Source: Saccharofermentanales bacterium
GTDB taxonomy: Bacteria; Bacillota; Clostridia; Saccharofermentanales; DTU023
NCBI GenBank assembly: GCA_050951845.1
Contig: JBMNJV010000006.1
Span: 295,565-359,564, forward strand
DNA: 64,000 nt
Reading direction: 5' to 3'
Under the pieces are notes generated by a model that did no database searches, was not told where the DNA came from, and saw nothing but the letters and a program-made list of their open reading frames with translations. The translations under genes were made by a program, and so were the position numbers. Shown in pieces: positions 1-64,000 of the stretch (position 1 is the first letter of the stretch; the number at the start of each line of letters is the position of its first letter).

Positions 1-85
1 ATTAGCAAAATGCATGACTAATCCGATCAGAACTGCAACTATAATAATAATTGCACTGTATCGGATTATTTTTTGTTGTAAGAAA

Positions 86-319
86 TCATTCTTCAACAGT
101 TTCTCCTATGTTTTCGATTTTTTTATGAAAATCTTCATCTTCGCTGACTACCAGAATCGGCTTGGCAAAATCAAGGCCGAACAGACCGATAAAACTTTTT
201 GCATCTACGATGACTTTACCGTCTTCAGAGTGAAAACCGACGTCTTCTCTGGAAAGTGTTGCATAGTATTGAACTAATTGCAGTTCGTCAATTGACCTAA
301 AATACTTTTTCGTAATCAT
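86..319 (-). CDS. HPr-family phosphocarrier-like small protein
   Basis: 77 aa with the VDAKSxxGL motif (VDAKSFIGLFGLDF) typical of HPr-like proteins. Confidence 0.7.
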   Translation of the reverse strand: MITKKYFRSIDELQLVQYYATLSREDVGFHSEDGKVIVDAKSFIGLFGLDFAKPILVVSEDEDFHKKIENIGETVEE

Positions 320-605
320 AAAAATCTCCTTCTAATTTTTTTAATACTATTTCCATTACTCGTTATTTATGTTTAATACTTCTGCATTGTCCGTTAAGTT
401 AATGCTTCGGTATTAATTTCATAATCTTATTTTAACATAGTTAAGCACAGCAAGTTTGATTAGATGTTACAGCTTAATATTTTTTTGTCTAATTAGCACA
501 GCTAAATCTGATCAATATTGCTGATGCTTATGAACGTTTCACTTTAACTAAAAAATATGAGCATTATTATCGTGGTCACATATTAGCTGCAGATAGGTTT
601 ATTAA

Positions 606-1535
606 CTATATATTAGCTGCCGGGCCGGATTTATCCTTAATATATCTTCTCTGGAGTTCTTGAGCAAAAACTTCAGCAGCAGGCGATAAAGGCTTATTGC
701 TGTGGTACGCTAAATATAAATTGCGATTTAAGTATTTGCTGTCAGTGTTCTTGCCAAAAACCAGGATACCTTCTTCTCCGTCTAAATACGGGGCAGGTAC
801 CAAAGAAATGCCGAGACCGTTTTTAACAGCTTCGATAATACCCCGGATGTTTTGCATTGAAGCAATAATATTCAAATCACGTCTTTCTAAACCGATACTT
901 GAAATGTAGCGCATTAGATTCTGATATAAAACAGAGCCGTCTTTTGTCAGGATAAAACGGGAATTTTTCAAAAGCTCGACCAACCCGACCTCTTCTTCTT
1001 GCATTCCGATATACTTATTATTATTCGGTGTAATAAAGACATATTTGACATCAGCAATCGGCTCCAAGGTAATATTTCTTTTTTCAATGTCCGATTCCGC
1101 AATACCGATTTCAATACCTTGTTCTAAAATTGCTTCCGAGATATCTTGGTTGGAATAATTGGTAATTTTAAATGTTAAGTCTTCATGTTTTTTCGAAAAA
1201 TTACTGATAAATCCCGGTAAAAAACACTCTGACGGAAACTCTGTTACTCCTATTTGCAATGTTCCGGAAATGCTTGATGTTTCATGTTTAAGTTCTATCA
1301 ATGCTCTTTCTCTTAATTTGAGAATTTCTTTGGCATACTCATATAAAACTTTACCTGCATGTGACGGATAAATCTCTTTGGTAGATCTTACTACCAATTT
1401 TGTCCCGACTTCTCTTTCCAACGTCCGGATATGTGAACTGATGGTGGGTTGGGATAAATAGGTTGCCTCTGCAGCTTTACTAAAGCTCCCGAAATCAATG
1501 ACATTGACCAGTGCCTCTAATTGTTTGATTTGCAT
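606..1535 (-). CDS. LysR-family transcriptional regulator
   Basis: N-terminal HTH GSFSKAAEATYLSQPTISSHIRTLE followed by a LysR substrate-binding domain; 309 aa. Confidence 0.93.
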   Translation of the reverse strand: MQIKQLEALVNVIDFGSFSKAAEATYLSQPTISSHIRTLEREVGTKLVVRSTKEIYPSHAGKVLYEYAKEILKLRERALIELKHETSSISGTLQIGVTEFPSECFLPGFISNFSKKHEDLTFKITNYSNQDISEAILEQGIEIGIAESDIEKRNITLEPIADVKYVFITPNNNKYIGMQEEEVGLVELLKNSRFILTKDGSVLYQNLMRYISSIGLERRDLNIIASMQNIRGIIEAVKNGLGISLVPAPYLDGEEGILVFGKNTDSKYLNRNLYLAYHSNKPLSPAAEVFAQELQRRYIKDKSGPAANI

Positions 1536-1744
1536 ATACTTACCTCAATCTACAAATATTTTCGTACTCATGAAACAAACTTCCATGAGTCTTCATAACT
1601 TAAAATACTTTACCTTAATCCTCTCAATATTTAATTTTTTTTAATTTAATTATTAGCAATCGGGAACTTTATTTGTCTAATAATAAAAATAAAAAATATC
1701 AAATAAAAATACAGTGATAAATTATTATAAACTATTTTGATTGA

Positions 1745-4700
1745 TTATTGTATAAGCAAAATATTTAGCACACGCTTAAGATACTGTTTCGGATCCGCAG
1801 CACCTTTTTTCAACATCAAATACGGTTTTGCTCCCGCACTGAACAAAAGTTTACTTTTTGTTACGGGATTGTCTAATAATTTTACCATTTTTTGCGGGTT
1901 AAAATCACCTTCAGAAAAATAAAATAACAAATCTTCTTGAATCGCAGTAATTTTTTCTATGCCAAAACTTCCCCCGATTGATCTGATCAATGCTACATCA
2001 CATAAATTAATCACTTCTTGCGGCAAATCGCCATAACGATCCAGCAACTCATCAATAATATCCTGATAATCTTTTAGTTGCATGATACGGGATATTCTCA
2101 GATAAAAGTCAAGTCTCTGACCTTCGGAAACTATATAAGATTCAGGAATTCTCGCATCAATATTTAAATCAATCAGAGCGAATTTTGCTTGCTTGACTTC
2201 CGGCTCATTTTTCAGCTCGCGTACATTTTCCGCCAACATCTTACAATACAACTCATACCCGATTGCTTCCATATGACCATGTTGTTCGGCACCTAACAGA
2301 TTCCCCGCACCGCGCACCTCCAGATCACGCAAAGCTATTTTGAAACCTGAGCCTATTTCTGTGAAATCTCTGATTGCCGTTAAGCGTTTAGTCGCATCTT
2401 CATTTAAGATACGACCCGGATTATAAGTAATATAAGCATAGGCCTGACGTTCCGAACGACCGACTCTGCCTTTGATTTGATAGAGCTGTGCCAAACCCAG
2501 ACGATCAGCATCTTCTACAATGATTGTGTTGACATTCGGCATATCAAGACCGGATTCGATAATGGTCGTACATACGAAAACATCGAATTTTTTCGTCAAA
2601 AAATTCTCAACGACTGCTTCAAGCCGGCGTTCACTCATTTGGCCGTGGCCGTAATCCACTTTTAAACCCGGCAGGGCTTCACGTAATTGTTGAGATTTTT
2701 TATCGATTTTATGTGTATTATTATACAAATAAAAAACCTGACCGCCACGTGAAATTTCACGCAAAATAGCTTCTTCTATTGTATCCTGAGCAAATTCCAT
2801 CACATAAGTTTGAACCGATTTGCGATCGGACGGACCGTTTTCAAGAAAAGAAATATCCCGGATACCGGAAAGTGACATATGGAGAGTGCGCGGTATCGGA
2901 GTTGCGGTCATCGATAATACATCAACTTGCGGAAAACGTGCTTTGAGACTCTCTTTATGATTGACACCGAAACGTTGTTCTTCATCAATTACCAAAAGAC
3001 CCAGATTTGCAAATTTAACATCTTGCGATAAAATTCGATGTGTTCCGATAACAATGTCCACTTCTCCCGTTTTTAAGCCGCGCAGAGTTGTATTGCGCTC
3101 TTTTGCCGAAACAAAACGACTCAGCATTTTGACATTAATCGGAAAATCTTGAATTCGCTCAATAAGATTCTCATAATGCTGTTGAGCCAAAACCGTAGTC
3201 GGAACTAACATTACTGCCTGTTTACTGTCAAGTGCGGCTTTAAACATTGCTCTGAAGGCGATTTCCGTCTTACCGAAACCTACATCACCACATAAGAGAC
3301 GATCCATTACAAGCTCGGATTCCATATCCGCTTTGACTTCTTCTATTGCAAGAATTTGATCATCCGTTTCCGTATAAGGAAATCCTTCTTCGAATTGTGC
3401 CTGCCAAACTGTATCCGGTCCGAAATTGTGACCTTTAAGCTGCATTCTTGCGGCATGCAGAGTAATCAAATCTATTGCCAGTTTTTTGATCGAATCTCTT
3501 GCCCGTTTTTTGAGATTATGCCAGCTTTGTCCGTCAAGTTTGGACAACTTCGGTTTACCGCCGCCGGCTGAAACATATTTTTGAATCTGATCCAGCTGAT
3601 CTACTGAAATGTAAAGCTGATCCGTTCCGGCATAAGAAATATGTAAATAATCACTTTGTGTTCCGCCGGTTTCCAAGGTTTTCAGTCCGTTATAAATACC
3701 GATGCCGTGATTTTCATGGACTACATATTCACCGGGTTTCAAATCGGACAGAAAATCGATTGCCATGCCTTGTTTTTGTCTGCGCTGACGCTTTTTTTCA
3801 GTACCGAACAGATCATGCGTCCCGATTACATTTAAGCCGATTTCCTGCCAGAGAAAGCCTTTGCTTAAGCTAGCTTCAACTATATTAATTTCTAAATCGT
3901 ATTCTTGAGCCAATAGGTCTAAACGCTGTACTCCGGATTCACTGCCCGCAAAAATTATTACCGCTGCCTGAGTTTCTTTCCAATGGCGTAAATCATCAAG
4001 AAGATCGCTCTCTCTTAAACGATAGTTGTCACTTGATTTAGTTACCAAAGAAATTTTCTCAGCTCCGGAAATCCCGTTGCCGGAAGAATCGATTCGGGCA
4101 AAACTGACAGCACCGCAATCAGTGATACCTTGCCAGGCAGCCGCCGCAGTCAATCTGATTTTTTCGGTGCCGCTGACTACTTGAGCTTTCTCCAAATAGG
4201 CACCGATTCGTTGATGTAAATCGACTTGGCCGGCATCAAGTCTTTTTTGAATTTGACTGATCTCATCTAAGGCAATCAATTTCTGCCCGGACTTTGCCAA
4301 TTCCAACAAAGAATTTTTTTCGGTATCCAATAAAAAAAACCAACGATCCAAAGCCGGGAAATAGATGCCTTGCTCCACACGTTCCGCATCACGTTTGCCT
4401 AAACGGACAAAAGCTTCTGCCAAATCCGGGTCCGCTCCCTGACGAGAGGCTGTTTCCATCTGATGCCTGGAAGTTTGTCTGATCCGTTCGGAGAAATTTG
4501 TAATCTGATCGGGTGCTAAAAGCCATTCCCGAGCGGGCGGAATTTGCACTTGTGTCAACTTTCCGATTGAGCGTTGATTATCCGGATCAAATTCCCGCAA
4601 ATCTTCCAATTCATTGTCAAAGAAAGAAAGACGAATACATTGAACTTCCGTTGCATAACCGGGAACGGAAATTCCGACATCCAGCAAATCTCCTCGTACT

Positions 4701-5239
4701 GCATATTGTCCTGCCGATTCAACTTGCCCGACTTTTTCATAACCCGTTTTCTGCAATTTGGTTTGAACTGCTGAGAAATCATAAGTTTCACCATACGAAA
4801 AAATCAAGCTGTTCTCTTGAAAATACTTTGCAGTCGGATACCAATCAGCCATCGCCGAGGCAACGGCTATTAATAAACATGGCTCACCACATAGCCATTG
4901 CTGTAAAACAGCACATCTCTGTAATTCAATTTCACGGCTTGAAGCTAACACATCGGTAAAGACTAATTCTCTGACCGGCAATATATATGCAGGAAAATTA
5001 CTCATGGCTTGCCAATAATTCAGTAAAGCCGTTGCTCTCAACTGATCAGGCACAATCAACAATGCAGATTGATTATGACAAAGCAATCCTAATAAGGCTA
5101 CTTGGGCAGACTCGTTCAGACCGACTACTTGAAAGGATTTTCTGTTCAGATCACGGAGAATCTTTTTGACATTTTTATCTTGCTCAAGTTTTTGGTAGAT
5201 AAGTTTCGATATTTCCGATCGTGTCTTTAGCCGAGACAA
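1745..5239 (-). CDS. mfd: Transcription-repair coupling factor
   Basis: 1164 aa; CarD-like VVHENHGIG, helicase motifs GDVGFGKTE, DEEQRFG, TATPIPRTL, QIKGRVGRS, and a C-terminal TRCF domain; TTG start. Confidence 0.98.
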   Translation of the reverse strand: MSRLKTRSEISKLIYQKLEQDKNVKKILRDLNRKSFQVVGLNESAQVALLGLLCHNQSALLIVPDQLRATALLNYWQAMSNFPAYILPVRELVFTDVLASSREIELQRCAVLQQWLCGEPCLLIAVASAMADWYPTAKYFQENSLIFSYGETYDFSAVQTKLQKTGYEKVGQVESAGQYAVRGDLLDVGISVPGYATEVQCIRLSFFDNELEDLREFDPDNQRSIGKLTQVQIPPAREWLLAPDQITNFSERIRQTSRHQMETASRQGADPDLAEAFVRLGKRDAERVEQGIYFPALDRWFFLLDTEKNSLLELAKSGQKLIALDEISQIQKRLDAGQVDLHQRIGAYLEKAQVVSGTEKIRLTAAAAWQGITDCGAVSFARIDSSGNGISGAEKISLVTKSSDNYRLRESDLLDDLRHWKETQAAVIIFAGSESGVQRLDLLAQEYDLEINIVEASLSKGFLWQEIGLNVIGTHDLFGTEKKRQRRQKQGMAIDFLSDLKPGEYVVHENHGIGIYNGLKTLETGGTQSDYLHISYAGTDQLYISVDQLDQIQKYVSAGGGKPKLSKLDGQSWHNLKKRARDSIKKLAIDLITLHAARMQLKGHNFGPDTVWQAQFEEGFPYTETDDQILAIEEVKADMESELVMDRLLCGDVGFGKTEIAFRAMFKAALDSKQAVMLVPTTVLAQQHYENLIERIQDFPINVKMLSRFVSAKERNTTLRGLKTGEVDIVIGTHRILSQDVKFANLGLLVIDEEQRFGVNHKESLKARFPQVDVLSMTATPIPRTLHMSLSGIRDISFLENGPSDRKSVQTYVMEFAQDTIEEAILREISRGGQVFYLYNNTHKIDKKSQQLREALPGLKVDYGHGQMSERRLEAVVENFLTKKFDVFVCTTIIESGLDMPNVNTIIVEDADRLGLAQLYQIKGRVGRSERQAYAYITYNPGRILNEDATKRLTAIRDFTEIGSGFKIALRDLEVRGAGNLLGAEQHGHMEAIGYELYCKMLAENVRELKNEPEVKQAKFALIDLNIDARIPESYIVSEGQRLDFYLRISRIMQLKDYQDIIDELLDRYGDLPQEVINLCDVALIRSIGGSFGIEKITAIQEDLLFYFSEGDFNPQKMVKLLDNPVTKSKLLFSAGAKPYLMLKKGAADPKQYLKRVLNILLIQ

Positions 5240-5285
5240 TTAACTAGCTCCAATCCGTTATTTTTATATTTGTTGGTTTGGAAAT

Positions 5286-5858
5286 TCAAATTCCGTTCAA
5301 ACGATTCATTGCCAGATCAAGATTATCTTTCAATATTATTTCCACAGCATCCGCTGCTTTATTCAAGGCATCAAATAAAATCTTTTGCTGATCCGCCGGT
5401 ACATTACTCATAACATGCTGAATAATGTCGATATTCTCCGGTTGCGGACCGATACCTACCCGGATGCGCGGAAATTGGTCCGAATTCAAATGTTGAATGA
5501 CCGAACGCAAACCGTTGTGCGAACCGGCACTGCCCCAAGGCCGGATTCTTATTTTACCGATTTCAATATCGATATCATCGTAAATTACCAAAAGATTCGT
5601 CAGAGGAATTTTATAAAAATCAACTGCCGCCCGGATACTCTCGCCGCTTCGATTCATATAGGTAGACGGTTGAATAAATAATACTTTTTTTCCGGCAAAA
5701 TTTATTTCAGCAGTTAATGCTTTGAATTTTATTTTTTTCAGAGAAAAATCATGGCGTTGGGCTAAGATTTCCAAAACCATAAAGCCGCAATTATGATATG
5801 TTCTTGAATATTTAGGTCCGGGATTACCCAAACCGGCAACAATTATCGGTTGATTCAT
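5286..5858 (-). CDS. pth: Peptidyl-tRNA hydrolase
   Basis: GLGNPG...HNCGF, STYMNRSG, YDDID, GSHNGLRS motifs; usual position next to mfd. Confidence 0.97.
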   Translation of the reverse strand: MNQPIIVAGLGNPGPKYSRTYHNCGFMVLEILAQRHDFSLKKIKFKALTAEINFAGKKVLFIQPSTYMNRSGESIRAAVDFYKIPLTNLLVIYDDIDIEIGKIRIRPWGSAGSHNGLRSVIQHLNSDQFPRIRVGIGPQPENIDIIQHVMSNVPADQQKILFDALNKAADAVEIILKDNLDLAMNRLNGI

Positions 5859-6650
5859 TTATATCTGCATCCAGTCTGAATTCGAGTAACGTCGGGCAAC
5901 TTGTAAGACATAATCTTTATCTTTTACTGCACCGATATTATCCAGGCTTTGAACTGCAGTCAGTTCAGCAAGCGAAGGATGATTATTTTCTTCACTCAAA
6001 TGAGCAAGAACAATTTGTTCCGTTCCGGTCTTCACTAAATTAGATAAAGTTTCACCACATTGTTCGTTCGATAAATGACCGTGACCGTTACTAATTCTGT
6101 CTTTCAAAATTCGGGGATACGGTCCGTTCTTAAGCAACTGAGAATCATAATTAGATTCTAAAATAATCAAGCGGGAATCTGTAATCTTATTTAAGATCGC
6201 CTGATCGACAGAGCCGATATCGGTACATACGGTTATATCACCGCGGGATGTCGCAAAGCGAAAAGCCAATGTTTCGGCCGCATCATGCGGCACTTGAAAA
6301 GATGTTACTAGCTGATCTTTGATCAGAAACTTATCTTCCGGTTGAATAATATTAATTAAATTATAATCAAACTTTCCTATACGATCTGAAATCAGTTCCA
6401 AAGTTTTTTTCGTAATATAAAACGGAATTTTGTATTTTCGTAAGATCACACCTAAGCCTGATACATGGTCACTATGTTCATGAGTAATCAGAATACCGTC
6501 AATGTCCAAAGGCGATTCTCCGGCAAGAGCTAAAGCACCGGTGAATGTTTTGCCGTTAATGCCGCAATCGACAATTAATCTGGTTTCTCCGTTACGAACC
6601 AGGGTGCAATTTCCGGAGCTGCCCGATCTTAATGCTACCGAACCTATCAT
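5859..6650 (-). CDS. walJ: MBL-fold metallo-hydrolase, YycJ/WalJ type
   Basis: SGSSGN, THEHSDH, HDA, ESNYD, GHLSN, HLSEENN motifs; in the walRK cluster. Confidence 0.9.
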   Translation of the reverse strand: MIGSVALRSGSSGNCTLVRNGETRLIVDCGINGKTFTGALALAGESPLDIDGILITHEHSDHVSGLGVILRKYKIPFYITKKTLELISDRIGKFDYNLINIIQPEDKFLIKDQLVTSFQVPHDAAETLAFRFATSRGDITVCTDIGSVDQAILNKITDSRLIILESNYDSQLLKNGPYPRILKDRISNGHGHLSNEQCGETLSNLVKTGTEQIVLAHLSEENNHPSLAELTAVQSLDNIGAVKDKDYVLQVARRYSNSDWMQI

Positions 6651-6670
6651 CTTTCCAAATTACCCGATAT

Positions 6671-7933
6671 TTATTCTTCTCTGATGTCCGCACCGATTGC
6701 CAAGAGTTTTTTGACAAAATTTTCATAACCGCGTTCAATCGCATAGACATTGGTAACTTTCGTTTCACCTTCCGCACCTAAACCGGCGGTAACCATTGCG
6801 GCACCTGCCCGCAAATCTCTGGCATAAACTGTTGAACCGTGAAGCTCCGAGCCTTGAATTACGGCTAACCTGCCGGATATCACGATATTAGCACCCATCG
6901 CCTGCAACTCTTTAATATACTGAAAACGATTTTCCCACACGCTTTCGATCATACGGCCGGTACCGCCGGCAACTGTCAACAATGTTGTGGTTTGCGGTTG
7001 TAAATCGGTCGGGAACCCAGGATAAGGCATCGTCTTAAAACTGACAGCTTTCAGTTTTTCGTGCGGCAAGAGCATAACCCGAATCGAATCCGCACCTTCT
7101 TCAACCATCGCTCCCATCTCAATTAATTTTGCAGTCAACGGCTCCATATGTTTGGGAATCAGATTAGTACAAGTTATATCACCATGGGTCATCGCTGCCA
7201 TAATCATATAAGTTCCGGCTTCAATCTGATCCGGGATAATCGTATAAGAACGGTTTGCCGGCAAATATGGTTTACCGGTAATTTTAATCACATCAGTACC
7301 TGCTCCGCGAATATCTGCTCCCATCGTATTGAGAAAGTTAGCTACGTCAACAATATGCGGTTCTTTCGCCGCATTGTTGATTACTGTAACACCTTCCGCT
7401 TTAACTGCTGCCAACATTATATTAATCGTTGCACCTACACTCACCGTATCTAAAAAGACACCTGCACCTCTAAGTCGTCCCGCTTCGATTGAAACAACTC
7501 CGTCTTCTTCGACCAGTTCATCACCGCCTAAAGCCTGAAAGCCTTTAATGTGCAAATCGATCGGTCTTGCACCGAAATCACATCCGCCCGGCATTAACAA
7601 ACTGACTTTACGATATTTTCCTAAAAAAGCTCCGAGCAAATAATAAGAACCGCGAATTTTCGAAACTTTTTTACTGGTTGCCTGATAAGTAGTTACGGTT
7701 GTCGGATCAAACCGAATCGAATTTTCACTGAGCCATTCGATTCCGGCACCCAGATCTTGACATATTTCCAGCAATATTTTGATGTCCTTAATTTTCGGTA
7801 AATTTTCAATTATACTGGGACCGTCAACAACCATAGCAGCGGCAATTATTCCCAATGCCGCATTCTTCGAACCGCTGATTTGCACTTCACCCTGTAAAGG
7901 ATTTTTGCCTTGTATAATATAGTTATTAGCCAA
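6671..7933 (-). CDS. murA: UDP-N-acetylglucosamine 1-carboxyvinyltransferase
   Basis: SGSKNAAL, MPGGCDFGARPIDLH, PYPGFPTDLQP, DLRAGAA, RGYE motifs. Confidence 0.97.
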   Translation of the reverse strand: MANNYIIQGKNPLQGEVQISGSKNAALGIIAAAMVVDGPSIIENLPKIKDIKILLEICQDLGAGIEWLSENSIRFDPTTVTTYQATSKKVSKIRGSYYLLGAFLGKYRKVSLLMPGGCDFGARPIDLHIKGFQALGGDELVEEDGVVSIEAGRLRGAGVFLDTVSVGATINIMLAAVKAEGVTVINNAAKEPHIVDVANFLNTMGADIRGAGTDVIKITGKPYLPANRSYTIIPDQIEAGTYMIMAAMTHGDITCTNLIPKHMEPLTAKLIEMGAMVEEGADSIRVMLLPHEKLKAVSFKTMPYPGFPTDLQPQTTTLLTVAGGTGRMIESVWENRFQYIKELQAMGANIVISGRLAVIQGSELHGSTVYARDLRAGAAMVTAGLGAEGETKVTNVYAIERGYENFVKKLLAIGADIREE

Positions 7934-8005
7934 TTTATTTCCTCATTTTCTTTATCAAAAAAAATCTTTTAATTTAATCATTTAAATAATATATTGTATA
8001 GAGTA

Positions 8006-9349
8006 TCAGAAAATCGGTTCCGATACATCTATCGCATTAAACAAAGCATCTATTTCTCTTTGTTGCAAACTTTTCCATTTTGCCATAATTCCCAGCTTTT
8101 CCGCAAGTATATTCAAATCGGCTTCAGCGGCTTTAGTTACATTATGACTGCATAAACCGTTTTCCGTTAATTCATATAGTGCTCTTCGCATGGTTTTTTT
8201 AACACCGGGTAAGGTCACCGTAAAATCACTGCCTTCACCGATTTCACTTTTCAAATCTATCTGTCCTAAATGTAAATCGACCAATTCTTTAACTATTGCC
8301 AGACCCAATCCTGTTCCCCCATAAGCTCTCGATCCGGTTGAATCTACTCGATAAAAGCGCCGGAAAATTCTGTCCTGAGACGCTGACGGTATGCCGATTC
8401 CGTTATCTCTCACTCTGAAATAAACATCATCGACTAATGTGCCGGCATAAACTTTTATTTCACCGTATTCCTGAGTGTATTTTATCGCGTTGTTCACCAA
8501 ATTAAGAATGATACGTTCCAATGCGGAGCGGTCAGCATAAGCAATCGGTTTATCCGATACGGTAAAAGATGAGAATTTAATATGTTTTTTATCTGCTTCC
8601 GGATATAGTCTTTCCAGACAGGAACGGACAATAGGCAATAACTCAATCTTTTCAATTCTGGTATAAATTGCATTGCCGTCAATGCGCGAAAGTAAAAGCA
8701 GATCATCAATCAAAGTCTCCATGCGTAAGGATCCGTCATATAGTTTGCTGATATCCTTTTTGACCGACTCACGGGATTTCTCATCAATGCCCCAGTCCAA
8801 AAGTGATTCGCTGTAAGTTTTAATCGTAGTCAAAGGAGTTTTTAACTCATGCGAAACATTGGCAACAAATTCTTTGCGCTGTTGTTCTTCCCTTACCTGT
8901 TGCGTTATATCCTGAATTACAATAATGTGACCGGCATTTTTATCGCGGAACAACTCTCTTTTTTGTACAGATAAGCGATATGATCTGTCATTGTAGATGT
9001 AATTAATTTCTACTTGTTGTTTATCCAAAAGAAAACCGGAACGAATTTTTTGATCCACATCATATTTGTCCAAAAAATCTGCATAATAATGCGGGATTTC
9101 CTCGATCATCTGACCTGATGCCTGATTGTTCAATAATAATATTCCGTCACTGCTATATGCGATAACTCCTAAATTCAAAGATGCCAGGACTGTTTGTGAT
9201 TCATTCTGTTTATGGGCAACATGTTCCAGCATATCATGTACTGCACGGTCTTCCGCTTTTTTACGCCTCAAAAAATAAGACCGTGCAAAAAGGGCACAGC
9301 CTCCACTCGTAATTATGAACGTTAATAATACAGCAATAATAGTTTCCAC
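8006..9349 (-). CDS. walK: Sensor histidine kinase, WalK/VicK-like with a single N-terminal TM segment
   Basis: H-box FVANVSHELKTPLT, N-box NLVNNAIKYT, G-boxes DNGIGIP and GGTGLGLAI; adjacent to a WalR-like regulator and walJ. Confidence 0.85.
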   Translation of the reverse strand: METIIAVLLTFIITSGGCALFARSYFLRRKKAEDRAVHDMLEHVAHKQNESQTVLASLNLGVIAYSSDGILLLNNQASGQMIEEIPHYYADFLDKYDVDQKIRSGFLLDKQQVEINYIYNDRSYRLSVQKRELFRDKNAGHIIVIQDITQQVREEQQRKEFVANVSHELKTPLTTIKTYSESLLDWGIDEKSRESVKKDISKLYDGSLRMETLIDDLLLLSRIDGNAIYTRIEKIELLPIVRSCLERLYPEADKKHIKFSSFTVSDKPIAYADRSALERIILNLVNNAIKYTQEYGEIKVYAGTLVDDVYFRVRDNGIGIPSASQDRIFRRFYRVDSTGSRAYGGTGLGLAIVKELVDLHLGQIDLKSEIGEGSDFTVTLPGVKKTMRRALYELTENGLCSHNVTKAAEADLNILAEKLGIMAKWKSLQQREIDALFNAIDVSEPIF

Positions 9350-9445
9350 AAAAATAACCGAAATTAAATTACAAAAAATTATTGTTTTTCAACTTCACCC
9401 TAGATATTTCGAAATAATAATCTGCAAAAAGCATCTGTTTAAAGA

Positions 9446-10153
9446 TTATTGTTTTTCGGCGTCACGATTGAAATAGTAACCTACTCCTCGTTTGGTCAGG
9501 ATATACTTATAATTCTCCTGATCCGGTTCCAGTTTTTCACGAGTCCTTCTTATCGTAACATCAACGGTTCTCACATCACCGAAATATTCATAGCCCCAGA
9601 CTTTTTCCAATAATGTTTCGCGCGAGAATACCTGACCTGCATTGCGTGCTAAGAATAATACCAATTCATATTCTCGCAATGTAAGATTGATCGGTTCATC
9701 ATTCATCAAAATTTCATAAGCTTTTTGATTGATTTTCAAGTCACCATATTCAATGATATCGGAAGTATCCTGCGGTCCGGCTTCGGTAATATGACTTCTG
9801 CGCAGCAGCGCTTTTACTCTTGCCATAACTTCACGCATGCTGAACGGCTTGACAATATAATCATCAGCACCTAATTCCAAACCGAGCACTTTATCTATTT
9901 CTTCCGATTTTGCAGTAAGCATGATAATCGGAACTAAAGTTTCCTGTCTGAGTTTACGGCAAACATCAAAGCCATCCATTTGCGGCAACATACAATCCAG
10001 TAAAATCAAGTCAGGATCATCAGACAAAGCAAGTTCCAAAGCGGTTTTTCCGTCGTATGCCGCGATAGTTTCATATCCTTCACGTTCCAAGTTCTCTCGC
10101 AGAATTTCCACAATATTTTGCTCATCGTCAACAACTAAAATTTTTGCAGACAT
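9446..10153 (-). CDS. walR: OmpR-family response regulator, WalR/YycF type (copy 1, next to the kinase)
   Basis: Receiver (VVDDE, LLD, KPF) plus wHTH with VWGYEYFGDVRTVDVTIRR, characteristic of YycF. Confidence 0.9.
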   Translation of the reverse strand: MSAKILVVDDEQNIVEILRENLEREGYETIAAYDGKTALELALSDDPDLILLDCMLPQMDGFDVCRKLRQETLVPIIMLTAKSEEIDKVLGLELGADDYIVKPFSMREVMARVKALLRRSHITEAGPQDTSDIIEYGDLKINQKAYEILMNDEPINLTLREYELVLFLARNAGQVFSRETLLEKVWGYEYFGDVRTVDVTIRRTREKLEPDQENYKYILTKRGVGYYFNRDAEKQ

Positions 10154-10228
10154 CTTATGGGCTCACTTCCTTTTTTGTTTTATTCATTATAGCATAACTG
10201 AAATTTCACCGTTACAAAATTGTAATAA

Positions 10229-10312
10229 TTATTCAGTCATTGGAGTGCCGGTTTGTTTGGCAATAATCAAATCTAAGGTGCGCCATGCTAAAACTGCGCA
10301 GCGAACTCTCTG
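10229..10312 (-). pseudogene. sufU: 3' fragment of sufU (…RVRCAVLAWRTLDLIIAKQTGTPMTE*)
   Basis: Matches the last ~85 bp of the intact sufU at 14524-14607 and then breaks off. Confidence 0.9.
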
Positions 10313-10363
10313 CCTTTGCAAATTCTTATATCCGGACAATGTCTGAATCATCTCAGTCCCATC
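10313..10363. repeat. 51-bp copy of the sufD-sufS intergenic segment at 16878-16928
   Basis: cctttgca(a/g)attcttatatccggacaatgtctgaatcatctcagtc(c/t)catc is present at both positions with 2 mismatches. Confidence 0.93.
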
Positions 10364-10371
10364 ATTTATGG

Positions 10372-10457
10372 ATTAATTGGAATAACTCAAACGGATTAAG
10401 ACAAAGTTAAACGGAATGTCTCCTGTTGAGTACAGATTACATTCCGTTAATAATTAG
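10372..10457 (+). mobile_element. IS3/IS150-family transposase C-terminal relic
   Basis: Frameshifted INW-NN-KRIKTKLNGMSPVEYRLHSVNN*, matching the IS3-family C-terminal YNNxRIKxKLxGxSPVxYR signature; aagtccaactttttg at ~10530 resembles an IS3 terminal repeat. Confidence 0.75.
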
Positions 10458-10608
10458 TTAAATTGATTTACGTGTTTATAGGTTCACTATGTGTTTATAG
10501 GTTCACTATAACGCTAATACACTATTATTAAGTCCAACTTTTTGCATTTTCATCAAAAGCAATATTCAGCTCCCCTCTTCATTGCTTATTTTAGCAGTCA
10601 GTTTTCTG

Positions 10609-12954
10609 CTAATCTCTTTGTTTAGATTTCTTCTTGCGTAATACTAACAGTACCCCACCGGCAATAACGAGCAGCAAGCTTGCCCACAGATAGATTCCGA
10701 TGTTCTCTCCCGTTTTCGGTGAAGTCTTGCCCGGATCCGAAGGCTTGATTGTTTCTGTCGGAGTGGTTGTTCCGGTCTGTTTAGTTGTTTCTGCCGGCTT
10801 GGTTGTTCCGGTCTGCTTGGTTGTTCCGGTCGAATCCGTTGTTCCGGTCGAATCCGTTGTTCCGGTCTGCTTGGTTGTTCCGGTCGGATCCGTTGTTCCG
10901 GTCGGATCCGTTGTTCCGGTCGGATCCGTTGTTCCTGCAGGATCCGTTGTTCCTGTAGGATCCGTTGTTCCTGAAGGATCCATTGTCCCTGTAGGCCAGG
11001 TTGTTTCTGTTGGATCGGTTGTTTTTGTAGGCCCGGTTATTCCTGTAGATTCCGTTGTTTCTGTAGGCCCGGTTATTCCTGTAGGTTCCGTTGTTTTTGT
11101 AGGCCCGGTTGTTTCTGTAGGTTCCGTTGTTTCTGTAGGCCCGGTTGTTTCTGTAGGATCACTCGGTTTAGTTACCGTAGTTTCTTTCCAGACAGCCGTA
11201 AACGTATGTCCGCCTGCCGGTACGATATATTTATCGCCAGGCTGATACGCTGAGCCTTCCCAGTATTGAAATTCATAACCTTCTCTGACCGGTGCTTCTT
11301 TGATCGTGATTTCTTCGCCAACGTTTGTCGTGATTGTTTTAAGAGCAGTTGTTCCATCCGACCACTTGCCGCCGGCAGGATCAAAGGTCACCGTAGCTTC
11401 TTCCGGATCTGACCCTATAAATTCAAATATCGCTCTGACCACGACATCGCTGTCAGGCATCGTGAACTTGTTGTTAGTGATGGTTATATCGCCCGATACT
11501 CTCCGCCATTCCTTCAATTGCCAACCGGAATCAGGAGTGGCGCTCAGGCTGATCTCTGTTCCCGCAGTACCGGATGTCGGTGTTGCTGAAGCTGTGCCGT
11601 TGCCTTCTGTTTGTACCGTCACATTGTGGACAGGGGCACCCTTCGCTTTAATCTCAATATCTCCTGTGATGCTTGCGGCAAAAATCACCAGTGCACCGCT
11701 TGTGCTGTCGTAGGAGTAACCGGTACCTTTGGTCAACTCGGTTGAGTCAACCTTCACGCTGATATTTTCAGGAAGCTGATAGCCGTCGTTTGCCTTAAGC
11801 GTAGCGGTATAGTCAGTTGTCACCGGATCCCAATCATGCCTATGGTAGACGGCGGTGTTGTTCGTTGTCATGTCGGTCAGAATATTCGTAACGGCATAGG
11901 CGTTTGCCTCATACAGAGAGAGTTCAGAGCCGATGTCGCAGGCATAGTCGGTCTGCTTATCGCCGTTGCACTGCTCGGAGAAAACAAAGAGGCTACTGTC
12001 ATCCGGTGACCGATCACTTGGAAAATTGATGGTCAGCGTACCGGATGGGGATGTAGGTTGTGCGATGCGACCGTAATACTTAATGTTTTCGCTGTTGCCA
12101 TCCTTGAGCACAGCCGAAATATATTCGTTCGGACCGGTTGTCGCGTTTTCATAATCGAATGTAAAATTCTTGGAAGTCATAGCCACCCATGTAACTGAAA
12201 AATCGCGACTTTCATCCAGCAGCGTCAGCTTCCACTCGGTCGTATCCGTGTCTGAAACAGCTGTCAGCGCGTCTGCACCCAGTCCACCGCTGGCTTTGCC
12301 GCCCTCGGCGGCCGAAGTAAAGAGGACGGAGGGCAGGTTAAGGTTAAAGGCAGGCCGTGCGTAAGCAGACTTTGTGACGGGAGCATAGCCCAAGCTGCCG
12401 TAATGAGTAATGACGCCCGCCCCTGATTCGATAGGCGACCGCTGCCACCAGTCCCTCACAAAGCCGTCTAAAGTATACGCTTTCCGGCTACCATCATCGG
12501 TAAAAGGGAATGTGTTTGTTTCCTGAGCCGACAAGAAGAAAACTTTGTCACCCTGCAATATGTTGCTACATCCTGGATCGTCTTTCGTCGTTGCAACAAG
12601 AGCGGTCTGTTCTCCTGCGCTGAGAGCATTGGTATAAAAACTTTGACACCAGCCTTGGGCTGTGCTGCCCTGCCACGCATTACCTCCACTCGCCGGATTG
12701 AACTGTGTGCTGTCAAGCAATTTGTCAGACAAAAACAACTTGGAATTGCCGCCGCCATCGTTTCCATTGCCTAGCACACGCCATTGGACGGACGCACCGC
12801 TGAAGTTGCCGAACCACACCGTGTTACCCACATCAATTTTGTCCGTACCTGGCACGATAGCAGGCGAACCTTGCGCAAACGTTTCTTGTAGTGGCAACAC
12901 TGCCCAAACCATGAGCAGCGCCAGAATCAGGACTAAAGCTTTTTTTGTTTTCAT
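10609..12954 (-). CDS. Sortase-anchored surface protein: signal peptide, DUF6273-like domain, InlB B-repeat (Flg_new-like) domains, Thr/Pro-rich stalk, PKTGE sorting motif, TM segment and basic tail
   Basis: WRVL…KVFFLS…WWQRSP…RPAF signature; VTFDPAGG…EGYEFQYW B-repeat; C-terminal SPKTGENIGIYLWASLLLVIAGGVLLVLRKKK. Confidence 0.85.
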   Translation of the reverse strand: MKTKKALVLILALLMVWAVLPLQETFAQGSPAIVPGTDKIDVGNTVWFGNFSGASVQWRVLGNGNDGGGNSKLFLSDKLLDSTQFNPASGGNAWQGSTAQGWCQSFYTNALSAGEQTALVATTKDDPGCSNILQGDKVFFLSAQETNTFPFTDDGSRKAYTLDGFVRDWWQRSPIESGAGVITHYGSLGYAPVTKSAYARPAFNLNLPSVLFTSAAEGGKASGGLGADALTAVSDTDTTEWKLTLLDESRDFSVTWVAMTSKNFTFDYENATTGPNEYISAVLKDGNSENIKYYGRIAQPTSPSGTLTINFPSDRSPDDSSLFVFSEQCNGDKQTDYACDIGSELSLYEANAYAVTNILTDMTTNNTAVYHRHDWDPVTTDYTATLKANDGYQLPENISVKVDSTELTKGTGYSYDSTSGALVIFAASITGDIEIKAKGAPVHNVTVQTEGNGTASATPTSGTAGTEISLSATPDSGWQLKEWRRVSGDITITNNKFTMPDSDVVVRAIFEFIGSDPEEATVTFDPAGGKWSDGTTALKTITTNVGEEITIKEAPVREGYEFQYWEGSAYQPGDKYIVPAGGHTFTAVWKETTVTKPSDPTETTGPTETTEPTETTGPTKTTEPTGITGPTETTESTGITGPTKTTDPTETTWPTGTMDPSGTTDPTGTTDPAGTTDPTGTTDPTGTTDPTGTTKQTGTTDSTGTTDSTGTTKQTGTTKPAETTKQTGTTTPTETIKPSDPGKTSPKTGENIGIYLWASLLLVIAGGVLLVLRKKKSKQRD
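10757..11170 (-). repeat. 18-bp (6-aa) tandem repeats TTDPTG / PTETTG in the stalk of the surface protein
   Basis: Repeated gttgttccggtcggatcc and gttgtttctgtaggcccg units. Confidence 0.9.
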
Positions 12955-13400
12955 AGGTTATCTTTCCTCCTATTATTTAAAAGCCCGCTTCGGTCTGTTC
13001 GGCAGCTTATTACCGGAACAGCTTCAGCCGGATGTCACAGTTTGATACCCGCAGATAATCCTTGATTTGTCCGGGTGATGAAAGCCGATCAATTTTGATT
13101 TTACGAAAAACAGACTTTCCCATGTGACTCCTGATACTTCTTGTAAGTCTGTCAACTTAAAAAATCAACTATAGTTAACAGAGATCCGTTTTAATATGTT
13201 TCTCTTCAAAGTAACCGAATTTCCATTGCAGAAATGTACCTGTAAAACACTGTCTTCCTGTGCTTTTACCTCTGAAATAAGTTCTCCTTTTATCTTCGCA
13301 ATCTCTTTAACAGCAAACCTTGCCATTTAATATTATTTTATATGAAAAAGTGTTTTTACGGTATAACTATTTGTCACGATTAATATTTTTTTTGCAACAA

Positions 13401-13494
13401 AATCAGATTTTCTAAAGCATGGCACGCAAAGGGAACTGTTGTAACAATCCTCCCGATAAAGAACTTCTTCGGTCTAATAAAGCAAGAAATGTTT
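13401..13494 (+). mobile_element. IS3-family integrase-core relic
   Basis: Frameshifted SMARKGNCCNNP…KNFFGLIKQEMF, matching the IS3-family SMSRKGNCxDNxxxENFFGxLKxEM motif. Confidence 0.75.
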
Positions 13495-13740
13495 GCAGAA
13501 AATCCGGATATTGAGAATCAGGAATTAACCTTAATATAACTCAAGTCATATATTAATTAAAAATAAATGTATAAACTTGCTTTCTTGCTTTAATGAAATT
13601 TAATTGTAAAACAATAAATGATAAATAATATACACAATAAATTATTTTTTATATAAAAGAAACATTTTCATAGGAGCATTTTCGATAGGAGCATTTTCGA
13701 TGTCTAAGATATTGGAAGCAAAAAAGTATCTGTTAAAAGA

Positions 13741-14448
13741 TTATTCTTTTTCGGCGTCACGATTGAAATAGTAACCTACTCCTCGTTTGGTCAGGATATA
13801 CTTATAATTCTCCTGATCCGGTTCCAGTTTTTCACGAGTCCTTCTTATCGTAACATCAACGGTTCTCACATCACCGAAATATTCATAACCCCAGACTTTT
13901 TCCAATAGTGTTTCGCGCGAGAATACCTGACCTGCATTGCGTGCTAAGAATAAGACCAATTCATATTCTCGCAATGTAAGATTGATCGGTTCATCATTCA
14001 TTAAAATCTCATAAGCTTTTTGATTGATTTTCAAGTCACCATATTCAATGATATCGGAAGTATCCTGCGGTCCGGCTTCGGTAATATGACTTCTGCGCAG
14101 CAGTGCTTTTACTCTTGCCATAACTTCACGCATGCTGAACGGCTTGACAATATAATCATCAGCACCTAATTCCAAACCGAGCACTTTATCTATTTCTTCC
14201 GATTTTGCAGTAAGCATGATAATCGGAACTAAAGTTTCCTGTCTGAGTTTACGGCAAACATCAAAGCCATCCATTTGCGGCAACATACAATCCAGTAAAA
14301 TCAAGTCAGGATCATCAGACAAAGCAAGTTCCAAAGCGGTTTTTCCGTCGTATGCCGCGATAGTTTCATATCCTTCACGTTCCAAGTTCTCTCGCAGAAT
14401 TTCCACAATATTTTGCTCATCGTCAACAACTAAGATTTTAGCAGACAT
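13741..14448 (-). CDS. walR: OmpR-family response regulator, WalR/YycF type (copy 2, no adjacent kinase)
   Basis: Protein identical to 9446-10153 except the last residue (E vs Q). Confidence 0.9.
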   Translation of the reverse strand: MSAKILVVDDEQNIVEILRENLEREGYETIAAYDGKTALELALSDDPDLILLDCMLPQMDGFDVCRKLRQETLVPIIMLTAKSEEIDKVLGLELGADDYIVKPFSMREVMARVKALLRRSHITEAGPQDTSDIIEYGDLKINQKAYEILMNDEPINLTLREYELVLFLARNAGQVFSRETLLEKVWGYEYFGDVRTVDVTIRRTREKLEPDQENYKYILTKRGVGYYFNRDAEKE

Positions 14449-14523
14449 CTTATGGGCTCACTTCCTTATTTATTTAATACAGTATAGTATAATTATAATT
14501 TAACCGTTGCAAAATTGTAATAA

Positions 14524-14976
14524 TTATTCAGTCATTGGAGTGCCGGTTTGTTTGGCAATAATCAAATCTAAGGTGCGCCATGCTAAAACTGCACAGCGAA
14601 CTCTTTGCGGCATTGTTGAAATGTTTTTGAAAGCAATGGCATCTTCCAATTCTTCTTCCAAAATTTCATCATCGGTTATTTCACCTTTGATCATGCCTAA
14701 AAATGTTTCTACCAAGCTCTTAGCTTCTTGGATTGTCTTACCTTTAATCAAACCGCAAAGTAATGATGTCGATGCTTGAGAAATTGCACAACCTGCTCCT
14801 GTGAAAGATGCATCTGAGATCAGATCATTTTCTATTTTAAGCGAAAGATGAATATCATCTCCGCAACTAGGATTATAGCCACGTTCAGTCGCTGTAGCAT
14901 CCGTCATTTCGTGACGATGCTTGTTCGAACGCGCGTTTTCCATAATGATTTGTGAATATATTTGTCTTAAATCCAT
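14524..14976 (-). CDS. sufU: Fe-S assembly sulfurtransferase/scaffold SufU
   Basis: NPSCGDDI, GCAISQAS, RVRCA (three conserved Cys); last gene of the suf operon. Confidence 0.95.
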   Translation of the reverse strand: MDLRQIYSQIIMENARSNKHRHEMTDATATERGYNPSCGDDIHLSLKIENDLISDASFTGAGCAISQASTSLLCGLIKGKTIQEAKSLVETFLGMIKGEITDDEILEEELEDAIAFKNISTMPQRVRCAVLAWRTLDLIIAKQTGTPMTE

Positions 14977-15025
14977 ATTATTACCTTATTTCAAAAATTT
15001 GTTTCTTCTCAGAATTTCAGGCTGT

Positions 15026-15520
15026 GCTGATTTCTTGTATAAACTTAAAAAGTGTGCAATTTCCGCTCGTAAATCCCGGTTTTAGAGGATAGCGTGCACA
15101 CTATTTAAGGTTGTGCAGCTAATTTCTTGTATAAACTTAAAAAGTGTGCAAGCACAGCTCGTAAATCATGGTTTGAGAGGATAGCGTGCACACTATTTAA
15201 GGTTGTGCAGCTGATTCCATGTATAAGCTTAAAAAGTGTGCAATCACAGCTCGTAAATCCCGGTTTTAGAGGATAGCGTGCACACTATTTAAGGTTGTGC
15301 AGCTGATTCCATGTATAAGCTTAAAAAGTGTGCAATCACAGCTCGTAAATCCCGGTTTCAGAGGATAGCGTGCACACTATTTAAGGTTGTGCAGCTGATT
15401 CCATGTATAAACTTAAAAAGTGTGCAAGCACAGCTCGTAAATCCCGGTTTTAGAGGATAGCGTGTACACTATTTAAGGTTGTGCAGCTGATTCCATGTAT
15501 AAGCTTAAAAAGTGTGCAAT
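15026..15520. repeat. Non-coding tandem array: ~5.4 copies of a 92-bp unit containing an internal 14-bp inverted repeat
   Basis: Units start at 15026, 15118, 15210, 15302, 15394 and 15486; ttaaaaagtgtgca and tgcacactatttaa are reverse complements with 1 mismatch; flanked by a 17-bp direct repeat ctcagaatttc(a/g)ggctg at 15008-15024 and 15547-15563. Confidence 0.97.
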
Positions 15521-15615
15521 TTTCACGGTTCAGAAGCCGATTTCAGCTCAGAATTTCGGGCTGCAAATTTCCATTTGCAGAACTCTGAAAAGTGAGCAGT
15601 TGTTACATCATTTAT

Positions 15616-16869
15616 TCAAATATCCAGTTGCATTATATTTTTGACATCTTCCAATGCTTCAATGAATAAATCTATTTCTTTTTTCGTATTATAAAAAGCA
15701 AGGCTTGCCCGATTTGTGGAGTTTTGACCTAAGTATCTGTGTAAGGGTTGCGTGCAATGATGTCCCGCACGAATTGCTACTCCATGATAATCCAAAATGG
15801 TTGCAACATCATGCGGATGAGCATCTTTGACATTGAAAGCAATTGCGGGACCTTTCGCACCTTGTTTCGGATGGTATATTTCAATGTATGGCAATTTTTC
15901 AAGTTTTGCTGCACAATAATCCGCCAGAGCAGTTTCATAAGCAGCAATTTTATCCAGACCGATCTCCTCCAAGTATTCAATTGCGGCAGCCAGACCGACC
16001 ATTCCGCCCACATCCTGTGTACCCGCTTCAAATTTATAAGGCAATTGAGTAAACGTTGATCTTTGATCTTCAACATATTCGATCATTTCCCCGCCATAGA
16101 GGAAAGGTGGCATCGCTTGCAATATTTCAGATTTGCCGTACAGCACACCGATACCCAAAGGTCCCAGCATTTTATGTCCTGAAAAAGCCAGAAAATCACA
16201 ATCCAATTTTTGGACATTAACTTTGGTATGAGGTACAAGCTGAGCTGCATCAACCACGGTCAAAGCATTGTGCTCTTTTGCAATACGGATGATTGCCGCA
16301 GCATCCGGTATTGTTCCCAAAACATTGGATGCAGCAGAAAACGCAACAATTTTGGTGCGTTCGGATATTTTATCGCGATAATCCTGCATGTCCAATTGAT
16401 AATCATCAGTCAATTCAATAAATGCCAATTCGGCACCCGTTTTTTGAGCAACAAATTGCCAATTCACAAAATTCGAATGATGTTCCATTCTGGTAATCAG
16501 AATCTGATCGCCTGCTTGCAGATTATTTAACCCCCAAGTATAAGCAATTATATTCAAAGATTCGCTGGCATTACGGGTGAAGATAATCTCTTTTTCCGAC
16601 TTGCTGCCGATAAATTGAGCAACTTTGATGCGGCTCGCAATCATTGCTTCAGTTGCAGCAGCACCCAGACGATGTGCACCGCGCAAGGGATTTCCGTTTT
16701 CAAAACGGTAAAAATTATCCATACGCTCAATCACCTGATTCGGTCTTTGAGTAGTTGCAGCATTATCTAAATAAATAATCGGTCCGTCCAACTCCAAATA
16801 AGCAAAATCGGATCTCACTTGCTCCAAATCAAAACCGGGATTTGCCAATTTTTCTAAAATCGCTTCCAT
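15616..16869 (-). CDS. sufS: SufS cysteine desulfurase
   Basis: YLDNAATTQRP, HHSN, DAAQ, FSGHKMLGP (PLP lysine), RAGHHCTQP. Confidence 0.97.
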   Translation of the reverse strand: MEAILEKLANPGFDLEQVRSDFAYLELDGPIIYLDNAATTQRPNQVIERMDNFYRFENGNPLRGAHRLGAAATEAMIASRIKVAQFIGSKSEKEIIFTRNASESLNIIAYTWGLNNLQAGDQILITRMEHHSNFVNWQFVAQKTGAELAFIELTDDYQLDMQDYRDKISERTKIVAFSAASNVLGTIPDAAAIIRIAKEHNALTVVDAAQLVPHTKVNVQKLDCDFLAFSGHKMLGPLGIGVLYGKSEILQAMPPFLYGGEMIEYVEDQRSTFTQLPYKFEAGTQDVGGMVGLAAAIEYLEEIGLDKIAAYETALADYCAAKLEKLPYIEIYHPKQGAKGPAIAFNVKDAHPHDVATILDYHGVAIRAGHHCTQPLHRYLGQNSTNRASLAFYNTKKEIDLFIEALEDVKNIMQLDI

Positions 16870-16983
16870 CTTCTCTACCTTTGCAGATTCTTATATCCGG
16901 ACAATGTCTGAATCATCTCAGTCTCATCGTCTATGTTAAGACGGATGTCTTCTCTGATCTTATCTCATTTTATCCTAACGGTA

Positions 16984-18054
16984 TTAGCGGCGTAAAATTC
17001 TGGTATGTACTTCTTTGCGCAAATCAAGCCGCAATTCTTCGTTCGGAATTTGGTCAAAGGTCGGTGTCATTCGTGATTCTACAATTAGTCCTTCAGATTC
17101 TTTACGACTCAAACCGCGACTCATCAAATAAAATAATTGTTCCTCATCAATTTGACCGGCACTTGCAGCATGATTGCCGACGATGTCATCTTCATGTGCC
17201 AATAATAAGGGAACTGCAATAGAGCGTACCGTATCATCCAATAAAATTGTAAACTCTTCTTCATTACCGTCTGAACCGCTGCAGCCTTCCACAAAATCAA
17301 TTGTACCGCGGAATTTTTTAACAGAATGATCCATTAATGCACCGTTTACCTGAATATCCGAAATACATTCTTCACCGATATGACGCACATGATAAAACAA
17401 GTCCAAATGATCATTGCCGCTGCCTAAATATGCGGTTTTTATATGACTTTCCGCACCGAAGCCTTCCATATCAACCATATAGTGAAAAACCGCATTGCCG
17501 GCACCGAGTTCGACTGTAGCCAAATTTAATCTGGCACCATCTCCTACACGTGCAACTACAGATACATTGGACACTGAATTTTCATTCAAACGTTGAACTA
17601 ACACAACATTAGCTTCGGCGTCATTTTCGACATCGATTAGGATTGTTGAATTGCGTTCAACTCTGGAATCATCTTCACTATAATTATATAGAAGGACTGT
17701 TCCGTTTTGTAACGGCGGAACTACGATCTGGTTTTGATCAACCAGTAACGGATTTTCCGCTGATTGCGGTAAGCGAACTTCAATCGGTTTACTATCGGAT
17801 ATTCGCCAATGATTTGCCAAATTACATTGTTCACTGTTCATTCGCATGACTTCTTCGGAAATGCCATGATCTAAATCATAAAAAGTTTGTTTAAGTTCCT
17901 GATCTATTTCTCCAACACTTTGAACAGCTGTATAAGGAATTTTCTGATTGTTTTGTAAATCTATCTTTACATCGTTTACATCCATCCAATTCCAAGTTAA
18001 AGCGGGTAATGTATTTCCCCGAAGTTCATTAGTTCTTCTGTTAATCTTAGTCAT
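16984..18054 (-). CDS. sufD: Fe-S assembly protein SufD
   Basis: SufBD beta-helix C-terminus PLLLAHEDDIVGNHAAS…FYLMSRGL; lies between sufB and sufS. Confidence 0.9.
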   Translation of the reverse strand: MTKINRRTNELRGNTLPALTWNWMDVNDVKIDLQNNQKIPYTAVQSVGEIDQELKQTFYDLDHGISEEVMRMNSEQCNLANHWRISDSKPIEVRLPQSAENPLLVDQNQIVVPPLQNGTVLLYNYSEDDSRVERNSTILIDVENDAEANVVLVQRLNENSVSNVSVVARVGDGARLNLATVELGAGNAVFHYMVDMEGFGAESHIKTAYLGSGNDHLDLFYHVRHIGEECISDIQVNGALMDHSVKKFRGTIDFVEGCSGSDGNEEEFTILLDDTVRSIAVPLLLAHEDDIVGNHAASAGQIDEEQLFYLMSRGLSRKESEGLIVESRMTPTFDQIPNEELRLDLRKEVHTRILRR

Positions 18055-19589
18055 CAGCCGATCGCTCCCTTCAATTCGAGATTGATCAATTCATTCATCT
18101 CTACTGCATATTCCAGAGGAAGTTCTTTGGCAACAGGTTCGGCAAAACCACGTACAATCATTGCTTTAGCTTCTTCTTCCGAAAGTCCGCGACTCATCAG
18201 ATAGAAAATTGCCTGATCATCAATCCGACCGATCTTAGCTTCATGCCCGAAGTCAACATCATCGTTTTTCAAAATAATCGTCGGAATCGTATCACCGCGA
18301 CTTTGTGCATCCAGCATCAAAGATTGACAATCCGTATTTGATTTACAACCGTAAGCACCTTCTTCTACCTGAACCAGGCTGCGATATATCGCTTTGCCGC
18401 CGCCTTTGGAAATTGACTTCGTTTCCACCGCAGAATAGGTATGCGGTGCTTTATGTACAACCTGGGCCCCCGTATCGAGAGTTTGACCGGCACCGGCAAA
18501 CGTAATTCCGGTAAATTCACTGCGTGCACCTTCACCGATCAGAATACTTGCAGGATAGAGCATGGATACTCTTGAACCGAATGAACCGGAAATCCATTCA
18601 ATTACACCGTCTTTTTCAACAATTGCTCGTTTGGAATTCAGGTTATACATATTGCGCGACCAGTTTTCAATTGTCGAGTAGCGTAATTTTGCTCCCTCTT
18701 TCACAAACAATTCAACTCCGCCGGCATGCAAGTTAATCGTGTTATAACGCGGCGCGGAACAGCCTTCAATAAAGTGCAGACTTCCGCCTTTTTCAACAAT
18801 GATCAGTGTATGTTCGAATTGACCCGCACCCGGTGCATTCATTCTGAAATAGCTTTGCAGAGGTATATCAACATGCACACCTTCCGGTACATAGACGTAC
18901 GAACCGCCCGACCAGACTGCATAATGCAAAGCTGAATAACGATGTAAAGTAGGTTTTAGGCAAGTACCGAAATATTCCTGAATAATCTCCGGATATTGTT
19001 CAACCGCAGATTCGAAATCCGTATAGACCACACCCTGAAGAGCTAAATAATCTTTCATGTTATGGTATACGACTTCCGAATCATATTGTGCACCGACACC
19101 GGACAGATAATCGAGCTCAGCTTCCGGAATACCCAGAAGATCAAAAGTCCTGCGGATTTCTTCCGGAACTTCCTGCCAATTACTTTCCATTTGGGCTTTC
19201 GGACGAATATAAGTCGCAATCTCATCCATATTCAATTCAGATAAGTCGGGACCCCAATTCGGATTCTCCAATTGATGATAAATTTCAAGAGCAGCCAGTC
19301 GTTTTTCCAACATCCATTCCGGCTCATTCTTAATTGAAGAAATTTCACGTACAATCTCTTCACTCAAGCCCTTTGCCAGCATTATTTCATATTTATTCGG
19401 ATTTTTAATATCGTAAACACCGCGATCAAATTCTTCGACATATGTTCGTTCTTTGAGTTTTTCCGCACGTTCTTTGCGTCTGGCTTCTTTCAAAAGCTCA
19501 CGCTCAGCAGCTTTTTCCGCTAAGATACGCTCGGCATCTTGTTGTTTAAGATTGTGATCGGACGTTAAATTGGACATTTTTTTTGACAT
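18054..19589 (-). CDS. sufB: Fe-S assembly protein SufB
   Basis: GVGAQYDSE, GQFEHTLII, EGCSAP, LHAGGVE, FYLMSRGL motifs. Confidence 0.97.
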   Translation of the reverse strand: MSKKMSNLTSDHNLKQQDAERILAEKAAERELLKEARRKERAEKLKERTYVEEFDRGVYDIKNPNKYEIMLAKGLSEEIVREISSIKNEPEWMLEKRLAALEIYHQLENPNWGPDLSELNMDEIATYIRPKAQMESNWQEVPEEIRRTFDLLGIPEAELDYLSGVGAQYDSEVVYHNMKDYLALQGVVYTDFESAVEQYPEIIQEYFGTCLKPTLHRYSALHYAVWSGGSYVYVPEGVHVDIPLQSYFRMNAPGAGQFEHTLIIVEKGGSLHFIEGCSAPRYNTINLHAGGVELFVKEGAKLRYSTIENWSRNMYNLNSKRAIVEKDGVIEWISGSFGSRVSMLYPASILIGEGARSEFTGITFAGAGQTLDTGAQVVHKAPHTYSAVETKSISKGGGKAIYRSLVQVEEGAYGCKSNTDCQSLMLDAQSRGDTIPTIILKNDDVDFGHEAKIGRIDDQAIFYLMSRGLSEEEAKAMIVRGFAEPVAKELPLEYAVEMNELINLELKGAIG

Positions 19590-19609
19590 TGATTCAACTC
19601 CTCCCCGGA

Positions 19610-20389
19610 TTAAGCGAGGATTTCATCGTGAACTTTTTCCAAACCAAGTTCTTCGCGAATCCAATTGTAGCCTTCATGATTTACCCGCTCGATCAATTCC
19701 GGACCACCTTGTTTAACCAGTTTGCCGTCAATTAAAATATGGGCATAATCCGGCTTCACACTCTCTAAAATAACACTGTGGTGGGTAATGATCAGGCAAC
19801 TTTTATTTTTATCAGCTAAGAAATCGGCAACAGTTTCTGAAACAATTCTCACCGCATCAACATCCAGACCGGAATCCGTTTCATCAAGCATGATTAAATC
19901 CGGATTGAGCACACTCATTTGCAGAATTTCGCCTTTTTTCTTTTCACCTCCGGAAAAACCTACATTGAGATATCTTTCTGCATAGGTCTGATCTAAATCA
20001 AGTTCCTGCATATGACCTTGCAATTCACGTTTGAATTTCATTACCGAAATATCCTCACCGCTCAATTCAATTTTGGTCGTACGCAGGAAATCTTCAACCG
20101 AGATGCCCGCAACTTCCAACGGATTTTGAAAAGTCAGAAAAATTCCGAGTTTTGCTCTTTCATCTGCAGAAAGTTCATTTATATTCTCACCTTCAAAATA
20201 GATGTCTCCCTCAACCTGCTCAAATTGAGGATCAGCCATAATCGTTCTGGCTAAAGTCGATTTACCTGCACCGTTCGGACCCATCAAAACATGAACTTCA
20301 CCTCGTCCGATCGCTAAATCAACTCCTTTCAGAATCTCAACATTATTTACTGCTACTTTTAAATTATTTACTTCCAACATCTTGGACAT
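19610..20389 (-). CDS. sufC: Fe-S assembly ATPase SufC
   Basis: Walker A GPNGAGKS, LNVGFSGGEKKK, LDETDSGLDVD. Confidence 0.97.
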   Translation of the reverse strand: MSKMLEVNNLKVAVNNVEILKGVDLAIGRGEVHVLMGPNGAGKSTLARTIMADPQFEQVEGDIYFEGENINELSADERAKLGIFLTFQNPLEVAGISVEDFLRTTKIELSGEDISVMKFKRELQGHMQELDLDQTYAERYLNVGFSGGEKKKGEILQMSVLNPDLIMLDETDSGLDVDAVRIVSETVADFLADKNKSCLIITHHSVILESVKPDYAHILIDGKLVKQGGPELIERVNHEGYNWIREELGLEKVHDEILA

Positions 20390-20566
20390 CGAAAATACTC
20401 CTTTATATAAAATATAATTTATTTGTGCGCTTTATTTATTACAGTACAGTTTGTCATTTACAATCAAGCGATATTCAACTTGTAATTTGCTCAATATTCA
20501 ATTGATAAACTATTATAACCTAAAGTTTATACTTTATTTAGTAATTAAGATGTGACTTGAGTTACA

Positions 20567-22123
20567 CTATGCTAATTCCTGACATTCAATTTCTTGATTT
20601 TCTACCGGTAAACGTCCGGATAAATATGTCATTTTCCGGAGATCGGCTGCAATTTCCGGATTAATCTGATCCTGCAACAAACGCCATTCCCAGTTTCCCT
20701 GCGAGCTGCCCGGAAGATTCATTCTGGCAGTTTCATCTAAATCCAGCAGATCCTGCATCGTAAGAATACACGTATTGGAAACCGCATTCATTGCTCCGCG
20801 TATAAAGCCTTTTGTATATCCTTCTTCCTCAGTTAAACCGAAATAGTCAATCGCCAGACTCCTGGTTTGCTCATCCAGCAGATTAAACCAACCATGAGTC
20901 GTTGAATTATCATGGGTTCCCGCATAAATGACATTATTGCGTTTCAAATTATGAGGTAAATATGTACTATTCATTTTCGGATCGAAAGCGAATTGCAAAA
21001 CACTCATCCCGGGAAAACCTAGTTTTTTCCTTAAAGCAATTACCTCATCAGTCATAAATCCCAGATCTTCAGCAATAACCCTGATTTCACCCAATTTATC
21101 CGCCATTGCTTTGAAAAGCTTCTCACCCGGACCGTCAATCCATTTGCCGAAACGGGCAGTCGGATCACCGTAAGGAATCGACCAATAAGATTCAAAACCG
21201 CGAAAATGATCGATTCGAACATAGTCATAAAGCTGCAGCGACCACTCCATACGTTTGAGCCACCAGGAAAAACCGTCTTGTTCCATTTCCTGCCAATCGT
21301 AGAGCGGATTGCCCCAGAGTTGTCCGTCAGGCGTAAATAAATCCGGCGGACATCCTGCAATATGGGTGAATTCCAGATCGGAATTCAATTGGAACAACTC
21401 CGGATCAGCCCAGACATCAACACTGTCAGGAGCGACATAAATCGGCAAGTCACCGATAATTTTGATGTTATGTTGTTCTGCATATTGTCTGACATGACTC
21501 CATTGACGATGAAAAATAAATTGCTCGAAATAGTAATAGTCAAGTTCAGTTTGATGTTCCTTGACAAAATCTTCCATCGTTTGCGGATCGCGCAAGCGAT
21601 ATGGTTCCGGCCAGGTTTGCCAGCTTTCACCAGAAAATTTTTCTTTCAAAACCATAAATGTTGCATAATCTTCTAACCACAATTTCTGAGCTTCGACAAA
21701 TTCCTCTTTCATCGCCAGCAATTGATGCGGTTTATAATAAAGCATACCTTCATAAGCCCAAAATAAGACTTTTTTCTTGTTTTCATAAATTAAGCCATAA
21801 TCAACTTCGGCGGGATCTGAACCCCAATCCAGAACGGCAGCTGCATCAGGCTGTAACAAGCCGTCCTCAACCAGTAAATCGAAATCAATAAAATAAGGAT
21901 TGCCGGCATAAATTGAGAAATTCTGATAAGGTGAATTGGCAAAACCCGTTGTGCCTAACGGCAAAATTTGCCAATATGTCTGACCCGCTTCATGTAAAAA
22001 ACGAATGAATCGATAGGCTTCTTTGCCCAATGTGCCTATTCCGTAAGGAGACGGCAATGAACTGATATGAAGTAAGACTCCGCTTAAACGCGGCATTGTT
22101 TTGATAATCTTTTTTTTGACCAT
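20567..22123 (-). CDS. malQ: 4-alpha-glucanotransferase (amylomaltase, GH77)
   Basis: GVLLHISSLP, GDLPIYV, GQLWGNP, RIDHFRGF, AEDLG, GTHDN motifs. Confidence 0.96.
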   Translation of the reverse strand: MVKKKIIKTMPRLSGVLLHISSLPSPYGIGTLGKEAYRFIRFLHEAGQTYWQILPLGTTGFANSPYQNFSIYAGNPYFIDFDLLVEDGLLQPDAAAVLDWGSDPAEVDYGLIYENKKKVLFWAYEGMLYYKPHQLLAMKEEFVEAQKLWLEDYATFMVLKEKFSGESWQTWPEPYRLRDPQTMEDFVKEHQTELDYYYFEQFIFHRQWSHVRQYAEQHNIKIIGDLPIYVAPDSVDVWADPELFQLNSDLEFTHIAGCPPDLFTPDGQLWGNPLYDWQEMEQDGFSWWLKRMEWSLQLYDYVRIDHFRGFESYWSIPYGDPTARFGKWIDGPGEKLFKAMADKLGEIRVIAEDLGFMTDEVIALRKKLGFPGMSVLQFAFDPKMNSTYLPHNLKRNNVIYAGTHDNSTTHGWFNLLDEQTRSLAIDYFGLTEEEGYTKGFIRGAMNAVSNTCILTMQDLLDLDETARMNLPGSSQGNWEWRLLQDQINPEIAADLRKMTYLSGRLPVENQEIECQELA

Positions 22124-22341
22124 GATTTAACCTGCTTTTGTATTTGCTTAAGTTTAACAATTTGCTTTTTTGTTTTGTATTCCGGATTATCTGCTGATCC
22201 TTGAATATAGCGTGACTCCACGAATCATGATACAATAATTCAGCATTTAAGGAAATTATAATTTATGACTCTGTTCATAAAGATAACATAATAATAGTTT
22301 AGAAAGCTAAACAGCGCATATTTAAATCATGGAGATCAGAA

Positions 22342-24039
22342 ATGAGATTAAGCAGAGATTATTTTTTTACCTTGAGAGATGATGTTAAAAATGAAGATTC
22401 GATCAGCGGCAACTTGCTGGTACGCTCCGGCATGATTAAGAAAAGCTCGTCCGGAATCTATATGATGTTACCCCTCGGTCTGCGCGTCATGAATAAAATT
22501 GAAAATATAGTACGTGAAGAAATGAATGCAATCCATTCATTGGAATTGAGCATGCCGGCTATGATTGCTGAAGAAGTCTATATCGAATCGGGTCGCAGAG
22601 AAACTTTCGGGAATAGCATGTTTGCTTTGAAAGACCGTTTTAACAAGCCGTTTGTTTTGGGTCCGACTCATGAAGAATTGTTTGCGGCGGCAGCCAAAAT
22701 GCACATCCATTCATATAAGGATATGCCGATTAGTCTTTATCAATTCCAAACTAAATTCCGTGATGAACCGAGACCGCGTTTCGGTTTAATCCGGGTACGT
22801 GAATTTGTCATGAAGGATGCCTATACTTTTGATCGTGATTTGGCAGGACTTGATGTGGCTTATGACAAAATGTTTCAGGCTTATAAAAATATCTTTGATC
22901 GTTTAGAAATCGATTATGTGATTGTGCGTGCCGATACCGGTGTAATGGGCGGATTACTTTCGGAAGAATTTCAAGCAATCAGCGAGATCGGCGAAGATAT
23001 TTTAGTTATTGAAGAATCATCCGGCTATGCCAGCAATCTGGAAATAGCCAAATGTGTCGTTGAAGATGAGATTTCCGATGAACCGGAACTTGCTTACGAG
23101 GTCAAAGATACACCGAATGCCAGAACAATTGAAGAAGTCGTAGCTTTCCTTAATGAAAATATTAAAAAATTCGTCAAAACTTTAATCTATAAAATCGACG
23201 GCAAGATCTTCGCACTTTGTGTCAGAGGTGATCATGAAGTCAACGAAACCAAAGTATTGAAATTACTGGGCGCTAATGAAATCGAAATGGCTAGTGAAGA
23301 CGAAGTTGTTGCGGCAACCAAAGCTCCGGTCGGCTTCGCAGGCCCGATCGGTCTGGAGATTCCGATCATAATGGATCAGGAATTAACCGTGATGAAGAAT
23401 TTCATTGTCGGAGCAAATCAAGTTGATCAACATTTTATCAACGTTAATTTATCAGACTTCACACCGACTCAAATCGCGGATATTCGCGAAATTAAAGAGG
23501 GTGACATGTGTGAGAACGGTGCCGGTCCCGTGAAATTCATGCGCGGAATCGAAGTTGGCAACACATTCAAACTAGGTGACGGTTATGCCAAAGCGATGGA
23601 TCTCTATTATACGGATCAAAACAACAAATTGATTCCGGTACAAATGGGTTCTTACGGAATCGGAATCGCACGTTGTATGGCGGCTATTGTCGAACAAAAT
23701 CATGATGAACACGGCATCCTGTGGCCGAAACATTTAGCTCCGGTTCAAGTTGCAATTGTGATCATCAACACAAAAAATGCTGAACAGGTTGAAGTCGCTG
23801 AAGAATTGTATGCGGAATTATGCGCAAACACCAAGCTCGATATTTTGATTGACGATCGTGATGAAAGAGCCGGTGTAAAATTCAATGACATGGAATTGAT
23901 CGGTGCTTACGCCCGGATCACAGTCGGTCGCGGTATCGCCGGCGGCAAAGTCGAACTGAAGATTGCCGGTTCCGATACATCCGAAGATGTTGCAATCGAA
24001 GATATTGCAACCAGAATCCGGGAAATTTTCGCAAATTGA
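22342..24039 (+). CDS. proS: Proline--tRNA ligase (with editing insertion)
   Basis: LGPTHEE, KFRDEPRPRFGLIRVREF, IEVGNTFKLG, MGSYGIG motifs. Confidence 0.97.
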   Translation: MRLSRDYFFTLRDDVKNEDSISGNLLVRSGMIKKSSSGIYMMLPLGLRVMNKIENIVREEMNAIHSLELSMPAMIAEEVYIESGRRETFGNSMFALKDRFNKPFVLGPTHEELFAAAAKMHIHSYKDMPISLYQFQTKFRDEPRPRFGLIRVREFVMKDAYTFDRDLAGLDVAYDKMFQAYKNIFDRLEIDYVIVRADTGVMGGLLSEEFQAISEIGEDILVIEESSGYASNLEIAKCVVEDEISDEPELAYEVKDTPNARTIEEVVAFLNENIKKFVKTLIYKIDGKIFALCVRGDHEVNETKVLKLLGANEIEMASEDEVVAATKAPVGFAGPIGLEIPIIMDQELTVMKNFIVGANQVDQHFINVNLSDFTPTQIADIREIKEGDMCENGAGPVKFMRGIEVGNTFKLGDGYAKAMDLYYTDQNNKLIPVQMGSYGIGIARCMAAIVEQNHDEHGILWPKHLAPVQVAIVIINTKNAEQVEVAEELYAELCANTKLDILIDDRDERAGVKFNDMELIGAYARITVGRGIAGGKVELKIAGSDTSEDVAIEDIATRIREIFAN

Positions 24040-24187
24040 TGTTAGCAGGATTACCGGTTAATCTAGCTGATTTTACTGATTGATCTTGTTGATATTACCA
24101 CTTTGACCTTACAGATCAGGATACCGTCGGTAAATTTCAATAAGTTCATTTCAGCAAATATAACAGAAGAGAAAGTAGAATCAATAT

Positions 24188-25723
24188 ATGTTTGAGATAT
24201 TAATTGAGCGCAAGGATTTTTTCTTCAATCTATTGCTGGAACATATTCAAATCTCGCTGATCGCAATTGTAATCGCAATCATAATCGGCGGAATATCCGG
24301 TATTTTAATCAGTGAATATGAACGCACCGCTAAGCCTACTCTGGCAGTGGTAGGAGTTTTATATACTATACCGTCAATCTCAATGCTGGGATTTCTGATT
24401 CCCTTCTCCGGTATCGGCAATGCTACGGCAATCATTGCCTTAACTATATATGCCCTTTTGCCGATGGTTCGCTCAACCTATACCGGAATCAAAAATGTTG
24501 ATGACAGAATAATTGAAGCTGCCCGCGGTATGGGCAGTACCAATTTTCAAATATTATATAAAATAAAACTGCCGCTGGCTTTCCCCGTGATCATGTCCGG
24601 CATCCGTAACATGGTAACCATGACCATTGCTCTGTCCGGTATTGCAGCTTTTATCGGAGCAGGAGGTTTGGGTGTTGCCATCTATCGCGGTATTACAACT
24701 AATAATCTCAATATGACCATGGCAGGCAGTTTGCTGATTGCCGCTCTCGCATTACTGCTTGATTTTCTCTTGGGAATAGTGGAACGTAATCTCGGCCAAA
24801 CCAGTTCCGTCAATAAGAAAAAAAGACAAATCAAAAAGCGCTTATCTTTGGCTTTTACAGCTGTTCTGATCCTTGCCGTGATTTTCAGCGCAATCAATTT
24901 TAATAAAAAATCCGTTATTCGCATTGCCACCAAACCGATGACCGAACAATATATCCTGGGTAATATGCTGGCAATTCTGATTGAGCAGGAAACTGATCTG
25001 GAAGTTGAGCTGACCGAAGGAGTAGGTGGCGGAACTTCCAATATTCAACCCGCTCTGGAAAAAGGTGAATTCGATATGTATCCCGAATATACCGGAACCG
25101 GTTGGAATATGGTACTGAAAAATGAAGGCATCTATTCTGAAGCTTTGTTTGAACAATTGGTTCAAGGTTATGAACAACAGTACAATTTGACTTGGCGCGG
25201 CATGCTAGGTTTCAATAATACTTACGGAATGGCTGTACGGACCGAAATTGCTGAAAAATTCAATCTTAAAACTTATTCCGATTTGGCAAAAGTCTCCGAT
25301 CAATTAATCTTCGGTGCCAACTATGATTTCTTTGAACGGGAAGATGGTTTTAAAGCTGTAACCGAAGCTTACAATATGCATTTCAAAGATACTTTAGACA
25401 TGGATATCGGTTTGAAATATCAGGCGATCAATCAGGGAAAAATCGATGTTTTAAGTGTTTTTACTACTGACGGACAGCTCAGTCAAAGTGATGTGATAGT
25501 CCTGGAGGATGACTTGCATTTTTATCCTTCATATAAATGCGGTACGGTCATCCGCACAGAAGTTTTGGACAAACATCCCGAACTGGAGGTTGTTTTGGAA
25601 AAACTCGCAGGAACCATAGACGATGCCCAAATGTCAAAAATGAATGACCTGGTTGAAAGCAAGAATCAGGAACCGGAAGATGTTGCTGAAGATTTTCTTG
25701 CTGAAATCGGCTTATTGAATTAA
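24188..25723 (+). CDS. Glycine betaine/choline ABC transporter, fused permease and substrate-binding protein (ProWX/OpuBB-like)
   Basis: TIPSISMLG, EAARGMG (EAA loop), KPMTEQYILG, YPEYTGT, TTDGQL, FYPSY. Confidence 0.92.
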   Translation: MFEILIERKDFFFNLLLEHIQISLIAIVIAIIIGGISGILISEYERTAKPTLAVVGVLYTIPSISMLGFLIPFSGIGNATAIIALTIYALLPMVRSTYTGIKNVDDRIIEAARGMGSTNFQILYKIKLPLAFPVIMSGIRNMVTMTIALSGIAAFIGAGGLGVAIYRGITTNNLNMTMAGSLLIAALALLLDFLLGIVERNLGQTSSVNKKKRQIKKRLSLAFTAVLILAVIFSAINFNKKSVIRIATKPMTEQYILGNMLAILIEQETDLEVELTEGVGGGTSNIQPALEKGEFDMYPEYTGTGWNMVLKNEGIYSEALFEQLVQGYEQQYNLTWRGMLGFNNTYGMAVRTEIAEKFNLKTYSDLAKVSDQLIFGANYDFFEREDGFKAVTEAYNMHFKDTLDMDIGLKYQAINQGKIDVLSVFTTDGQLSQSDVIVLEDDLHFYPSYKCGTVIRTEVLDKHPELEVVLEKLAGTIDDAQMSKMNDLVESKNQEPEDVAEDFLAEIGLLN

Positions 25724-25839
25724 ACAGTAAAATCAGAATTATAATCATAAACCACAAATTAAAAATAAAAACACAGGCAAAATTTCTATTTGAATTACAT
25801 ATAAAACACTTAAACATCATTCACAATAAAGAGGGCAAA

Positions 25840-26565
25840 ATGGCTATAATCGAATATATCAATGTAAACAAATCATATGGTAATGACTGGACTTTAGAAA
25901 ACTTTAATCTGAAAATCGAACAAGGTGAATTTGTCACGATTGTCGGTTCAAGCGGCAGCGGCAAAACAACGATTTTAAAAATGGTCAACGGTTTAATCAT
26001 CCCCGATTCCGGCACAATCATTGTCGAGGGCAAAGATATCCAAAATGTCGATCTGATTCATTTGCGACGTAATATCGGCTATGCTGTGCAAGGCAGTGTG
26101 CTTTTTCCTCATATGACAGTTGAAGAAAATATTGCTTATGTGCCCAACCTCTTAAATAAGAAAAATAAACAAAAAACCGTCAATGCGATCAGCAAATGGA
26201 TGGGCATTGTCGGTTTAGATGATAGTCTGCGTGACCGTTATCCAAGCGAATTATCCGGCGGACAACAACAGCGTGTCGGAATCGCCCGCTCGCTCGCTGC
26301 TTCACCTTATATTCTTCTGATGGATGAACCTTTCGGGTCAGTTGATGAAATAACCCGCAAACAATTGCAAGTTGAATTAAAAGCTATCTATGAAAAGACC
26401 GGCATAACCGTAATGTTTGTCACCCACGATATTGCCGAAGCTCTGCTTCTGGGCACCAAAGTATTAGTAATGAATGACGGTGCGATCGAGCAATTCGATA
26501 CACCCGAAAACATTCGTCAAAATCCCGCCACTCGTTATGTTGAACAACTTATTCTTGGAATATAA
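25840..26565 (+). CDS. Osmoprotectant ABC transporter ATP-binding subunit (ProV/OpuBA-like)
   Basis: GSSGSGKTT, LSGGQQQRVG, LMDEPF, FVTHD; directly after the permease-SBP fusion. Confidence 0.92.
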   Translation: MAIIEYINVNKSYGNDWTLENFNLKIEQGEFVTIVGSSGSGKTTILKMVNGLIIPDSGTIIVEGKDIQNVDLIHLRRNIGYAVQGSVLFPHMTVEENIAYVPNLLNKKNKQKTVNAISKWMGIVGLDDSLRDRYPSELSGGQQQRVGIARSLAASPYILLMDEPFGSVDEITRKQLQVELKAIYEKTGITVMFVTHDIAEALLLGTKVLVMNDGAIEQFDTPENIRQNPATRYVEQLILGI

Positions 26566-26637
26566 TAAACTGACCGGATTAAGGTTTGTTTTGACTTAAC
26601 AACGATATCTGAAGCATTTTTCCGCAATCAAATTTTT

Positions 26638-28557
26638 TTATTTTTGTAAATGGTTATATAAAGCCAACGATAAATTTCTCATGGTATAATCTCCGATGAC
26701 TCCACCTTTAGAATCAGACATAATAGCCAACACATAGTCCATTTTAGGAGAAAAGATTATTGCTCCGTCATGGCTATAGACACCAACATCTCCGGTTTTA
26801 TTTGCTGTTTTCACTCCGGCGGGCAAATAATACGGAATTTTAAAAATAAATTGTTGTCTGGACAATCTGCCCAACATATCTTGTGAAGCCTTGGCACTAG
26901 TAATTTCACCTCTATAAACCATTGACAAAAATTTTCCTATATCTTTAGCTGAAGTAACCATGACATTATCTGAAGGATACGAATAGTAATAATAACTGGA
27001 TATGAAATAAGCATGAATGATTGTATCATTAAATCCATATTTAGCACAGAATTCATCAATTAGAGAAAAGACATTCTTATGAGGATATGTTTTCTGCAAC
27101 AACATCACCATATTATTACTTGCAGCATTGTCACTTACAGTAATCATCAATTCCAGTTGATTATCTACATAGTCCGTCATTGACAAGTCACCTTTTTCAA
27201 TGGCTTCATAGACTGTACCCATAATAAATAGTTTTGCCATACAAGCAGGATATAACCCTTGATTGGAATTAGTATAAACGTATCCGGTTTCGAGCTCCTC
27301 AAAATATACCTGTAACGTTCCGCCGTATGAATCAATATATGGTTTAATGATGTTTCCGGCACTTTCAACAAGCGTTTTTTTGTAATAAATATCGTCATCG
27401 CCGGTATATTTTTCAGCTATGTAAGCTGTCTGACCGTTATAGGTTATTCTGATCCATGCTCCTTCACGATAACCCGTTACCTTAGTGCCTCCGGTTAATG
27501 TACCAAGTAAAATTTTCGAATTCTTTGCCGGACGAACTGCCAGTGTTCTGCTTTGGACGTACAAGGTCTCCGCTATAAGCGGCGGTGTAACATCAGTAAA
27601 TTTCGCCGCTATATACGCTGTCTTGCCGTTATAAGTTATTCTGATCCATACACCTTCGCGATAACCTGTTACCTTAGTCCCCCGGGTTAATGTACCAAGT
27701 AAAACTGATGAATTCTTGGCAGGACGAACTGCCAGTGTTCTGCTTTGGACGTACAAGGTCTCCGCTATAAGCGGCGATGTAACATCAGTAAATTTCGCCG
27801 CTATATACGCTGTCTTACCGTTATAGGTTATTCTGATCCATGCACCTTCGCGATAACCCGTTACCTTGGTTCCCCGGGTTAATGTACCAAGTAAAACTGA
27901 TGAATTCCTGGCAGGACGAACTGCCAGTGTTCTGCTTTGGACGTATAAGGTCTCCGCTACAGGCGGCGGTGTAACATCAGTAAATTTCGCCGCTATATAC
28001 GCTGTCTTACCGTTATAGGTTATTCTGATCCATGCTCCCTCACGATAACCCGTTACCTTGGTTCCTCCGGTTAATTTGCCAAGTAAAACTGATGAATTCC
28101 TGGCCGGACGAACTGCCAGTGTTCTGCTTTGGACGTATAAGGTCTCCGCTACAGGCGGCGGTGTAACATCAGTAAATTTCGCCGCTATATACGCTGTCTG
28201 ACCGTTATAGGTTATTCTGATCCATGCTCCTTCACGATAACCCGTTACCTTAGTGCCTCCGGTTAATGTACCAAGTAAAATTTTCGAATTCTTTGCCGGA
28301 CGAACTGCCAATGATCTGCTCTGGACATACAAGGTTTCCGAAACAGGCGGAACTGCAGAAGTTCTTTGTGTAACATGCTCTTGTTCACTTAAATCATTAT
28401 TATCTTCAATTATAATTGAATCTGCTGAAACCGGTACCCCCACTGATAATAAGCTAAATATTATGAGCATTACCAAGATCAGAACACATGGAATTTCGAA
28501 AACTATCTTTTTTTGTTTTTTCATCATTTTGCATTTAACCTTTAAAATAATTATCAT
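26638..28557 (-). CDS. Secreted protein: five SH3b-like repeats plus a class-A beta-lactamase-like hydrolase domain (CxxK variant); probable start ATG at 28527
   Basis: YPACMAKLF, MITVSDNAASN (SDN), ANKTGD (KTG); hydrophobic signal peptide ending PVSA. Confidence 0.85.
   Translation of the reverse strand: MIIILKVKCKMMKKQKKIVFEIPCVLILVMLIIFSLLSVGVPVSADSIIIEDNNDLSEQEHVTQRTSAVPPVSETLYVQSRSLAVRPAKNSKILLGTLTGGTKVTGYREGAWIRITYNGQTAYIAAKFTDVTPPPVAETLYVQSRTLAVRPARNSSVLLGKLTGGTKVTGYREGAWIRITYNGKTAYIAAKFTDVTPPPVAETLYVQSRTLAVRPARNSSVLLGTLTRGTKVTGYREGAWIRITYNGKTAYIAAKFTDVTSPLIAETLYVQSRTLAVRPAKNSSVLLGTLTRGTKVTGYREGVWIRITYNGKTAYIAAKFTDVTPPLIAETLYVQSRTLAVRPAKNSKILLGTLTGGTKVTGYREGAWIRITYNGQTAYIAEKYTGDDDIYYKKTLVESAGNIIKPYIDSYGGTLQVYFEELETGYVYTNSNQGLYPACMAKLFIMGTVYEAIEKGDLSMTDYVDNQLELMITVSDNAASNNMVMLLQKTYPHKNVFSLIDEFCAKYGFNDTIIHAYFISSYYYYSYPSDNVMVTSAKDIGKFLSMVYRGEITSAKASQDMLGRLSRQQFIFKIPYYLPAGVKTANKTGDVGVYSHDGAIIFSPKMDYVLAIMSDSKGGVIGDYTMRNLSLALYNHLQK
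27400..28338 (-). repeat. Five near-identical 192-bp (64-aa) SH3b-like repeats
   Basis: ETLYVQSRTLAVRPA…GAWIRITYNGKTAYIAAKFTD recurs with a 192-bp period (28338, 28146, 27954…). Confidence 0.95.
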
Positions 28558-28724
28558 TTATCAAAAATGCATAACATATCTCTTAATGCATTTTGACAAT
28601 CAATTTTCACTCAATTTTCACTTTTGATTCAAGTAGAAATGATTTCTGTTTTCTTTTGCTTCATAATATATATTATAGCATGTTTATAATATGTTTTTTA
28701 TAAATATACAATTATTAACTTCAT

Positions 28725-30473
28725 CTATTTATACTGTGGACGTGCAAAACCCCTGATCACACGTGATCCTATTTCATATCTTTTTCTCGCTACATAATCT
28801 ATACCAAAATCTTCCGGAGAAGCACAATTTACAGGGGAAGTATTACCCTCTATTGTATAAAAAAATCCATTATCAATACTTTCTACAAAACCGATATGAT
28901 TCGGAAAATCATTGTTCGGCTGTCTGATTGCCTTCCAGCTAAAAGCTACCAAATCCCCCGGGCGAGGTGTTATAGTGCCATCTTCAATCCATTGATCCTT
29001 ATTCATAAAAAATTTAATATGATAGTTAACAGAAACTTCTCTGCCCAGAATATCTGTTGTATTTGTCCGGATACCGATAAAACTTACAAAAGCGGCACAC
29101 CAGGGATCTTTATAACTCAGCGGATAGCCACGCGGAAGATCGGGCTGCTTATTATACGTATCTATAATATATTTATACTCCGGATTATGTTCATTAGCAC
29201 CGATCCATTTACGTGCTTCATCTAACACTCTGTCAAGCTTTTGAATACCCGTTTTGGGATTTACTACTTCCTCTGTAGTATATTTCGCCGCTATATACGC
29301 TGTCTTACCGTTGTAGGTTATTCTGATCCATGCTCCCTCGCGGTGACCCGTTATCTTTTGACCTTTTGCTAATGTACCGATTAACTCCGACGAATTCTTC
29401 GCCGGACGTACGGCTAATGGTCCGGCCTGAACGTATAATGATTCCGCCGGTGGGTTCGTATCAGTGAACTTTGCTGCTATATAAGCTGTTTGACCTTTAT
29501 ACGTTATTCTGATCCATGCTCCCTCACAGTAACCCGTTATTTTTTGACCTTTTGTCAATGTACCGATAACTGATCCGTTGGGGGCATTTCGTACGTAAAC
29601 TGCACTTTTCGCATAACAGATAACCGCAGGGTTATCGGTTGAGGTCATGCTCATTGCCACATAGGCTGTGTTTCCTTTATAGGTAAATCTGAGCCATGCT
29701 CCATGGATTGTACCGGTCACAAACAACGGCATTTTGGGCGTAGTGATTATACTGCCGTTCGGTGCACTTCTGATTATTGTATTAGCTAAGATATAACGTG
29801 TTACTTGAACCGGCGTTGCTTGCAGCAAAGGAATATAGACATAACCTGTTTTGTTATTATAGGTGAATCGCACCATATTACCGATCAGAACGCCTTGTAC
29901 CTGATGACCTCTTGGTATTGTTCCGATAATTGATCCGCCGGGAGCATTTCTTACATTAACTGTGCTTTTTGCATAACCCGTTATTTCAGGATTAGCGGTT
30001 GTAGTTACACTCATTGCAACATAGGCAGTGCTTCCGTTATAGATAAATCTCAGCCAGGCTCCTTCTTTTGTACCGCTTACCAGCAACGGCATTTCCAAAG
30101 TTGTGATTTCTATTCCGCCAGGTGAACTTCTGATTATTGAATTGGCTGAGATATAGCGCGTCACTTGGTTAGCGTTTGTAATTGAACGACTATACGATAT
30201 TGGCAGGGCCAGTGTTACGTCAGATTGAACAACCTCAGTGAAAGCATCTGTTGTTGATTCTTCAGTTACTGATTCTTGTTCATCGGATATCGCTTCAAAT
30301 ATTGACTCCTCTGCTTCTGATTCTTTTTCTGTTTCTTCTGTTGTTTCAACAGGTTCAGTATTCTTTTCTGCAGCCTCTGCTTTTACGTGCACCGTAAAGA
30401 TAATCGTAAATACCGGTGAGATCAACAGTAAGCAAAGAAAGTTTTTGATTACATTATTTTTACCCTTAACCAT
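28725..30473 (-). CDS. Secreted SH3b-repeat protein with a C-terminal CHAP amidase/peptidase domain
   Basis: DPWCAAFVS (Cys), PRPGDLV, HIGFVES (His), TIEGNT, IRGFARP. Confidence 0.88.
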   Translation of the reverse strand: MVKGKNNVIKNFLCLLLISPVFTIIFTVHVKAEAAEKNTEPVETTEETEKESEAEESIFEAISDEQESVTEESTTDAFTEVVQSDVTLALPISYSRSITNANQVTRYISANSIIRSSPGGIEITTLEMPLLVSGTKEGAWLRFIYNGSTAYVAMSVTTTANPEITGYAKSTVNVRNAPGGSIIGTIPRGHQVQGVLIGNMVRFTYNNKTGYVYIPLLQATPVQVTRYILANTIIRSAPNGSIITTPKMPLFVTGTIHGAWLRFTYKGNTAYVAMSMTSTDNPAVICYAKSAVYVRNAPNGSVIGTLTKGQKITGYCEGAWIRITYKGQTAYIAAKFTDTNPPAESLYVQAGPLAVRPAKNSSELIGTLAKGQKITGHREGAWIRITYNGKTAYIAAKYTTEEVVNPKTGIQKLDRVLDEARKWIGANEHNPEYKYIIDTYNKQPDLPRGYPLSYKDPWCAAFVSFIGIRTNTTDILGREVSVNYHIKFFMNKDQWIEDGTITPRPGDLVAFSWKAIRQPNNDFPNHIGFVESIDNGFFYTIEGNTSPVNCASPEDFGIDYVARKRYEIGSRVIRGFARPQYK

Positions 30474-30678
30474 TGTGCCGTCTCCTTATTGATTTTATTT
30501 GTTTTGACACAAAATAAAGGCTGTTCATAACACTTTTTTATCTGTAATAAAAACCAACTAAAGATTAATTTGAGTATATTCTTATATAATATTTTATTCA
30601 ATAAACGTGTCTTTAAAATAATAATCATTATCGTCAATAATTTATTTAATAAGGAAGATTAAAATAGTATCAATTTAG

Positions 30679-30724
30679 AAGAGTCAAATCTATCGGCACC
30701 TAACCACCGATAGATTTGACTCTT
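30679..30724. terminator. Perfect 18-bp-stem hairpin, possible terminator downstream of the 30926-34729 gene
   Basis: aagagtcaaatctatcgg-(10-nt loop)-ccgatagatttgactctt; no strong U-tract. Confidence 0.55.
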
Positions 30725-30725
30725 A

Positions 30726-30869
30726 CCTTTATTCGAGAAATATGTACAAGTCATTCTGACAGACAGAGGCAGTGAGTTCTCAGATCCTCTAACTATTGAA
30801 TATTGGAAAGATCAAACAAAAAGAACTATTGTCTTCTACTGTGATCCAATGTCTTCTGAACAAAAAGAC
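30726..30869 (+). mobile_element. IS30-family transposase internal relic
   Basis: Reads LFEKYVQVILTDRGSEFSDPLTIE…RTIVFYCDPMSSEQK, matching the IS30 ILTDNGSEF…FYCDPxxSxQK motif; no start codon or IRs. Confidence 0.75.
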
Positions 30870-30925
30870 GTACTGTTCATAATGACTAAGATTCCCTCTC
30901 ATATCTTATACTTGAAATAGAAATA

Positions 30926-33900
30926 TTAATCTTGTTCGGCATAAAAACCAAGACCTTTTTCTGTATTATAAAGTCCATATCCGGGCATTATCTCCACCAT
31001 TTTTCCAGTTGAATTATCACGCAAAGAATAAAAAACGCAACCCCAGCTTAAATATTTTTCCGGTAAGGTTTCTGTTCTTTTACCCGGCAAATACAGTATA
31101 AAATCACCGTTACCTTCCAAGCCATAGGGTCTGCTGCTGACCACTCTTACGCCATTTTCTATTTTTGATTTTCCCTCAGGCAGAGCAGTTTGCAGGCTTT
31201 CTCTTTTTAAACGATACGTATATGGATCGATTTTTTCAATAATAGAAAACTGACCGCTGAAATCACATTCATTTCTTGTACCACGGGGATAACCCGGACC
31301 GTTATCTCCCGCATTTGTATCAGAATGATTACCGTAATAAAAGCCGTTCTCATCAATATGCAGATTAGTAGCCCAAGCTCCGACGCCGCTCGCGAACCAA
31401 AAAACATCAGGCAATTTGGCAAAAATTGCCTTTTTCTCCGCCTCTGATAAACCGGAATTTGGTTTCTTGACAGTTGTAGAACGAATTGCCACATAAGCTG
31501 TTCTTCCGTTATACGTGAACTTGAACCATGCTCCCTGAATTGTACCAGTCACGCGGATAGGTTGCCGCGGTCTGCTGACGATACTGCCGTTCGGGCTGCT
31601 CCTGATTATCGAATTGGCATATATGTATCGCGTTGTTTTTGCAGGTACAGGATTCTTTTGTAGGAGTACAGCATACACATATGCTGTCTTGCCGTTATGA
31701 GTGAATCGCACCATATTCCCGACCAGGACTCCGCTTACTCGATAACCTTTCGGTACAGTTGTAACAACACTTCCGTTCGGCGTATTTCTCACATATAGTT
31801 TTTGTTTGGCATAACCGGTCATCACCGGATTTCTTGTTGTCGTGGAACGAATTGCCACATAGGCCGGTTTACCGTTATAGGTAAACTTGAACCAGGCTCC
31901 CTGAATTGTACCGCTCACACGAAGCGGGCGCCACGGTCTGGTGACTATACTGCCGTTCGGGCTGCTCCTGATTATCGAATTTGCATATATGTATCGCGTT
32001 GTTTTTGCAGGTACAGGATTCTTTTGTAAGAGTACGGCATATACATATGCGGTCTTTCCTTTGTGAGTAAATCTCACCATATTACCGACAAGGACACCCT
32101 TGATTTGAGATCCGCGCAGTATTGTATCCGTGACTGCCCCGTTCGGCGTATTTCTTACATATAGTTTTTGTTTGGCATAACCGCTTATTACGGGATTTCT
32201 CGTTGTCGTGGAACGCAGTGCAACATAAGCAGTACTTCCGTTATAGGTAAATTTAAACCATGCGCCTTCGATTATTCCGGTCACCAAAAACGGGCGCCAC
32301 GGTCTGCTGACTATACTGCCGTTCGGTGCACTTCTGATTACTGAATTCGCTAATATATAAGTGGTTGCACGGACAGGATTCTTTTGCAGGAGTACGGCAT
32401 ATACATATGCGGTCTTTCCTTTATGCGTGAAACGTATCATATTACCGACCAGGACACCCTTGACTTGAGTACCGCGCAGTATTGTGTCCGTGACTGATCC
32501 GTTCGGCGTATTTCTTACATATAGTTTTTGTTTGGCATAGCCGGTCATTGCAGGATTTCTGTTAGTGACTAACTTAGCTGCAACATATGCTGTTCTTCCG
32601 TTATAGGTAAACTTCAGCCATGCTCCCTCTATTGTCCCCGTTATTAAGATTGGCCGCCATAGTTTTGTAATGATTTCACCGTTCGGCGCACTTCTGATTA
32701 TTGAATTCGCATATATATATCCTGTTACTATTACAGGTTTTGCTTCAACAACAGTGAAGGTAATCCTTGCTGAATCTGTAGAACCTGCTGAGTTTGCTGC
32801 AGTTACATATGCAGTGTATTCTCCGGCAGGCAGTGTATTGATTGACAAGACTCCTTCCGCCATATCCTGAGTAAGCACTCTTTCCGAATCCTTATCGATT
32901 CCTATTGTGTATTTTGCAGGATTGTTATCACCACTGGCAGTGAAGGTCAAGGTTTCTCCCTCTGTCACAGAATTTGAAGAAACGGTTAAGGTTGCTGATG
33001 TCGGTGCGATCGCAGGCGTCGTAAATGATTGCAGCGAACCATCATATCTGGTACCGCCTATTACAGCATAGAATTTATAATAATATGTAGTGTCAGGCTG
33101 AAGTGCTCCAAACCACTTATTGCAATTATAATACATTACGGAATGAGGATTTGGATAAGTTTCTTCTTTGTGAGTTAAATTGTTGGGATCACTGCCAAAA
33201 TAGCAGCCAAAAGAGCTTGTACGCTGTGCCGTATGGAATGCCGTTCTAAAAGTTGCGTCTGTTGCAGTCAATCCTTCAACCCAGTATCCGGTTACAATAT
33301 CATCCAAATTTCCGGTTGTTGATGCCGTTCTGAACGACTGCAGTGATCCCTCATATCTGGTACCGCCTATTACAGCATAGAATTTATAATAATATGTAGT
33401 GTCAGGCTGAAGTGCTCCAAACCACTTATTGCAATTATAATACATTACGGAATGAGGATTTGGATAAGTTTCTTCTTTGTGAGTTAAATTGTTGGGATCA
33501 CTGCCAAAATAGCAGCCAAAAGAGCTCGTACGCTGTGCCGTATGGAATGCCGTTCTAAAAGTTGCATCTGTTGCTGTCAATCCTTCAACCCAGTATCCGG
33601 TTACAATACTGTCTAAATTTCCGGTTGCCGGAGGCTGGGTATAACCAACAATTTTTTCCGGACGTGGTCGGATCCAACCTGTACAATAATTTCCACACCA
33701 TTGACCTTTACTATTAGTCCACTCATAGTTATATCTTTGCGTAGCTTGATGTGTTGCTCTTCCTCCCGATTGATGAAGAACTTGCATTGAGCTTTGATTT
33801 GCTGAAAGTACAACAGCCGTATGACCCTTTGGATTGCCACCTTCTCCACGCCAAACTACTACATCACCGCGTTGAGGTACATTACTTCCGTTATATGGAA

Positions 33901-34729
33901 TTTTCTCGAAATAAGCACTGCTTGCATTATTATATTTCTCCTCACCATTCCCTTTACCTATAGTATTCAAATAACTCTGTCCAAAAATATACTGTGCATA
34001 ACTATTTGGCACATCGACACACCATGCACCATTGTCATCCATATCAAGCCTTTGTCCCGGAGCCCAAGCAAACCATTCTTCCTGACGAGAGGTAGTCGCC
34101 GCTTTAACTTCTATCTGTCGCTCACTATTGAGCATTGGCAACTCTTCCGTGTTGTCACTTGTTTGTTTTGTCGATTCAGTTTCTCCGGTTGATTCATCTG
34201 CAACTTCTGCAGATTCAGCTACTTCATCTTCAGGCTCAATTGTTTCTTCTGTAGGCTCAATTGCCTCTTCGGTCGGTTCAGGCGCTTTTTCCGTAGGTTC
34301 GGTCTTTTCTTCTGCAGGTTCGGTCGCTCCATCTGTTGATTCAATTGTTTCTTCTATTCCCGGTTCCGGCAATAACTCGTTGTCTCCGGTTTCTGATTCG
34401 GCTGCTCCGGCTTCATCTTCACTCTCAGTTGATACTACTTCATTTACTTCCTGATTTGATTCATCATTTGCTTCATCATTTGATTCCTGATCTGAATCAT
34501 TCGCTATTGTTGCAGGTGTTTCAAGTTCCGGTTCAACGTCATCAGGCTCACTGCTACCCGGTTCAGCTTCTGCCGACAAATCAGGTTCAGTAAGTGCCGC
34601 TTCTAAGTTTTCGGCTTCGTTTGCATCCAGCGGTTCAGCTTTAACCTGCTCTGTGAAAACACTTCCCAAAACTAATGCAAATAAAACTAATAGAATTAAT
34701 GTTTTTTGTGCAATATTTATCTTCTTCAT
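30926..34729 (-). CDS. Large secreted multidomain protein: acidic region, CHAP domain, two 103-aa Fn3-like repeats, Ig-like domain, SH3b-like repeats, conserved unknown C-terminal domain
   Basis: GAWCVDVP…GDVVVW…GHTAVV (CHAP dyad); LQPDTTYYYKFYA twice with a 309-bp period; C-terminal FWFASGVGAW…YPRGTRNECDFSGQF. Confidence 0.82.
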   Translation of the reverse strand: MKKINIAQKTLILLVLFALVLGSVFTEQVKAEPLDANEAENLEAALTEPDLSAEAEPGSSEPDDVEPELETPATIANDSDQESNDEANDESNQEVNEVVSTESEDEAGAAESETGDNELLPEPGIEETIESTDGATEPAEEKTEPTEKAPEPTEEAIEPTEETIEPEDEVAESAEVADESTGETESTKQTSDNTEELPMLNSERQIEVKAATTSRQEEWFAWAPGQRLDMDDNGAWCVDVPNSYAQYIFGQSYLNTIGKGNGEEKYNNASSAYFEKIPYNGSNVPQRGDVVVWRGEGGNPKGHTAVVLSANQSSMQVLHQSGGRATHQATQRYNYEWTNSKGQWCGNYCTGWIRPRPEKIVGYTQPPATGNLDSIVTGYWVEGLTATDATFRTAFHTAQRTSSFGCYFGSDPNNLTHKEETYPNPHSVMYYNCNKWFGALQPDTTYYYKFYAVIGGTRYEGSLQSFRTASTTGNLDDIVTGYWVEGLTATDATFRTAFHTAQRTSSFGCYFGSDPNNLTHKEETYPNPHSVMYYNCNKWFGALQPDTTYYYKFYAVIGGTRYDGSLQSFTTPAIAPTSATLTVSSNSVTEGETLTFTASGDNNPAKYTIGIDKDSERVLTQDMAEGVLSINTLPAGEYTAYVTAANSAGSTDSARITFTVVEAKPVIVTGYIYANSIIRSAPNGEIITKLWRPILITGTIEGAWLKFTYNGRTAYVAAKLVTNRNPAMTGYAKQKLYVRNTPNGSVTDTILRGTQVKGVLVGNMIRFTHKGKTAYVYAVLLQKNPVRATTYILANSVIRSAPNGSIVSRPWRPFLVTGIIEGAWFKFTYNGSTAYVALRSTTTRNPVISGYAKQKLYVRNTPNGAVTDTILRGSQIKGVLVGNMVRFTHKGKTAYVYAVLLQKNPVPAKTTRYIYANSIIRSSPNGSIVTRPWRPLRVSGTIQGAWFKFTYNGKPAYVAIRSTTTRNPVMTGYAKQKLYVRNTPNGSVVTTVPKGYRVSGVLVGNMVRFTHNGKTAYVYAVLLQKNPVPAKTTRYIYANSIIRSSPNGSIVSRPRQPIRVTGTIQGAWFKFTYNGRTAYVAIRSTTVKKPNSGLSEAEKKAIFAKLPDVFWFASGVGAWATNLHIDENGFYYGNHSDTNAGDNGPGYPRGTRNECDFSGQFSIIEKIDPYTYRLKRESLQTALPEGKSKIENGVRVVSSRPYGLEGNGDFILYLPGKRTETLPEKYLSWGCVFYSLRDNSTGKMVEIMPGYGLYNTEKGLGFYAEQD

Positions 34730-34833
34730 TTCGTACGTCTCCTTGTAGAAATTCTTGAATTGTACCGATAGATTGTTTCGATTATTTAATAATTATTCAA
34801 TATTACGTGTTACTATTATACATTACACCGATG

Positions 34834-34884
34834 TTTACCCTTAACCATTGTGCCGTCTCCCTATTGATTTTACTTGTTTTGACA
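34834..34884 (-). pseudogene. Orphan 5' gene head (RBS + ATG GTT AAG GGT AAA), copy of the start region of 28725-30473
   Basis: Matches 30459-30509 and ~37790-37830; the frame closes after 10 codons (MVKGKHRCNV*). Confidence 0.8.
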
Positions 34885-35013
34885 TATTTATATATAATCA
34901 AAAATCTTTAATCGCACTCCATTATAGATTATCTGGTCCAGACAAACATTTTACGATGATCTGTATTTCGGTATTTCAGTGATTATCTAAGTAATCTCAT
35001 TCATTTCTATGTT

Positions 35014-37797
35014 TTAGTTCATTTTTATGCTTTGCCAGACACCTTGGTCTGTTACGTCTAAAAAACGAATAGTCACAAAACGTTGACCATTCCATACATT
35101 TCCGGGCTCTGATTCAAAATAGACTTCCATCGGAAATGCATAATTGTTAATAATTGAACCCGACCATAAGCCCGTTAATTTCAAAACACCTTGTGAATTT
35201 AATTCAGCTTTATTAATTACAAAATGCAATTTAGGGGGTCTTGGTGGTTGGGTCACCATTAATAAACATGACTTTAATTTCAAAATATTTTGTTGTTCAA
35301 CATTATATGTTTGATAAAAAATCTGATCTAATCTTTCAGCCGTTGCCAAATCAAAAACAAACATCTGTCTAATAACATTGTTAATCTCGGAACGATTATA
35401 AATAAAATGTTTTAAACCATTGGCATAATGTATCCTGCTCCTACATCCAGGTGCCTTGGGACTTTCGCTTAACAAGCGCCAGCTAGCCCAATCTATAACA
35501 TTTGCAGTCATTTTTCTTTGATCAAACAAGTATGAACCATCGCTCATTTTACTGTGCAACTTTGTTATTCTCGGCAGAGCTTCATCATCAGTACCAGCGA
35601 TACTTCTTCCTCCCGTTGTCCATTCGTCACTGCCTAGTATATTAGATATAGAAAAAGTATGGTCTTTCAAAGTAGGATAGTTGTCCGCATTTACCGTACG
35701 CCAATTGGTTTTATCAAGATTTCTCCACCATAACGATAAATTTTGAGTTTGGATGTATTTTAATGGATCAGCTTGTAATAGTTCAACATACACATAACTT
35801 GTTTTTCCTTTATGGGTGAATCTCACCATATTACCGACCAGAACACCCTTGACTTGAGTACCACGGAGTATTGTATCGGTTACTGCTCCGTTCGGCGTAT
35901 TTCTTACATATAGTTTTTGTTTGGCATAACCGGTGATCACAGGATTTCTTGTTGTCGTGGAACGAATTGCCACATAGGCCGGTTTACCGTTATAGGTAAA
36001 CTTGAACCAGGCTCCCTGAATTGTACCGCTCATACGAAGCGGGCGCCACGGTCTGGTGACTATACTGCCGTTCGGGCTGCTCCTGATTATCGAATTAGCA
36101 TATATGTATCGCGTTGTTTTTGCAGGTACAGGATTCTTTTGTAGGAGTACAGCATACACATATGCTGTCTTGCCGTTATGAGTGAATCGCACCATATTCC
36201 CGACCAGGACTCCGCTTACTCGATAACCTTTCGGTACAGTTGTAACAACACTTCCGTTCGGCGTATTTCTCACATATAGTTTTTGTTTGGCGTAGCCGGT
36301 GATCACGGGATTTCTTGTTGTCGTGGAACGAATTGCCACATAGGCCGGTTTACCGTTATAGGTAAACTTGAACCAGGCTCCCTGAATTGTACCGCTCACA
36401 CGAAGCGGGCGCCACGGTCTGCTGACTATACTGCCGTTCGGGCTGCTCCTGATTATCGAATTAGCATATATGTATCGCGTTGTTTTTGCAGGTACAGGAT
36501 TCTTTTGTAAGAGTACAGCATACACATATGCGGTCTTTCCTTTATGCGTGAAACGTACCATATTTCCGACAAGGACACCCTTGACTTGAGTACCGCGCAG
36601 TATTGTATCCGTGACTGCCCCGTTCGGCGTATTTCTTACATATAGTTTTTGTTTGGCATAACCGCTTATTACGGGATTTCTCGTTGTCGTGGAACGCAGT
36701 GCAACATAAGCAGTGCTTCCGTTATAGGTAAATTTAAACCATGCGCCTTCGATTATTCCGGTCACCAAAAACGGGCGCCACGGTCTGCTGACTATACTGC
36801 CGTTCGGTGCACTTCTGATTATTGAATTCGCTAATATATAAGTGGTTGCACGGACAGGATTCTTTTGCAGGAGTACGGCATATACATATGCGGTCTTTCC
36901 TTTGTGAGTAAATCTCACCATATTACCGACCAGGACACCCTTGACTTGAGTACCGCGCAGTATTGTATCCGTGACTGCCCCGTTCGGCGTATTTCTTACA
37001 TATAGTTTTTGTTTGGCATAACCGGTCATTGCAGGATTGCCGGTTGTCGTGGAATTCACTGCTACATAGGCCGGTTGGCCATTATAAGTAAATCTGAACC
37101 ATACTCCTTTGATTGTGCCGGTCATGCGAAACGGACGCCACGGTCTGCTGATGATACTGCCGTTCGATGCACTTCTGATTATGGAATTGGCTAACACATA
37201 CCTGGTTGCTTGCACCGGATCACCAAGAGTTGGTGTGTTTTCTGAGTCATTGGTATCTGTTGCAGGACCGGGAGTTTCATCAGGTTGAGCAGTTTCATCA
37301 GACGTTTCTGTTTCCGGGCTTGCCGGTTCTTCGATTGGAGTTCCAGGCTTTGGCGGGGGTTCAGACTCTGTCAGAGTTTCTGACTCAGAAGATCTTGGTG
37401 CTATAACATTCGGAGTTTCAGCAATTTCAGTTTCTTCTGCTGTTTCTGTCGTTTCTGTTATTTCTGCTGCTTCAACTGCTTCCGGACTTTCTGAATTTTC
37501 AGCAGTTGATTCTGTAGTTACGGCAACTTCCGTGGTTTCGGCTGCTGCCGAAGTTTCAGCCGTTTCGGATGTGTCTGCAGTTTCCGTTTCAGATATGTCT
37601 GCAGTTTCCGTAGTTTCCGAAGATTTAACTGCTGATTCCGTCGTTTCGGATGTTGCCAAAGCCTCTGCAGTTTCCGTTGCATCCAATGTTTCGGTGATTT
37701 CTGCACTTACTTTGAATGAAAAAACATTCGTAAATACCAGTGAGATCAACAGTAACCAAAGAAAACCTTTGATTACTTTCTTTCTACTCTTAACCAT
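35014..37797 (-). CDS. Secreted SH3b-repeat protein with an unrecognised ~250-aa C-terminal domain
   Basis: Family signal peptide LLISLVFTNVFSFKVSA, acidic T/E region, tandem A/B SH3b-like pairs. Confidence 0.8.
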   Translation of the reverse strand: MVKSRKKVIKGFLWLLLISLVFTNVFSFKVSAEITETLDATETAEALATSETTESAVKSSETTETADISETETADTSETAETSAAAETTEVAVTTESTAENSESPEAVEAAEITETTETAEETEIAETPNVIAPRSSESETLTESEPPPKPGTPIEEPASPETETSDETAQPDETPGPATDTNDSENTPTLGDPVQATRYVLANSIIRSASNGSIISRPWRPFRMTGTIKGVWFRFTYNGQPAYVAVNSTTTGNPAMTGYAKQKLYVRNTPNGAVTDTILRGTQVKGVLVGNMVRFTHKGKTAYVYAVLLQKNPVRATTYILANSIIRSAPNGSIVSRPWRPFLVTGIIEGAWFKFTYNGSTAYVALRSTTTRNPVISGYAKQKLYVRNTPNGAVTDTILRGTQVKGVLVGNMVRFTHKGKTAYVYAVLLQKNPVPAKTTRYIYANSIIRSSPNGSIVSRPWRPLRVSGTIQGAWFKFTYNGKPAYVAIRSTTTRNPVITGYAKQKLYVRNTPNGSVVTTVPKGYRVSGVLVGNMVRFTHNGKTAYVYAVLLQKNPVPAKTTRYIYANSIIRSSPNGSIVTRPWRPLRMSGTIQGAWFKFTYNGKPAYVAIRSTTTRNPVITGYAKQKLYVRNTPNGAVTDTILRGTQVKGVLVGNMVRFTHKGKTSYVYVELLQADPLKYIQTQNLSLWWRNLDKTNWRTVNADNYPTLKDHTFSISNILGSDEWTTGGRSIAGTDDEALPRITKLHSKMSDGSYLFDQRKMTANVIDWASWRLLSESPKAPGCRSRIHYANGLKHFIYNRSEINNVIRQMFVFDLATAERLDQIFYQTYNVEQQNILKLKSCLLMVTQPPRPPKLHFVINKAELNSQGVLKLTGLWSGSIINNYAFPMEVYFESEPGNVWNGQRFVTIRFLDVTDQGVWQSIKMN

Positions 37798-37874
37798 TGT
37801 GCCGTCTCCTCATTGATTTTATTTGTTTTGAAATTAGAATAAATTAAGAAATTTAATTATTAATTAACTATCGG

Positions 37875-40800
37875 TCACTTTAATAGTGAAGCATAGATAT
37901 ACCCGGTTTTGCCCGAATATACAAATTTGACCCAGTTGCCCACCAAGGTTCCGCTGACTTTTCTGTTGGCAGGTAATGAACCTATTACACTGCCGCCGGG
38001 CGAACTTCTCACATTGACTGCACTTTTGGTATATCCGGTAATCGGGGGTGATGTGGTGGTTGTTACCCCCAGATGTGCATAAGCCGTTTTACCATTATAA
38101 GTAAATTTGAGGTAACTTCTTTCAATTGTACCCGTTACATAGATCGGCATCTTCAATTTTTCAATGATTGTTCCGCCGGGCGCACTCCTGATATTGGAGC
38201 CGGCCTTTACATAACAGGTTAATTTAACCGGATCGGCTTGCAGAAGTGAGGCATAAACATAGCCGGTTTGGCCTGAATATATAAATTTAACCCAGTTGCC
38301 TGTCAAGGTTCCGCTTACTTTCCGACCTATCATCAAAGAACCGATTACGTTGCCTCCGGGGGAACTTCTCACATTGACTGCACTTTTGGTATATCCGGTA
38401 ATCGGGGGTGATGTGGTGGTTGTTACCCCCAGATGTGCATAAGCCGTTTTACCATTATAAGTAAAATTGAGATAACTTCCTTCAATTGTACCCGTTACAT
38501 AGATCGGCATCTTCAATTTTTCGATGATTGTTCCGCCGGGCGCACTTCTGATGTTGGAGCCGGCCTTTACATAACAGGTTAAGTTAACCGGAGCGGCTTG
38601 CAGGAGTGAACTATAGACATATCCGGTTTTTTCCGCATAAGTGAATTTGACCCAGTTGCCTGTCAAGGTTCCGCTTACTTTACTACCTATTGATAAAGAA
38701 CCGATTACTCCTCCATTCGGTGCGCTTCTTATGTTGACATTACTTTTGGCATAACCGGTAATCGGCGGATTTCGAGTCGTAATTAAACTCTTTAGCACAT
38801 AGGCTGTTTGACCATTATAGGTGAACTTAAGATAACTTCCTTCAATTATACCCGTTACATAGATCGGCATTTTTAACGTTGCGATGACATTGCCTTCAGG
38901 TGCACTTCTTATTTTAGAACGAGCTTTGATGTAACAAAGTAAAGATACTCCCGGATCAAAACAATATTCAAGTATTTGATCAACAGAAGGATCTTCGAAT
39001 GGTAATTCATCTAGATGAAAAACATCTAGTATTTTTATATTCTCGGGAATTCTTACTTGGGTTATTAAGTTATTAAAAAATATTTTCGAACCTATTATTT
39101 CTATAAAATCAGGTAGAGTTACGCTGGTTAATTTATTATTTGAAAATGCCTCAAAGCCTATTTCTGTTACAGAATCGGGTATTTCCAAACTGGTTATTTG
39201 ATTATGTGAAAACGCATTGCTTTCAATTTTTGTAACAGAATCGGGGATTTCTATATAGGTTAGTTGATTCCTTGAAAATGCATGACTTCCTATAGTTGTT
39301 ACGGAATCAGGAATTGTTACACTGGTTAATTCATTATTCCTAAACCCGGATAAATATGTTACAGAATTGGGTATTTCTATATAGGTTAGTAGATTACTTG
39401 AAAATGCACCATCTCCTATTGCCGTTATGGAATTGGGTATTTCTACACTGCTTATTTTATTATTTGAAAACGCATAGCTCCCTATTGTTGTTACTGAATC
39501 AGGGATTATGACACCGGTTAATCGATTCTGTGAAAATGCTTGACTACCTATTTCTGTTACGGAATTCGAAAATTCTATATTTGTTAGTTTATTACTAGAA
39601 AATGCATTATTCCCAATTGTTATTACGGAATCAGGGATTGTTATACTAGTTAAATCATTATAACAAAACCCGGATAAATATATTACAGAATTGGGTATTT
39701 CTATATAGGTTAGTTGATTTCTTTCAAATGCAAAATTTCTTATTATTTTTACAGAATTCGGAATTTCTATATTTGTTAGTTTATTACTAGAAAATGCATA
39801 TTCTCCTATGTTTTTTACTGTATTCGGTATTGTGACATTAGTTAATGCCTTACCATAAAAAGCTTTTCTCCCTATTGTTGTCACTTCAACTCCATCAATT
39901 TCTGCAGGAATTGCTATATCCTTACTTGTACCGGTATAACCGGTAATTATACCGGTTTCTATTTCAAATATAAATTCAGACTCATCAGGCTCAGGTTCAG
40001 ATTCAATTTGGTCAAAGCAATAGTATTCAATTTCTGCCTGTGTAGGATTATAAATACTACGTAATTCAGATCTCTTTATTTCTCTAATACTATACGGTAT
40101 TCTTTTCTCAAGGATAGGGTTCTCTTTAAAGGATTTCTCTCCTATAATTGTAACAGATGCAGGAATGTCTATATTAATTAATTTGTTAGAATAAAATGCC
40201 TCTACTCCTATTCTTGTTACAGAATTCGGAATTTCTATATTTGTTAGTTGATTACAAGAAAATGCACTATCCCCAATTGTTATTACGGAATCAGGGATTG
40301 TTACACTAGTTAAATCATTATAACAAAACCCGGATAAATAAATTACAGAATTGGGTATTTCTATATAGGTTAGTTGATTTCTTGCAAATGCAAAATTTCT
40401 TATTATTTTTACAGAATTCGGAATTTCTATATTTGTTAGTTGATTACAAGAAAATGCACTATCCCCAATTGTTATTACGGAATCAGGGATTGTTACACCG
40501 GTTAAATCATTATAACAAAACCCGGATAAATATGTTACGGAATTGGGAATTTCTATACTGGTTATTTGATTATGTGAAAATGCATAGTTTCCAATTTCTC
40601 TTACGGAATCAGGGATTGTTACACTAGTTAATTGATTACAAGAAAATGCACTTTCCCCTATTATTCTTACGGAATCGGGGATTGTTACACTAGTTAATTT
40701 ATTATTTGAAAATGCCTCTAAGCCTATTTGTGTTACGGAATCTGGTATTTCCAAACTGGTTAATTGATTATAAGCAAACCCGGATAAACTTGTTACGGAA

Positions 40801-42508
40801 TCGGGGATTTCTACACCGGTTAATAGATTATGTGAAAATGCACCAGAACTTATAAATGTTACGGAATTCGGGATTTCTACACTGGTTAAATTATTATAAG
40901 CAAACCCGGATAAACTTGTTACGGAATCGGGGATTTCTACACTGGTTAATAGATTATGTGAAAATGCATCATTACCTATTCTTGTTATGGAATCAGGGAT
41001 TGTTATACTGGTTAGTTGATTCCTTGAAAATGTATTACCATCTATGTTTGTAATGGAAGTAGGAATTTCTACACTGGTTAGTTGGTTAGATGAAAATGCA
41101 TGATGTTCTATTGTTGTTACAGAATCAGGAATTATGATACTGGTTAATAGATTATGTGAAAATGCACTATAACCTATTTTGGTTATGGAATCAGGGATTG
41201 TTATACTAGTTAATTGATTGCTTGAAAATGTAGCATACTCTATGGTTGTAACGGAATTAGGAATTTCTACACTGGTTAGTTGGTTATATGAAAATGCATT
41301 ATGTTCTATTTTTGTTACGGAATCGGGTAGTTTCAAGCTGGTTATTTTATTTTCTGAAAACGCATAACTTCTTATATTTATTACAGAATCCGGAATTATA
41401 ATACTGGTTAATAGATTCTGTGAAAATGCTCCAATACCTATTTCTGTTACAGAATTGGGTATTTTTACATAGGTTAGTTGATTATTGGAAAATGCAAAAC
41501 TTCCAATTGTTGTTACTTCAACTCCATCAATTTCTGCAGGAATTACTACATACTTACTTGTACCGGTATAACCGGTGATTGTACCAGTTTCTATTTTAAA
41601 TGTAAACTCAGATTCAGGTTCAGATCCAATTTGGTCAAAGCAATAGTATGCAATTTCTGCCTGTGTAGGATTAAAAATACTTGGTATTCCGATTCCGTAT
41701 CTCTCTATTTCTCTAATACTATCCGGTATTCTTTTTTCAAGGATAGGGTTCTTTTTAAAGGATTTCTCTCCTATAATTGTAACAGATTCAGGAATATCTA
41801 CACTAATTAATTTATTAGAATAAAATGCCTCTAATCCTATTCTTGTTACAGAAGTCGGAATTTCTACACTGGTTAGTTGATTGTTCAAAAACGTTTGATT
41901 TTCTATGATTGTAACGGAATCAGGGATTGTAACACTGGTTATTTGATTATTACTAAACCCGGATAAATATGTTACGGAATTAGGTATTTCCAAACTGGTT
42001 ATTTGATTATGTGAAAACGCACCGTATTCTATTCTTGTTACAGAACTCGGAATTTCTACATTGGTTAGTTGGTTATGATCAAACCCGGACAAATGGGTTA
42101 CAGAATCAGGAATTTCTACATTGGTTAGTTGGTTATGATGAAACCCGGACAAATGGGTCACAGAATTAGGGATTATTACACTATTTAATCGATTCTTAGA
42201 AAAAGCATTTACGTCAATTCTTGTTACGGAATCAGGGATTGTTACACTAGTTAATTTGTTATCTGAAAATGTACGATCTTCTATTCTTGTTACTGAATTC
42301 GGGATTTCTACATTACTTAGTTGGTTAAAAGTAAAAGCACCTGATCCTATTTTTGTTACAGAATTGGGTATTTCCAAACTGGTTATTTGATTACGTGAAA
42401 ACGCCTCGAATTCAATTTTTGTAACGGAATCAGGGATTATTACACTAGTTAATTGATTATTTGAAAATGTACTACTTTCTATTATTGTTACAGAATCGGG
42501 GATTGTTA
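37875..42508 (-). pseudogene. 3' part of an IS66-interrupted BspA-type LRR surface protein with six C-terminal SH3b-like repeats
   Basis: (N)xLTxVxIPxSVTxIgxxAF repeats; frame is open from 42500 and in phase with the 5' part once the IS and one TSD are removed. Confidence 0.93.
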
Positions 42509-42618
42509 GTAAGCGTCAAACCTATCGGCGTCTAGTCACCGGAGCACAACTTAGTTAGACTATCCAAAACTGGATGTCTTAAGACGTCTAAAAATGAATA
42601 GTGTAAAGGTGTCTTAAA

Positions 42619-42963
42619 ATGGGTGGTAAACTTGTAGAGCTAAAAAACAATGCCAAATTAAACAACTGGTATATGGATATCCAATCACAAAAACAGAGCG
42701 GTTTAACCGTAGACGAGTGGTGTGAGGAAGCCGGAATGACTCGTTCCACTTATTACTATCGTTACAAAATAGTGATGAAAGCATTAGAAAATCGTCTCGC
42801 TGCTGAAACAGGAAAAACAGTTCAGTTCGAAGCTTTACCGGCTCCTGTTAATGAATCTAAGGAAGAAAGCATCCGCATCCGGCTCGGTGATCTGGAAGTA
42901 GAGATACCATCCGGAGCCAGCTCAGAGAATATTCAAGCTGTAATCGAGGCATTGAAATGTTAA
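42619..42963 (+). CDS. tnpA: IS66 accessory protein TnpA
   Basis: QSGLTVDEWCEEAG…STYYYR HTH; first ORF of the IS. Confidence 0.9.
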   Translation: MGGKLVELKNNAKLNNWYMDIQSQKQSGLTVDEWCEEAGMTRSTYYYRYKIVMKALENRLAAETGKTVQFEALPAPVNESKEESIRIRLGDLEVEIPSGASSENIQAVIEALKC

Positions 42964-43313
42964 AAGATTTCCGGACAAAAGGGAAAATTTATCTGGCCTT
43001 AGGTTATACAGATCTTCGCAAAGGTATAGACGGCTTATGTGCTCTCGTTCAGGAAAACTATGGCAAAGACCTGAAGACTCATGACCTGTTTTTATTTTGT
43101 GGTCGGCGGACCGATCGGATTAAAGGATTATTATGGGAAGGGGACGGTTTTCTTCTGTTGTACAAACGTTTAGAAGCCGGTCGTTTCCAATGGCCAAGAA
43201 CCCCGACAGAATTGTCAGAGATTACAGCTGAACAATACAGCTTTCTGATGCGCGGCATGCAGGTAATCGCCCCTAAAATCCCACAACGAAAAATCGCTCC
43301 TAAAATCGTCTGA
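42957..43313 (+). CDS. tnpB: IS66 accessory protein TnpB
   Basis: GYTDLRKGIDGL, LFLFCGRR, WEGDGFLLLYKRLE. Confidence 0.95.
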   Translation: MLKDFRTKGKIYLALGYTDLRKGIDGLCALVQENYGKDLKTHDLFLFCGRRTDRIKGLLWEGDGFLLLYKRLEAGRFQWPRTPTELSEITAEQYSFLMRGMQVIAPKIPQRKIAPKIV

Positions 43314-43374
43314 AAGCACTGAAATAAAGGCTTTCCAGCTTGTTTATTCATGCCTGAAATGGTAAAATAAAAGC

Positions 43375-44928
43375 ATGAAAACAGTCACTATTTCCCAAGA
43401 AGAATACAACAAATTCAAGGCGCAAGAGCAATATATTAGTGAGCTTGAACAGCGAGAAAAATGGCTCAAGGAACAAATCCTTTTGCTGAAAAAAGCTCAA
43501 TTTGGTTCTAAGAGTGAACGCGCTACGTATCTTAAACAATTAAGTATAGATAATCTTTTTGATGAGGCAGAAGTTTTCAGTGATCCTGAACAAGAAGAAC
43601 CTAAATTTGAAGAAGTAATCCGGGTTCCGGCTCATACCCGTAAGAAAAAATCTGTCATAGAACGTCTTCCTGAAGATATCCCTATCGTTGAACGTCACCA
43701 CTATGTGGATGCAAAGGGACGTACCTGTCCTCATTGTTCTGCGGAGATGGAAGAAATAGGTACAGAAACAAGAAGTACTCTTGGTATGGCACCTGCTAAA
43801 GTATTTGAGATCCGCGATATTTGTCATGTTTATGCTTGCAAAGCTTGTGACAAGGAAGCAGAACCGGTGACGGTTCGTAAAGCAACCTTCCCTGCTGCTG
43901 TGATCCCAGGTGGTATAGCCAGTCCTGAAGCAATTGCTAATGTGATCAATGACAAATTTGTTCAGGGAACACCACTCTACCGCCAGGAACAGTATTGGCA
44001 ACGAGTCGGTGTGATGCTCTCCAGACAGACGATGTCAAACTGGCTGATGTACTCGGTAGAACATTACTTGAAATACATTTACGACAAACTTCACCAAGAT
44101 TTACTTCAAGAAGACATCCTGCACGCTGATGAAACAGAATTACAGGTTCTGCATGAAGAAGGAAAAAGTCCGCAAAGCAAAAGTTATATGTGGTTGTACC
44201 GTACAGGAGTAACAGCTGCAAATCCGATTGTTCTCTTCCGTTACGAGCGAGACCGAAGACATTGCCGTCCACAAGAATTCCTGGAAGGATTTCAGGGATA
44301 TCTGCACAGTGATGGTTATGAAGCCTACCATAAATTAGAGAACGTCCGGTCAGTGGGATGCTTTGTCCATGTCAGAAGAAAGTTTGTAGAAGCAGCTGAG
44401 ACAGCCTCGAAAAACAAAGGCAGCCTTAATCTTGCCGGCAAGGCAGTTCAGGATATCCGTCAGATATTTGCTTGGGAAGACTTCTGTGCTGAGATGTCTG
44501 CTGAGGAACGCTACGAGAAACGACTTGCAAAGCAAAAACCTCTCATGGAAAAATTCTTTGAATGGCTGGAAGATATTGTTGTGTCAGAGAAGTCAGCTTT
44601 AGGCATTGCCAGAAAGTATGCCTTAGGGCAGAAGGATTATATTCTCAATGTCTACCTGGATGGACGACTTGAGTTAAACAACAACCGTGCGGAGCGAAGC
44701 ATAAAACCATTCGTAATCGGCAGGAAGAATTTTCTGTTCGCCAACACACCCAGAGGAGCTACTGCCAGTGCCATTCTCTACTCTCTCGTTGAGACAGCCA
44801 AAGAGACGGGAGTTGATCCTTACAGTTACTTGGTTTATACCCTGACAGAAGCATCAAAACTACGTGATACCGATGAATTCGAGAAAATTGCCGAACTGAC
44901 GCCCGCATATTTTAAAAATCTCGGATAA
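43375..44928 (+). CDS. tnpC: IS66 transposase TnpC
   Basis: FGSKSE, CPHC…C zinc finger, HADET, SDGY, CFVHVRRKF, NNRAERSIK. Confidence 0.96.
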   Translation: MKTVTISQEEYNKFKAQEQYISELEQREKWLKEQILLLKKAQFGSKSERATYLKQLSIDNLFDEAEVFSDPEQEEPKFEEVIRVPAHTRKKKSVIERLPEDIPIVERHHYVDAKGRTCPHCSAEMEEIGTETRSTLGMAPAKVFEIRDICHVYACKACDKEAEPVTVRKATFPAAVIPGGIASPEAIANVINDKFVQGTPLYRQEQYWQRVGVMLSRQTMSNWLMYSVEHYLKYIYDKLHQDLLQEDILHADETELQVLHEEGKSPQSKSYMWLYRTGVTAANPIVLFRYERDRRHCRPQEFLEGFQGYLHSDGYEAYHKLENVRSVGCFVHVRRKFVEAAETASKNKGSLNLAGKAVQDIRQIFAWEDFCAEMSAEERYEKRLAKQKPLMEKFFEWLEDIVVSEKSALGIARKYALGQKDYILNVYLDGRLELNNNRAERSIKPFVIGRKNFLFANTPRGATASAILYSLVETAKETGVDPYSYLVYTLTEASKLRDTDEFEKIAELTPAYFKNLG

Positions 44929-44962
44929 ATCTGATTGGAACACCGATAGGTTTGACGCTCAC

Positions 44963-46246
44963 GATTGTTACACTAGTTAATTGATTATATTGAAATGCCA
45001 TATAACCTATTGTTGTTACAGAATTCGGAATTTCTACATTGGTTAGTTGGTTATTATTAAACCCGGATAAATATGTTACGGAATCTGGGATTGTTACACT
45101 GGTTAATTTATTATTTGAAAAAGCCGCTATGCCTATTTCTGTTACGGAATTGGGTATTTCTATACTGGTTAATAGATTATTTGAAAATGCTCTACTACCT
45201 ATTGTTGTTACGGAATCAGGGAATGTTATACTGGTTAGTTGATTATTTGAAAATGTATCATCTTCTATTATCGTTATTGAATTCGGGATTTCTACATTGC
45301 TTAGTTGGTTATATAAAAAAGCACTTTTTCCTATGCTTGTTACAGAATTCGGGATTTCTACACTGGTTAATTCCTTAGCATAAAATGCATATCTCCCTAT
45401 TGTTGCCACTCCTACTCCACCTATTTCTGCAGGAATTGTTACATCCTTACTTGTACCGGTGTAACCGGTGATAGTCCCGGTTAAAATATCAAATACAAAA
45501 TCACTCTCCGGAGTTGCAGAACGATTAGATACTGTTGGGGAAACAGTTCTTTCGTCAGATTGAGTAATCTCGTTTAATGCATCTTCTGCTGTATCTGTTG
45601 ATGTTTCCTTTGAATTAGTTGCAGAATCATTTGTATCTTCTGTGGAATTTTCAGTAATATTTTTTTCATCTGCTATAATTTCTTCATCATTTATTTCAGT
45701 TCCTACATCTACTTCATCGGATTTATCTGTTACTTCATCGGATTTATCAGTTCCTTCATCAGATTCATCAGTTATTTCATCCGATTTATCTGTTTCTTGC
45801 GGTTCATTAATTGATTCAAGAGGATCCGATTCGTCAGGTGCAATACTTGCTTCAGTTTGAGATGATGTTGCAACATTTTCGGTATATTCCGTACTATAAA
45901 CTGTTTTCGGAGTATCCGATAATTGCTCATCCACCGTTGTTTCTATAGTCTCTGCTGTTTCTGCTATTCCTGTTATCTCAATAGTTTCTGTTATATCGAT
46001 AGTCTCTGTTGTATCGATAGTCTCTGTTGTCTCGATAGTTTCTGTTGTCTCAATAGTTTCTGTTACCTCGATAGTCTCTGTTGTCTCAATAGTTTCTGTT
46101 GCCTCGATAGTTTCTGTTGCCTCGATAGTTTCTGTTGTTTCTGCATTTACATTCAGAGAAAAAATATTAGTAAATACAAATGAAATTAATAGAATACTAA
46201 TAATAATTTTTACCGTGTTGCTTTTATTACTTGCCATTCTCCTCAT
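44963..46246 (-). pseudogene. 5' part of the interrupted BspA-type LRR protein (signal peptide, TTETIE repeats, acidic linker, first LRRs); probable start 46237
   Basis: Family signal peptide; the ORF runs into the IS66 IR and stops at 44912; the rejoined gene is 5910 bp in one frame. Confidence 0.92.
45985..46142 (-). repeat. 18-bp tandem repeat encoding (T/A)TETIE
   Basis: Repeated gtctcgatagtttctgtt-like units. Confidence 0.9.
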
Positions 46247-46320
46247 CTCCTTTGTTTTTTGTATTATGCTTTAATAGGTTGAACAAAGCAAATGATTTGA
46301 TCTTAATTACTACTCCCTCA

Positions 46321-48594
46321 TCACCAGGGTTCTATTCTGCTGAATATAGTTGCCCATGTCCGATAACCATAGTTTGATGTGATACCGGTGAACATTACGA
46401 CATTATAATTGGGATTCAACATGTTATCATTGTGCGCGGGTGAGTTTTTCCAAATTTCAAATACGGATTCTACAGTCGGATAACCCCATGCTATATTTTC
46501 ACCCTTCCATGTAACATTTTCCAACTGTACTGCTGTTGTCCAATGTGAACCATCCGGTCTGGTATGGGAAAAATTATATGCAATTTCAGCAGCTCGTATA
46601 TTTCCGCCAGCAAGCCAATTGTAGTTATAAGCAAGAGGTGCAGCACCGTTATTTTTCCTGTGCTGATTGATTAAAGCTAAAAACCGTTCCATCTCACCGT
46701 ATGTCAAAGCTGTTCCTTTAACGACTGTTCCATCTGCTCCGGTAAAGCTGGTCTGATTGGTGACCGATTGATCAGGGGTATTCTTTCTTAATTGTGAATG
46801 ATAAATATAACCGGTTTTGCCCTGAAATTGAATTTTCAGCCAATTGCCCTGCCATGTTCCGCTGACATAAGTAGATTGCGAATATTTGCCCAAAACACTT
46901 CCGCAGGGAGCATTCCTGACATTCGTATTCGGAATGGCATATCCGGCATATGGAATCGGAGTTGCTGACAAGATATGACGATAAACTGCCACATCAATCC
47001 CGGTTTTCTGCTCTATAATATAGTCGCCAATGACTCTGCCTTTAATAAATTCACCTCTCGAAATTTTACCGACTATATGCTTTAAATTATTGTAATTTCT
47101 GACATTGGTATCTGACTTGGCATAACGTACTTGAATTATCGGATCTTTACGCAGTGTTCCGATATGGACATAACAAGTTTGAGAATGCAAAGATTCTTGA
47201 CCGGCAGTGAATTTAACCCAATTGCCGTTCATTGTGCCGGAAATATCTGAACCGATTGGCAGTGTGTCGTAGATGGTACCATTTATGTCAGGAGATAATC
47301 TTGCGTTGGTGTCACCCTTTAAATATCCGGTAACAGTTAAAGGGGTGGTTTGGGTATTTGTATAATAGACATAATTCGTCACGTTATTTCTTTGGAAAAA
47401 AAGCCAATTTCCGGCAACACCGGCATTGACATAAATCGGCAGATCTAATGTCTCTATTACCTGACCATCAGGTTTGTTACGTAAATTCGATCCTGCTTTG
47501 ATATAGACATATTTTTGTTCAGCAGGATTTTTTTGAAGTAATGAAGCATAGACATAACCGGTGCTGCCGTTAAAAGTAAATTTAACCCAGCTGCCGACCA
47601 GAACGCCTTTTACTTGATCACCTCTGATGACTGTACCGATAACTGTTCCGCCCGGAGTTTTCCGAACATTAAGCGTACTTTTGGCATAACCGGTCATCGG
47701 CGGATTGGTTGTCCTTGTTGAACTCATTGCCACATAAGCAGTTCTTCCGTTATAAGTGAACTTGAACCAGACTCCCTGAATTGTACCGGTTGCCAGAAGC
47801 GGTCGCCACGGTCTGACGATAATGCTGCCATTCGGTGCGCTTCTGATTATGGAATTAGCTACTATATATCTGGTTGCACTTCCTGTATTAGTAGTCCTTG
47901 CAGTTATTGAACTATCGGACTCTGTCAGCGGGACAGAAATTTCAGTTTCACAGATGGCTTCAGCCGGATCCGGTGTATCCGATACCATATTCTCCACAGA
48001 AGGCAATGCTGTGGCAATATCTTCCCTATCTTCAGTATCACTGAGACCGGTAATTATTTCCGAAGTCTCTGTTGATTTTTCAATATTTATCGTTTCGTCT
48101 GCCTCTGCAATCTCAGCAACTGTATCAGCTGTTTCTGCAACCTCAGCAACTGTATCAGCTGTTTCCGTAACCTCAGCAGTTTCAGACAATTCTGCATTTT
48201 CAGCAATCTCAGCAGTTGAAGACATCTCCACATTTTCTGCAATCTCAGCAGTTTCAGCTGTTATTTCTGAAAAATTATCAATCGTTGCGACGGTTTCCGT
48301 AATTTCATTTATTTCTTTCGATTCAGCAAGGTCAGAAGTTTCAGACATTTCAGCTGACTCCGGCATTTCAGTTGACTCAGGCATTTCAGTTGACTCAGGA
48401 AATTCAGTTGACTCTGGCATTTCAGCAACCTCTGTAATTTCAGCGGTTCCCGATATTTCCACTGTCTCTGCATTTACTTTGACCGAGAAAATGCTTGTAT
48501 ATGCTATTACGATTAATAATAGCCAACTAATACTTTTAATACTTCGAACAATATTCTTATTACTCTTTAGCATTATGTTTATCATCCTCGTCAT
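46321..48594 (-). CDS. Secreted SH3b-repeat protein with a C-terminal CAP/SCP domain
   Basis: LINQHRKNNG, FSHTRPDG, GENIAWG, WKNSPAHNDNML. Confidence 0.88.
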   Translation of the reverse strand: MTRMINIMLKSNKNIVRSIKSISWLLLIVIAYTSIFSVKVNAETVEISGTAEITEVAEMPESTEFPESTEMPESTEMPESAEMSETSDLAESKEINEITETVATIDNFSEITAETAEIAENVEMSSTAEIAENAELSETAEVTETADTVAEVAETADTVAEIAEADETINIEKSTETSEIITGLSDTEDREDIATALPSVENMVSDTPDPAEAICETEISVPLTESDSSITARTTNTGSATRYIVANSIIRSAPNGSIIVRPWRPLLATGTIQGVWFKFTYNGRTAYVAMSSTRTTNPPMTGYAKSTLNVRKTPGGTVIGTVIRGDQVKGVLVGSWVKFTFNGSTGYVYASLLQKNPAEQKYVYIKAGSNLRNKPDGQVIETLDLPIYVNAGVAGNWLFFQRNNVTNYVYYTNTQTTPLTVTGYLKGDTNARLSPDINGTIYDTLPIGSDISGTMNGNWVKFTAGQESLHSQTCYVHIGTLRKDPIIQVRYAKSDTNVRNYNNLKHIVGKISRGEFIKGRVIGDYIIEQKTGIDVAVYRHILSATPIPYAGYAIPNTNVRNAPCGSVLGKYSQSTYVSGTWQGNWLKIQFQGKTGYIYHSQLRKNTPDQSVTNQTSFTGADGTVVKGTALTYGEMERFLALINQHRKNNGAAPLAYNYNWLAGGNIRAAEIAYNFSHTRPDGSHWTTAVQLENVTWKGENIAWGYPTVESVFEIWKNSPAHNDNMLNPNYNVVMFTGITSNYGYRTWATIFSRIEPW

Positions 48595-48675
48595 TATTTA
48601 TTTGATTAAATAAAATGAGACATTTTCAGCATTATCTTTAAGTTATTCTCACAAATCTTCCATGTGATACTAATG

Positions 48676-48728
48676 AAAAACAGCATACATATCCGTATAT
48701 AAAGATAATATATACAGGCATGTATGCT
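48676..48728 (-). terminator. Probable intrinsic terminator after the 48757-50688 gene
   Basis: gcatacat…atgtatgc stem followed by a U-tract on the minus strand; duplicated at 55701-55751. Confidence 0.6.
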
Positions 48729-48756
48729 TGTAAATGATTTGTTGTTTAATTTGTTG

Positions 48757-50688
48757 TTATTTAAAAATTACATCCACTGCATATTGTGCATCTGCTTGAG
48801 TAAACTGTTCACCATAACCTGATGATAATTGTTCAAATAATCTTTGTTTTGACCAATTAAATAATTCCAAATAACCTCTGCCGGCTTTTACTGCATTCTG
48901 ACGCCAATTGGCATTAATATTTTCTGCAGCATACTGTGACGCTTCTGAACTATATTTCCCGCCATAAGGTGAAACTAATTGTTCATATAGTCTTTGTTTA
49001 GACCAATCAAAAATCTCTAAATATTCTTTTGCTTCGGCTAAAGCATTTTTATATTCAAGGGTTACCGCGGAGCCATATGAAGCCATATAGCTTACCCCAT
49101 ATGATGAAGGTTTATAATCTCTGATATTTGATTTATAAACATATCCGGTGTCTCCATAATTATCTGTTTTCAGCCAATTCCCTTCCCAAATACCTTGAAT
49201 ATCATTTGTAAATAAATATTTATCATAGCTTACGCCGTTTGGTTTAACATAAATTTTCGAATTTGCCAAGACATAACCTTTATAAGTTACCGGACTTGTC
49301 GATAATAAACTCAGATACACTGTTGCTTTCGTGCCATTATAAATAAAGACAACTTTATTGCCGACTATTTGTCCGGATACAGGTCGTCCTTTGAATAATG
49401 TTCCGATAATTGAATTATTACTGTAACTTCTGACAGACATTGTTTGACTGGCATATCCGGATATTTTCACAGGATCTTTTTGGAGCAATGAGGCAAAAAC
49501 ATATCCGGTTTTTCCATTATAAGTAAATCTCACCATATTTCCGACCAGAACACCTTTAACTTGACGACCCAAAGCCAATGTTCCGATGACTGTTCCGTTC
49601 GGGACATTCCGTACATAAAGTTTTTGTTTAGCATAACCGGTCATCGCAGGATTACCGGTCGTGGTTACACTCATTGCCACATAAGCATTTCTTCCGTTAT
49701 AGGTGAATTTGAGCCAGGCTCCTTCAATTGTGCCGCTTACCAGCAAGGGTCGCCACAATTTGGTGATTACACTGCCGTTCGGCGCATTTCTGATTATTGA
49801 ATTAGCATAGATATAGCATGTTACCTGAACCGGGGTTGCCTGCAACAAAGAAACATAGACATAAGCTGTTCTGCCCTTATAGGTTGATCTTACCATATTA
49901 CCGACCAGAACACCTTTAACTTGGTAACCTTTGGGAATTATACCTAAAACTGATCCGCCCGGGGCATTTCGTACATTGACAGCACTTTTGGCATATCCGG
50001 TGATCGGCGGGTTATTGGTTGTCGTTACGCTGTTCGCCACATAGGCTGTAGCTCCGTTATAGACAAATCTGAGCCAGGCTCCCTGGATTGTTCCTTTAAC
50101 AAACAAAGGCATTTTGAGAGTTGTTATCGGACTGCCGTTAGGTGCACTTCTGATGATCGAATTGGCATAAATATAGCGTGTTACCTGTGATTGTCTTGAA
50201 CGGCGGGATTGTATCGGTGAGTCCTTCGTTTCAACAGATTGAGCATCCTCATTTGATTCAGCTGTTGCTGATTCTTCTGTTGCTGATTCTTCTTGCTCTG
50301 TTCCGGATTCTTCTTGCTCTGCTCCGGATTGATCAGTTGGTGCCGGTTGTTCTGCCGGTTCTGATTCTTCTGCGACTGATTCCTTTATTTCTGATTCTTC
50401 TATTGTAGTCTCTTCTGCTGACGTTTCTTGTTCTTCGGCTTCTTCCGGCTGTGTTACTTCAGTTTGTGTTTTTTCTTGTTCCTCCTCAGCAACCTTTTCC
50501 GTTCTTTCTGGTAAGTTGCTTTTTTCTGTTGTTTCTGCAATTTCGTCAAGCATTTCCGAAGTTTCTGTGCTTTCACCTGTTGCAATTATTTCTGCCTTTA
50601 CATCAAGTGAAGAGAGATTTGTGAATACCAATGAGAATAATAGAACCCACACAATCGTTTTAATACTAGTACCGTTTCTCTTAATCAT
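48757..50688 (-). CDS. Secreted SH3b-repeat protein with two C-terminal Ltp-family (phage superinfection-exclusion) repeats
   Basis: EYKNALAEAKEYL…SKQRLYEQLVSPYGGKYS…QYA and NWRQNAVKA…SKQRLFEQLSSGYGEQFTQADAQYAVD. Confidence 0.82.
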   Translation of the reverse strand: MIKRNGTSIKTIVWVLLFSLVFTNLSSLDVKAEIIATGESTETSEMLDEIAETTEKSNLPERTEKVAEEEQEKTQTEVTQPEEAEEQETSAEETTIEESEIKESVAEESEPAEQPAPTDQSGAEQEESGTEQEESATEESATAESNEDAQSVETKDSPIQSRRSRQSQVTRYIYANSIIRSAPNGSPITTLKMPLFVKGTIQGAWLRFVYNGATAYVANSVTTTNNPPITGYAKSAVNVRNAPGGSVLGIIPKGYQVKGVLVGNMVRSTYKGRTAYVYVSLLQATPVQVTCYIYANSIIRNAPNGSVITKLWRPLLVSGTIEGAWLKFTYNGRNAYVAMSVTTTGNPAMTGYAKQKLYVRNVPNGTVIGTLALGRQVKGVLVGNMVRFTYNGKTGYVFASLLQKDPVKISGYASQTMSVRSYSNNSIIGTLFKGRPVSGQIVGNKVVFIYNGTKATVYLSLLSTSPVTYKGYVLANSKIYVKPNGVSYDKYLFTNDIQGIWEGNWLKTDNYGDTGYVYKSNIRDYKPSSYGVSYMASYGSAVTLEYKNALAEAKEYLEIFDWSKQRLYEQLVSPYGGKYSSEASQYAAENINANWRQNAVKAGRGYLELFNWSKQRLFEQLSSGYGEQFTQADAQYAVDVIFK

Positions 50689-50999
50689 TTAATTGTCCTC
50701 CTATTCGATATAGTCTTTAGTTTTTCGTTGTTTTGTTTATTCTCATTAACTGATATATACATATTGCGTAATTACAAAAAACGGTTGTCAACAAGCTAAT
50801 CTCATGTAAAATATAAAATCTAAAACATTCTAAAATGGCGTACCAGCTGAAATGTAATGAATATCTCCATCCGTATCCGTGTTTAAGGGTTCACTACAAT
50901 GCTAATGCGCTACCATAAAACCTAACATAGAGTCATCTCAAGTTCAGAACATATTAATTAAGTTTGAATCATATTTAAATTCTGTTGAAATTTGTCTAA

Positions 51000-51023
51000 T
51001 TATTTAATCGCACCACATTCGCA
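51000..51023 (-). pseudogene. Orphan 3' tail (CECGAIK*) of a deleted paralog of the 58374-60542 gene
   Basis: Matches 58374-58397; downstream motifs ctcaagttcaga and gcgtacc(a/g)gctgaaa are also shared (50838-50948 vs 58275-58338). Confidence 0.8.
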
Positions 51024-51065
51024 AAATAATGGTATCTTTCTTTCTGTTTCGTTGCTACACTTAAA

Positions 51066-53237
51066 TCACCAAGGTTCCGTTCTGTTAAAAAAAGCAACCC
51101 ATTTTGGGCTATCATTTTTAGTAAACATGCCGGTAAACATTACTGTATCGAAATCAGAATTTAACAACTTCTTATTGTTAGCCGGAATGTTTTTCCAACG
51201 CTTAAACAAGGTTTCTACATTCTTAGAACAACTCCCAATCATTTCACCGGAATAACCGAAACAATAATCTATTGGCACAGCTGTATCAAAAGAAGAACCA
51301 TCGGGTCTGGTATGATCAAACTTATATGTTACTTCAGCAGCTCTTATGTTCCCGCCTTCAAGCCAATTGTAGTCATAAGCAAGAGGTGTGACACCGTTAT
51401 TTTTTCTATGTTCATTGATTAAATTTAAAAACTGTTCCATCTGACCATATGTTAACGGTGTTCCTTCAACGACTGTTCCATCTGCTCCGGTAAAGCTGGT
51501 CTGGTTTGTAACTGCTTGATTGGGGTTATTACTTCTTAGTTGTGTGCGATAAATATATCCGGTTCGCCCTTGGTATTGAATTTTCAACCAATTGCCCTGC
51601 CATGTTCCATTGACATAAGTTACTTGAGAATACTTTCCTAAAACACTTCCGTTAGGGGCACTCCTGACATTTGTATTCGGAATTGCATATCCGGCATATG
51701 GAATCGGAGTTGCTGATAAATTATGACGATAAACCGCCATGTCAATGCCGTTTTTATTCTCTATAATATAGTCGCCAATGACTCTGCCTTTAATAAAATC
51801 ACCTCTTATCATTTTTCCGGTTATTTGTTTCAAATTATTATATTTTCTGACATTAGTATCTGACTTGGCATAACGTACCTGAATTATCGGATCTTTACGT
51901 ATCATTCCTACATGAACATAATAAGTTTTAGAATAGTAATAATTATCGACTATAAATGAAACCCAATCACCTTTCATTGTCCCCGAAATATCTGAACCGA
52001 TTGGCAGTTTTTCATAGATTTCACTATTTATATCAGGAGAAACTCGTGCATTGGTATCACCCCTTAAATATCCGGTTACAGTTAAAGGGGTAGTTTGAGT
52101 ATTTGAATTATATACATAATTCAGCCGGTTATTTCTTTGAAAATAGAGCCAATTTCCCGCAACATTGGCTTTTAAATATATCGGCATATCTAATTTCTCT
52201 ATTACCTGACCATTGGGACTGTTACGTAAATTAGATCCCGCTTTGATATAAACATATTTTTGTTCAACAGGACTATTTTGGAGTAAGGGTACATAGACAT
52301 AGCCTGTGCTGCCGTTATAAGTAAATTTGACCCAGTTGCCGACCAGAACGCCTTTGACTTGGTCACCTCTGATGACTGTACCGATAACTGCTCCGCCCGG
52401 GGTTTTTCTTACATTAATTGCACTTTTGGCATATCCGGTAATCGGCGGGTTATTGGTTGTGGTCACGCTCATTGCCACATAGGCAGTGCTCCCGTTATAG
52501 GTAAATTTGAGCCAGGCTCCTTGGATTGTGCCGGTCACGAACAACGGCATTTTCAGGGTAGTTATTATACTGCCGTTTGGTGCACTTCTAATTATGGAAT
52601 TAGCATAAATATAGCGTGTTACATGTGACTGTCTTGAACGGCGGGTTTGTGCCGGTAAATCCTTCGTTTCATCAGATTGAGCATCCTCATTTGATTCAGC
52701 TGTTGCTGATTCTTCTGTTGCTGATTCTTCTTGCTCTGTTCCGGATTCTTCTTGCTCTGTTGCTGACTCTTCTTGATCTGTTGCTGATTCTTCTTGCTCT
52801 GCTCCGGATTTATCTGTTGGTGCCGGTTGTTCTGCCGGTTCTGATTCTACTGCGGCTGATTCTTCAGTCGTTGTTTCTTTTGATAACACTGCGTCTGTTT
52901 CAGATTCGGTGAGTGCAACAGCTGTTTCCGGACGATCAGCCAAGTCTCCGCTTTCAGTTGTTTCTGCAATATCAGATATACCGGAAGCTTCCGGTATATC
53001 TGTAATTTCGGTAGCCGGATCAGTTATTACACCTGATTCAACGGATTGAGTTAGTTCAGATCTTTCTGTTTCTGTATCTGTTTCTTCTGTTGTTTCGGTT
53101 GGCTCTATTTCAACAAATTCAGTATTTTCTGCCAACGTATCTGCTTTTAGATCGACTGAGAAAGCACTTGTAAACACTATTGAGATCAAAAGTATCCAAA
53201 TTATGTTTCTTCGCACAATACTCTTTCTCTTAACCAT
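51066..53237 (-). CDS. Secreted SH3b-repeat protein with a divergent C-terminal CAP domain (ORF track extends to 53249; RBS favours 53237)
   Basis: FDHTRPDG is retained, but GEMIG and WKNIPANNKKLL replace GENIA and WxNSxxH. Confidence 0.85.
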   Translation of the reverse strand: MVKRKSIVRRNIIWILLISIVFTSAFSVDLKADTLAENTEFVEIEPTETTEETDTETERSELTQSVESGVITDPATEITDIPEASGISDIAETTESGDLADRPETAVALTESETDAVLSKETTTEESAAVESEPAEQPAPTDKSGAEQEESATDQEESATEQEESGTEQEESATEESATAESNEDAQSDETKDLPAQTRRSRQSHVTRYIYANSIIRSAPNGSIITTLKMPLFVTGTIQGAWLKFTYNGSTAYVAMSVTTTNNPPITGYAKSAINVRKTPGGAVIGTVIRGDQVKGVLVGNWVKFTYNGSTGYVYVPLLQNSPVEQKYVYIKAGSNLRNSPNGQVIEKLDMPIYLKANVAGNWLYFQRNNRLNYVYNSNTQTTPLTVTGYLRGDTNARVSPDINSEIYEKLPIGSDISGTMKGDWVSFIVDNYYYSKTYYVHVGMIRKDPIIQVRYAKSDTNVRKYNNLKQITGKMIRGDFIKGRVIGDYIIENKNGIDMAVYRHNLSATPIPYAGYAIPNTNVRSAPNGSVLGKYSQVTYVNGTWQGNWLKIQYQGRTGYIYRTQLRSNNPNQAVTNQTSFTGADGTVVEGTPLTYGQMEQFLNLINEHRKNNGVTPLAYDYNWLEGGNIRAAEVTYKFDHTRPDGSSFDTAVPIDYCFGYSGEMIGSCSKNVETLFKRWKNIPANNKKLLNSDFDTVMFTGMFTKNDSPKWVAFFNRTEPW

Positions 53238-53251
53238 TTTCATCTCCATAT

Positions 53252-55366
53252 TTAGTTACTATCCTTAATTTTGCCAAATATAGTTACCCAGGTCCGGAGA
53301 CCATTGTCCAGGGTGATGCCGGTAAATATCATTGTATCAAAATAAGACCTCAGCATATTACTATTGTGTGAAGGAGAATTTTTCCAACCTTCAAAAACAG
53401 CTTCTACATCCCTATGTTTTTTTGCAATATTTTCACCGGCTGCATAACTATATCCTGTAGGCACTGCTGTGTCCCAACTTGATCCATCCGGTCTGGTATG
53501 GGAAAACTCATAGGTAATTTCAGCAGCTCGGATGTTCCCGCCTTCAAGCCAGTTATAGTCATAAGCAAGAGGTGCGGCACCGTTATTTTTCCTGTGTTGA
53601 TTGATTAAATCTAAAAACTGTTCCATTTCACCATATGTTAACGGTGTTCCTTCAACGACGGTTCCGTCAACTCCAATAAAACTGGTCTGATTTGTTACAA
53701 ATTGATCAGGAGTATTTCTTCTTAGTTGTGAACGGTAAACATAACCGGTTTGACCTTGATATTGAACCTTCAACCAATTATCTTGCCATATTCCGCTGAC
53801 ATAAGTATAATTCGTATACTTGCCCAGAACACTTCCGTTAGGAGCACTTCTGACATTAGTATTCGGAATAACATAGCCGGCGTATGTGATCGGAGTCTCA
53901 GATAATATATGACGATAAACCGCCATATCAATTCCGTTTTTATTCTCTATAATATAATCTCCGATGACTCTGCCTTTAATAAAATCTCCTCTGGACATTA
54001 TTCCGGTTATGTGGTTCAAGTTTTTATAATTTCTGAGATTGGTATCTGATTTGGCATAACGCACCTGAATGATCGGGTCTTTACACAGTTTTTCAATCTG
54101 GATATAAAAATACTTGAAAGAACATCCTCTTTGAGGATAATAAAACTTAACCCAATTACCATTCATCGTTCCTGAAATTTCCATACCGATTGGCAGTGTA
54201 TAAAAGACAACACTAGTAACATTGGGAGCAATATATGCATCGGTATCACCGGTTAAATATCCGGTAACTGTTAAAGGTTCCGTTTGAGTATTTGAATTAT
54301 AGACGTAATTCATCTGATTATTTCTTTTGAAATAAAGCCAATTTCCGGCAACATTTGCATCTGCGTAAATCGGCATCTCCAATGTTTCGGCAACTTGCCC
54401 GTTGGGACTTTTGCGCAAGTTAGATCCCGCTTTAATATAAACACTTCTTTGTTCAATAGGGCTATCTTGCAGTAAGGGTACATAGACATAGCCTGTGCTG
54501 CCATTGTATGTAAATTTGACCCAATCTCCTACCAGAACACCCTTAACTTGATCACCTCGGATAACTGTTCCGATAACATCCCTTCCGGGGAAACTACGAA
54601 CATTAATATTAGTTTTCGCATAACCGGTAATCGGCGGGTTATTGGTTGTTGTTACGCTATTTGCCACATAAGCCGTAGCTCCGTTATAGGTGAACTTGAG
54701 CCAGGCTCCTTCGATTGTGCCTTGAACAAACAAAGGCATTTTGAGAGTTGTTATCGGAGTGCCGTTCGGTGCATTTCTGATGATCGAATTAGCGTAGATA
54801 TAGCGTGTTACTTGTGACTGTCTTGAACTGCGGGATTGTGCCGGTGAGTCCTTCGTTTCATCAGATTGAGCATCCTCATTTGATTCAGCTGTTGCTGATT
54901 CTTCTTTTGCTGATTCTTGTTGTTCTTCCGACATTACTTCTGTTGGTGCCGGTTGTTCTGCCGCTTCTGATTCTTCCGCGGCGGTTTCTTCGGTTGAAGT
55001 TTCTTGTTCAACTGTTGTTTCTTCAGTCCTTAATTCCGGTTCTTCCGCTATCGTTTCTGTACTCGTTGATTCTTCTGAAGCAACAGTGTTTTCAGGTGAA
55101 ATCGTTTCAGAATCGCTCGTTGCTTCTTCTGATAACACTTCGTCTGTTTCAGATTCGGTTAGTGCAGCAGTTTCCGGACTGTCAGCTAAGTCTTCACTTT
55201 CAGTTGTTTCCGCAACATCATCAACTGCTTCTATCGTTTCAACAATTTCTGTATTATCTTCCAATGTCTCTGCTTTTACATCGACTGAGAAAACACTTGT
55301 TAACACTATCGAGATCAATAGAAACCAAATTAAGTTCCTGATAACCTTGTTTTTTTGCTTAAACAT
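53252..55366 (-). CDS. Secreted SH3b-repeat protein with a C-terminal CAP/SCP domain
   Basis: FSHTRPDG, GENIA, WKNSPSHNSNML; family signal peptide. Confidence 0.88.
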   Translation of the reverse strand: MFKQKNKVIRNLIWFLLISIVLTSVFSVDVKAETLEDNTEIVETIEAVDDVAETTESEDLADSPETAALTESETDEVLSEEATSDSETISPENTVASEESTSTETIAEEPELRTEETTVEQETSTEETAAEESEAAEQPAPTEVMSEEQQESAKEESATAESNEDAQSDETKDSPAQSRSSRQSQVTRYIYANSIIRNAPNGTPITTLKMPLFVQGTIEGAWLKFTYNGATAYVANSVTTTNNPPITGYAKTNINVRSFPGRDVIGTVIRGDQVKGVLVGDWVKFTYNGSTGYVYVPLLQDSPIEQRSVYIKAGSNLRKSPNGQVAETLEMPIYADANVAGNWLYFKRNNQMNYVYNSNTQTEPLTVTGYLTGDTDAYIAPNVTSVVFYTLPIGMEISGTMNGNWVKFYYPQRGCSFKYFYIQIEKLCKDPIIQVRYAKSDTNLRNYKNLNHITGIMSRGDFIKGRVIGDYIIENKNGIDMAVYRHILSETPITYAGYVIPNTNVRSAPNGSVLGKYTNYTYVSGIWQDNWLKVQYQGQTGYVYRSQLRRNTPDQFVTNQTSFIGVDGTVVEGTPLTYGEMEQFLDLINQHRKNNGAAPLAYDYNWLEGGNIRAAEITYEFSHTRPDGSSWDTAVPTGYSYAAGENIAKKHRDVEAVFEGWKNSPSHNSNMLRSYFDTMIFTGITLDNGLRTWVTIFGKIKDSN

Positions 55367-55402
55367 ATTACCCTCTCTCTCTAATTACTTAGTATTCTAT
55401 TA

Positions 55403-55655
55403 TCAAGGTTCTGTTCTGCTAAGTAAAGTCAACCATGTTCTAACACTATTGTTCAGTGTGATATCGGTAATCATTACGGCATTAAAATCAGGATTCAACA
55501 TATTTTTATTGTGTTCTTCTGAATTTTTCCAACCTTTAAATACGAATTCTACAGTAGGATAACCCCTTAAAATATTTTCATCATACCAAAAAACAGAATA
55601 CGTCGGGACTGCAGTGTCCAAAGTTTCTGTCATTCAGTAGCCTCTGTAATTTCAG
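55403..55655 (-). pseudogene. Collapsed CAP-family paralog: short N-terminal acidic relic fused to the variable C-terminal half of a CAP domain
   Basis: TEITEATE (cf. AEITEVAE of 46321-48594) joined out of frame to DTAVP…ENI…WKNSEEHNKNMLNPDF…SRTEP*; no signal peptide or SH3b repeats. Confidence 0.85.
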
Positions 55656-55700
55656 TATTTTCTTAAAGTTATTCTCACAATTCTTTCATGTGATACTAAT

Positions 55701-55751
55701 AAAAAAACAGCATACATACCCATATATAGATTCTATACCGGCATGTATGCT
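55701..55751 (-). terminator. Probable intrinsic terminator after the 55779-58076 gene
   Basis: gcatacat…atgtatgc stem plus U-tract; paralog of 48676-48728. Confidence 0.6.
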
Positions 55752-55778
55752 TTAAACGATTTATTGTCGGATTAATTG

Positions 55779-58076
55779 TTATTTGAATATTACATCTACT
55801 GCGTATCTGGCTTGATCTTGAGTAAACATGGTAGCAGCTTCTGATGACAATTGATCATACAGATTTTGTTTATTCCAATCAGGGAATGTTTTTAAGAAAC
55901 CTCTGCCCGATTTAACAGCCTCCTGATACCAATTGGCACCACAATTTTCGGTAGCATATTGTGCTGCTTTCTCACTAAATTTTTCAAATAATAATTGTTC
56001 GTATAAATCTTGTTTTGAAAAAGATATTATTTTTAAATATTGTTTTGCCACAGATAAAGCATTTTTATATTCATTAGTTACGGTTGATCCATATGAAGCA
56101 GTATAACTTACGCCATATGATGACGGTTTATAATCTCTGATATCTGATTTATAAACATATTGTGTAATTCCGCGGTAATCAACTTTCAACCAATCTCCTT
56201 GCCAAACACCTGTTATATCATTTGTGAATCTATGGCTATCGTAACTGTTGCCATTTGGTTCAAAATATTTTTTGGCATTTGCCATAACATAACCTTTATA
56301 GGTTACAGGCTTGGTTGAAACTAAACTGTAGTATACAGTTGCTTTCTTGTTATTATAAGTAAATACAACTTTATTGCCGATCAATTGTCCGGATACCGGT
56401 CGTCCTTTGAATAATGTTCCGATAACCGAATTATCACTATAACTTCTGACAGACAAGTTTTGACTTGCATACCCGGTTACTTTAACCGGATCTTTTTGCA
56501 ATAATGTGGCATAAACATAAGCATTTTTTCCGTTATAGGTAAATCTTACCATGTTACCGACCAAAACACCTTTGACCTGACGACCTAACGCTAATGTTCC
56601 GATCACTGATCCACTCGGGGTATTTCTTACATTCAATTTTTGTTTAGCATAACCTGCCATAGCAGGATTGCTTGTCGTGGTTACACCCATCGCTACATAA
56701 GCGGCCTTACCGTTATAGGTAAATCTGAGCCAGGAGCCTTGTATTGTACCGGTTACAAAAAGCGGACGCCATAAAGTGGTCACCACGCTGCCGTTCGGCG
56801 CATTTCTGACTACTGATTTAGCATAGATATAGCATGTTGTTTGAATCGGCGTTCCTTGCAGCAACGATGCATAAACATAGCCGGTTTGTCCTTTATAAGT
56901 GAACCTGACCGAATTTCCAACCAGCACACCTTTAACTTCGTAACCTTTGGCAATCGTACCCAAAACCGCTCCACCCGGAGTTTTTCTTACGTTAATTGCA
57001 TTCTTGGCATAACCGGTGATCGGCGGATTATTGGATGTTGTTACACCTTGTGCTACATAAGCTGCCTTGCCGTTATAAATAAATCTGATCCAGGAACCAT
57101 GAATTGTACCGGTCACAAACAACGGCATTTTGAGCGTTGTAATCACACTGCCGTTTGGTGCATTTCTGACTACCGAATTAGCATAAATATAGCATGTTAT
57201 TTGAATCGGCGTTCCTTGCAACGTAGAAACATAAACATAACCGGTTTGGCCATTATAAGTAAATCTGGCCCTGTTACCGACCAGAACACCTTTGACTTCG
57301 TAACCTTTGGGAATGGTACCTAAAACTGTTGCACCGGAAGCATTTCTTACATTAACCGCACTCTTCGCATAACCGGTTATCGCCGGATTATTGGTCGTTG
57401 TCACGCTTGTTGCTACATAAGCTGCATTGCCGTTATAAGTAAATCTGAACCAGGATCCTTGTATTGTACCTGTCACGAACAGCGGCATTTTGAGCGTAGT
57501 AATTACGCTGCCGTTAGGTGCACTTCTGATTATTGAATTAGCATAGATATAGCGTGTTACTTGTGATTGTATTGAACGAGCTGCAGGTTTCGGAGCAGTA
57601 ACAACTTCATCAGATTGAGTGCTATCATTTACTGTTTCACTTAACGATTCTTCGACTGCTTCTTGTGCTTCTGCTACAACTTCTTCGATTGATTCCGGTT
57701 GTTCTTCGGTTGATGCAGGTTGTTCTTCCTCTGATTCTGCGATTGCAGTTTCTTCAGGTGAGATTTCCGGTTCTTGAACTTCTGCTTGTTCTTGAACTTC
57801 TGTCGATTCTTCAACTTCTGTACTCTCTGCCGATTCCACTTCTGTTGGTACCGGGTCAGTCGGTGTAACGACTTGTTCCTCTCCAGCAAGTGTTTCCGAA
57901 CTTTCTGTTAAGTCCTCACTTGCCGTTGTTTCAGCAATTTCATCAATTGTTTCTACAGTTTCTGAAGTTTCAATTATTTCAGCATTTACACTAATTGAAG
58001 AGATGTTTGTAAATACCAATGAAAATAAGAGAACCCAAACAATAGTTTTAAGAATCATATTGTTTTTCTTAATCAT
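55779..58076 (-). CDS. Secreted SH3b-repeat protein with two C-terminal Ltp-family repeats
   Basis: EYKNALSVAKQYL…SKQDLYEQL…EKFSEKAAQYA and NWYQEAVKS…KQNLYDQLSSE…FTQDQARYAVD. Confidence 0.82.
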   Translation of the reverse strand: MIKKNNMILKTIVWVLLFSLVFTNISSISVNAEIIETSETVETIDEIAETTASEDLTESSETLAGEEQVVTPTDPVPTEVESAESTEVEESTEVQEQAEVQEPEISPEETAIAESEEEQPASTEEQPESIEEVVAEAQEAVEESLSETVNDSTQSDEVVTAPKPAARSIQSQVTRYIYANSIIRSAPNGSVITTLKMPLFVTGTIQGSWFRFTYNGNAAYVATSVTTTNNPAITGYAKSAVNVRNASGATVLGTIPKGYEVKGVLVGNRARFTYNGQTGYVYVSTLQGTPIQITCYIYANSVVRNAPNGSVITTLKMPLFVTGTIHGSWIRFIYNGKAAYVAQGVTTSNNPPITGYAKNAINVRKTPGGAVLGTIAKGYEVKGVLVGNSVRFTYKGQTGYVYASLLQGTPIQTTCYIYAKSVVRNAPNGSVVTTLWRPLFVTGTIQGSWLRFTYNGKAAYVAMGVTTTSNPAMAGYAKQKLNVRNTPSGSVIGTLALGRQVKGVLVGNMVRFTYNGKNAYVYATLLQKDPVKVTGYASQNLSVRSYSDNSVIGTLFKGRPVSGQLIGNKVVFTYNNKKATVYYSLVSTKPVTYKGYVMANAKKYFEPNGNSYDSHRFTNDITGVWQGDWLKVDYRGITQYVYKSDIRDYKPSSYGVSYTASYGSTVTNEYKNALSVAKQYLKIISFSKQDLYEQLLFEKFSEKAAQYATENCGANWYQEAVKSGRGFLKTFPDWNKQNLYDQLSSEAATMFTQDQARYAVDVIFK

Positions 58077-58263
58077 TTATTATCCTCCTTTTTGGATATA
58101 ACTTTTGTGTCATACAAATTATATTGGATTATTGTAAAGAACCGGTTAAATAAAACCAATTTCATATAAAACAACAACATAATCGCTTCCATCTCAATAT
58201 CAGGTTGTTAATTTGGTTTATTTGTTCCGTTCTGTATCGTTTCGCTCTCAACTGACTTATACA

Positions 58264-58302
58264 ATAAAAAAACAGCGTACCGGCTGAAACAGGCACGCTG
58301 TT
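58264..58302 (-). terminator. Intrinsic terminator after the 58374-60542 gene
   Basis: Minus strand AACAGCGTGCC-loop-GGTACGCTGTT followed by TTTTT. Confidence 0.75.
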
Positions 58303-58373
58303 ATGAAATCTGGTTTTATGTGTTTGTCTCAAGTTCAGAGTGTATTAATTCAAATATGGATCATATCTGAAAA

Positions 58374-60542
58374 TTATTTAATTGCACCACATTCGCAGAC
58401 ATAATCGATACTTTCCAGATATTGAGGTTCTTTAACATAGATCGTCCAAGGAATTGTGGGTTTATCACGAACTCCGTCCCATTCAATTGACGGAACATAA
58501 TTTCCATGCTGAGTCGAAATGTCATTAGCAAAACAATAATCATCATAAATATCCATATCTTCCGGACTTTTTGCAATATATCCGGTTGCAAAGTAGTAAG
58601 CTATTCCGCCATACTCTTGTACACCCACAGGAAGAGTTTCACCATTGCCATATTCCGGATCACTTACATCAAGTGCCATAATTATTGTATCTTTAAAATA
58701 GCCATCAGATATTTTCTCTTTTTTATAAACTGATCTCCAATTATGTTGATGACTGAGGGTGGGAACTGTAGAACTTAATTCCACACAAGCTGAGTAAGCT
58801 ATGTAGCCTTTTTGATAAGTAAAATGAAACCATTTGTCTTTAATATAACCATTTTCTGCAAGAAATGTTTGCTCAGATATTTCGATTATGCGACCTAAAG
58901 GCTTAGGTTTAGTGCGAATAATTGAATTAGCTGCTACATATCTAGCCATATAGACAGCATTCTGTTGGAGGAATGAAGCATCCACATAACCGGTTTCATT
59001 ATTAAAATGAATCTTTATATTATTACCTACTAAAACACCTTGCACCTGGAAACCGATTGGAATTATATGAGTAATTATTCCACCCGGTGTTTTTCTGACA
59101 TTAACAGTTCGATTGATATAACCTGATATCGGCGGGTTATTCGCGGTTGTTACACCTGCAGCGACATAAGCAGTACTCCCGTTATAATTAAACTTAATCC
59201 ATGCACCTTCTCTCGTACCTTTAATCAATACCGGTCGCCATAAAGTAGTGATTTCCTCTCCGTTCGGTGCACCTCGGATAATTGAATTCGCATAGATATA
59301 ACATGTTACTTGAACCGGTGTTGCTTGTAACATGGATACGTAAACATAAGCTGTTTGCCCCTTATAAGTGAAGCGTACCATATTGCCTGCCAAAACACCG
59401 TTGACCCGATTTCCTAAAGGAAGTACACCAAGAACTGATCCTCCGGGAGCATTGCGCACGTTAACTGCACTCTTAGCATAACCGGTAATCGGCGGGTTAT
59501 CGGTTGTCGTTACACTATTTGCTACATAAGCATCATTTCCGTTATAGGTAAACTTGAGCCAGGCTCCTTCAATTGTTCCTTGAACAAACAAAGGCATTTT
59601 GAGAGTTGTTATTGCGCTGCCGTTCGGTGCACTTCTGATGATTGAATTGGCATAGATATAACGTGTTACTTGAACCGGTGTTGCTTGTAACATGGATACG
59701 TAAACATAAGCTGTTTGCCCTTTATAAGTGAAGCGTACCATATTGCCTACCAAAACACCGTTGACCCGATTACCTAAAGGAAGTACCCCAAGAACTGATC
59801 CCCCGGGAGCATTGCGTACGTTAACTGCGCTTTTCGCATAACCGGTAATCGGCGGGTTACCGGTTGTCGTTACGCTGTTTGCCACATAGGCTGTAGCTCC
59901 GTTAAAGCTAAACCTGAGCCAGGCTCCTTCAATTGTTCCTTGAACAAACAAAGGCATTTTCAGAGTTGTTATCGGACTGCCGTTCGGTGCACTTCTGATT
60001 ATGGAATTAGCATAAATATAGCGTGTTACCTGTGATTGTCTTGAACGGCGGGATTGTATCGGTGAGTCCTTCGTTTCAACAGATTGAGCATCCTCATTTG
60101 ATTCTGCTGTTATTGACTCTTCTGTTGCAACGGTGTTTTCAGTTAAAGTCGTTTTAGAATCGCTTGTTTCTTCTTCGGATGTTTCTGACTCAGTGATATC
60201 AGTAGCAGTTTCCGGACTGTCAGCTAAATCCTCACTTTCTGTTGTTTCTGCAATCTCAGATATACCGGAAGCTTCCGGTATATCAGTAATTTCTGTTGCC
60301 GGATTTGCCATTACACCTGATCCAACGGATTGAGTTGGTTCAGATATTTCTGTTTCTGTATCTGTTTCTTCTGTTGTTTCCGTTGATCTTGTTATTTCAT
60401 CAAGCTCTGCTTTTTTTCCAGTTTCAGCACTCTCTTCCAACGTCTCTGCTTTTACAGCAACTGAAAAAACACTTGTGAACACTATTGAAAGCAATAAAAG
60501 CATCACAAAGAAATTTGTAACAGTATTCTTTTTTCTTAACAT
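58374..60542 (-). CDS. Secreted SH3b-repeat protein with an unknown C-terminal domain bounded by HQHNW and CECG motifs
   Basis: Family signal peptide, acidic linker, 360-bp A/B repeat pairs; tail HQHNWRSVY…YVCECGAIK. Confidence 0.82.
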   Translation of the reverse strand: MLRKKNTVTNFFVMLLLLSIVFTSVFSVAVKAETLEESAETGKKAELDEITRSTETTEETDTETEISEPTQSVGSGVMANPATEITDIPEASGISEIAETTESEDLADSPETATDITESETSEEETSDSKTTLTENTVATEESITAESNEDAQSVETKDSPIQSRRSRQSQVTRYIYANSIIRSAPNGSPITTLKMPLFVQGTIEGAWLRFSFNGATAYVANSVTTTGNPPITGYAKSAVNVRNAPGGSVLGVLPLGNRVNGVLVGNMVRFTYKGQTAYVYVSMLQATPVQVTRYIYANSIIRSAPNGSAITTLKMPLFVQGTIEGAWLKFTYNGNDAYVANSVTTTDNPPITGYAKSAVNVRNAPGGSVLGVLPLGNRVNGVLAGNMVRFTYKGQTAYVYVSMLQATPVQVTCYIYANSIIRGAPNGEEITTLWRPVLIKGTREGAWIKFNYNGSTAYVAAGVTTANNPPISGYINRTVNVRKTPGGIITHIIPIGFQVQGVLVGNNIKIHFNNETGYVDASFLQQNAVYMARYVAANSIIRTKPKPLGRIIEISEQTFLAENGYIKDKWFHFTYQKGYIAYSACVELSSTVPTLSHQHNWRSVYKKEKISDGYFKDTIIMALDVSDPEYGNGETLPVGVQEYGGIAYYFATGYIAKSPEDMDIYDDYCFANDISTQHGNYVPSIEWDGVRDKPTIPWTIYVKEPQYLESIDYVCECGAIK

Positions 60543-60594
60543 TTTATCCTCTTCTTTATAAATATTATTCTTTTCTTTATCAAAACAATATTGC

Positions 60595-62916
60595 TCACCA
60601 AGATTCAGTTTTGCTAAACAACGTTACCCATGTTCTAATGCCATCGTTCAGTGTGAGACCGGTAAACATTACGGCATTAAAATTAGGATTCAACATATTT
60701 TCATTGTGTCCTTCTGAATTTTTCCAACCTTCAAATACATGTTCTACATTCAAATAGCCCCATGCAATATTTTCACCCATCCAAGAAACATAATCTGACG
60801 GGACTGCTGTGAAACAGCTTGAACCGTCCGGTCGGGTATGGGAAAACTCATATGCAATTTCAGCAGCTCGTATATTTCCGCCAGCAAGCCAATTGTAGTC
60901 ATAAACAAGAGGTGCAGCTCCGTTATTTTTCCTGTGTTGATTGATTAAAGCTAAAAACCGTTCCATCTCACCGTATGTCAAAGCTGTCCCTTCAACGACT
61001 GTTCCATCTACTCCGGTAAAGCTGGTCTGGTTTGTAACTGCTTGATTGGGATTATTATTTCTTAGTTGTGCGCGATAAATATATCCGGTTCGCCCTCGGT
61101 ATTGAATTTTCAACCAATTGCCCTGCCATGTTCCGCTGACATAAGTATATTGTGAATACCTGCCTAAAACACTTCCGTTAGGGGCACTCCTGACATTTGT
61201 ATTCGGAATGGCATATCCGGCATATTGAATCGGAGTTGCTGATAAATTATGACGATAAACCGCCATGTCAATGCCGTTTTTATTCTCTATAATATAGTCA
61301 CCAATGACTCTGCCTTTAATAAATTCGCCTCTCGACATTTTACCGACTATATGCTTTAAATTATTGTAATTTCTGACATTAGTATCTGACTTGGCATAAC
61401 GTACCTGAATTATCGGATCTTTACGCAGTGTTCCGATATGGACATAACAAGTTTGAGAACACCAATATCCTTCGAATATGAATTCAACCCAATTGCCGTT
61501 CATTGTCCCTGAAATTTCCATACCGATTGGCAGTTCTTCATAGATTTCACTATTTATATCAGGAGAAACTCGTGCGTTGGTATCACCCCTTAAATATCCG
61601 GTTACAGTTAAAGGGGTAGTTTGAGTATTTGAATTATATACATAATTCAGCCGGCTATTTCTTTGGAAATAGAGCCAATTACCCGCAACATTTACTTTTA
61701 CATATATCGGCATATCTAATTTCTCTATTACCTGACCATTGGGACTGTTACGTAAATTTGATCCTGCTTTGATATAAACATATTTTTGTTCAACAGGACT
61801 ATCTTGGAGTAAGGGTACATAGACATAGCCTGTACTGCCGTTATAAGTAAATTTGACCCAGTTGCCGACCAGAACGCCTTTGACTTGGTCACCTCTGATT
61901 ACTGTACCGATAACTGCTCCGCCCGGGGTTTTTCTTACATTAATTGCACTTTTGGCATATCCGGTAATCGGCGGGTTATTGGTTGTGGTCACGCTCATTG
62001 CCACATAGGCAGTACTTCCGTTATAGGTGAATTTGAGCCAGGCACCCTGGATTGTACCGGTCACGAACAACGGCATTTTAAGAGTAGTTATTATACTGCC
62101 GTTTGGTGAACTCCTGATGATCGAATTGGCATAAATATAGCGTGTTACTTGTGACTGTCTTGAACGGCGGGATTGTGCCGGTGAATCCTTCGTTTCATCA
62201 GACTGAGCATCCTCATTTGATTCAGCTGTTGCTGATTCTTCTTGCTCTGTTACTGACTCTTCTTGCTCTGTTGCTGACTCTTCTTGCTCTGCTCCGGATT
62301 TATCTGTTGGTGCCGGCTGTTCTGCCGGTTCTGATTCTTCTGAGACTGTTTCTTCGGTTGAAGTTTCTTGTTCAACTGTTGTTTCTTCAGTCCTTACTTC
62401 AGGTTCTTCCGCTATTGTTTCTTCACTCGTTGATTCTTCTGTAGTAACAGTGTTTTCAGGTGAAGTACCTTCGGAATCGCTCGTTGCTTCTTCTGATAAC
62501 ACTTCGTCTGTTTCAGATTCGGTGAGTGCAACGGCAGTTTCCGGACTGTCAGCCAAGTCCTCGCTTTCAGTTATTTCTGCAATTTCATCAACTGCTTCGA
62601 TCGTTTCTGCAATCTCAGCTATATCGGAAGCTTCCGGTATATCAGTAATTTCGATAGCCGGATCAGTTATTACATCTGATTCAACGGGTTGTGTTGGTTC
62701 AGATATTGCTGTTTCTTCTGTTTCTTCTGTTTCTTCTGTTTCTTCTGTTGTTTCCGTTGATCCTATTATTTCAGCAAGCTCTGTTGTTTTTCCAGTTTCA
62801 GCATTCTCTTCCAACGTCTCTGCTTTTACATCGACTGAGAAAACACTTGTGAACACTATTGAGATTAATAGAATCCAAATTATGTTTCTGATCACAGTAT
62901 TCTTTCGCTTTACCAT
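60595..62916 (-). CDS. Secreted SH3b-repeat protein with a C-terminal CAP/SCP domain
   Basis: FSHTRPDG, GENIAWG, WKNSEGHNENML; family signal peptide. Confidence 0.88.
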   Translation of the reverse strand: MVKRKNTVIRNIIWILLISIVFTSVFSVDVKAETLEENAETGKTTELAEIIGSTETTEETEETEETEETAISEPTQPVESDVITDPAIEITDIPEASDIAEIAETIEAVDEIAEITESEDLADSPETAVALTESETDEVLSEEATSDSEGTSPENTVTTEESTSEETIAEEPEVRTEETTVEQETSTEETVSEESEPAEQPAPTDKSGAEQEESATEQEESVTEQEESATAESNEDAQSDETKDSPAQSRRSRQSQVTRYIYANSIIRSSPNGSIITTLKMPLFVTGTIQGAWLKFTYNGSTAYVAMSVTTTNNPPITGYAKSAINVRKTPGGAVIGTVIRGDQVKGVLVGNWVKFTYNGSTGYVYVPLLQDSPVEQKYVYIKAGSNLRNSPNGQVIEKLDMPIYVKVNVAGNWLYFQRNSRLNYVYNSNTQTTPLTVTGYLRGDTNARVSPDINSEIYEELPIGMEISGTMNGNWVEFIFEGYWCSQTCYVHIGTLRKDPIIQVRYAKSDTNVRNYNNLKHIVGKMSRGEFIKGRVIGDYIIENKNGIDMAVYRHNLSATPIQYAGYAIPNTNVRSAPNGSVLGRYSQYTYVSGTWQGNWLKIQYRGRTGYIYRAQLRNNNPNQAVTNQTSFTGVDGTVVEGTALTYGEMERFLALINQHRKNNGAAPLVYDYNWLAGGNIRAAEIAYEFSHTRPDGSSCFTAVPSDYVSWMGENIAWGYLNVEHVFEGWKNSEGHNENMLNPNFNAVMFTGLTLNDGIRTWVTLFSKTESW

Positions 62917-63034
62917 CTTGCCATCCCCCTATCCAGTTATACTGTAGTCGTAATTTGTTTTACTATCCTTATCAACTTTTATCTGCTTTTATAAGAGTCA
63001 TCAATATTCTTTGCGTGATTGTTTTATGTCTGTC

Positions 63035-64000
63035 TTAATCCAGATAGATACTGCGCAGGATTTCAACACATTCATAAACGCTCATATTCGGAGTTAATTC
63101 CGGGCGGTAGACAAATTCTAAAAGCAACCAGTCAATCGGCATTAACTCTTGAGTTGTAGTCCAATTTTGTTGGAAAATACTGTCCGGATAACGATAAGAA
63201 TCGTTCGGCAAGCCCAGTGATTGAATGAATTCTTCCATAATCAAATGATTCATTCCCTCGCGTCCCGGATAATCATTAGATACAGCCATCCGGGCATAAA
63301 AATTATAACCGTAGTAATCATGCCAATGCACCACAAAGCCCCAATTATTTTGAATATAATCTCCCTGGAAGATTTCTTCAAAATCAGCTAACGGTGCGAT
63401 ATGAAATTCATAATTATAATCGGTGGAACCTGCTTCCGCATATTGTATATCAAGACCGGTCAGTCTTTCTATGACGGGGATAATCATATTTAATCTGGCA
63501 AAATCAGCAGAGGTAGGCTGACCGAAAGTACCGATTCGAATCGGTGTTGTTGTATCCCAACGATTTAAGACTGCCGGCACGGACGGATCAAATTCATTCC
63601 CTCCGGCTATTTCCGGAAAATATTCTAAAGCATCTTCAATAAATTGCGGATCGAATTGATGGCGACGATTATATAACGGGCCATTTGCCAAAATGTCAGC
63701 TCTGGTGAAATCTTCCGCCTTTAATAAACCGGAGGTTGGCTGATTGACAGTTGTAGAGCTCATTGCCACATAGGCTGTTCTTCCTTTATAAGTAAACCTG
63801 AGCCAAGCTCCCTGAATTGTGCCAGTCACGCGAACCGGATTTTGCAATTTAGTAATTATACTGCCGTTCGGTGCACTTCTGATAATGGAATTGGCAACTA
63901 TGTATCTGGTTACCTGCACCGGGTTCTTTTGCAAAAGTACAGCGTACACATAAGCCGTTTTTCCGTTATAGGTGAACTTAACCATATTGCCGACCAAAAC
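63035..64000 (-). CDS. 3' part of an SH3b-repeat protein with a C-terminal DUF2927-like (zincin-like) domain; 5' end lies beyond the window
   Basis: SH3b-like repeats, then LNRW…IRIG…HLIMEEFIQSLGLPNDS…DSIFQQ…IDWLLLEFVYRPEL. Confidence 0.72.
   Translation of the reverse strand, partial: VLVGNMVKFTYNGKTAYVYAVLLQKNPVQVTRYIVANSIIRSAPNGSIITKLQNPVRVTGTIQGAWLRFTYKGRTAYVAMSSTTVNQPTSGLLKAEDFTRADILANGPLYNRRHQFDPQFIEDALEYFPEIAGGNEFDPSVPAVLNRWDTTTPIRIGTFGQPTSADFARLNMIIPVIERLTGLDIQYAEAGSTDYNYEFHIAPLADFEEIFQGDYIQNNWGFVVHWHDYYGYNFYARMAVSNDYPGREGMNHLIMEEFIQSLGLPNDSYRYPDSIFQQNWTTTQELMPIDWLLLEFVYRPELTPNMSVYECVEILRSIYLD

Follow-up and report, generated by a model that had tools for sequence, protein, structure and literature searches.

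A tandem family of secreted SH3b-repeat proteins with varied effector domains in a Saccharofermentanales-like lineage of Clostridia

Results

Gene content and setting of the array

The window, by which we mean the whole 64,000-nt stretch of DNA analysed here, holds 14 minus-strand ORFs across positions 26638..63997 in its ORF list. They make 13 co-oriented genes, because the ORFs at 37875-42377 and 44912-46246 are the two parts of one LRR gene split by an IS66 element. Three relics of array genes were also found in the window, and the region thus bears out the earlier note, which had described at least 13 co-oriented genes plus relics over more than 37 kb. Identical metagenome contigs carry the array about 8.7 kb beyond the window end, to a total of 15 genes, roughly 46 kb and 93 SH3b repeats. 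One of these contigs, L002, is 100% identical to the window over 50595-64000 and continues past 64000 with the remainder of g14 (834 aa in full), Fic and RidA genes and, after these, two further SH3b genes. The features are as follows.

g1, 26638..28557, minus strand: signal peptide, five C-type SH3b repeats, beta-lactamase-fold (PBP-A-like) domain
g2, 28725..30473, minus strand: A/B-type signal peptide, acidic spacer, repeats A-B-A-(B/C chimera)-C, C-terminal CHAP; Pfam SH3_3 and CHAP
g3, 30926..34729, minus strand: distinct signal peptide, acidic region, N-terminal CHAP, seven A/B SH3b repeats, 176-aa C-terminal domain
Relic, 34816..34884, minus strand: what is left of a g2/g4-type gene (5'UTR, RBS and the truncated start MVKGKHRCNV*), placed upstream of the g3 start by about 120 nt
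g4, 35014..37797, minus strand: signal peptide, acidic spacer, eight A/B SH3b repeats, 247-aa near-orphan C-terminal domain
g5, 37875..42508, minus strand: 3' part of the LRR gene, with LRR_5 repeats and six C-terminal A/B SH3b repeats; Pfam LRR_5 (7e-232) and SH3_3
IS66-family insertion sequence, 42509..44962, plus strand: three ORFs, including TnpB_IS66 and DDE_Tnp_IS66 by Pfam
g6, 44963..46246, minus strand: 5' part of the LRR gene, with signal peptide, E/T/D-rich spacer and first LRR_5 units
g7, 46321..48594, minus strand: signal peptide, spacer, six SH3b repeats (A-B plus four divergent), CAP/YkwD-like domain
g8, 48757..50688, minus strand: signal peptide, spacer, six SH3b repeats, double Ltp module
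Relic, 51000..51030, minus strand: 32-nt 3' end of a gene similar to g12, immediately past the g9 stop
g9, 51066..53249, minus strand: CAP paralog; Pfam CAP 4.9e-5
g10, 53252..55366, minus strand: CAP paralog by Pfam, 2 nt upstream of g9
Relic, 55404..55616, minus strand: 3' end (213 nt, some 70 codons) of a CAP gene, 5' part absent, between g11 and g10
g11, 55779..58076, minus strand: signal peptide, spacer, eight SH3b repeats, double Ltp module
g12, 58374..60542, minus strand: signal peptide, spacer, seven SH3b repeats (internal A-B duplication), 134-aa orphan C-terminal domain
g13, 60595..62916, minus strand: CAP paralog by Pfam, a mosaic of g9-like 5' two-thirds and g7-like CAP domain
g14 (3' part), 63035..64000, minus strand: the full gene, on L002, has signal peptide, spacer, seven SH3b repeats and DUF2927 (Pfam 1.7e-22)
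g15, outside the window on L002, 1051 aa: SH3b-GH25-SH3b-Amidase_3
g16, outside the window on L002, 618 aa: SH3b-CHAP

The proteins range from 580 to 1970 aa, and the gaps between their genes (2-452 nt) contain relics of array genes only. The setting is chromosomal and non-mobile, with a GC content equal to that of the flanks, and neither the window nor its extension contains phage genes; promoter and terminator scans were uninformative. The host is uncultured and known from metagenomes only, as a Saccharofermentanales-like Clostridia lineage of biogas reactors. Since its relatives are biogas-reactor MAGs, a role in host interaction, which had been part of the original proposal, has no basis.

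Repeats, export and charge

With a profile of our own, 93 repeats of 60-64 aa were tied together across the extended array and its 15 proteins; about 77 lie within the window, and in the DNA the repeats appear as TRF periods of 360/366 nt (one A/B pair) and 192 nt. Repeats of about 60 aa in every gene, mostly alternating as A and B, had been described before; their presence throughout held, while the A/B scheme did not extend to the peptidoglycan-hydrolase genes, which use a third type C (ETLYVQSRSLAVRPAKNS...GYREGAWIRITYNGKTAYIAAKFTD) instead, or to the CAP genes, which combine A-B with four divergent repeats. Against a PF08239 (SH3_3) gathering score of 27 bits, whole proteins score 32.7-97.2 bits for g1-g5 and g7-g13, and the in-window fragment of g14 reaches 24.3 bits, below that score. 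Taken alone, single repeats score 16.8-24.7 bits, under the Pfam threshold, and types D-H give no SH3_3 match in Pfam, so that for single A-type and several divergent repeats the SH3b assignment is made through homology to other repeats and the structure model.

By sequence search the repeats match PDB SH3 domains of Clostridium perfringens and Bacillus surface proteins, and by NCBIfam the SH3 region of the wall-binding EntA-D/EntFM proteins of Bacillus cereus. An AF2 model of an A-B pair (pLDDT 96.4, pTM 0.85) shows two six-stranded barrels, for which the best Foldseek matches (6biq, 4krt, 6ilu, 2krs, 2kt8) are tandem bacterial SH3 modules from wall hydrolases and endolysin binding domains; the single-domain matches 2krs and 2kt8 superpose at an rmsd of 2.6-3.0 A over 63 residues. 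By sequence and predicted fold, then, the repeats are bacterial SH3 (SH3_3) domains, as the earlier note had read them from their pattern. Going by homology to known wall-binding modules and, likewise indirectly, by their basic charge, the SH3b blocks would bind the cell wall.

Every one of the 15 proteins has one N-terminal signal-peptide-like hydrophobic segment, and in a heuristic hydrophobicity and motif scan of all 15 we found no second TM segment, C-terminal LPXTG or lipobox, in agreement with what had been noticed at first. A shared signal peptide followed by an acidic spacer, also claimed, is indeed found in most genes, but g1 and g3 have different signal peptides and g1 lacks a long acidic spacer. 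The spacers consist of 20-29% E and 12-23% T with a net charge of -28 to -66. Because they lie at the mature N-terminus and not between anchor and effector, they are not classical stalks. The SH3b blocks, on the other hand, are basic (net +13 to +63, pI 9.4-11.1). A layout of signal peptide, acidic spacer, SH3b block and variable C-terminal domain, without a lipid or covalent anchor, fits non-covalent display on the wall.

These observations also bear on a different function, in which the SH3b blocks mainly make protein-protein or matrix contacts and build an S-layer-like coat or a biofilm scaffold with an acidic brush. A review has suggested SH3_3 domains in protein-protein contacts too (PMC5817068), Foldseek also matches LTA-binding, SH3b-like domains from S-layer proteins of Lactobacillus (7qeh, 8aol), and the basic blocks electrostatically complement the acidic tails. 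However, no member of the family resembles a dominant, lattice-forming S-layer protein, and by sequence the repeats are closest to the modules with which hydrolases and Ent proteins bind the wall, so we give a coat or scaffold only a small chance.

Effector domains

All the effectors named in the earlier note were confirmed by the Pfam scan: beta-lactamase in g1, CHAP in g2 and g3, LRR_5 in g5/6, DUF2927 in g14, CAP in g7, g9, g10 and g13, and Lipoprotein_Ltp in g8 and g11, with SH3_3 in all. The g1 domain (Beta-lactamase2 1.3e-28, next to SH3_3 at 6e-28) has Tll2115/PBP-A as its closest solved relative; its SDN and KTG motifs are present and SxxK is replaced by CMAK, which is also kept in the sister species. 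The CHAP of g2 is homologous to that of g16. In the middle of g3 lie a duplicated FN3-like unit and an Ig-like domain (weak Pfam matches to Big_13/PKD/fn3; TRF period 309 x1.9). The g7 domain matches Pfam CAP at 1.9e-8 and NCBIfam YkwD at 4.8e-14, and sliding-window identities place the g9 CAP domain as the most diverged among the CAP paralogs. Even at E<=1, Pfam matches nothing in the C-terminal domains of g3, g4 and g12; that of g3 (176 aa) also has no PDB or PHROG match, no homolog was found for that of g12 (134 aa), and a full HMMER scan of 1.84 billion representatives with that of g4 returned only itself and one 23%-identical protein.

Six catalytic wall-hydrolase domains in five genes (three CHAP, GH25 plus Amidase_3, and the PBP-A-like domain), the endolysin binding domains among the top structural matches and the habitat, a dense anaerobic digester community, would suit released weapons or foraging enzymes whose SH3b block targets foreign walls, as in lysostaphin-type bacteriolysins or endolysin binding domains. 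Yet in 10 of the 15 genes the same chassis bears domains that are non-lytic (CAP, Ltp, LRR, DUF2927 and orphans), immunity genes are absent, and the hydrolases are laid out like housekeeping autolysins such as CpAcp (PMC8470621). We therefore think it quite improbable that the family serves mainly against foreign walls.

Two effectors raise the question of phage. Both g8 and g11 contain two tandem Ltp (PF07553) helix-turn-helix repeats, with Pfam Lipoprotein_Ltp at 1.3e-31 and 5e-23, respectively, over two stretches in each, and PHROG 4980 'superinfection exclusion' at 8e-31 and 3.9e-28 over profile positions 78-177 of 181. Both also match PDB 4eqq; the g8 module aligns with residues 9-103 of its 107 (1.6e-11). 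Neither protein has a lipobox in the motif scan, and there are no prophage surroundings in the window or its extension. By analogy, their SH3b block would replace the lipid anchor, as CWB1 does in CbpL. PADLOC gave no defence-system match at the locus; a part in phage defence appears a reasonable proposal for these two genes only.

An IS66 insertion in the LRR gene

The IS66 element has 20-nt terminal inverted repeats and is flanked by an 8-bp target duplication, GATTGTTA, at 42501-42508 and 44963-44970; its removal in silico restores a single LRR ORF of 1969 aa. Two independent JGI contigs end about 125 nt inside each IS66 end. To judge from this arrangement, the LRR gene, whose spacer in g6 contains 15-18-nt tandem repeats, is knocked out by the insertion. 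Downstream of g3, a 46-nt palindrome (30679..30724) consists of two IS66-type terminal inverted repeats 10 nt apart; the only other matches to its repeat in the window are the two IS66 ends, with 0.01 chance matches expected.

Recombination within the array

The CAP genes are mosaic, with quartet site patterns of 46/45/26 that cluster along the sequence (max-chi2 18.9, permutation p<=0.0005). Genes with unrelated effectors are joined by tracts in which 84-97% of four-fold sites are identical, over a baseline of 60-64%. For example, the repeat blocks of g3 and g4 are 91% identical over 1248 nt, including a 347-nt tract at 98.3%, and their repeats reach 98-99% identity though the effectors are unrelated. 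Repeat 4 of g2 (aa 284-343) is 74% identical to B and 47% to C in its N-part, and 44% to B and 68% to C in its C-part. It is a B/C chimera, through which g2 links an N-terminus of A/B type with a CHAP module of the g16 type.

The relics point in the same direction. The one at 34816..34884 shares 94-97% identity with the sequence around the RBS of g2 and of g4; that at 51000..51030 is 90.6% identical to nt 2138-2169 of g12, and the intergenic DNA adjoining it is paralogous to the g12-g11 intergenic region; that at 55404..55616, a called 76-aa ORF on JGI contigs, shares 81% of nucleotides with the last 213 nt of g13 (tblastn 65% aa, E 5e-27). The CAP 3' remnant and the 32-nt gene tail are compatible with cassette displacement and equally with simple deletion. 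The flanks of g11 and g8, the two Ltp genes, are paralogous. An invariant array, which would have spoken against recombination, is not what a sister species has: it differs in gene order (g12-g11-g7 and CAP-g2-g1, with an extra gene beside g1) and in repeat number (4+1 in the g12 ortholog versus 7 here), as seen on short MAG contigs that end in repeats and are possibly mis-binned or collapsed.

Such signals could be those of a dedicated diversity-generating locus, in which repeat homology swaps effectors onto an expressed chassis at functionally relevant rates. Breakpoints do lie in or beside repeats, displaced 3' and 5' relics look like the orphan modules of polymorphic toxin loci, gene content varies between congeneric species, and recent conversion tracts are 98% identical. 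However, there is no layout of expressed site and silent cassettes, since every one of the 13 genes within the window is full-length and brings its own RBS, start and signal peptide. Nor did we find silent cassettes, immunity-like small ORFs or convincing invertible promoters in the array, or any recombinase gene besides the IS66 transposase. Most paralogs are 15-30% apart in nucleotide sequence, and the sole clear chassis-effector fusion, that of g2, is also present in the sister-species locus L008; it is thus older than the species split, which points to rare, historical events. We hold a dedicated locus to be very doubtful. Of the earlier claim on recombination, the use of repeat DNA as substrate stands, given the CAP mosaics, the g3/g4 tracts, the g2 chimera, the relics and the sister-species order, and the dedicated swapping of effectors is not supported. 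As far as these comparisons go, the pattern is one of ordinary birth-and-death and gene conversion in a tandem family and not of a dedicated effector-swapping system.

Discussion

We consider it likely that the region is a lineage-specific tandem gene family encoding much of its host's non-covalently wall-bound surface and secreted proteome. Each protein would be exported by Sec through its putative type-I signal peptide, and the mature form begins with the acidic, E/T-rich, low-complexity tail of 130-220 aa that is seen in the translations. Next comes the strongly basic block of 4-8 SH3b domains, mainly A-B pairs predicted to pack as rigid units, which, going by SH3_3 homology, would retain the protein in the wall through multivalent contacts with peptidoglycan or with an anionic polymer of the wall. 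Activity would reside in the C-terminal domain, for which three groups are proposed: wall remodelling (CHAP, GH25 plus amidase, PBP-A-like domain), binding or other roles (LRR_5, CAP/YkwD, DUF2927 and the three orphan domains), and the Ltp-type double module, which may block phage DNA entry. Sequence comparison shows that the family grew, and still changes, through duplications (in tandem, of segments, and of repeats inside genes), through gene conversion and through recombination of the unequal or illegitimate kind. Breakpoints often fall in shared repeat DNA, with occasional new chassis-effector combinations and relics left behind.

A bolder version of this idea, and an unlikely one, is that the 360-nt A/B unit is a portable recombination handle through which surface effectors are re-assorted within populations on ecological time-scales. 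The array would then be more than a passive family, and among the effectors re-assorted would be a wall-anchored, Ltp-type block to phage entry and the three orphan domains. The polarity of acidic N-terminal tail, basic SH3b block and effector would in that case be a new mode of surface organisation, in a lineage of 'wall-less-anchor Clostridia'.

Five known systems help to place the family, of which Giant1-5, Acp, the choline-binding proteins (CBPs) and the Cwp proteins are its nearest analogues. In polymorphic toxin loci (Rhs, CDI and the like), with which the array had been compared, the N-terminal part is conserved as it is here, the C-terminal modules vary, and 3' remnants lie in displaced positions downstream of complete genes. 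Unlike them, the array has no toxin domains, immunity genes or dedicated secretion system: Pfam scans returned no toxin family, and no cognate immunity gene was found in the array gaps or directly downstream of any gene. The resemblance is limited to evolutionary mechanics. The Giant1-5 proteins of Apilactobacillus kunkeei are likewise encoded by consecutive extracellular-protein genes, have no TM or LPXTG anchor and were shaped by recombination (PMC12863079), and they share a basic SH3b-like, putatively wall-binding end. These five, however, run to 3000-8000 aa, their bodies are beta-solenoids, and a single SH3b-like domain sits at the C-terminus, whereas the array has multi-copy SH3_3 blocks ahead of small globular effectors.

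In the SH3_3 hydrolases C. perfringens Acp, C. difficile CwlA and B. cereus EntA-D/EntFM (PMC8470621, PMC8262956), tandem SH3_3 domains follow a signal peptide and the catalytic domain lies at the C-terminus, as in g1, g2, g15 and g16, and the array repeats match their SH3 regions by sequence. Such hydrolases occur singly or in small families and carry enzymatic or 3D domains, in contrast to the 15 tandem genes here, where CAP, Ltp, LRR_5, DUF2927 and orphan domains are found on the chassis as well. The pneumococcal CBPs form a modular family with a repeated wall-binding module of varying copy number, and CbpL carries an Ltp (PF07553) without lipobox C-terminal to that module (PMC5137146), exactly as in g8 and g11. 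CBPs differ in their anchor, CWB1, which binds choline on teichoic acid, and in their dispersed genes; CbpL has one 48-aa Ltp unit against the full double module of g8 and g11.

In overall organisation, the Cwp family of Clostridioides difficile offers a further precedent: 29 paralogs with three CWB2 repeats each, many in one cluster, with functional domains that include amidases, proteases, adhesin-like domains and the antiphage CwpV (PMC5817068, PMC4737114). Like the array, it is a large family of Sec-exported paralogs that joins common non-covalent wall-binding repeats to diverse domains in clustered genes. The array differs in having SH3_3 (4-8 copies, in A/B pairs) as its anchor instead of CWB2, in lacking an S-layer protein and a cwpV-like recombinase-controlled switch, and in its C-terminal effectors and N-terminal acidic tail. 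As in Cwp and CBP families, all array paralogs have the same multi-copy module and varied functional domains; neither CWB2 (PF04122) nor CWB1 (PF01473) occurs in any Pfam scan of array proteins, so the array resembles these families in how it works without belonging to them. Given the published precedents (Cwp, CBP/CbpL, CpAcp and Giant1-5), our finding is much less novel than the earlier note implied: the array is a new version of a known Gram-positive surface decoration, evolved by ordinary duplication and recombination.

Domain architecture and genomic setting of the array

The proteins encoded by the array combine SH3_3 repeats, found throughout, with a variety of effector domains, and every effector named in the earlier note was recovered by Pfam. 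Between positions 26638 and 63997 the window contains 14 long minus-strand ORFs, corresponding to 13 array genes (g1-g14, numbered from left to right) once the two halves of an LRR gene, g5/6, are joined; together with three gene relics, this agrees with the claim of at least 13 co-oriented genes plus relics. Since contig L002 is 100% identical to window positions 50595-64000, the array could be followed beyond the window.

Domain content of the array genes and their neighbours (genes in the window on the minus strand; effector domains in g1-g14 by Pfam)
g1, 26638-28557: Beta-lactamase2
g2: CHAP
g3: N-terminal CHAP, two FN3-like units, Ig-like domain
g5/6, ORFs 37875-42377 and 44912-46246, two halves of one gene: LRR_5
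g7, g9 (51066-53249), g10 (53252-55366), g13: CAP
g8, g11: Lipoprotein_Ltp, two stretches apiece
g14, 834 aa in full, the rest of it on L002 past the window end: DUF2927
L002 5386-7239, about 1.7-3.9 kb past window position 64000: Fic-domain gene (409 aa) and RidA-like gene (127 aa)
g15, L002, 1051 aa: SH3b, GH25, SH3b, Amidase_3
g16, L002, 618 aa: SH3b, CHAP

The Fic and RidA-like genes, both devoid of signal peptides and SH3b repeats, interrupt the array by separating g14 from the GH25/amidase gene, and a hexapeptide-transferase gene follows g16. On the left, the array borders an opu-type ABC transporter; the surrounding housekeeping region has mfd, pth, murA, suf, malQ and proS among its genes. 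A horizontally acquired island was rejected as an explanation, as the GC content of the array (about 0.37-0.42) matches that of its flanks, where synteny with the sister species is preserved. With no phage genes present, a prophage or endolysin cluster was rejected too. An Rfam search of the window returned zero matches, a promoter consensus scan remained at chance level, and terminator-like matches were mostly on the wrong strand and within genes.

Outside the array, an 888-nt direct duplication (9426-10313 and 13721-14608, 97% identical), each copy a gene for a 235-aa OmpR-type response regulator, encloses a gene for a 781-aa LPXTG-anchored protein (10609-12954) with DUF6273, Flg_new and a T/P-rich stalk of 18-nt tandem repeats, implying that the organism uses sortase anchoring as well. 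Between the NifU-like and cysteine desulfurase genes of the suf cluster lie 5.4 copies of a 92-nt unit (94% matches; 15026-15520), for which Rfam gave no match.

Some effectors are unusual. The C-terminal domains of g3, g4 and g12 had no Pfam match even at E<=1. For that of g4, an exhaustive HMMER scan of 1.84 billion representatives found one distant relative only, and word-indexed homolog searches with the g4 and g12 domains found none; PDB sequence searches yielded nothing usable for the g3 domain and nothing for the CAP domain of g7, and single-sequence AlphaFold reached a pLDDT of only 32 for the C-terminal region of g12. In the beta-lactamase-fold domain of g1, the S-x-x-K nucleophile motif found in PBP-A and class A enzymes is replaced by C-M-A-K (aa ~424-430), with SDN and KTG intact, and the cysteine recurs in the sister-species ortholog (L019); this could be a DD-peptidase-like domain that depends on a thiol or whose catalysis is altered.

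Repeats, signal peptides and anchoring

The identification of the repeats as SH3b folds is solid. A profile built from them found 93 units of 60-64 aa across 15 proteins, and TRF independently detected periods of 360/366 nt (the A-B pair of repeat types) and 192 nt. Whole proteins passed the SH3_3 gathering score (up to 97 bits) while single repeats missed it; the repeats match SH3 domains of known structure from surface proteins of C. perfringens and Bacillus, as well as the SH3 region in EntA-D/EntFM, wall-binding proteins of B. cereus. An AlphaFold2 model of the A-B pair, based on an alignment of 20 in-window A-B-type pairs, showed two six-stranded barrels (pLDDT 96.4, pTM 0.85), for which the best Foldseek matches in the PDB were tandem bacterial SH3 modules: T. 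vaginalis NlpC1/2, the phiSM101 endolysin Psm, the LysPBC5 binding domain and C. perfringens 2krs and 2kt8.

The A/B repeats are widespread, as claimed, but not universal. A third type, C, occurs in the peptidoglycan hydrolase genes at both array ends (g1, g15, g16 and the 3' part of g2), the CAP genes add four divergent repeats to A-B, and the last two repeats of the Ltp genes are divergent. Likewise, the proposed common signal peptide holds for most array genes but not for g1 and g3, which carry others. Every protein has a single N-terminal hydrophobic segment and no TM segment elsewhere; the absence of a C-terminal LPXTG, a lipobox or a second TM segment was thus confirmed for all of them. 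The spacers contain 20-29% Glu and 12-23% Thr, with a net charge of -28 to -66, and these acidic N-terminal tails contrast with strongly basic repeat blocks (net +13 to +63, pI 9.4-11.1), whose charge would fit putative binding to an anionic wall.

Recombination, duplication and insertion

Exchange between array genes has left a clear record, and the CAP genes are mosaic at the sequence level. While g13 is 90-99% identical to g9 over the first roughly 460 codons, its CAP domain is 94-95% identical to that of g7 and only 60-85% to that of g9; quartet-informative sites in the CAP genes divide 46/45/26 and cluster spatially (max-chi2 18.9, permutation p<=0.0005). The repeat blocks of g3 and g4, whose effectors are unrelated, are 91% identical over 1248 nt and reach 98.3% within a tract of 347 nt. 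In g8, an Ltp gene, the end of the spacer and the first repeat are 92-95% identical to those of g9, g10, g12 and g13, and g12 and g13 have a signal-peptide region in common at 93%. Given that 84-97% of 4-fold degenerate sites are identical within high-identity tracts as opposed to 60-64% elsewhere, the similarity of these tracts reflects recent conversion rather than constraint. Intragenic homogenisation or duplication was also found in g1, g4, g12 and the LRR gene.

One junction unites chassis and effector directly. The first 22 codons of repeat 4 in g2 are B-like (74% identity versus 47% to C) and the remaining ones C-like (68% versus 44% to B), so that this chimeric repeat connects a signal peptide and spacer of the A/B type with type-C repeats and a CHAP domain homologous to that of g16; its presence in the sister species implies an old crossover. 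The paralogous flanks of g8 and g11 point to segmental duplication of a CAP-unkB-Ltp unit, and three relics remain:

55404-55616: 3' remnant of a CAP gene
51000-51030: final 32 nt of a g12-like gene
Upstream of g3: RBS and five-codon start of a g2/g4-type gene

Two CAP genes stand out: the CAP domain of g9 is far more diverged than its own repeats (60-64% nucleotide identity to all paralogs; Pfam 24.6 bits), and in g10, whose stop lies 2 nt before the start of g9, repeat 4 is degenerate. Both may reflect relaxed selection on redundant copies.

The LRR gene is interrupted by an insertion.

42509-44962: IS66-family element with TnpB_IS66 and DDE_Tnp_IS66 ORFs, 20-nt terminal inverted repeats and an 8-bp target duplication, GATTGTTA

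Taking out the element and one copy of the target duplication restores a 1969-aa ORF. Two independent JGI contigs end about 125 nt within each end of the element, from which it follows that the insertion is genuine and that the element is probably multicopy. Downstream of g3, a perfect 18-nt palindrome with a 10-nt loop (30679-30724, 46 nt) matches only the two IS66 ends within the window; because its arms are 16/18 identical to the terminal inverted repeats, it looks like a miniature IS66 derivative or excision scar.

The earlier note had proposed a modular system in which shared repeat DNA serves as the substrate for swapping effectors. The substrate part of this idea stands, with at least one chassis-effector fusion formed in this way, and the record is neither one of congruent repeat and effector trees nor of an invariant array: genes are mosaic and gene order differs in the sister species. 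A dedicated swapping system, on the other hand, is an overstatement, as every gene is complete with its own RBS, start and signal peptide. We found no silent cassettes or immunity-like ORFs in the array and no recombinase genes except the IS66 transposase; an inverted-repeat search of the long intergenic regions revealed terminator-like hairpins, the one IS66-end palindrome and weak 12-14-nt pairs, and nothing convincing as an invertible promoter. Most array paralogs are 15-30% diverged. Tandem multigene families normally behave in this way.

Relatives of the array

The nearest genomes are those of the biogas-reactor MAGs Clostridiaceae bacterium AS21ysBPME_111, AS08sgBPME_186 and AS08sgBPME_403 (named in PMC7038595), and repeat homologs carry the NCBI label 'Saccharofermentanales bacterium'. 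With housekeeping genes 85-91% identical to those of the window and syntenic (L019), AS21ysBPME_111 represents a sister species. Its contigs show the gene orders g12-g11-g7 and CAP-g2-g1, as well as an extra SH3b gene adjoining g1; their g12 ortholog has fewer repeats, and there are many more LRR_5-SH3b paralogs. A second subfamily in this MAG (L014, L016, L018, L020, L022) combines a different signal peptide, MKKKLxLRIQAxVLxLLL..., with LRR_5 regions at the N-terminus and A/B SH3b repeats at the C-terminus; it numbers at least seven copies, including a tandem run of three on L020, so that use of the chassis extends far outside the array locus. The g11 ortholog in this MAG (L007 2781-4807 versus window 55648-57675) is 95.9% identical in nucleotides, above the housekeeping range, which possibly reflects strong constraint, exchange between the species or a contig wrongly binned from a more closely related strain.

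Repeats of the A/B type are rare: only three GTDB species reached at least 54% protein identity to the query pair (best segment), a repeat-profile scan of metagenomes found only three close contigs, and the A/B profile retrieved only 5 fragments in a word-indexed homolog search. Scanning metagenomes with the g11 protein yielded no confirmed locus.

Significance and comparison with known systems

While our findings are of incremental value and do not overturn current ideas, they suggest that SH3_3 repeats can be a general, putative surface-display chassis of a whole lineage, a role documented before for CWB2, choline-binding, SLH and GW modules, in uncultured biogas-reactor Clostridia. The array is also a compact natural experiment in domain shuffling, with breakpoints, a chimeric repeat, relics and an IS knockout within 46 kb, and it offers three effector domains essentially without homologs and a beta-lactamase-fold domain in which Cys takes the nucleophile position. 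The confidently modelled A-B pair could be used as a wall-binding tag for this lineage, and the full Ltp module, putatively wall-anchored, could test superinfection exclusion from the wall versus the membrane.

The earlier note had also suggested roles in host interaction and phage defence. The former is unsupported in a digester organism. As to the latter, PADLOC returned zero matches for six array proteins; g8 and g11 each have a complete double-repeat Ltp module matching PHROG 4980 'superinfection exclusion' (1e-31 and 4e-28), and that of g8 aligns to PDB 4eqq over 95/107 of the latter's residues, making a role against phage entry a fair hypothesis for these two proteins only.

The array most likely serves to display enzymes and binding proteins in the producer's own wall, or to retain them there, by non-covalent attachment; every element has a published precedent. 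C. perfringens Acp combines a signal peptide with ten SH3b domains plus a catalytic domain (PMC8470621); C. difficile displays 29 Cwps on CWB2, the antiphage CwpV among them (PMC5817068, PMC4737114); pneumococcal CbpL carries an Ltp domain without a lipobox behind a wall-binding module (PMC5137146); and A. kunkeei Giant1-5 are encoded by consecutive genes with an SH3b-like basic end and recombination (PMC12863079). The array is an SH3_3-based form of a surface-protein family whose kind is well known from Gram-positive bacteria; its large size and tandem arrangement are unusual, as are its effectors and polarity.
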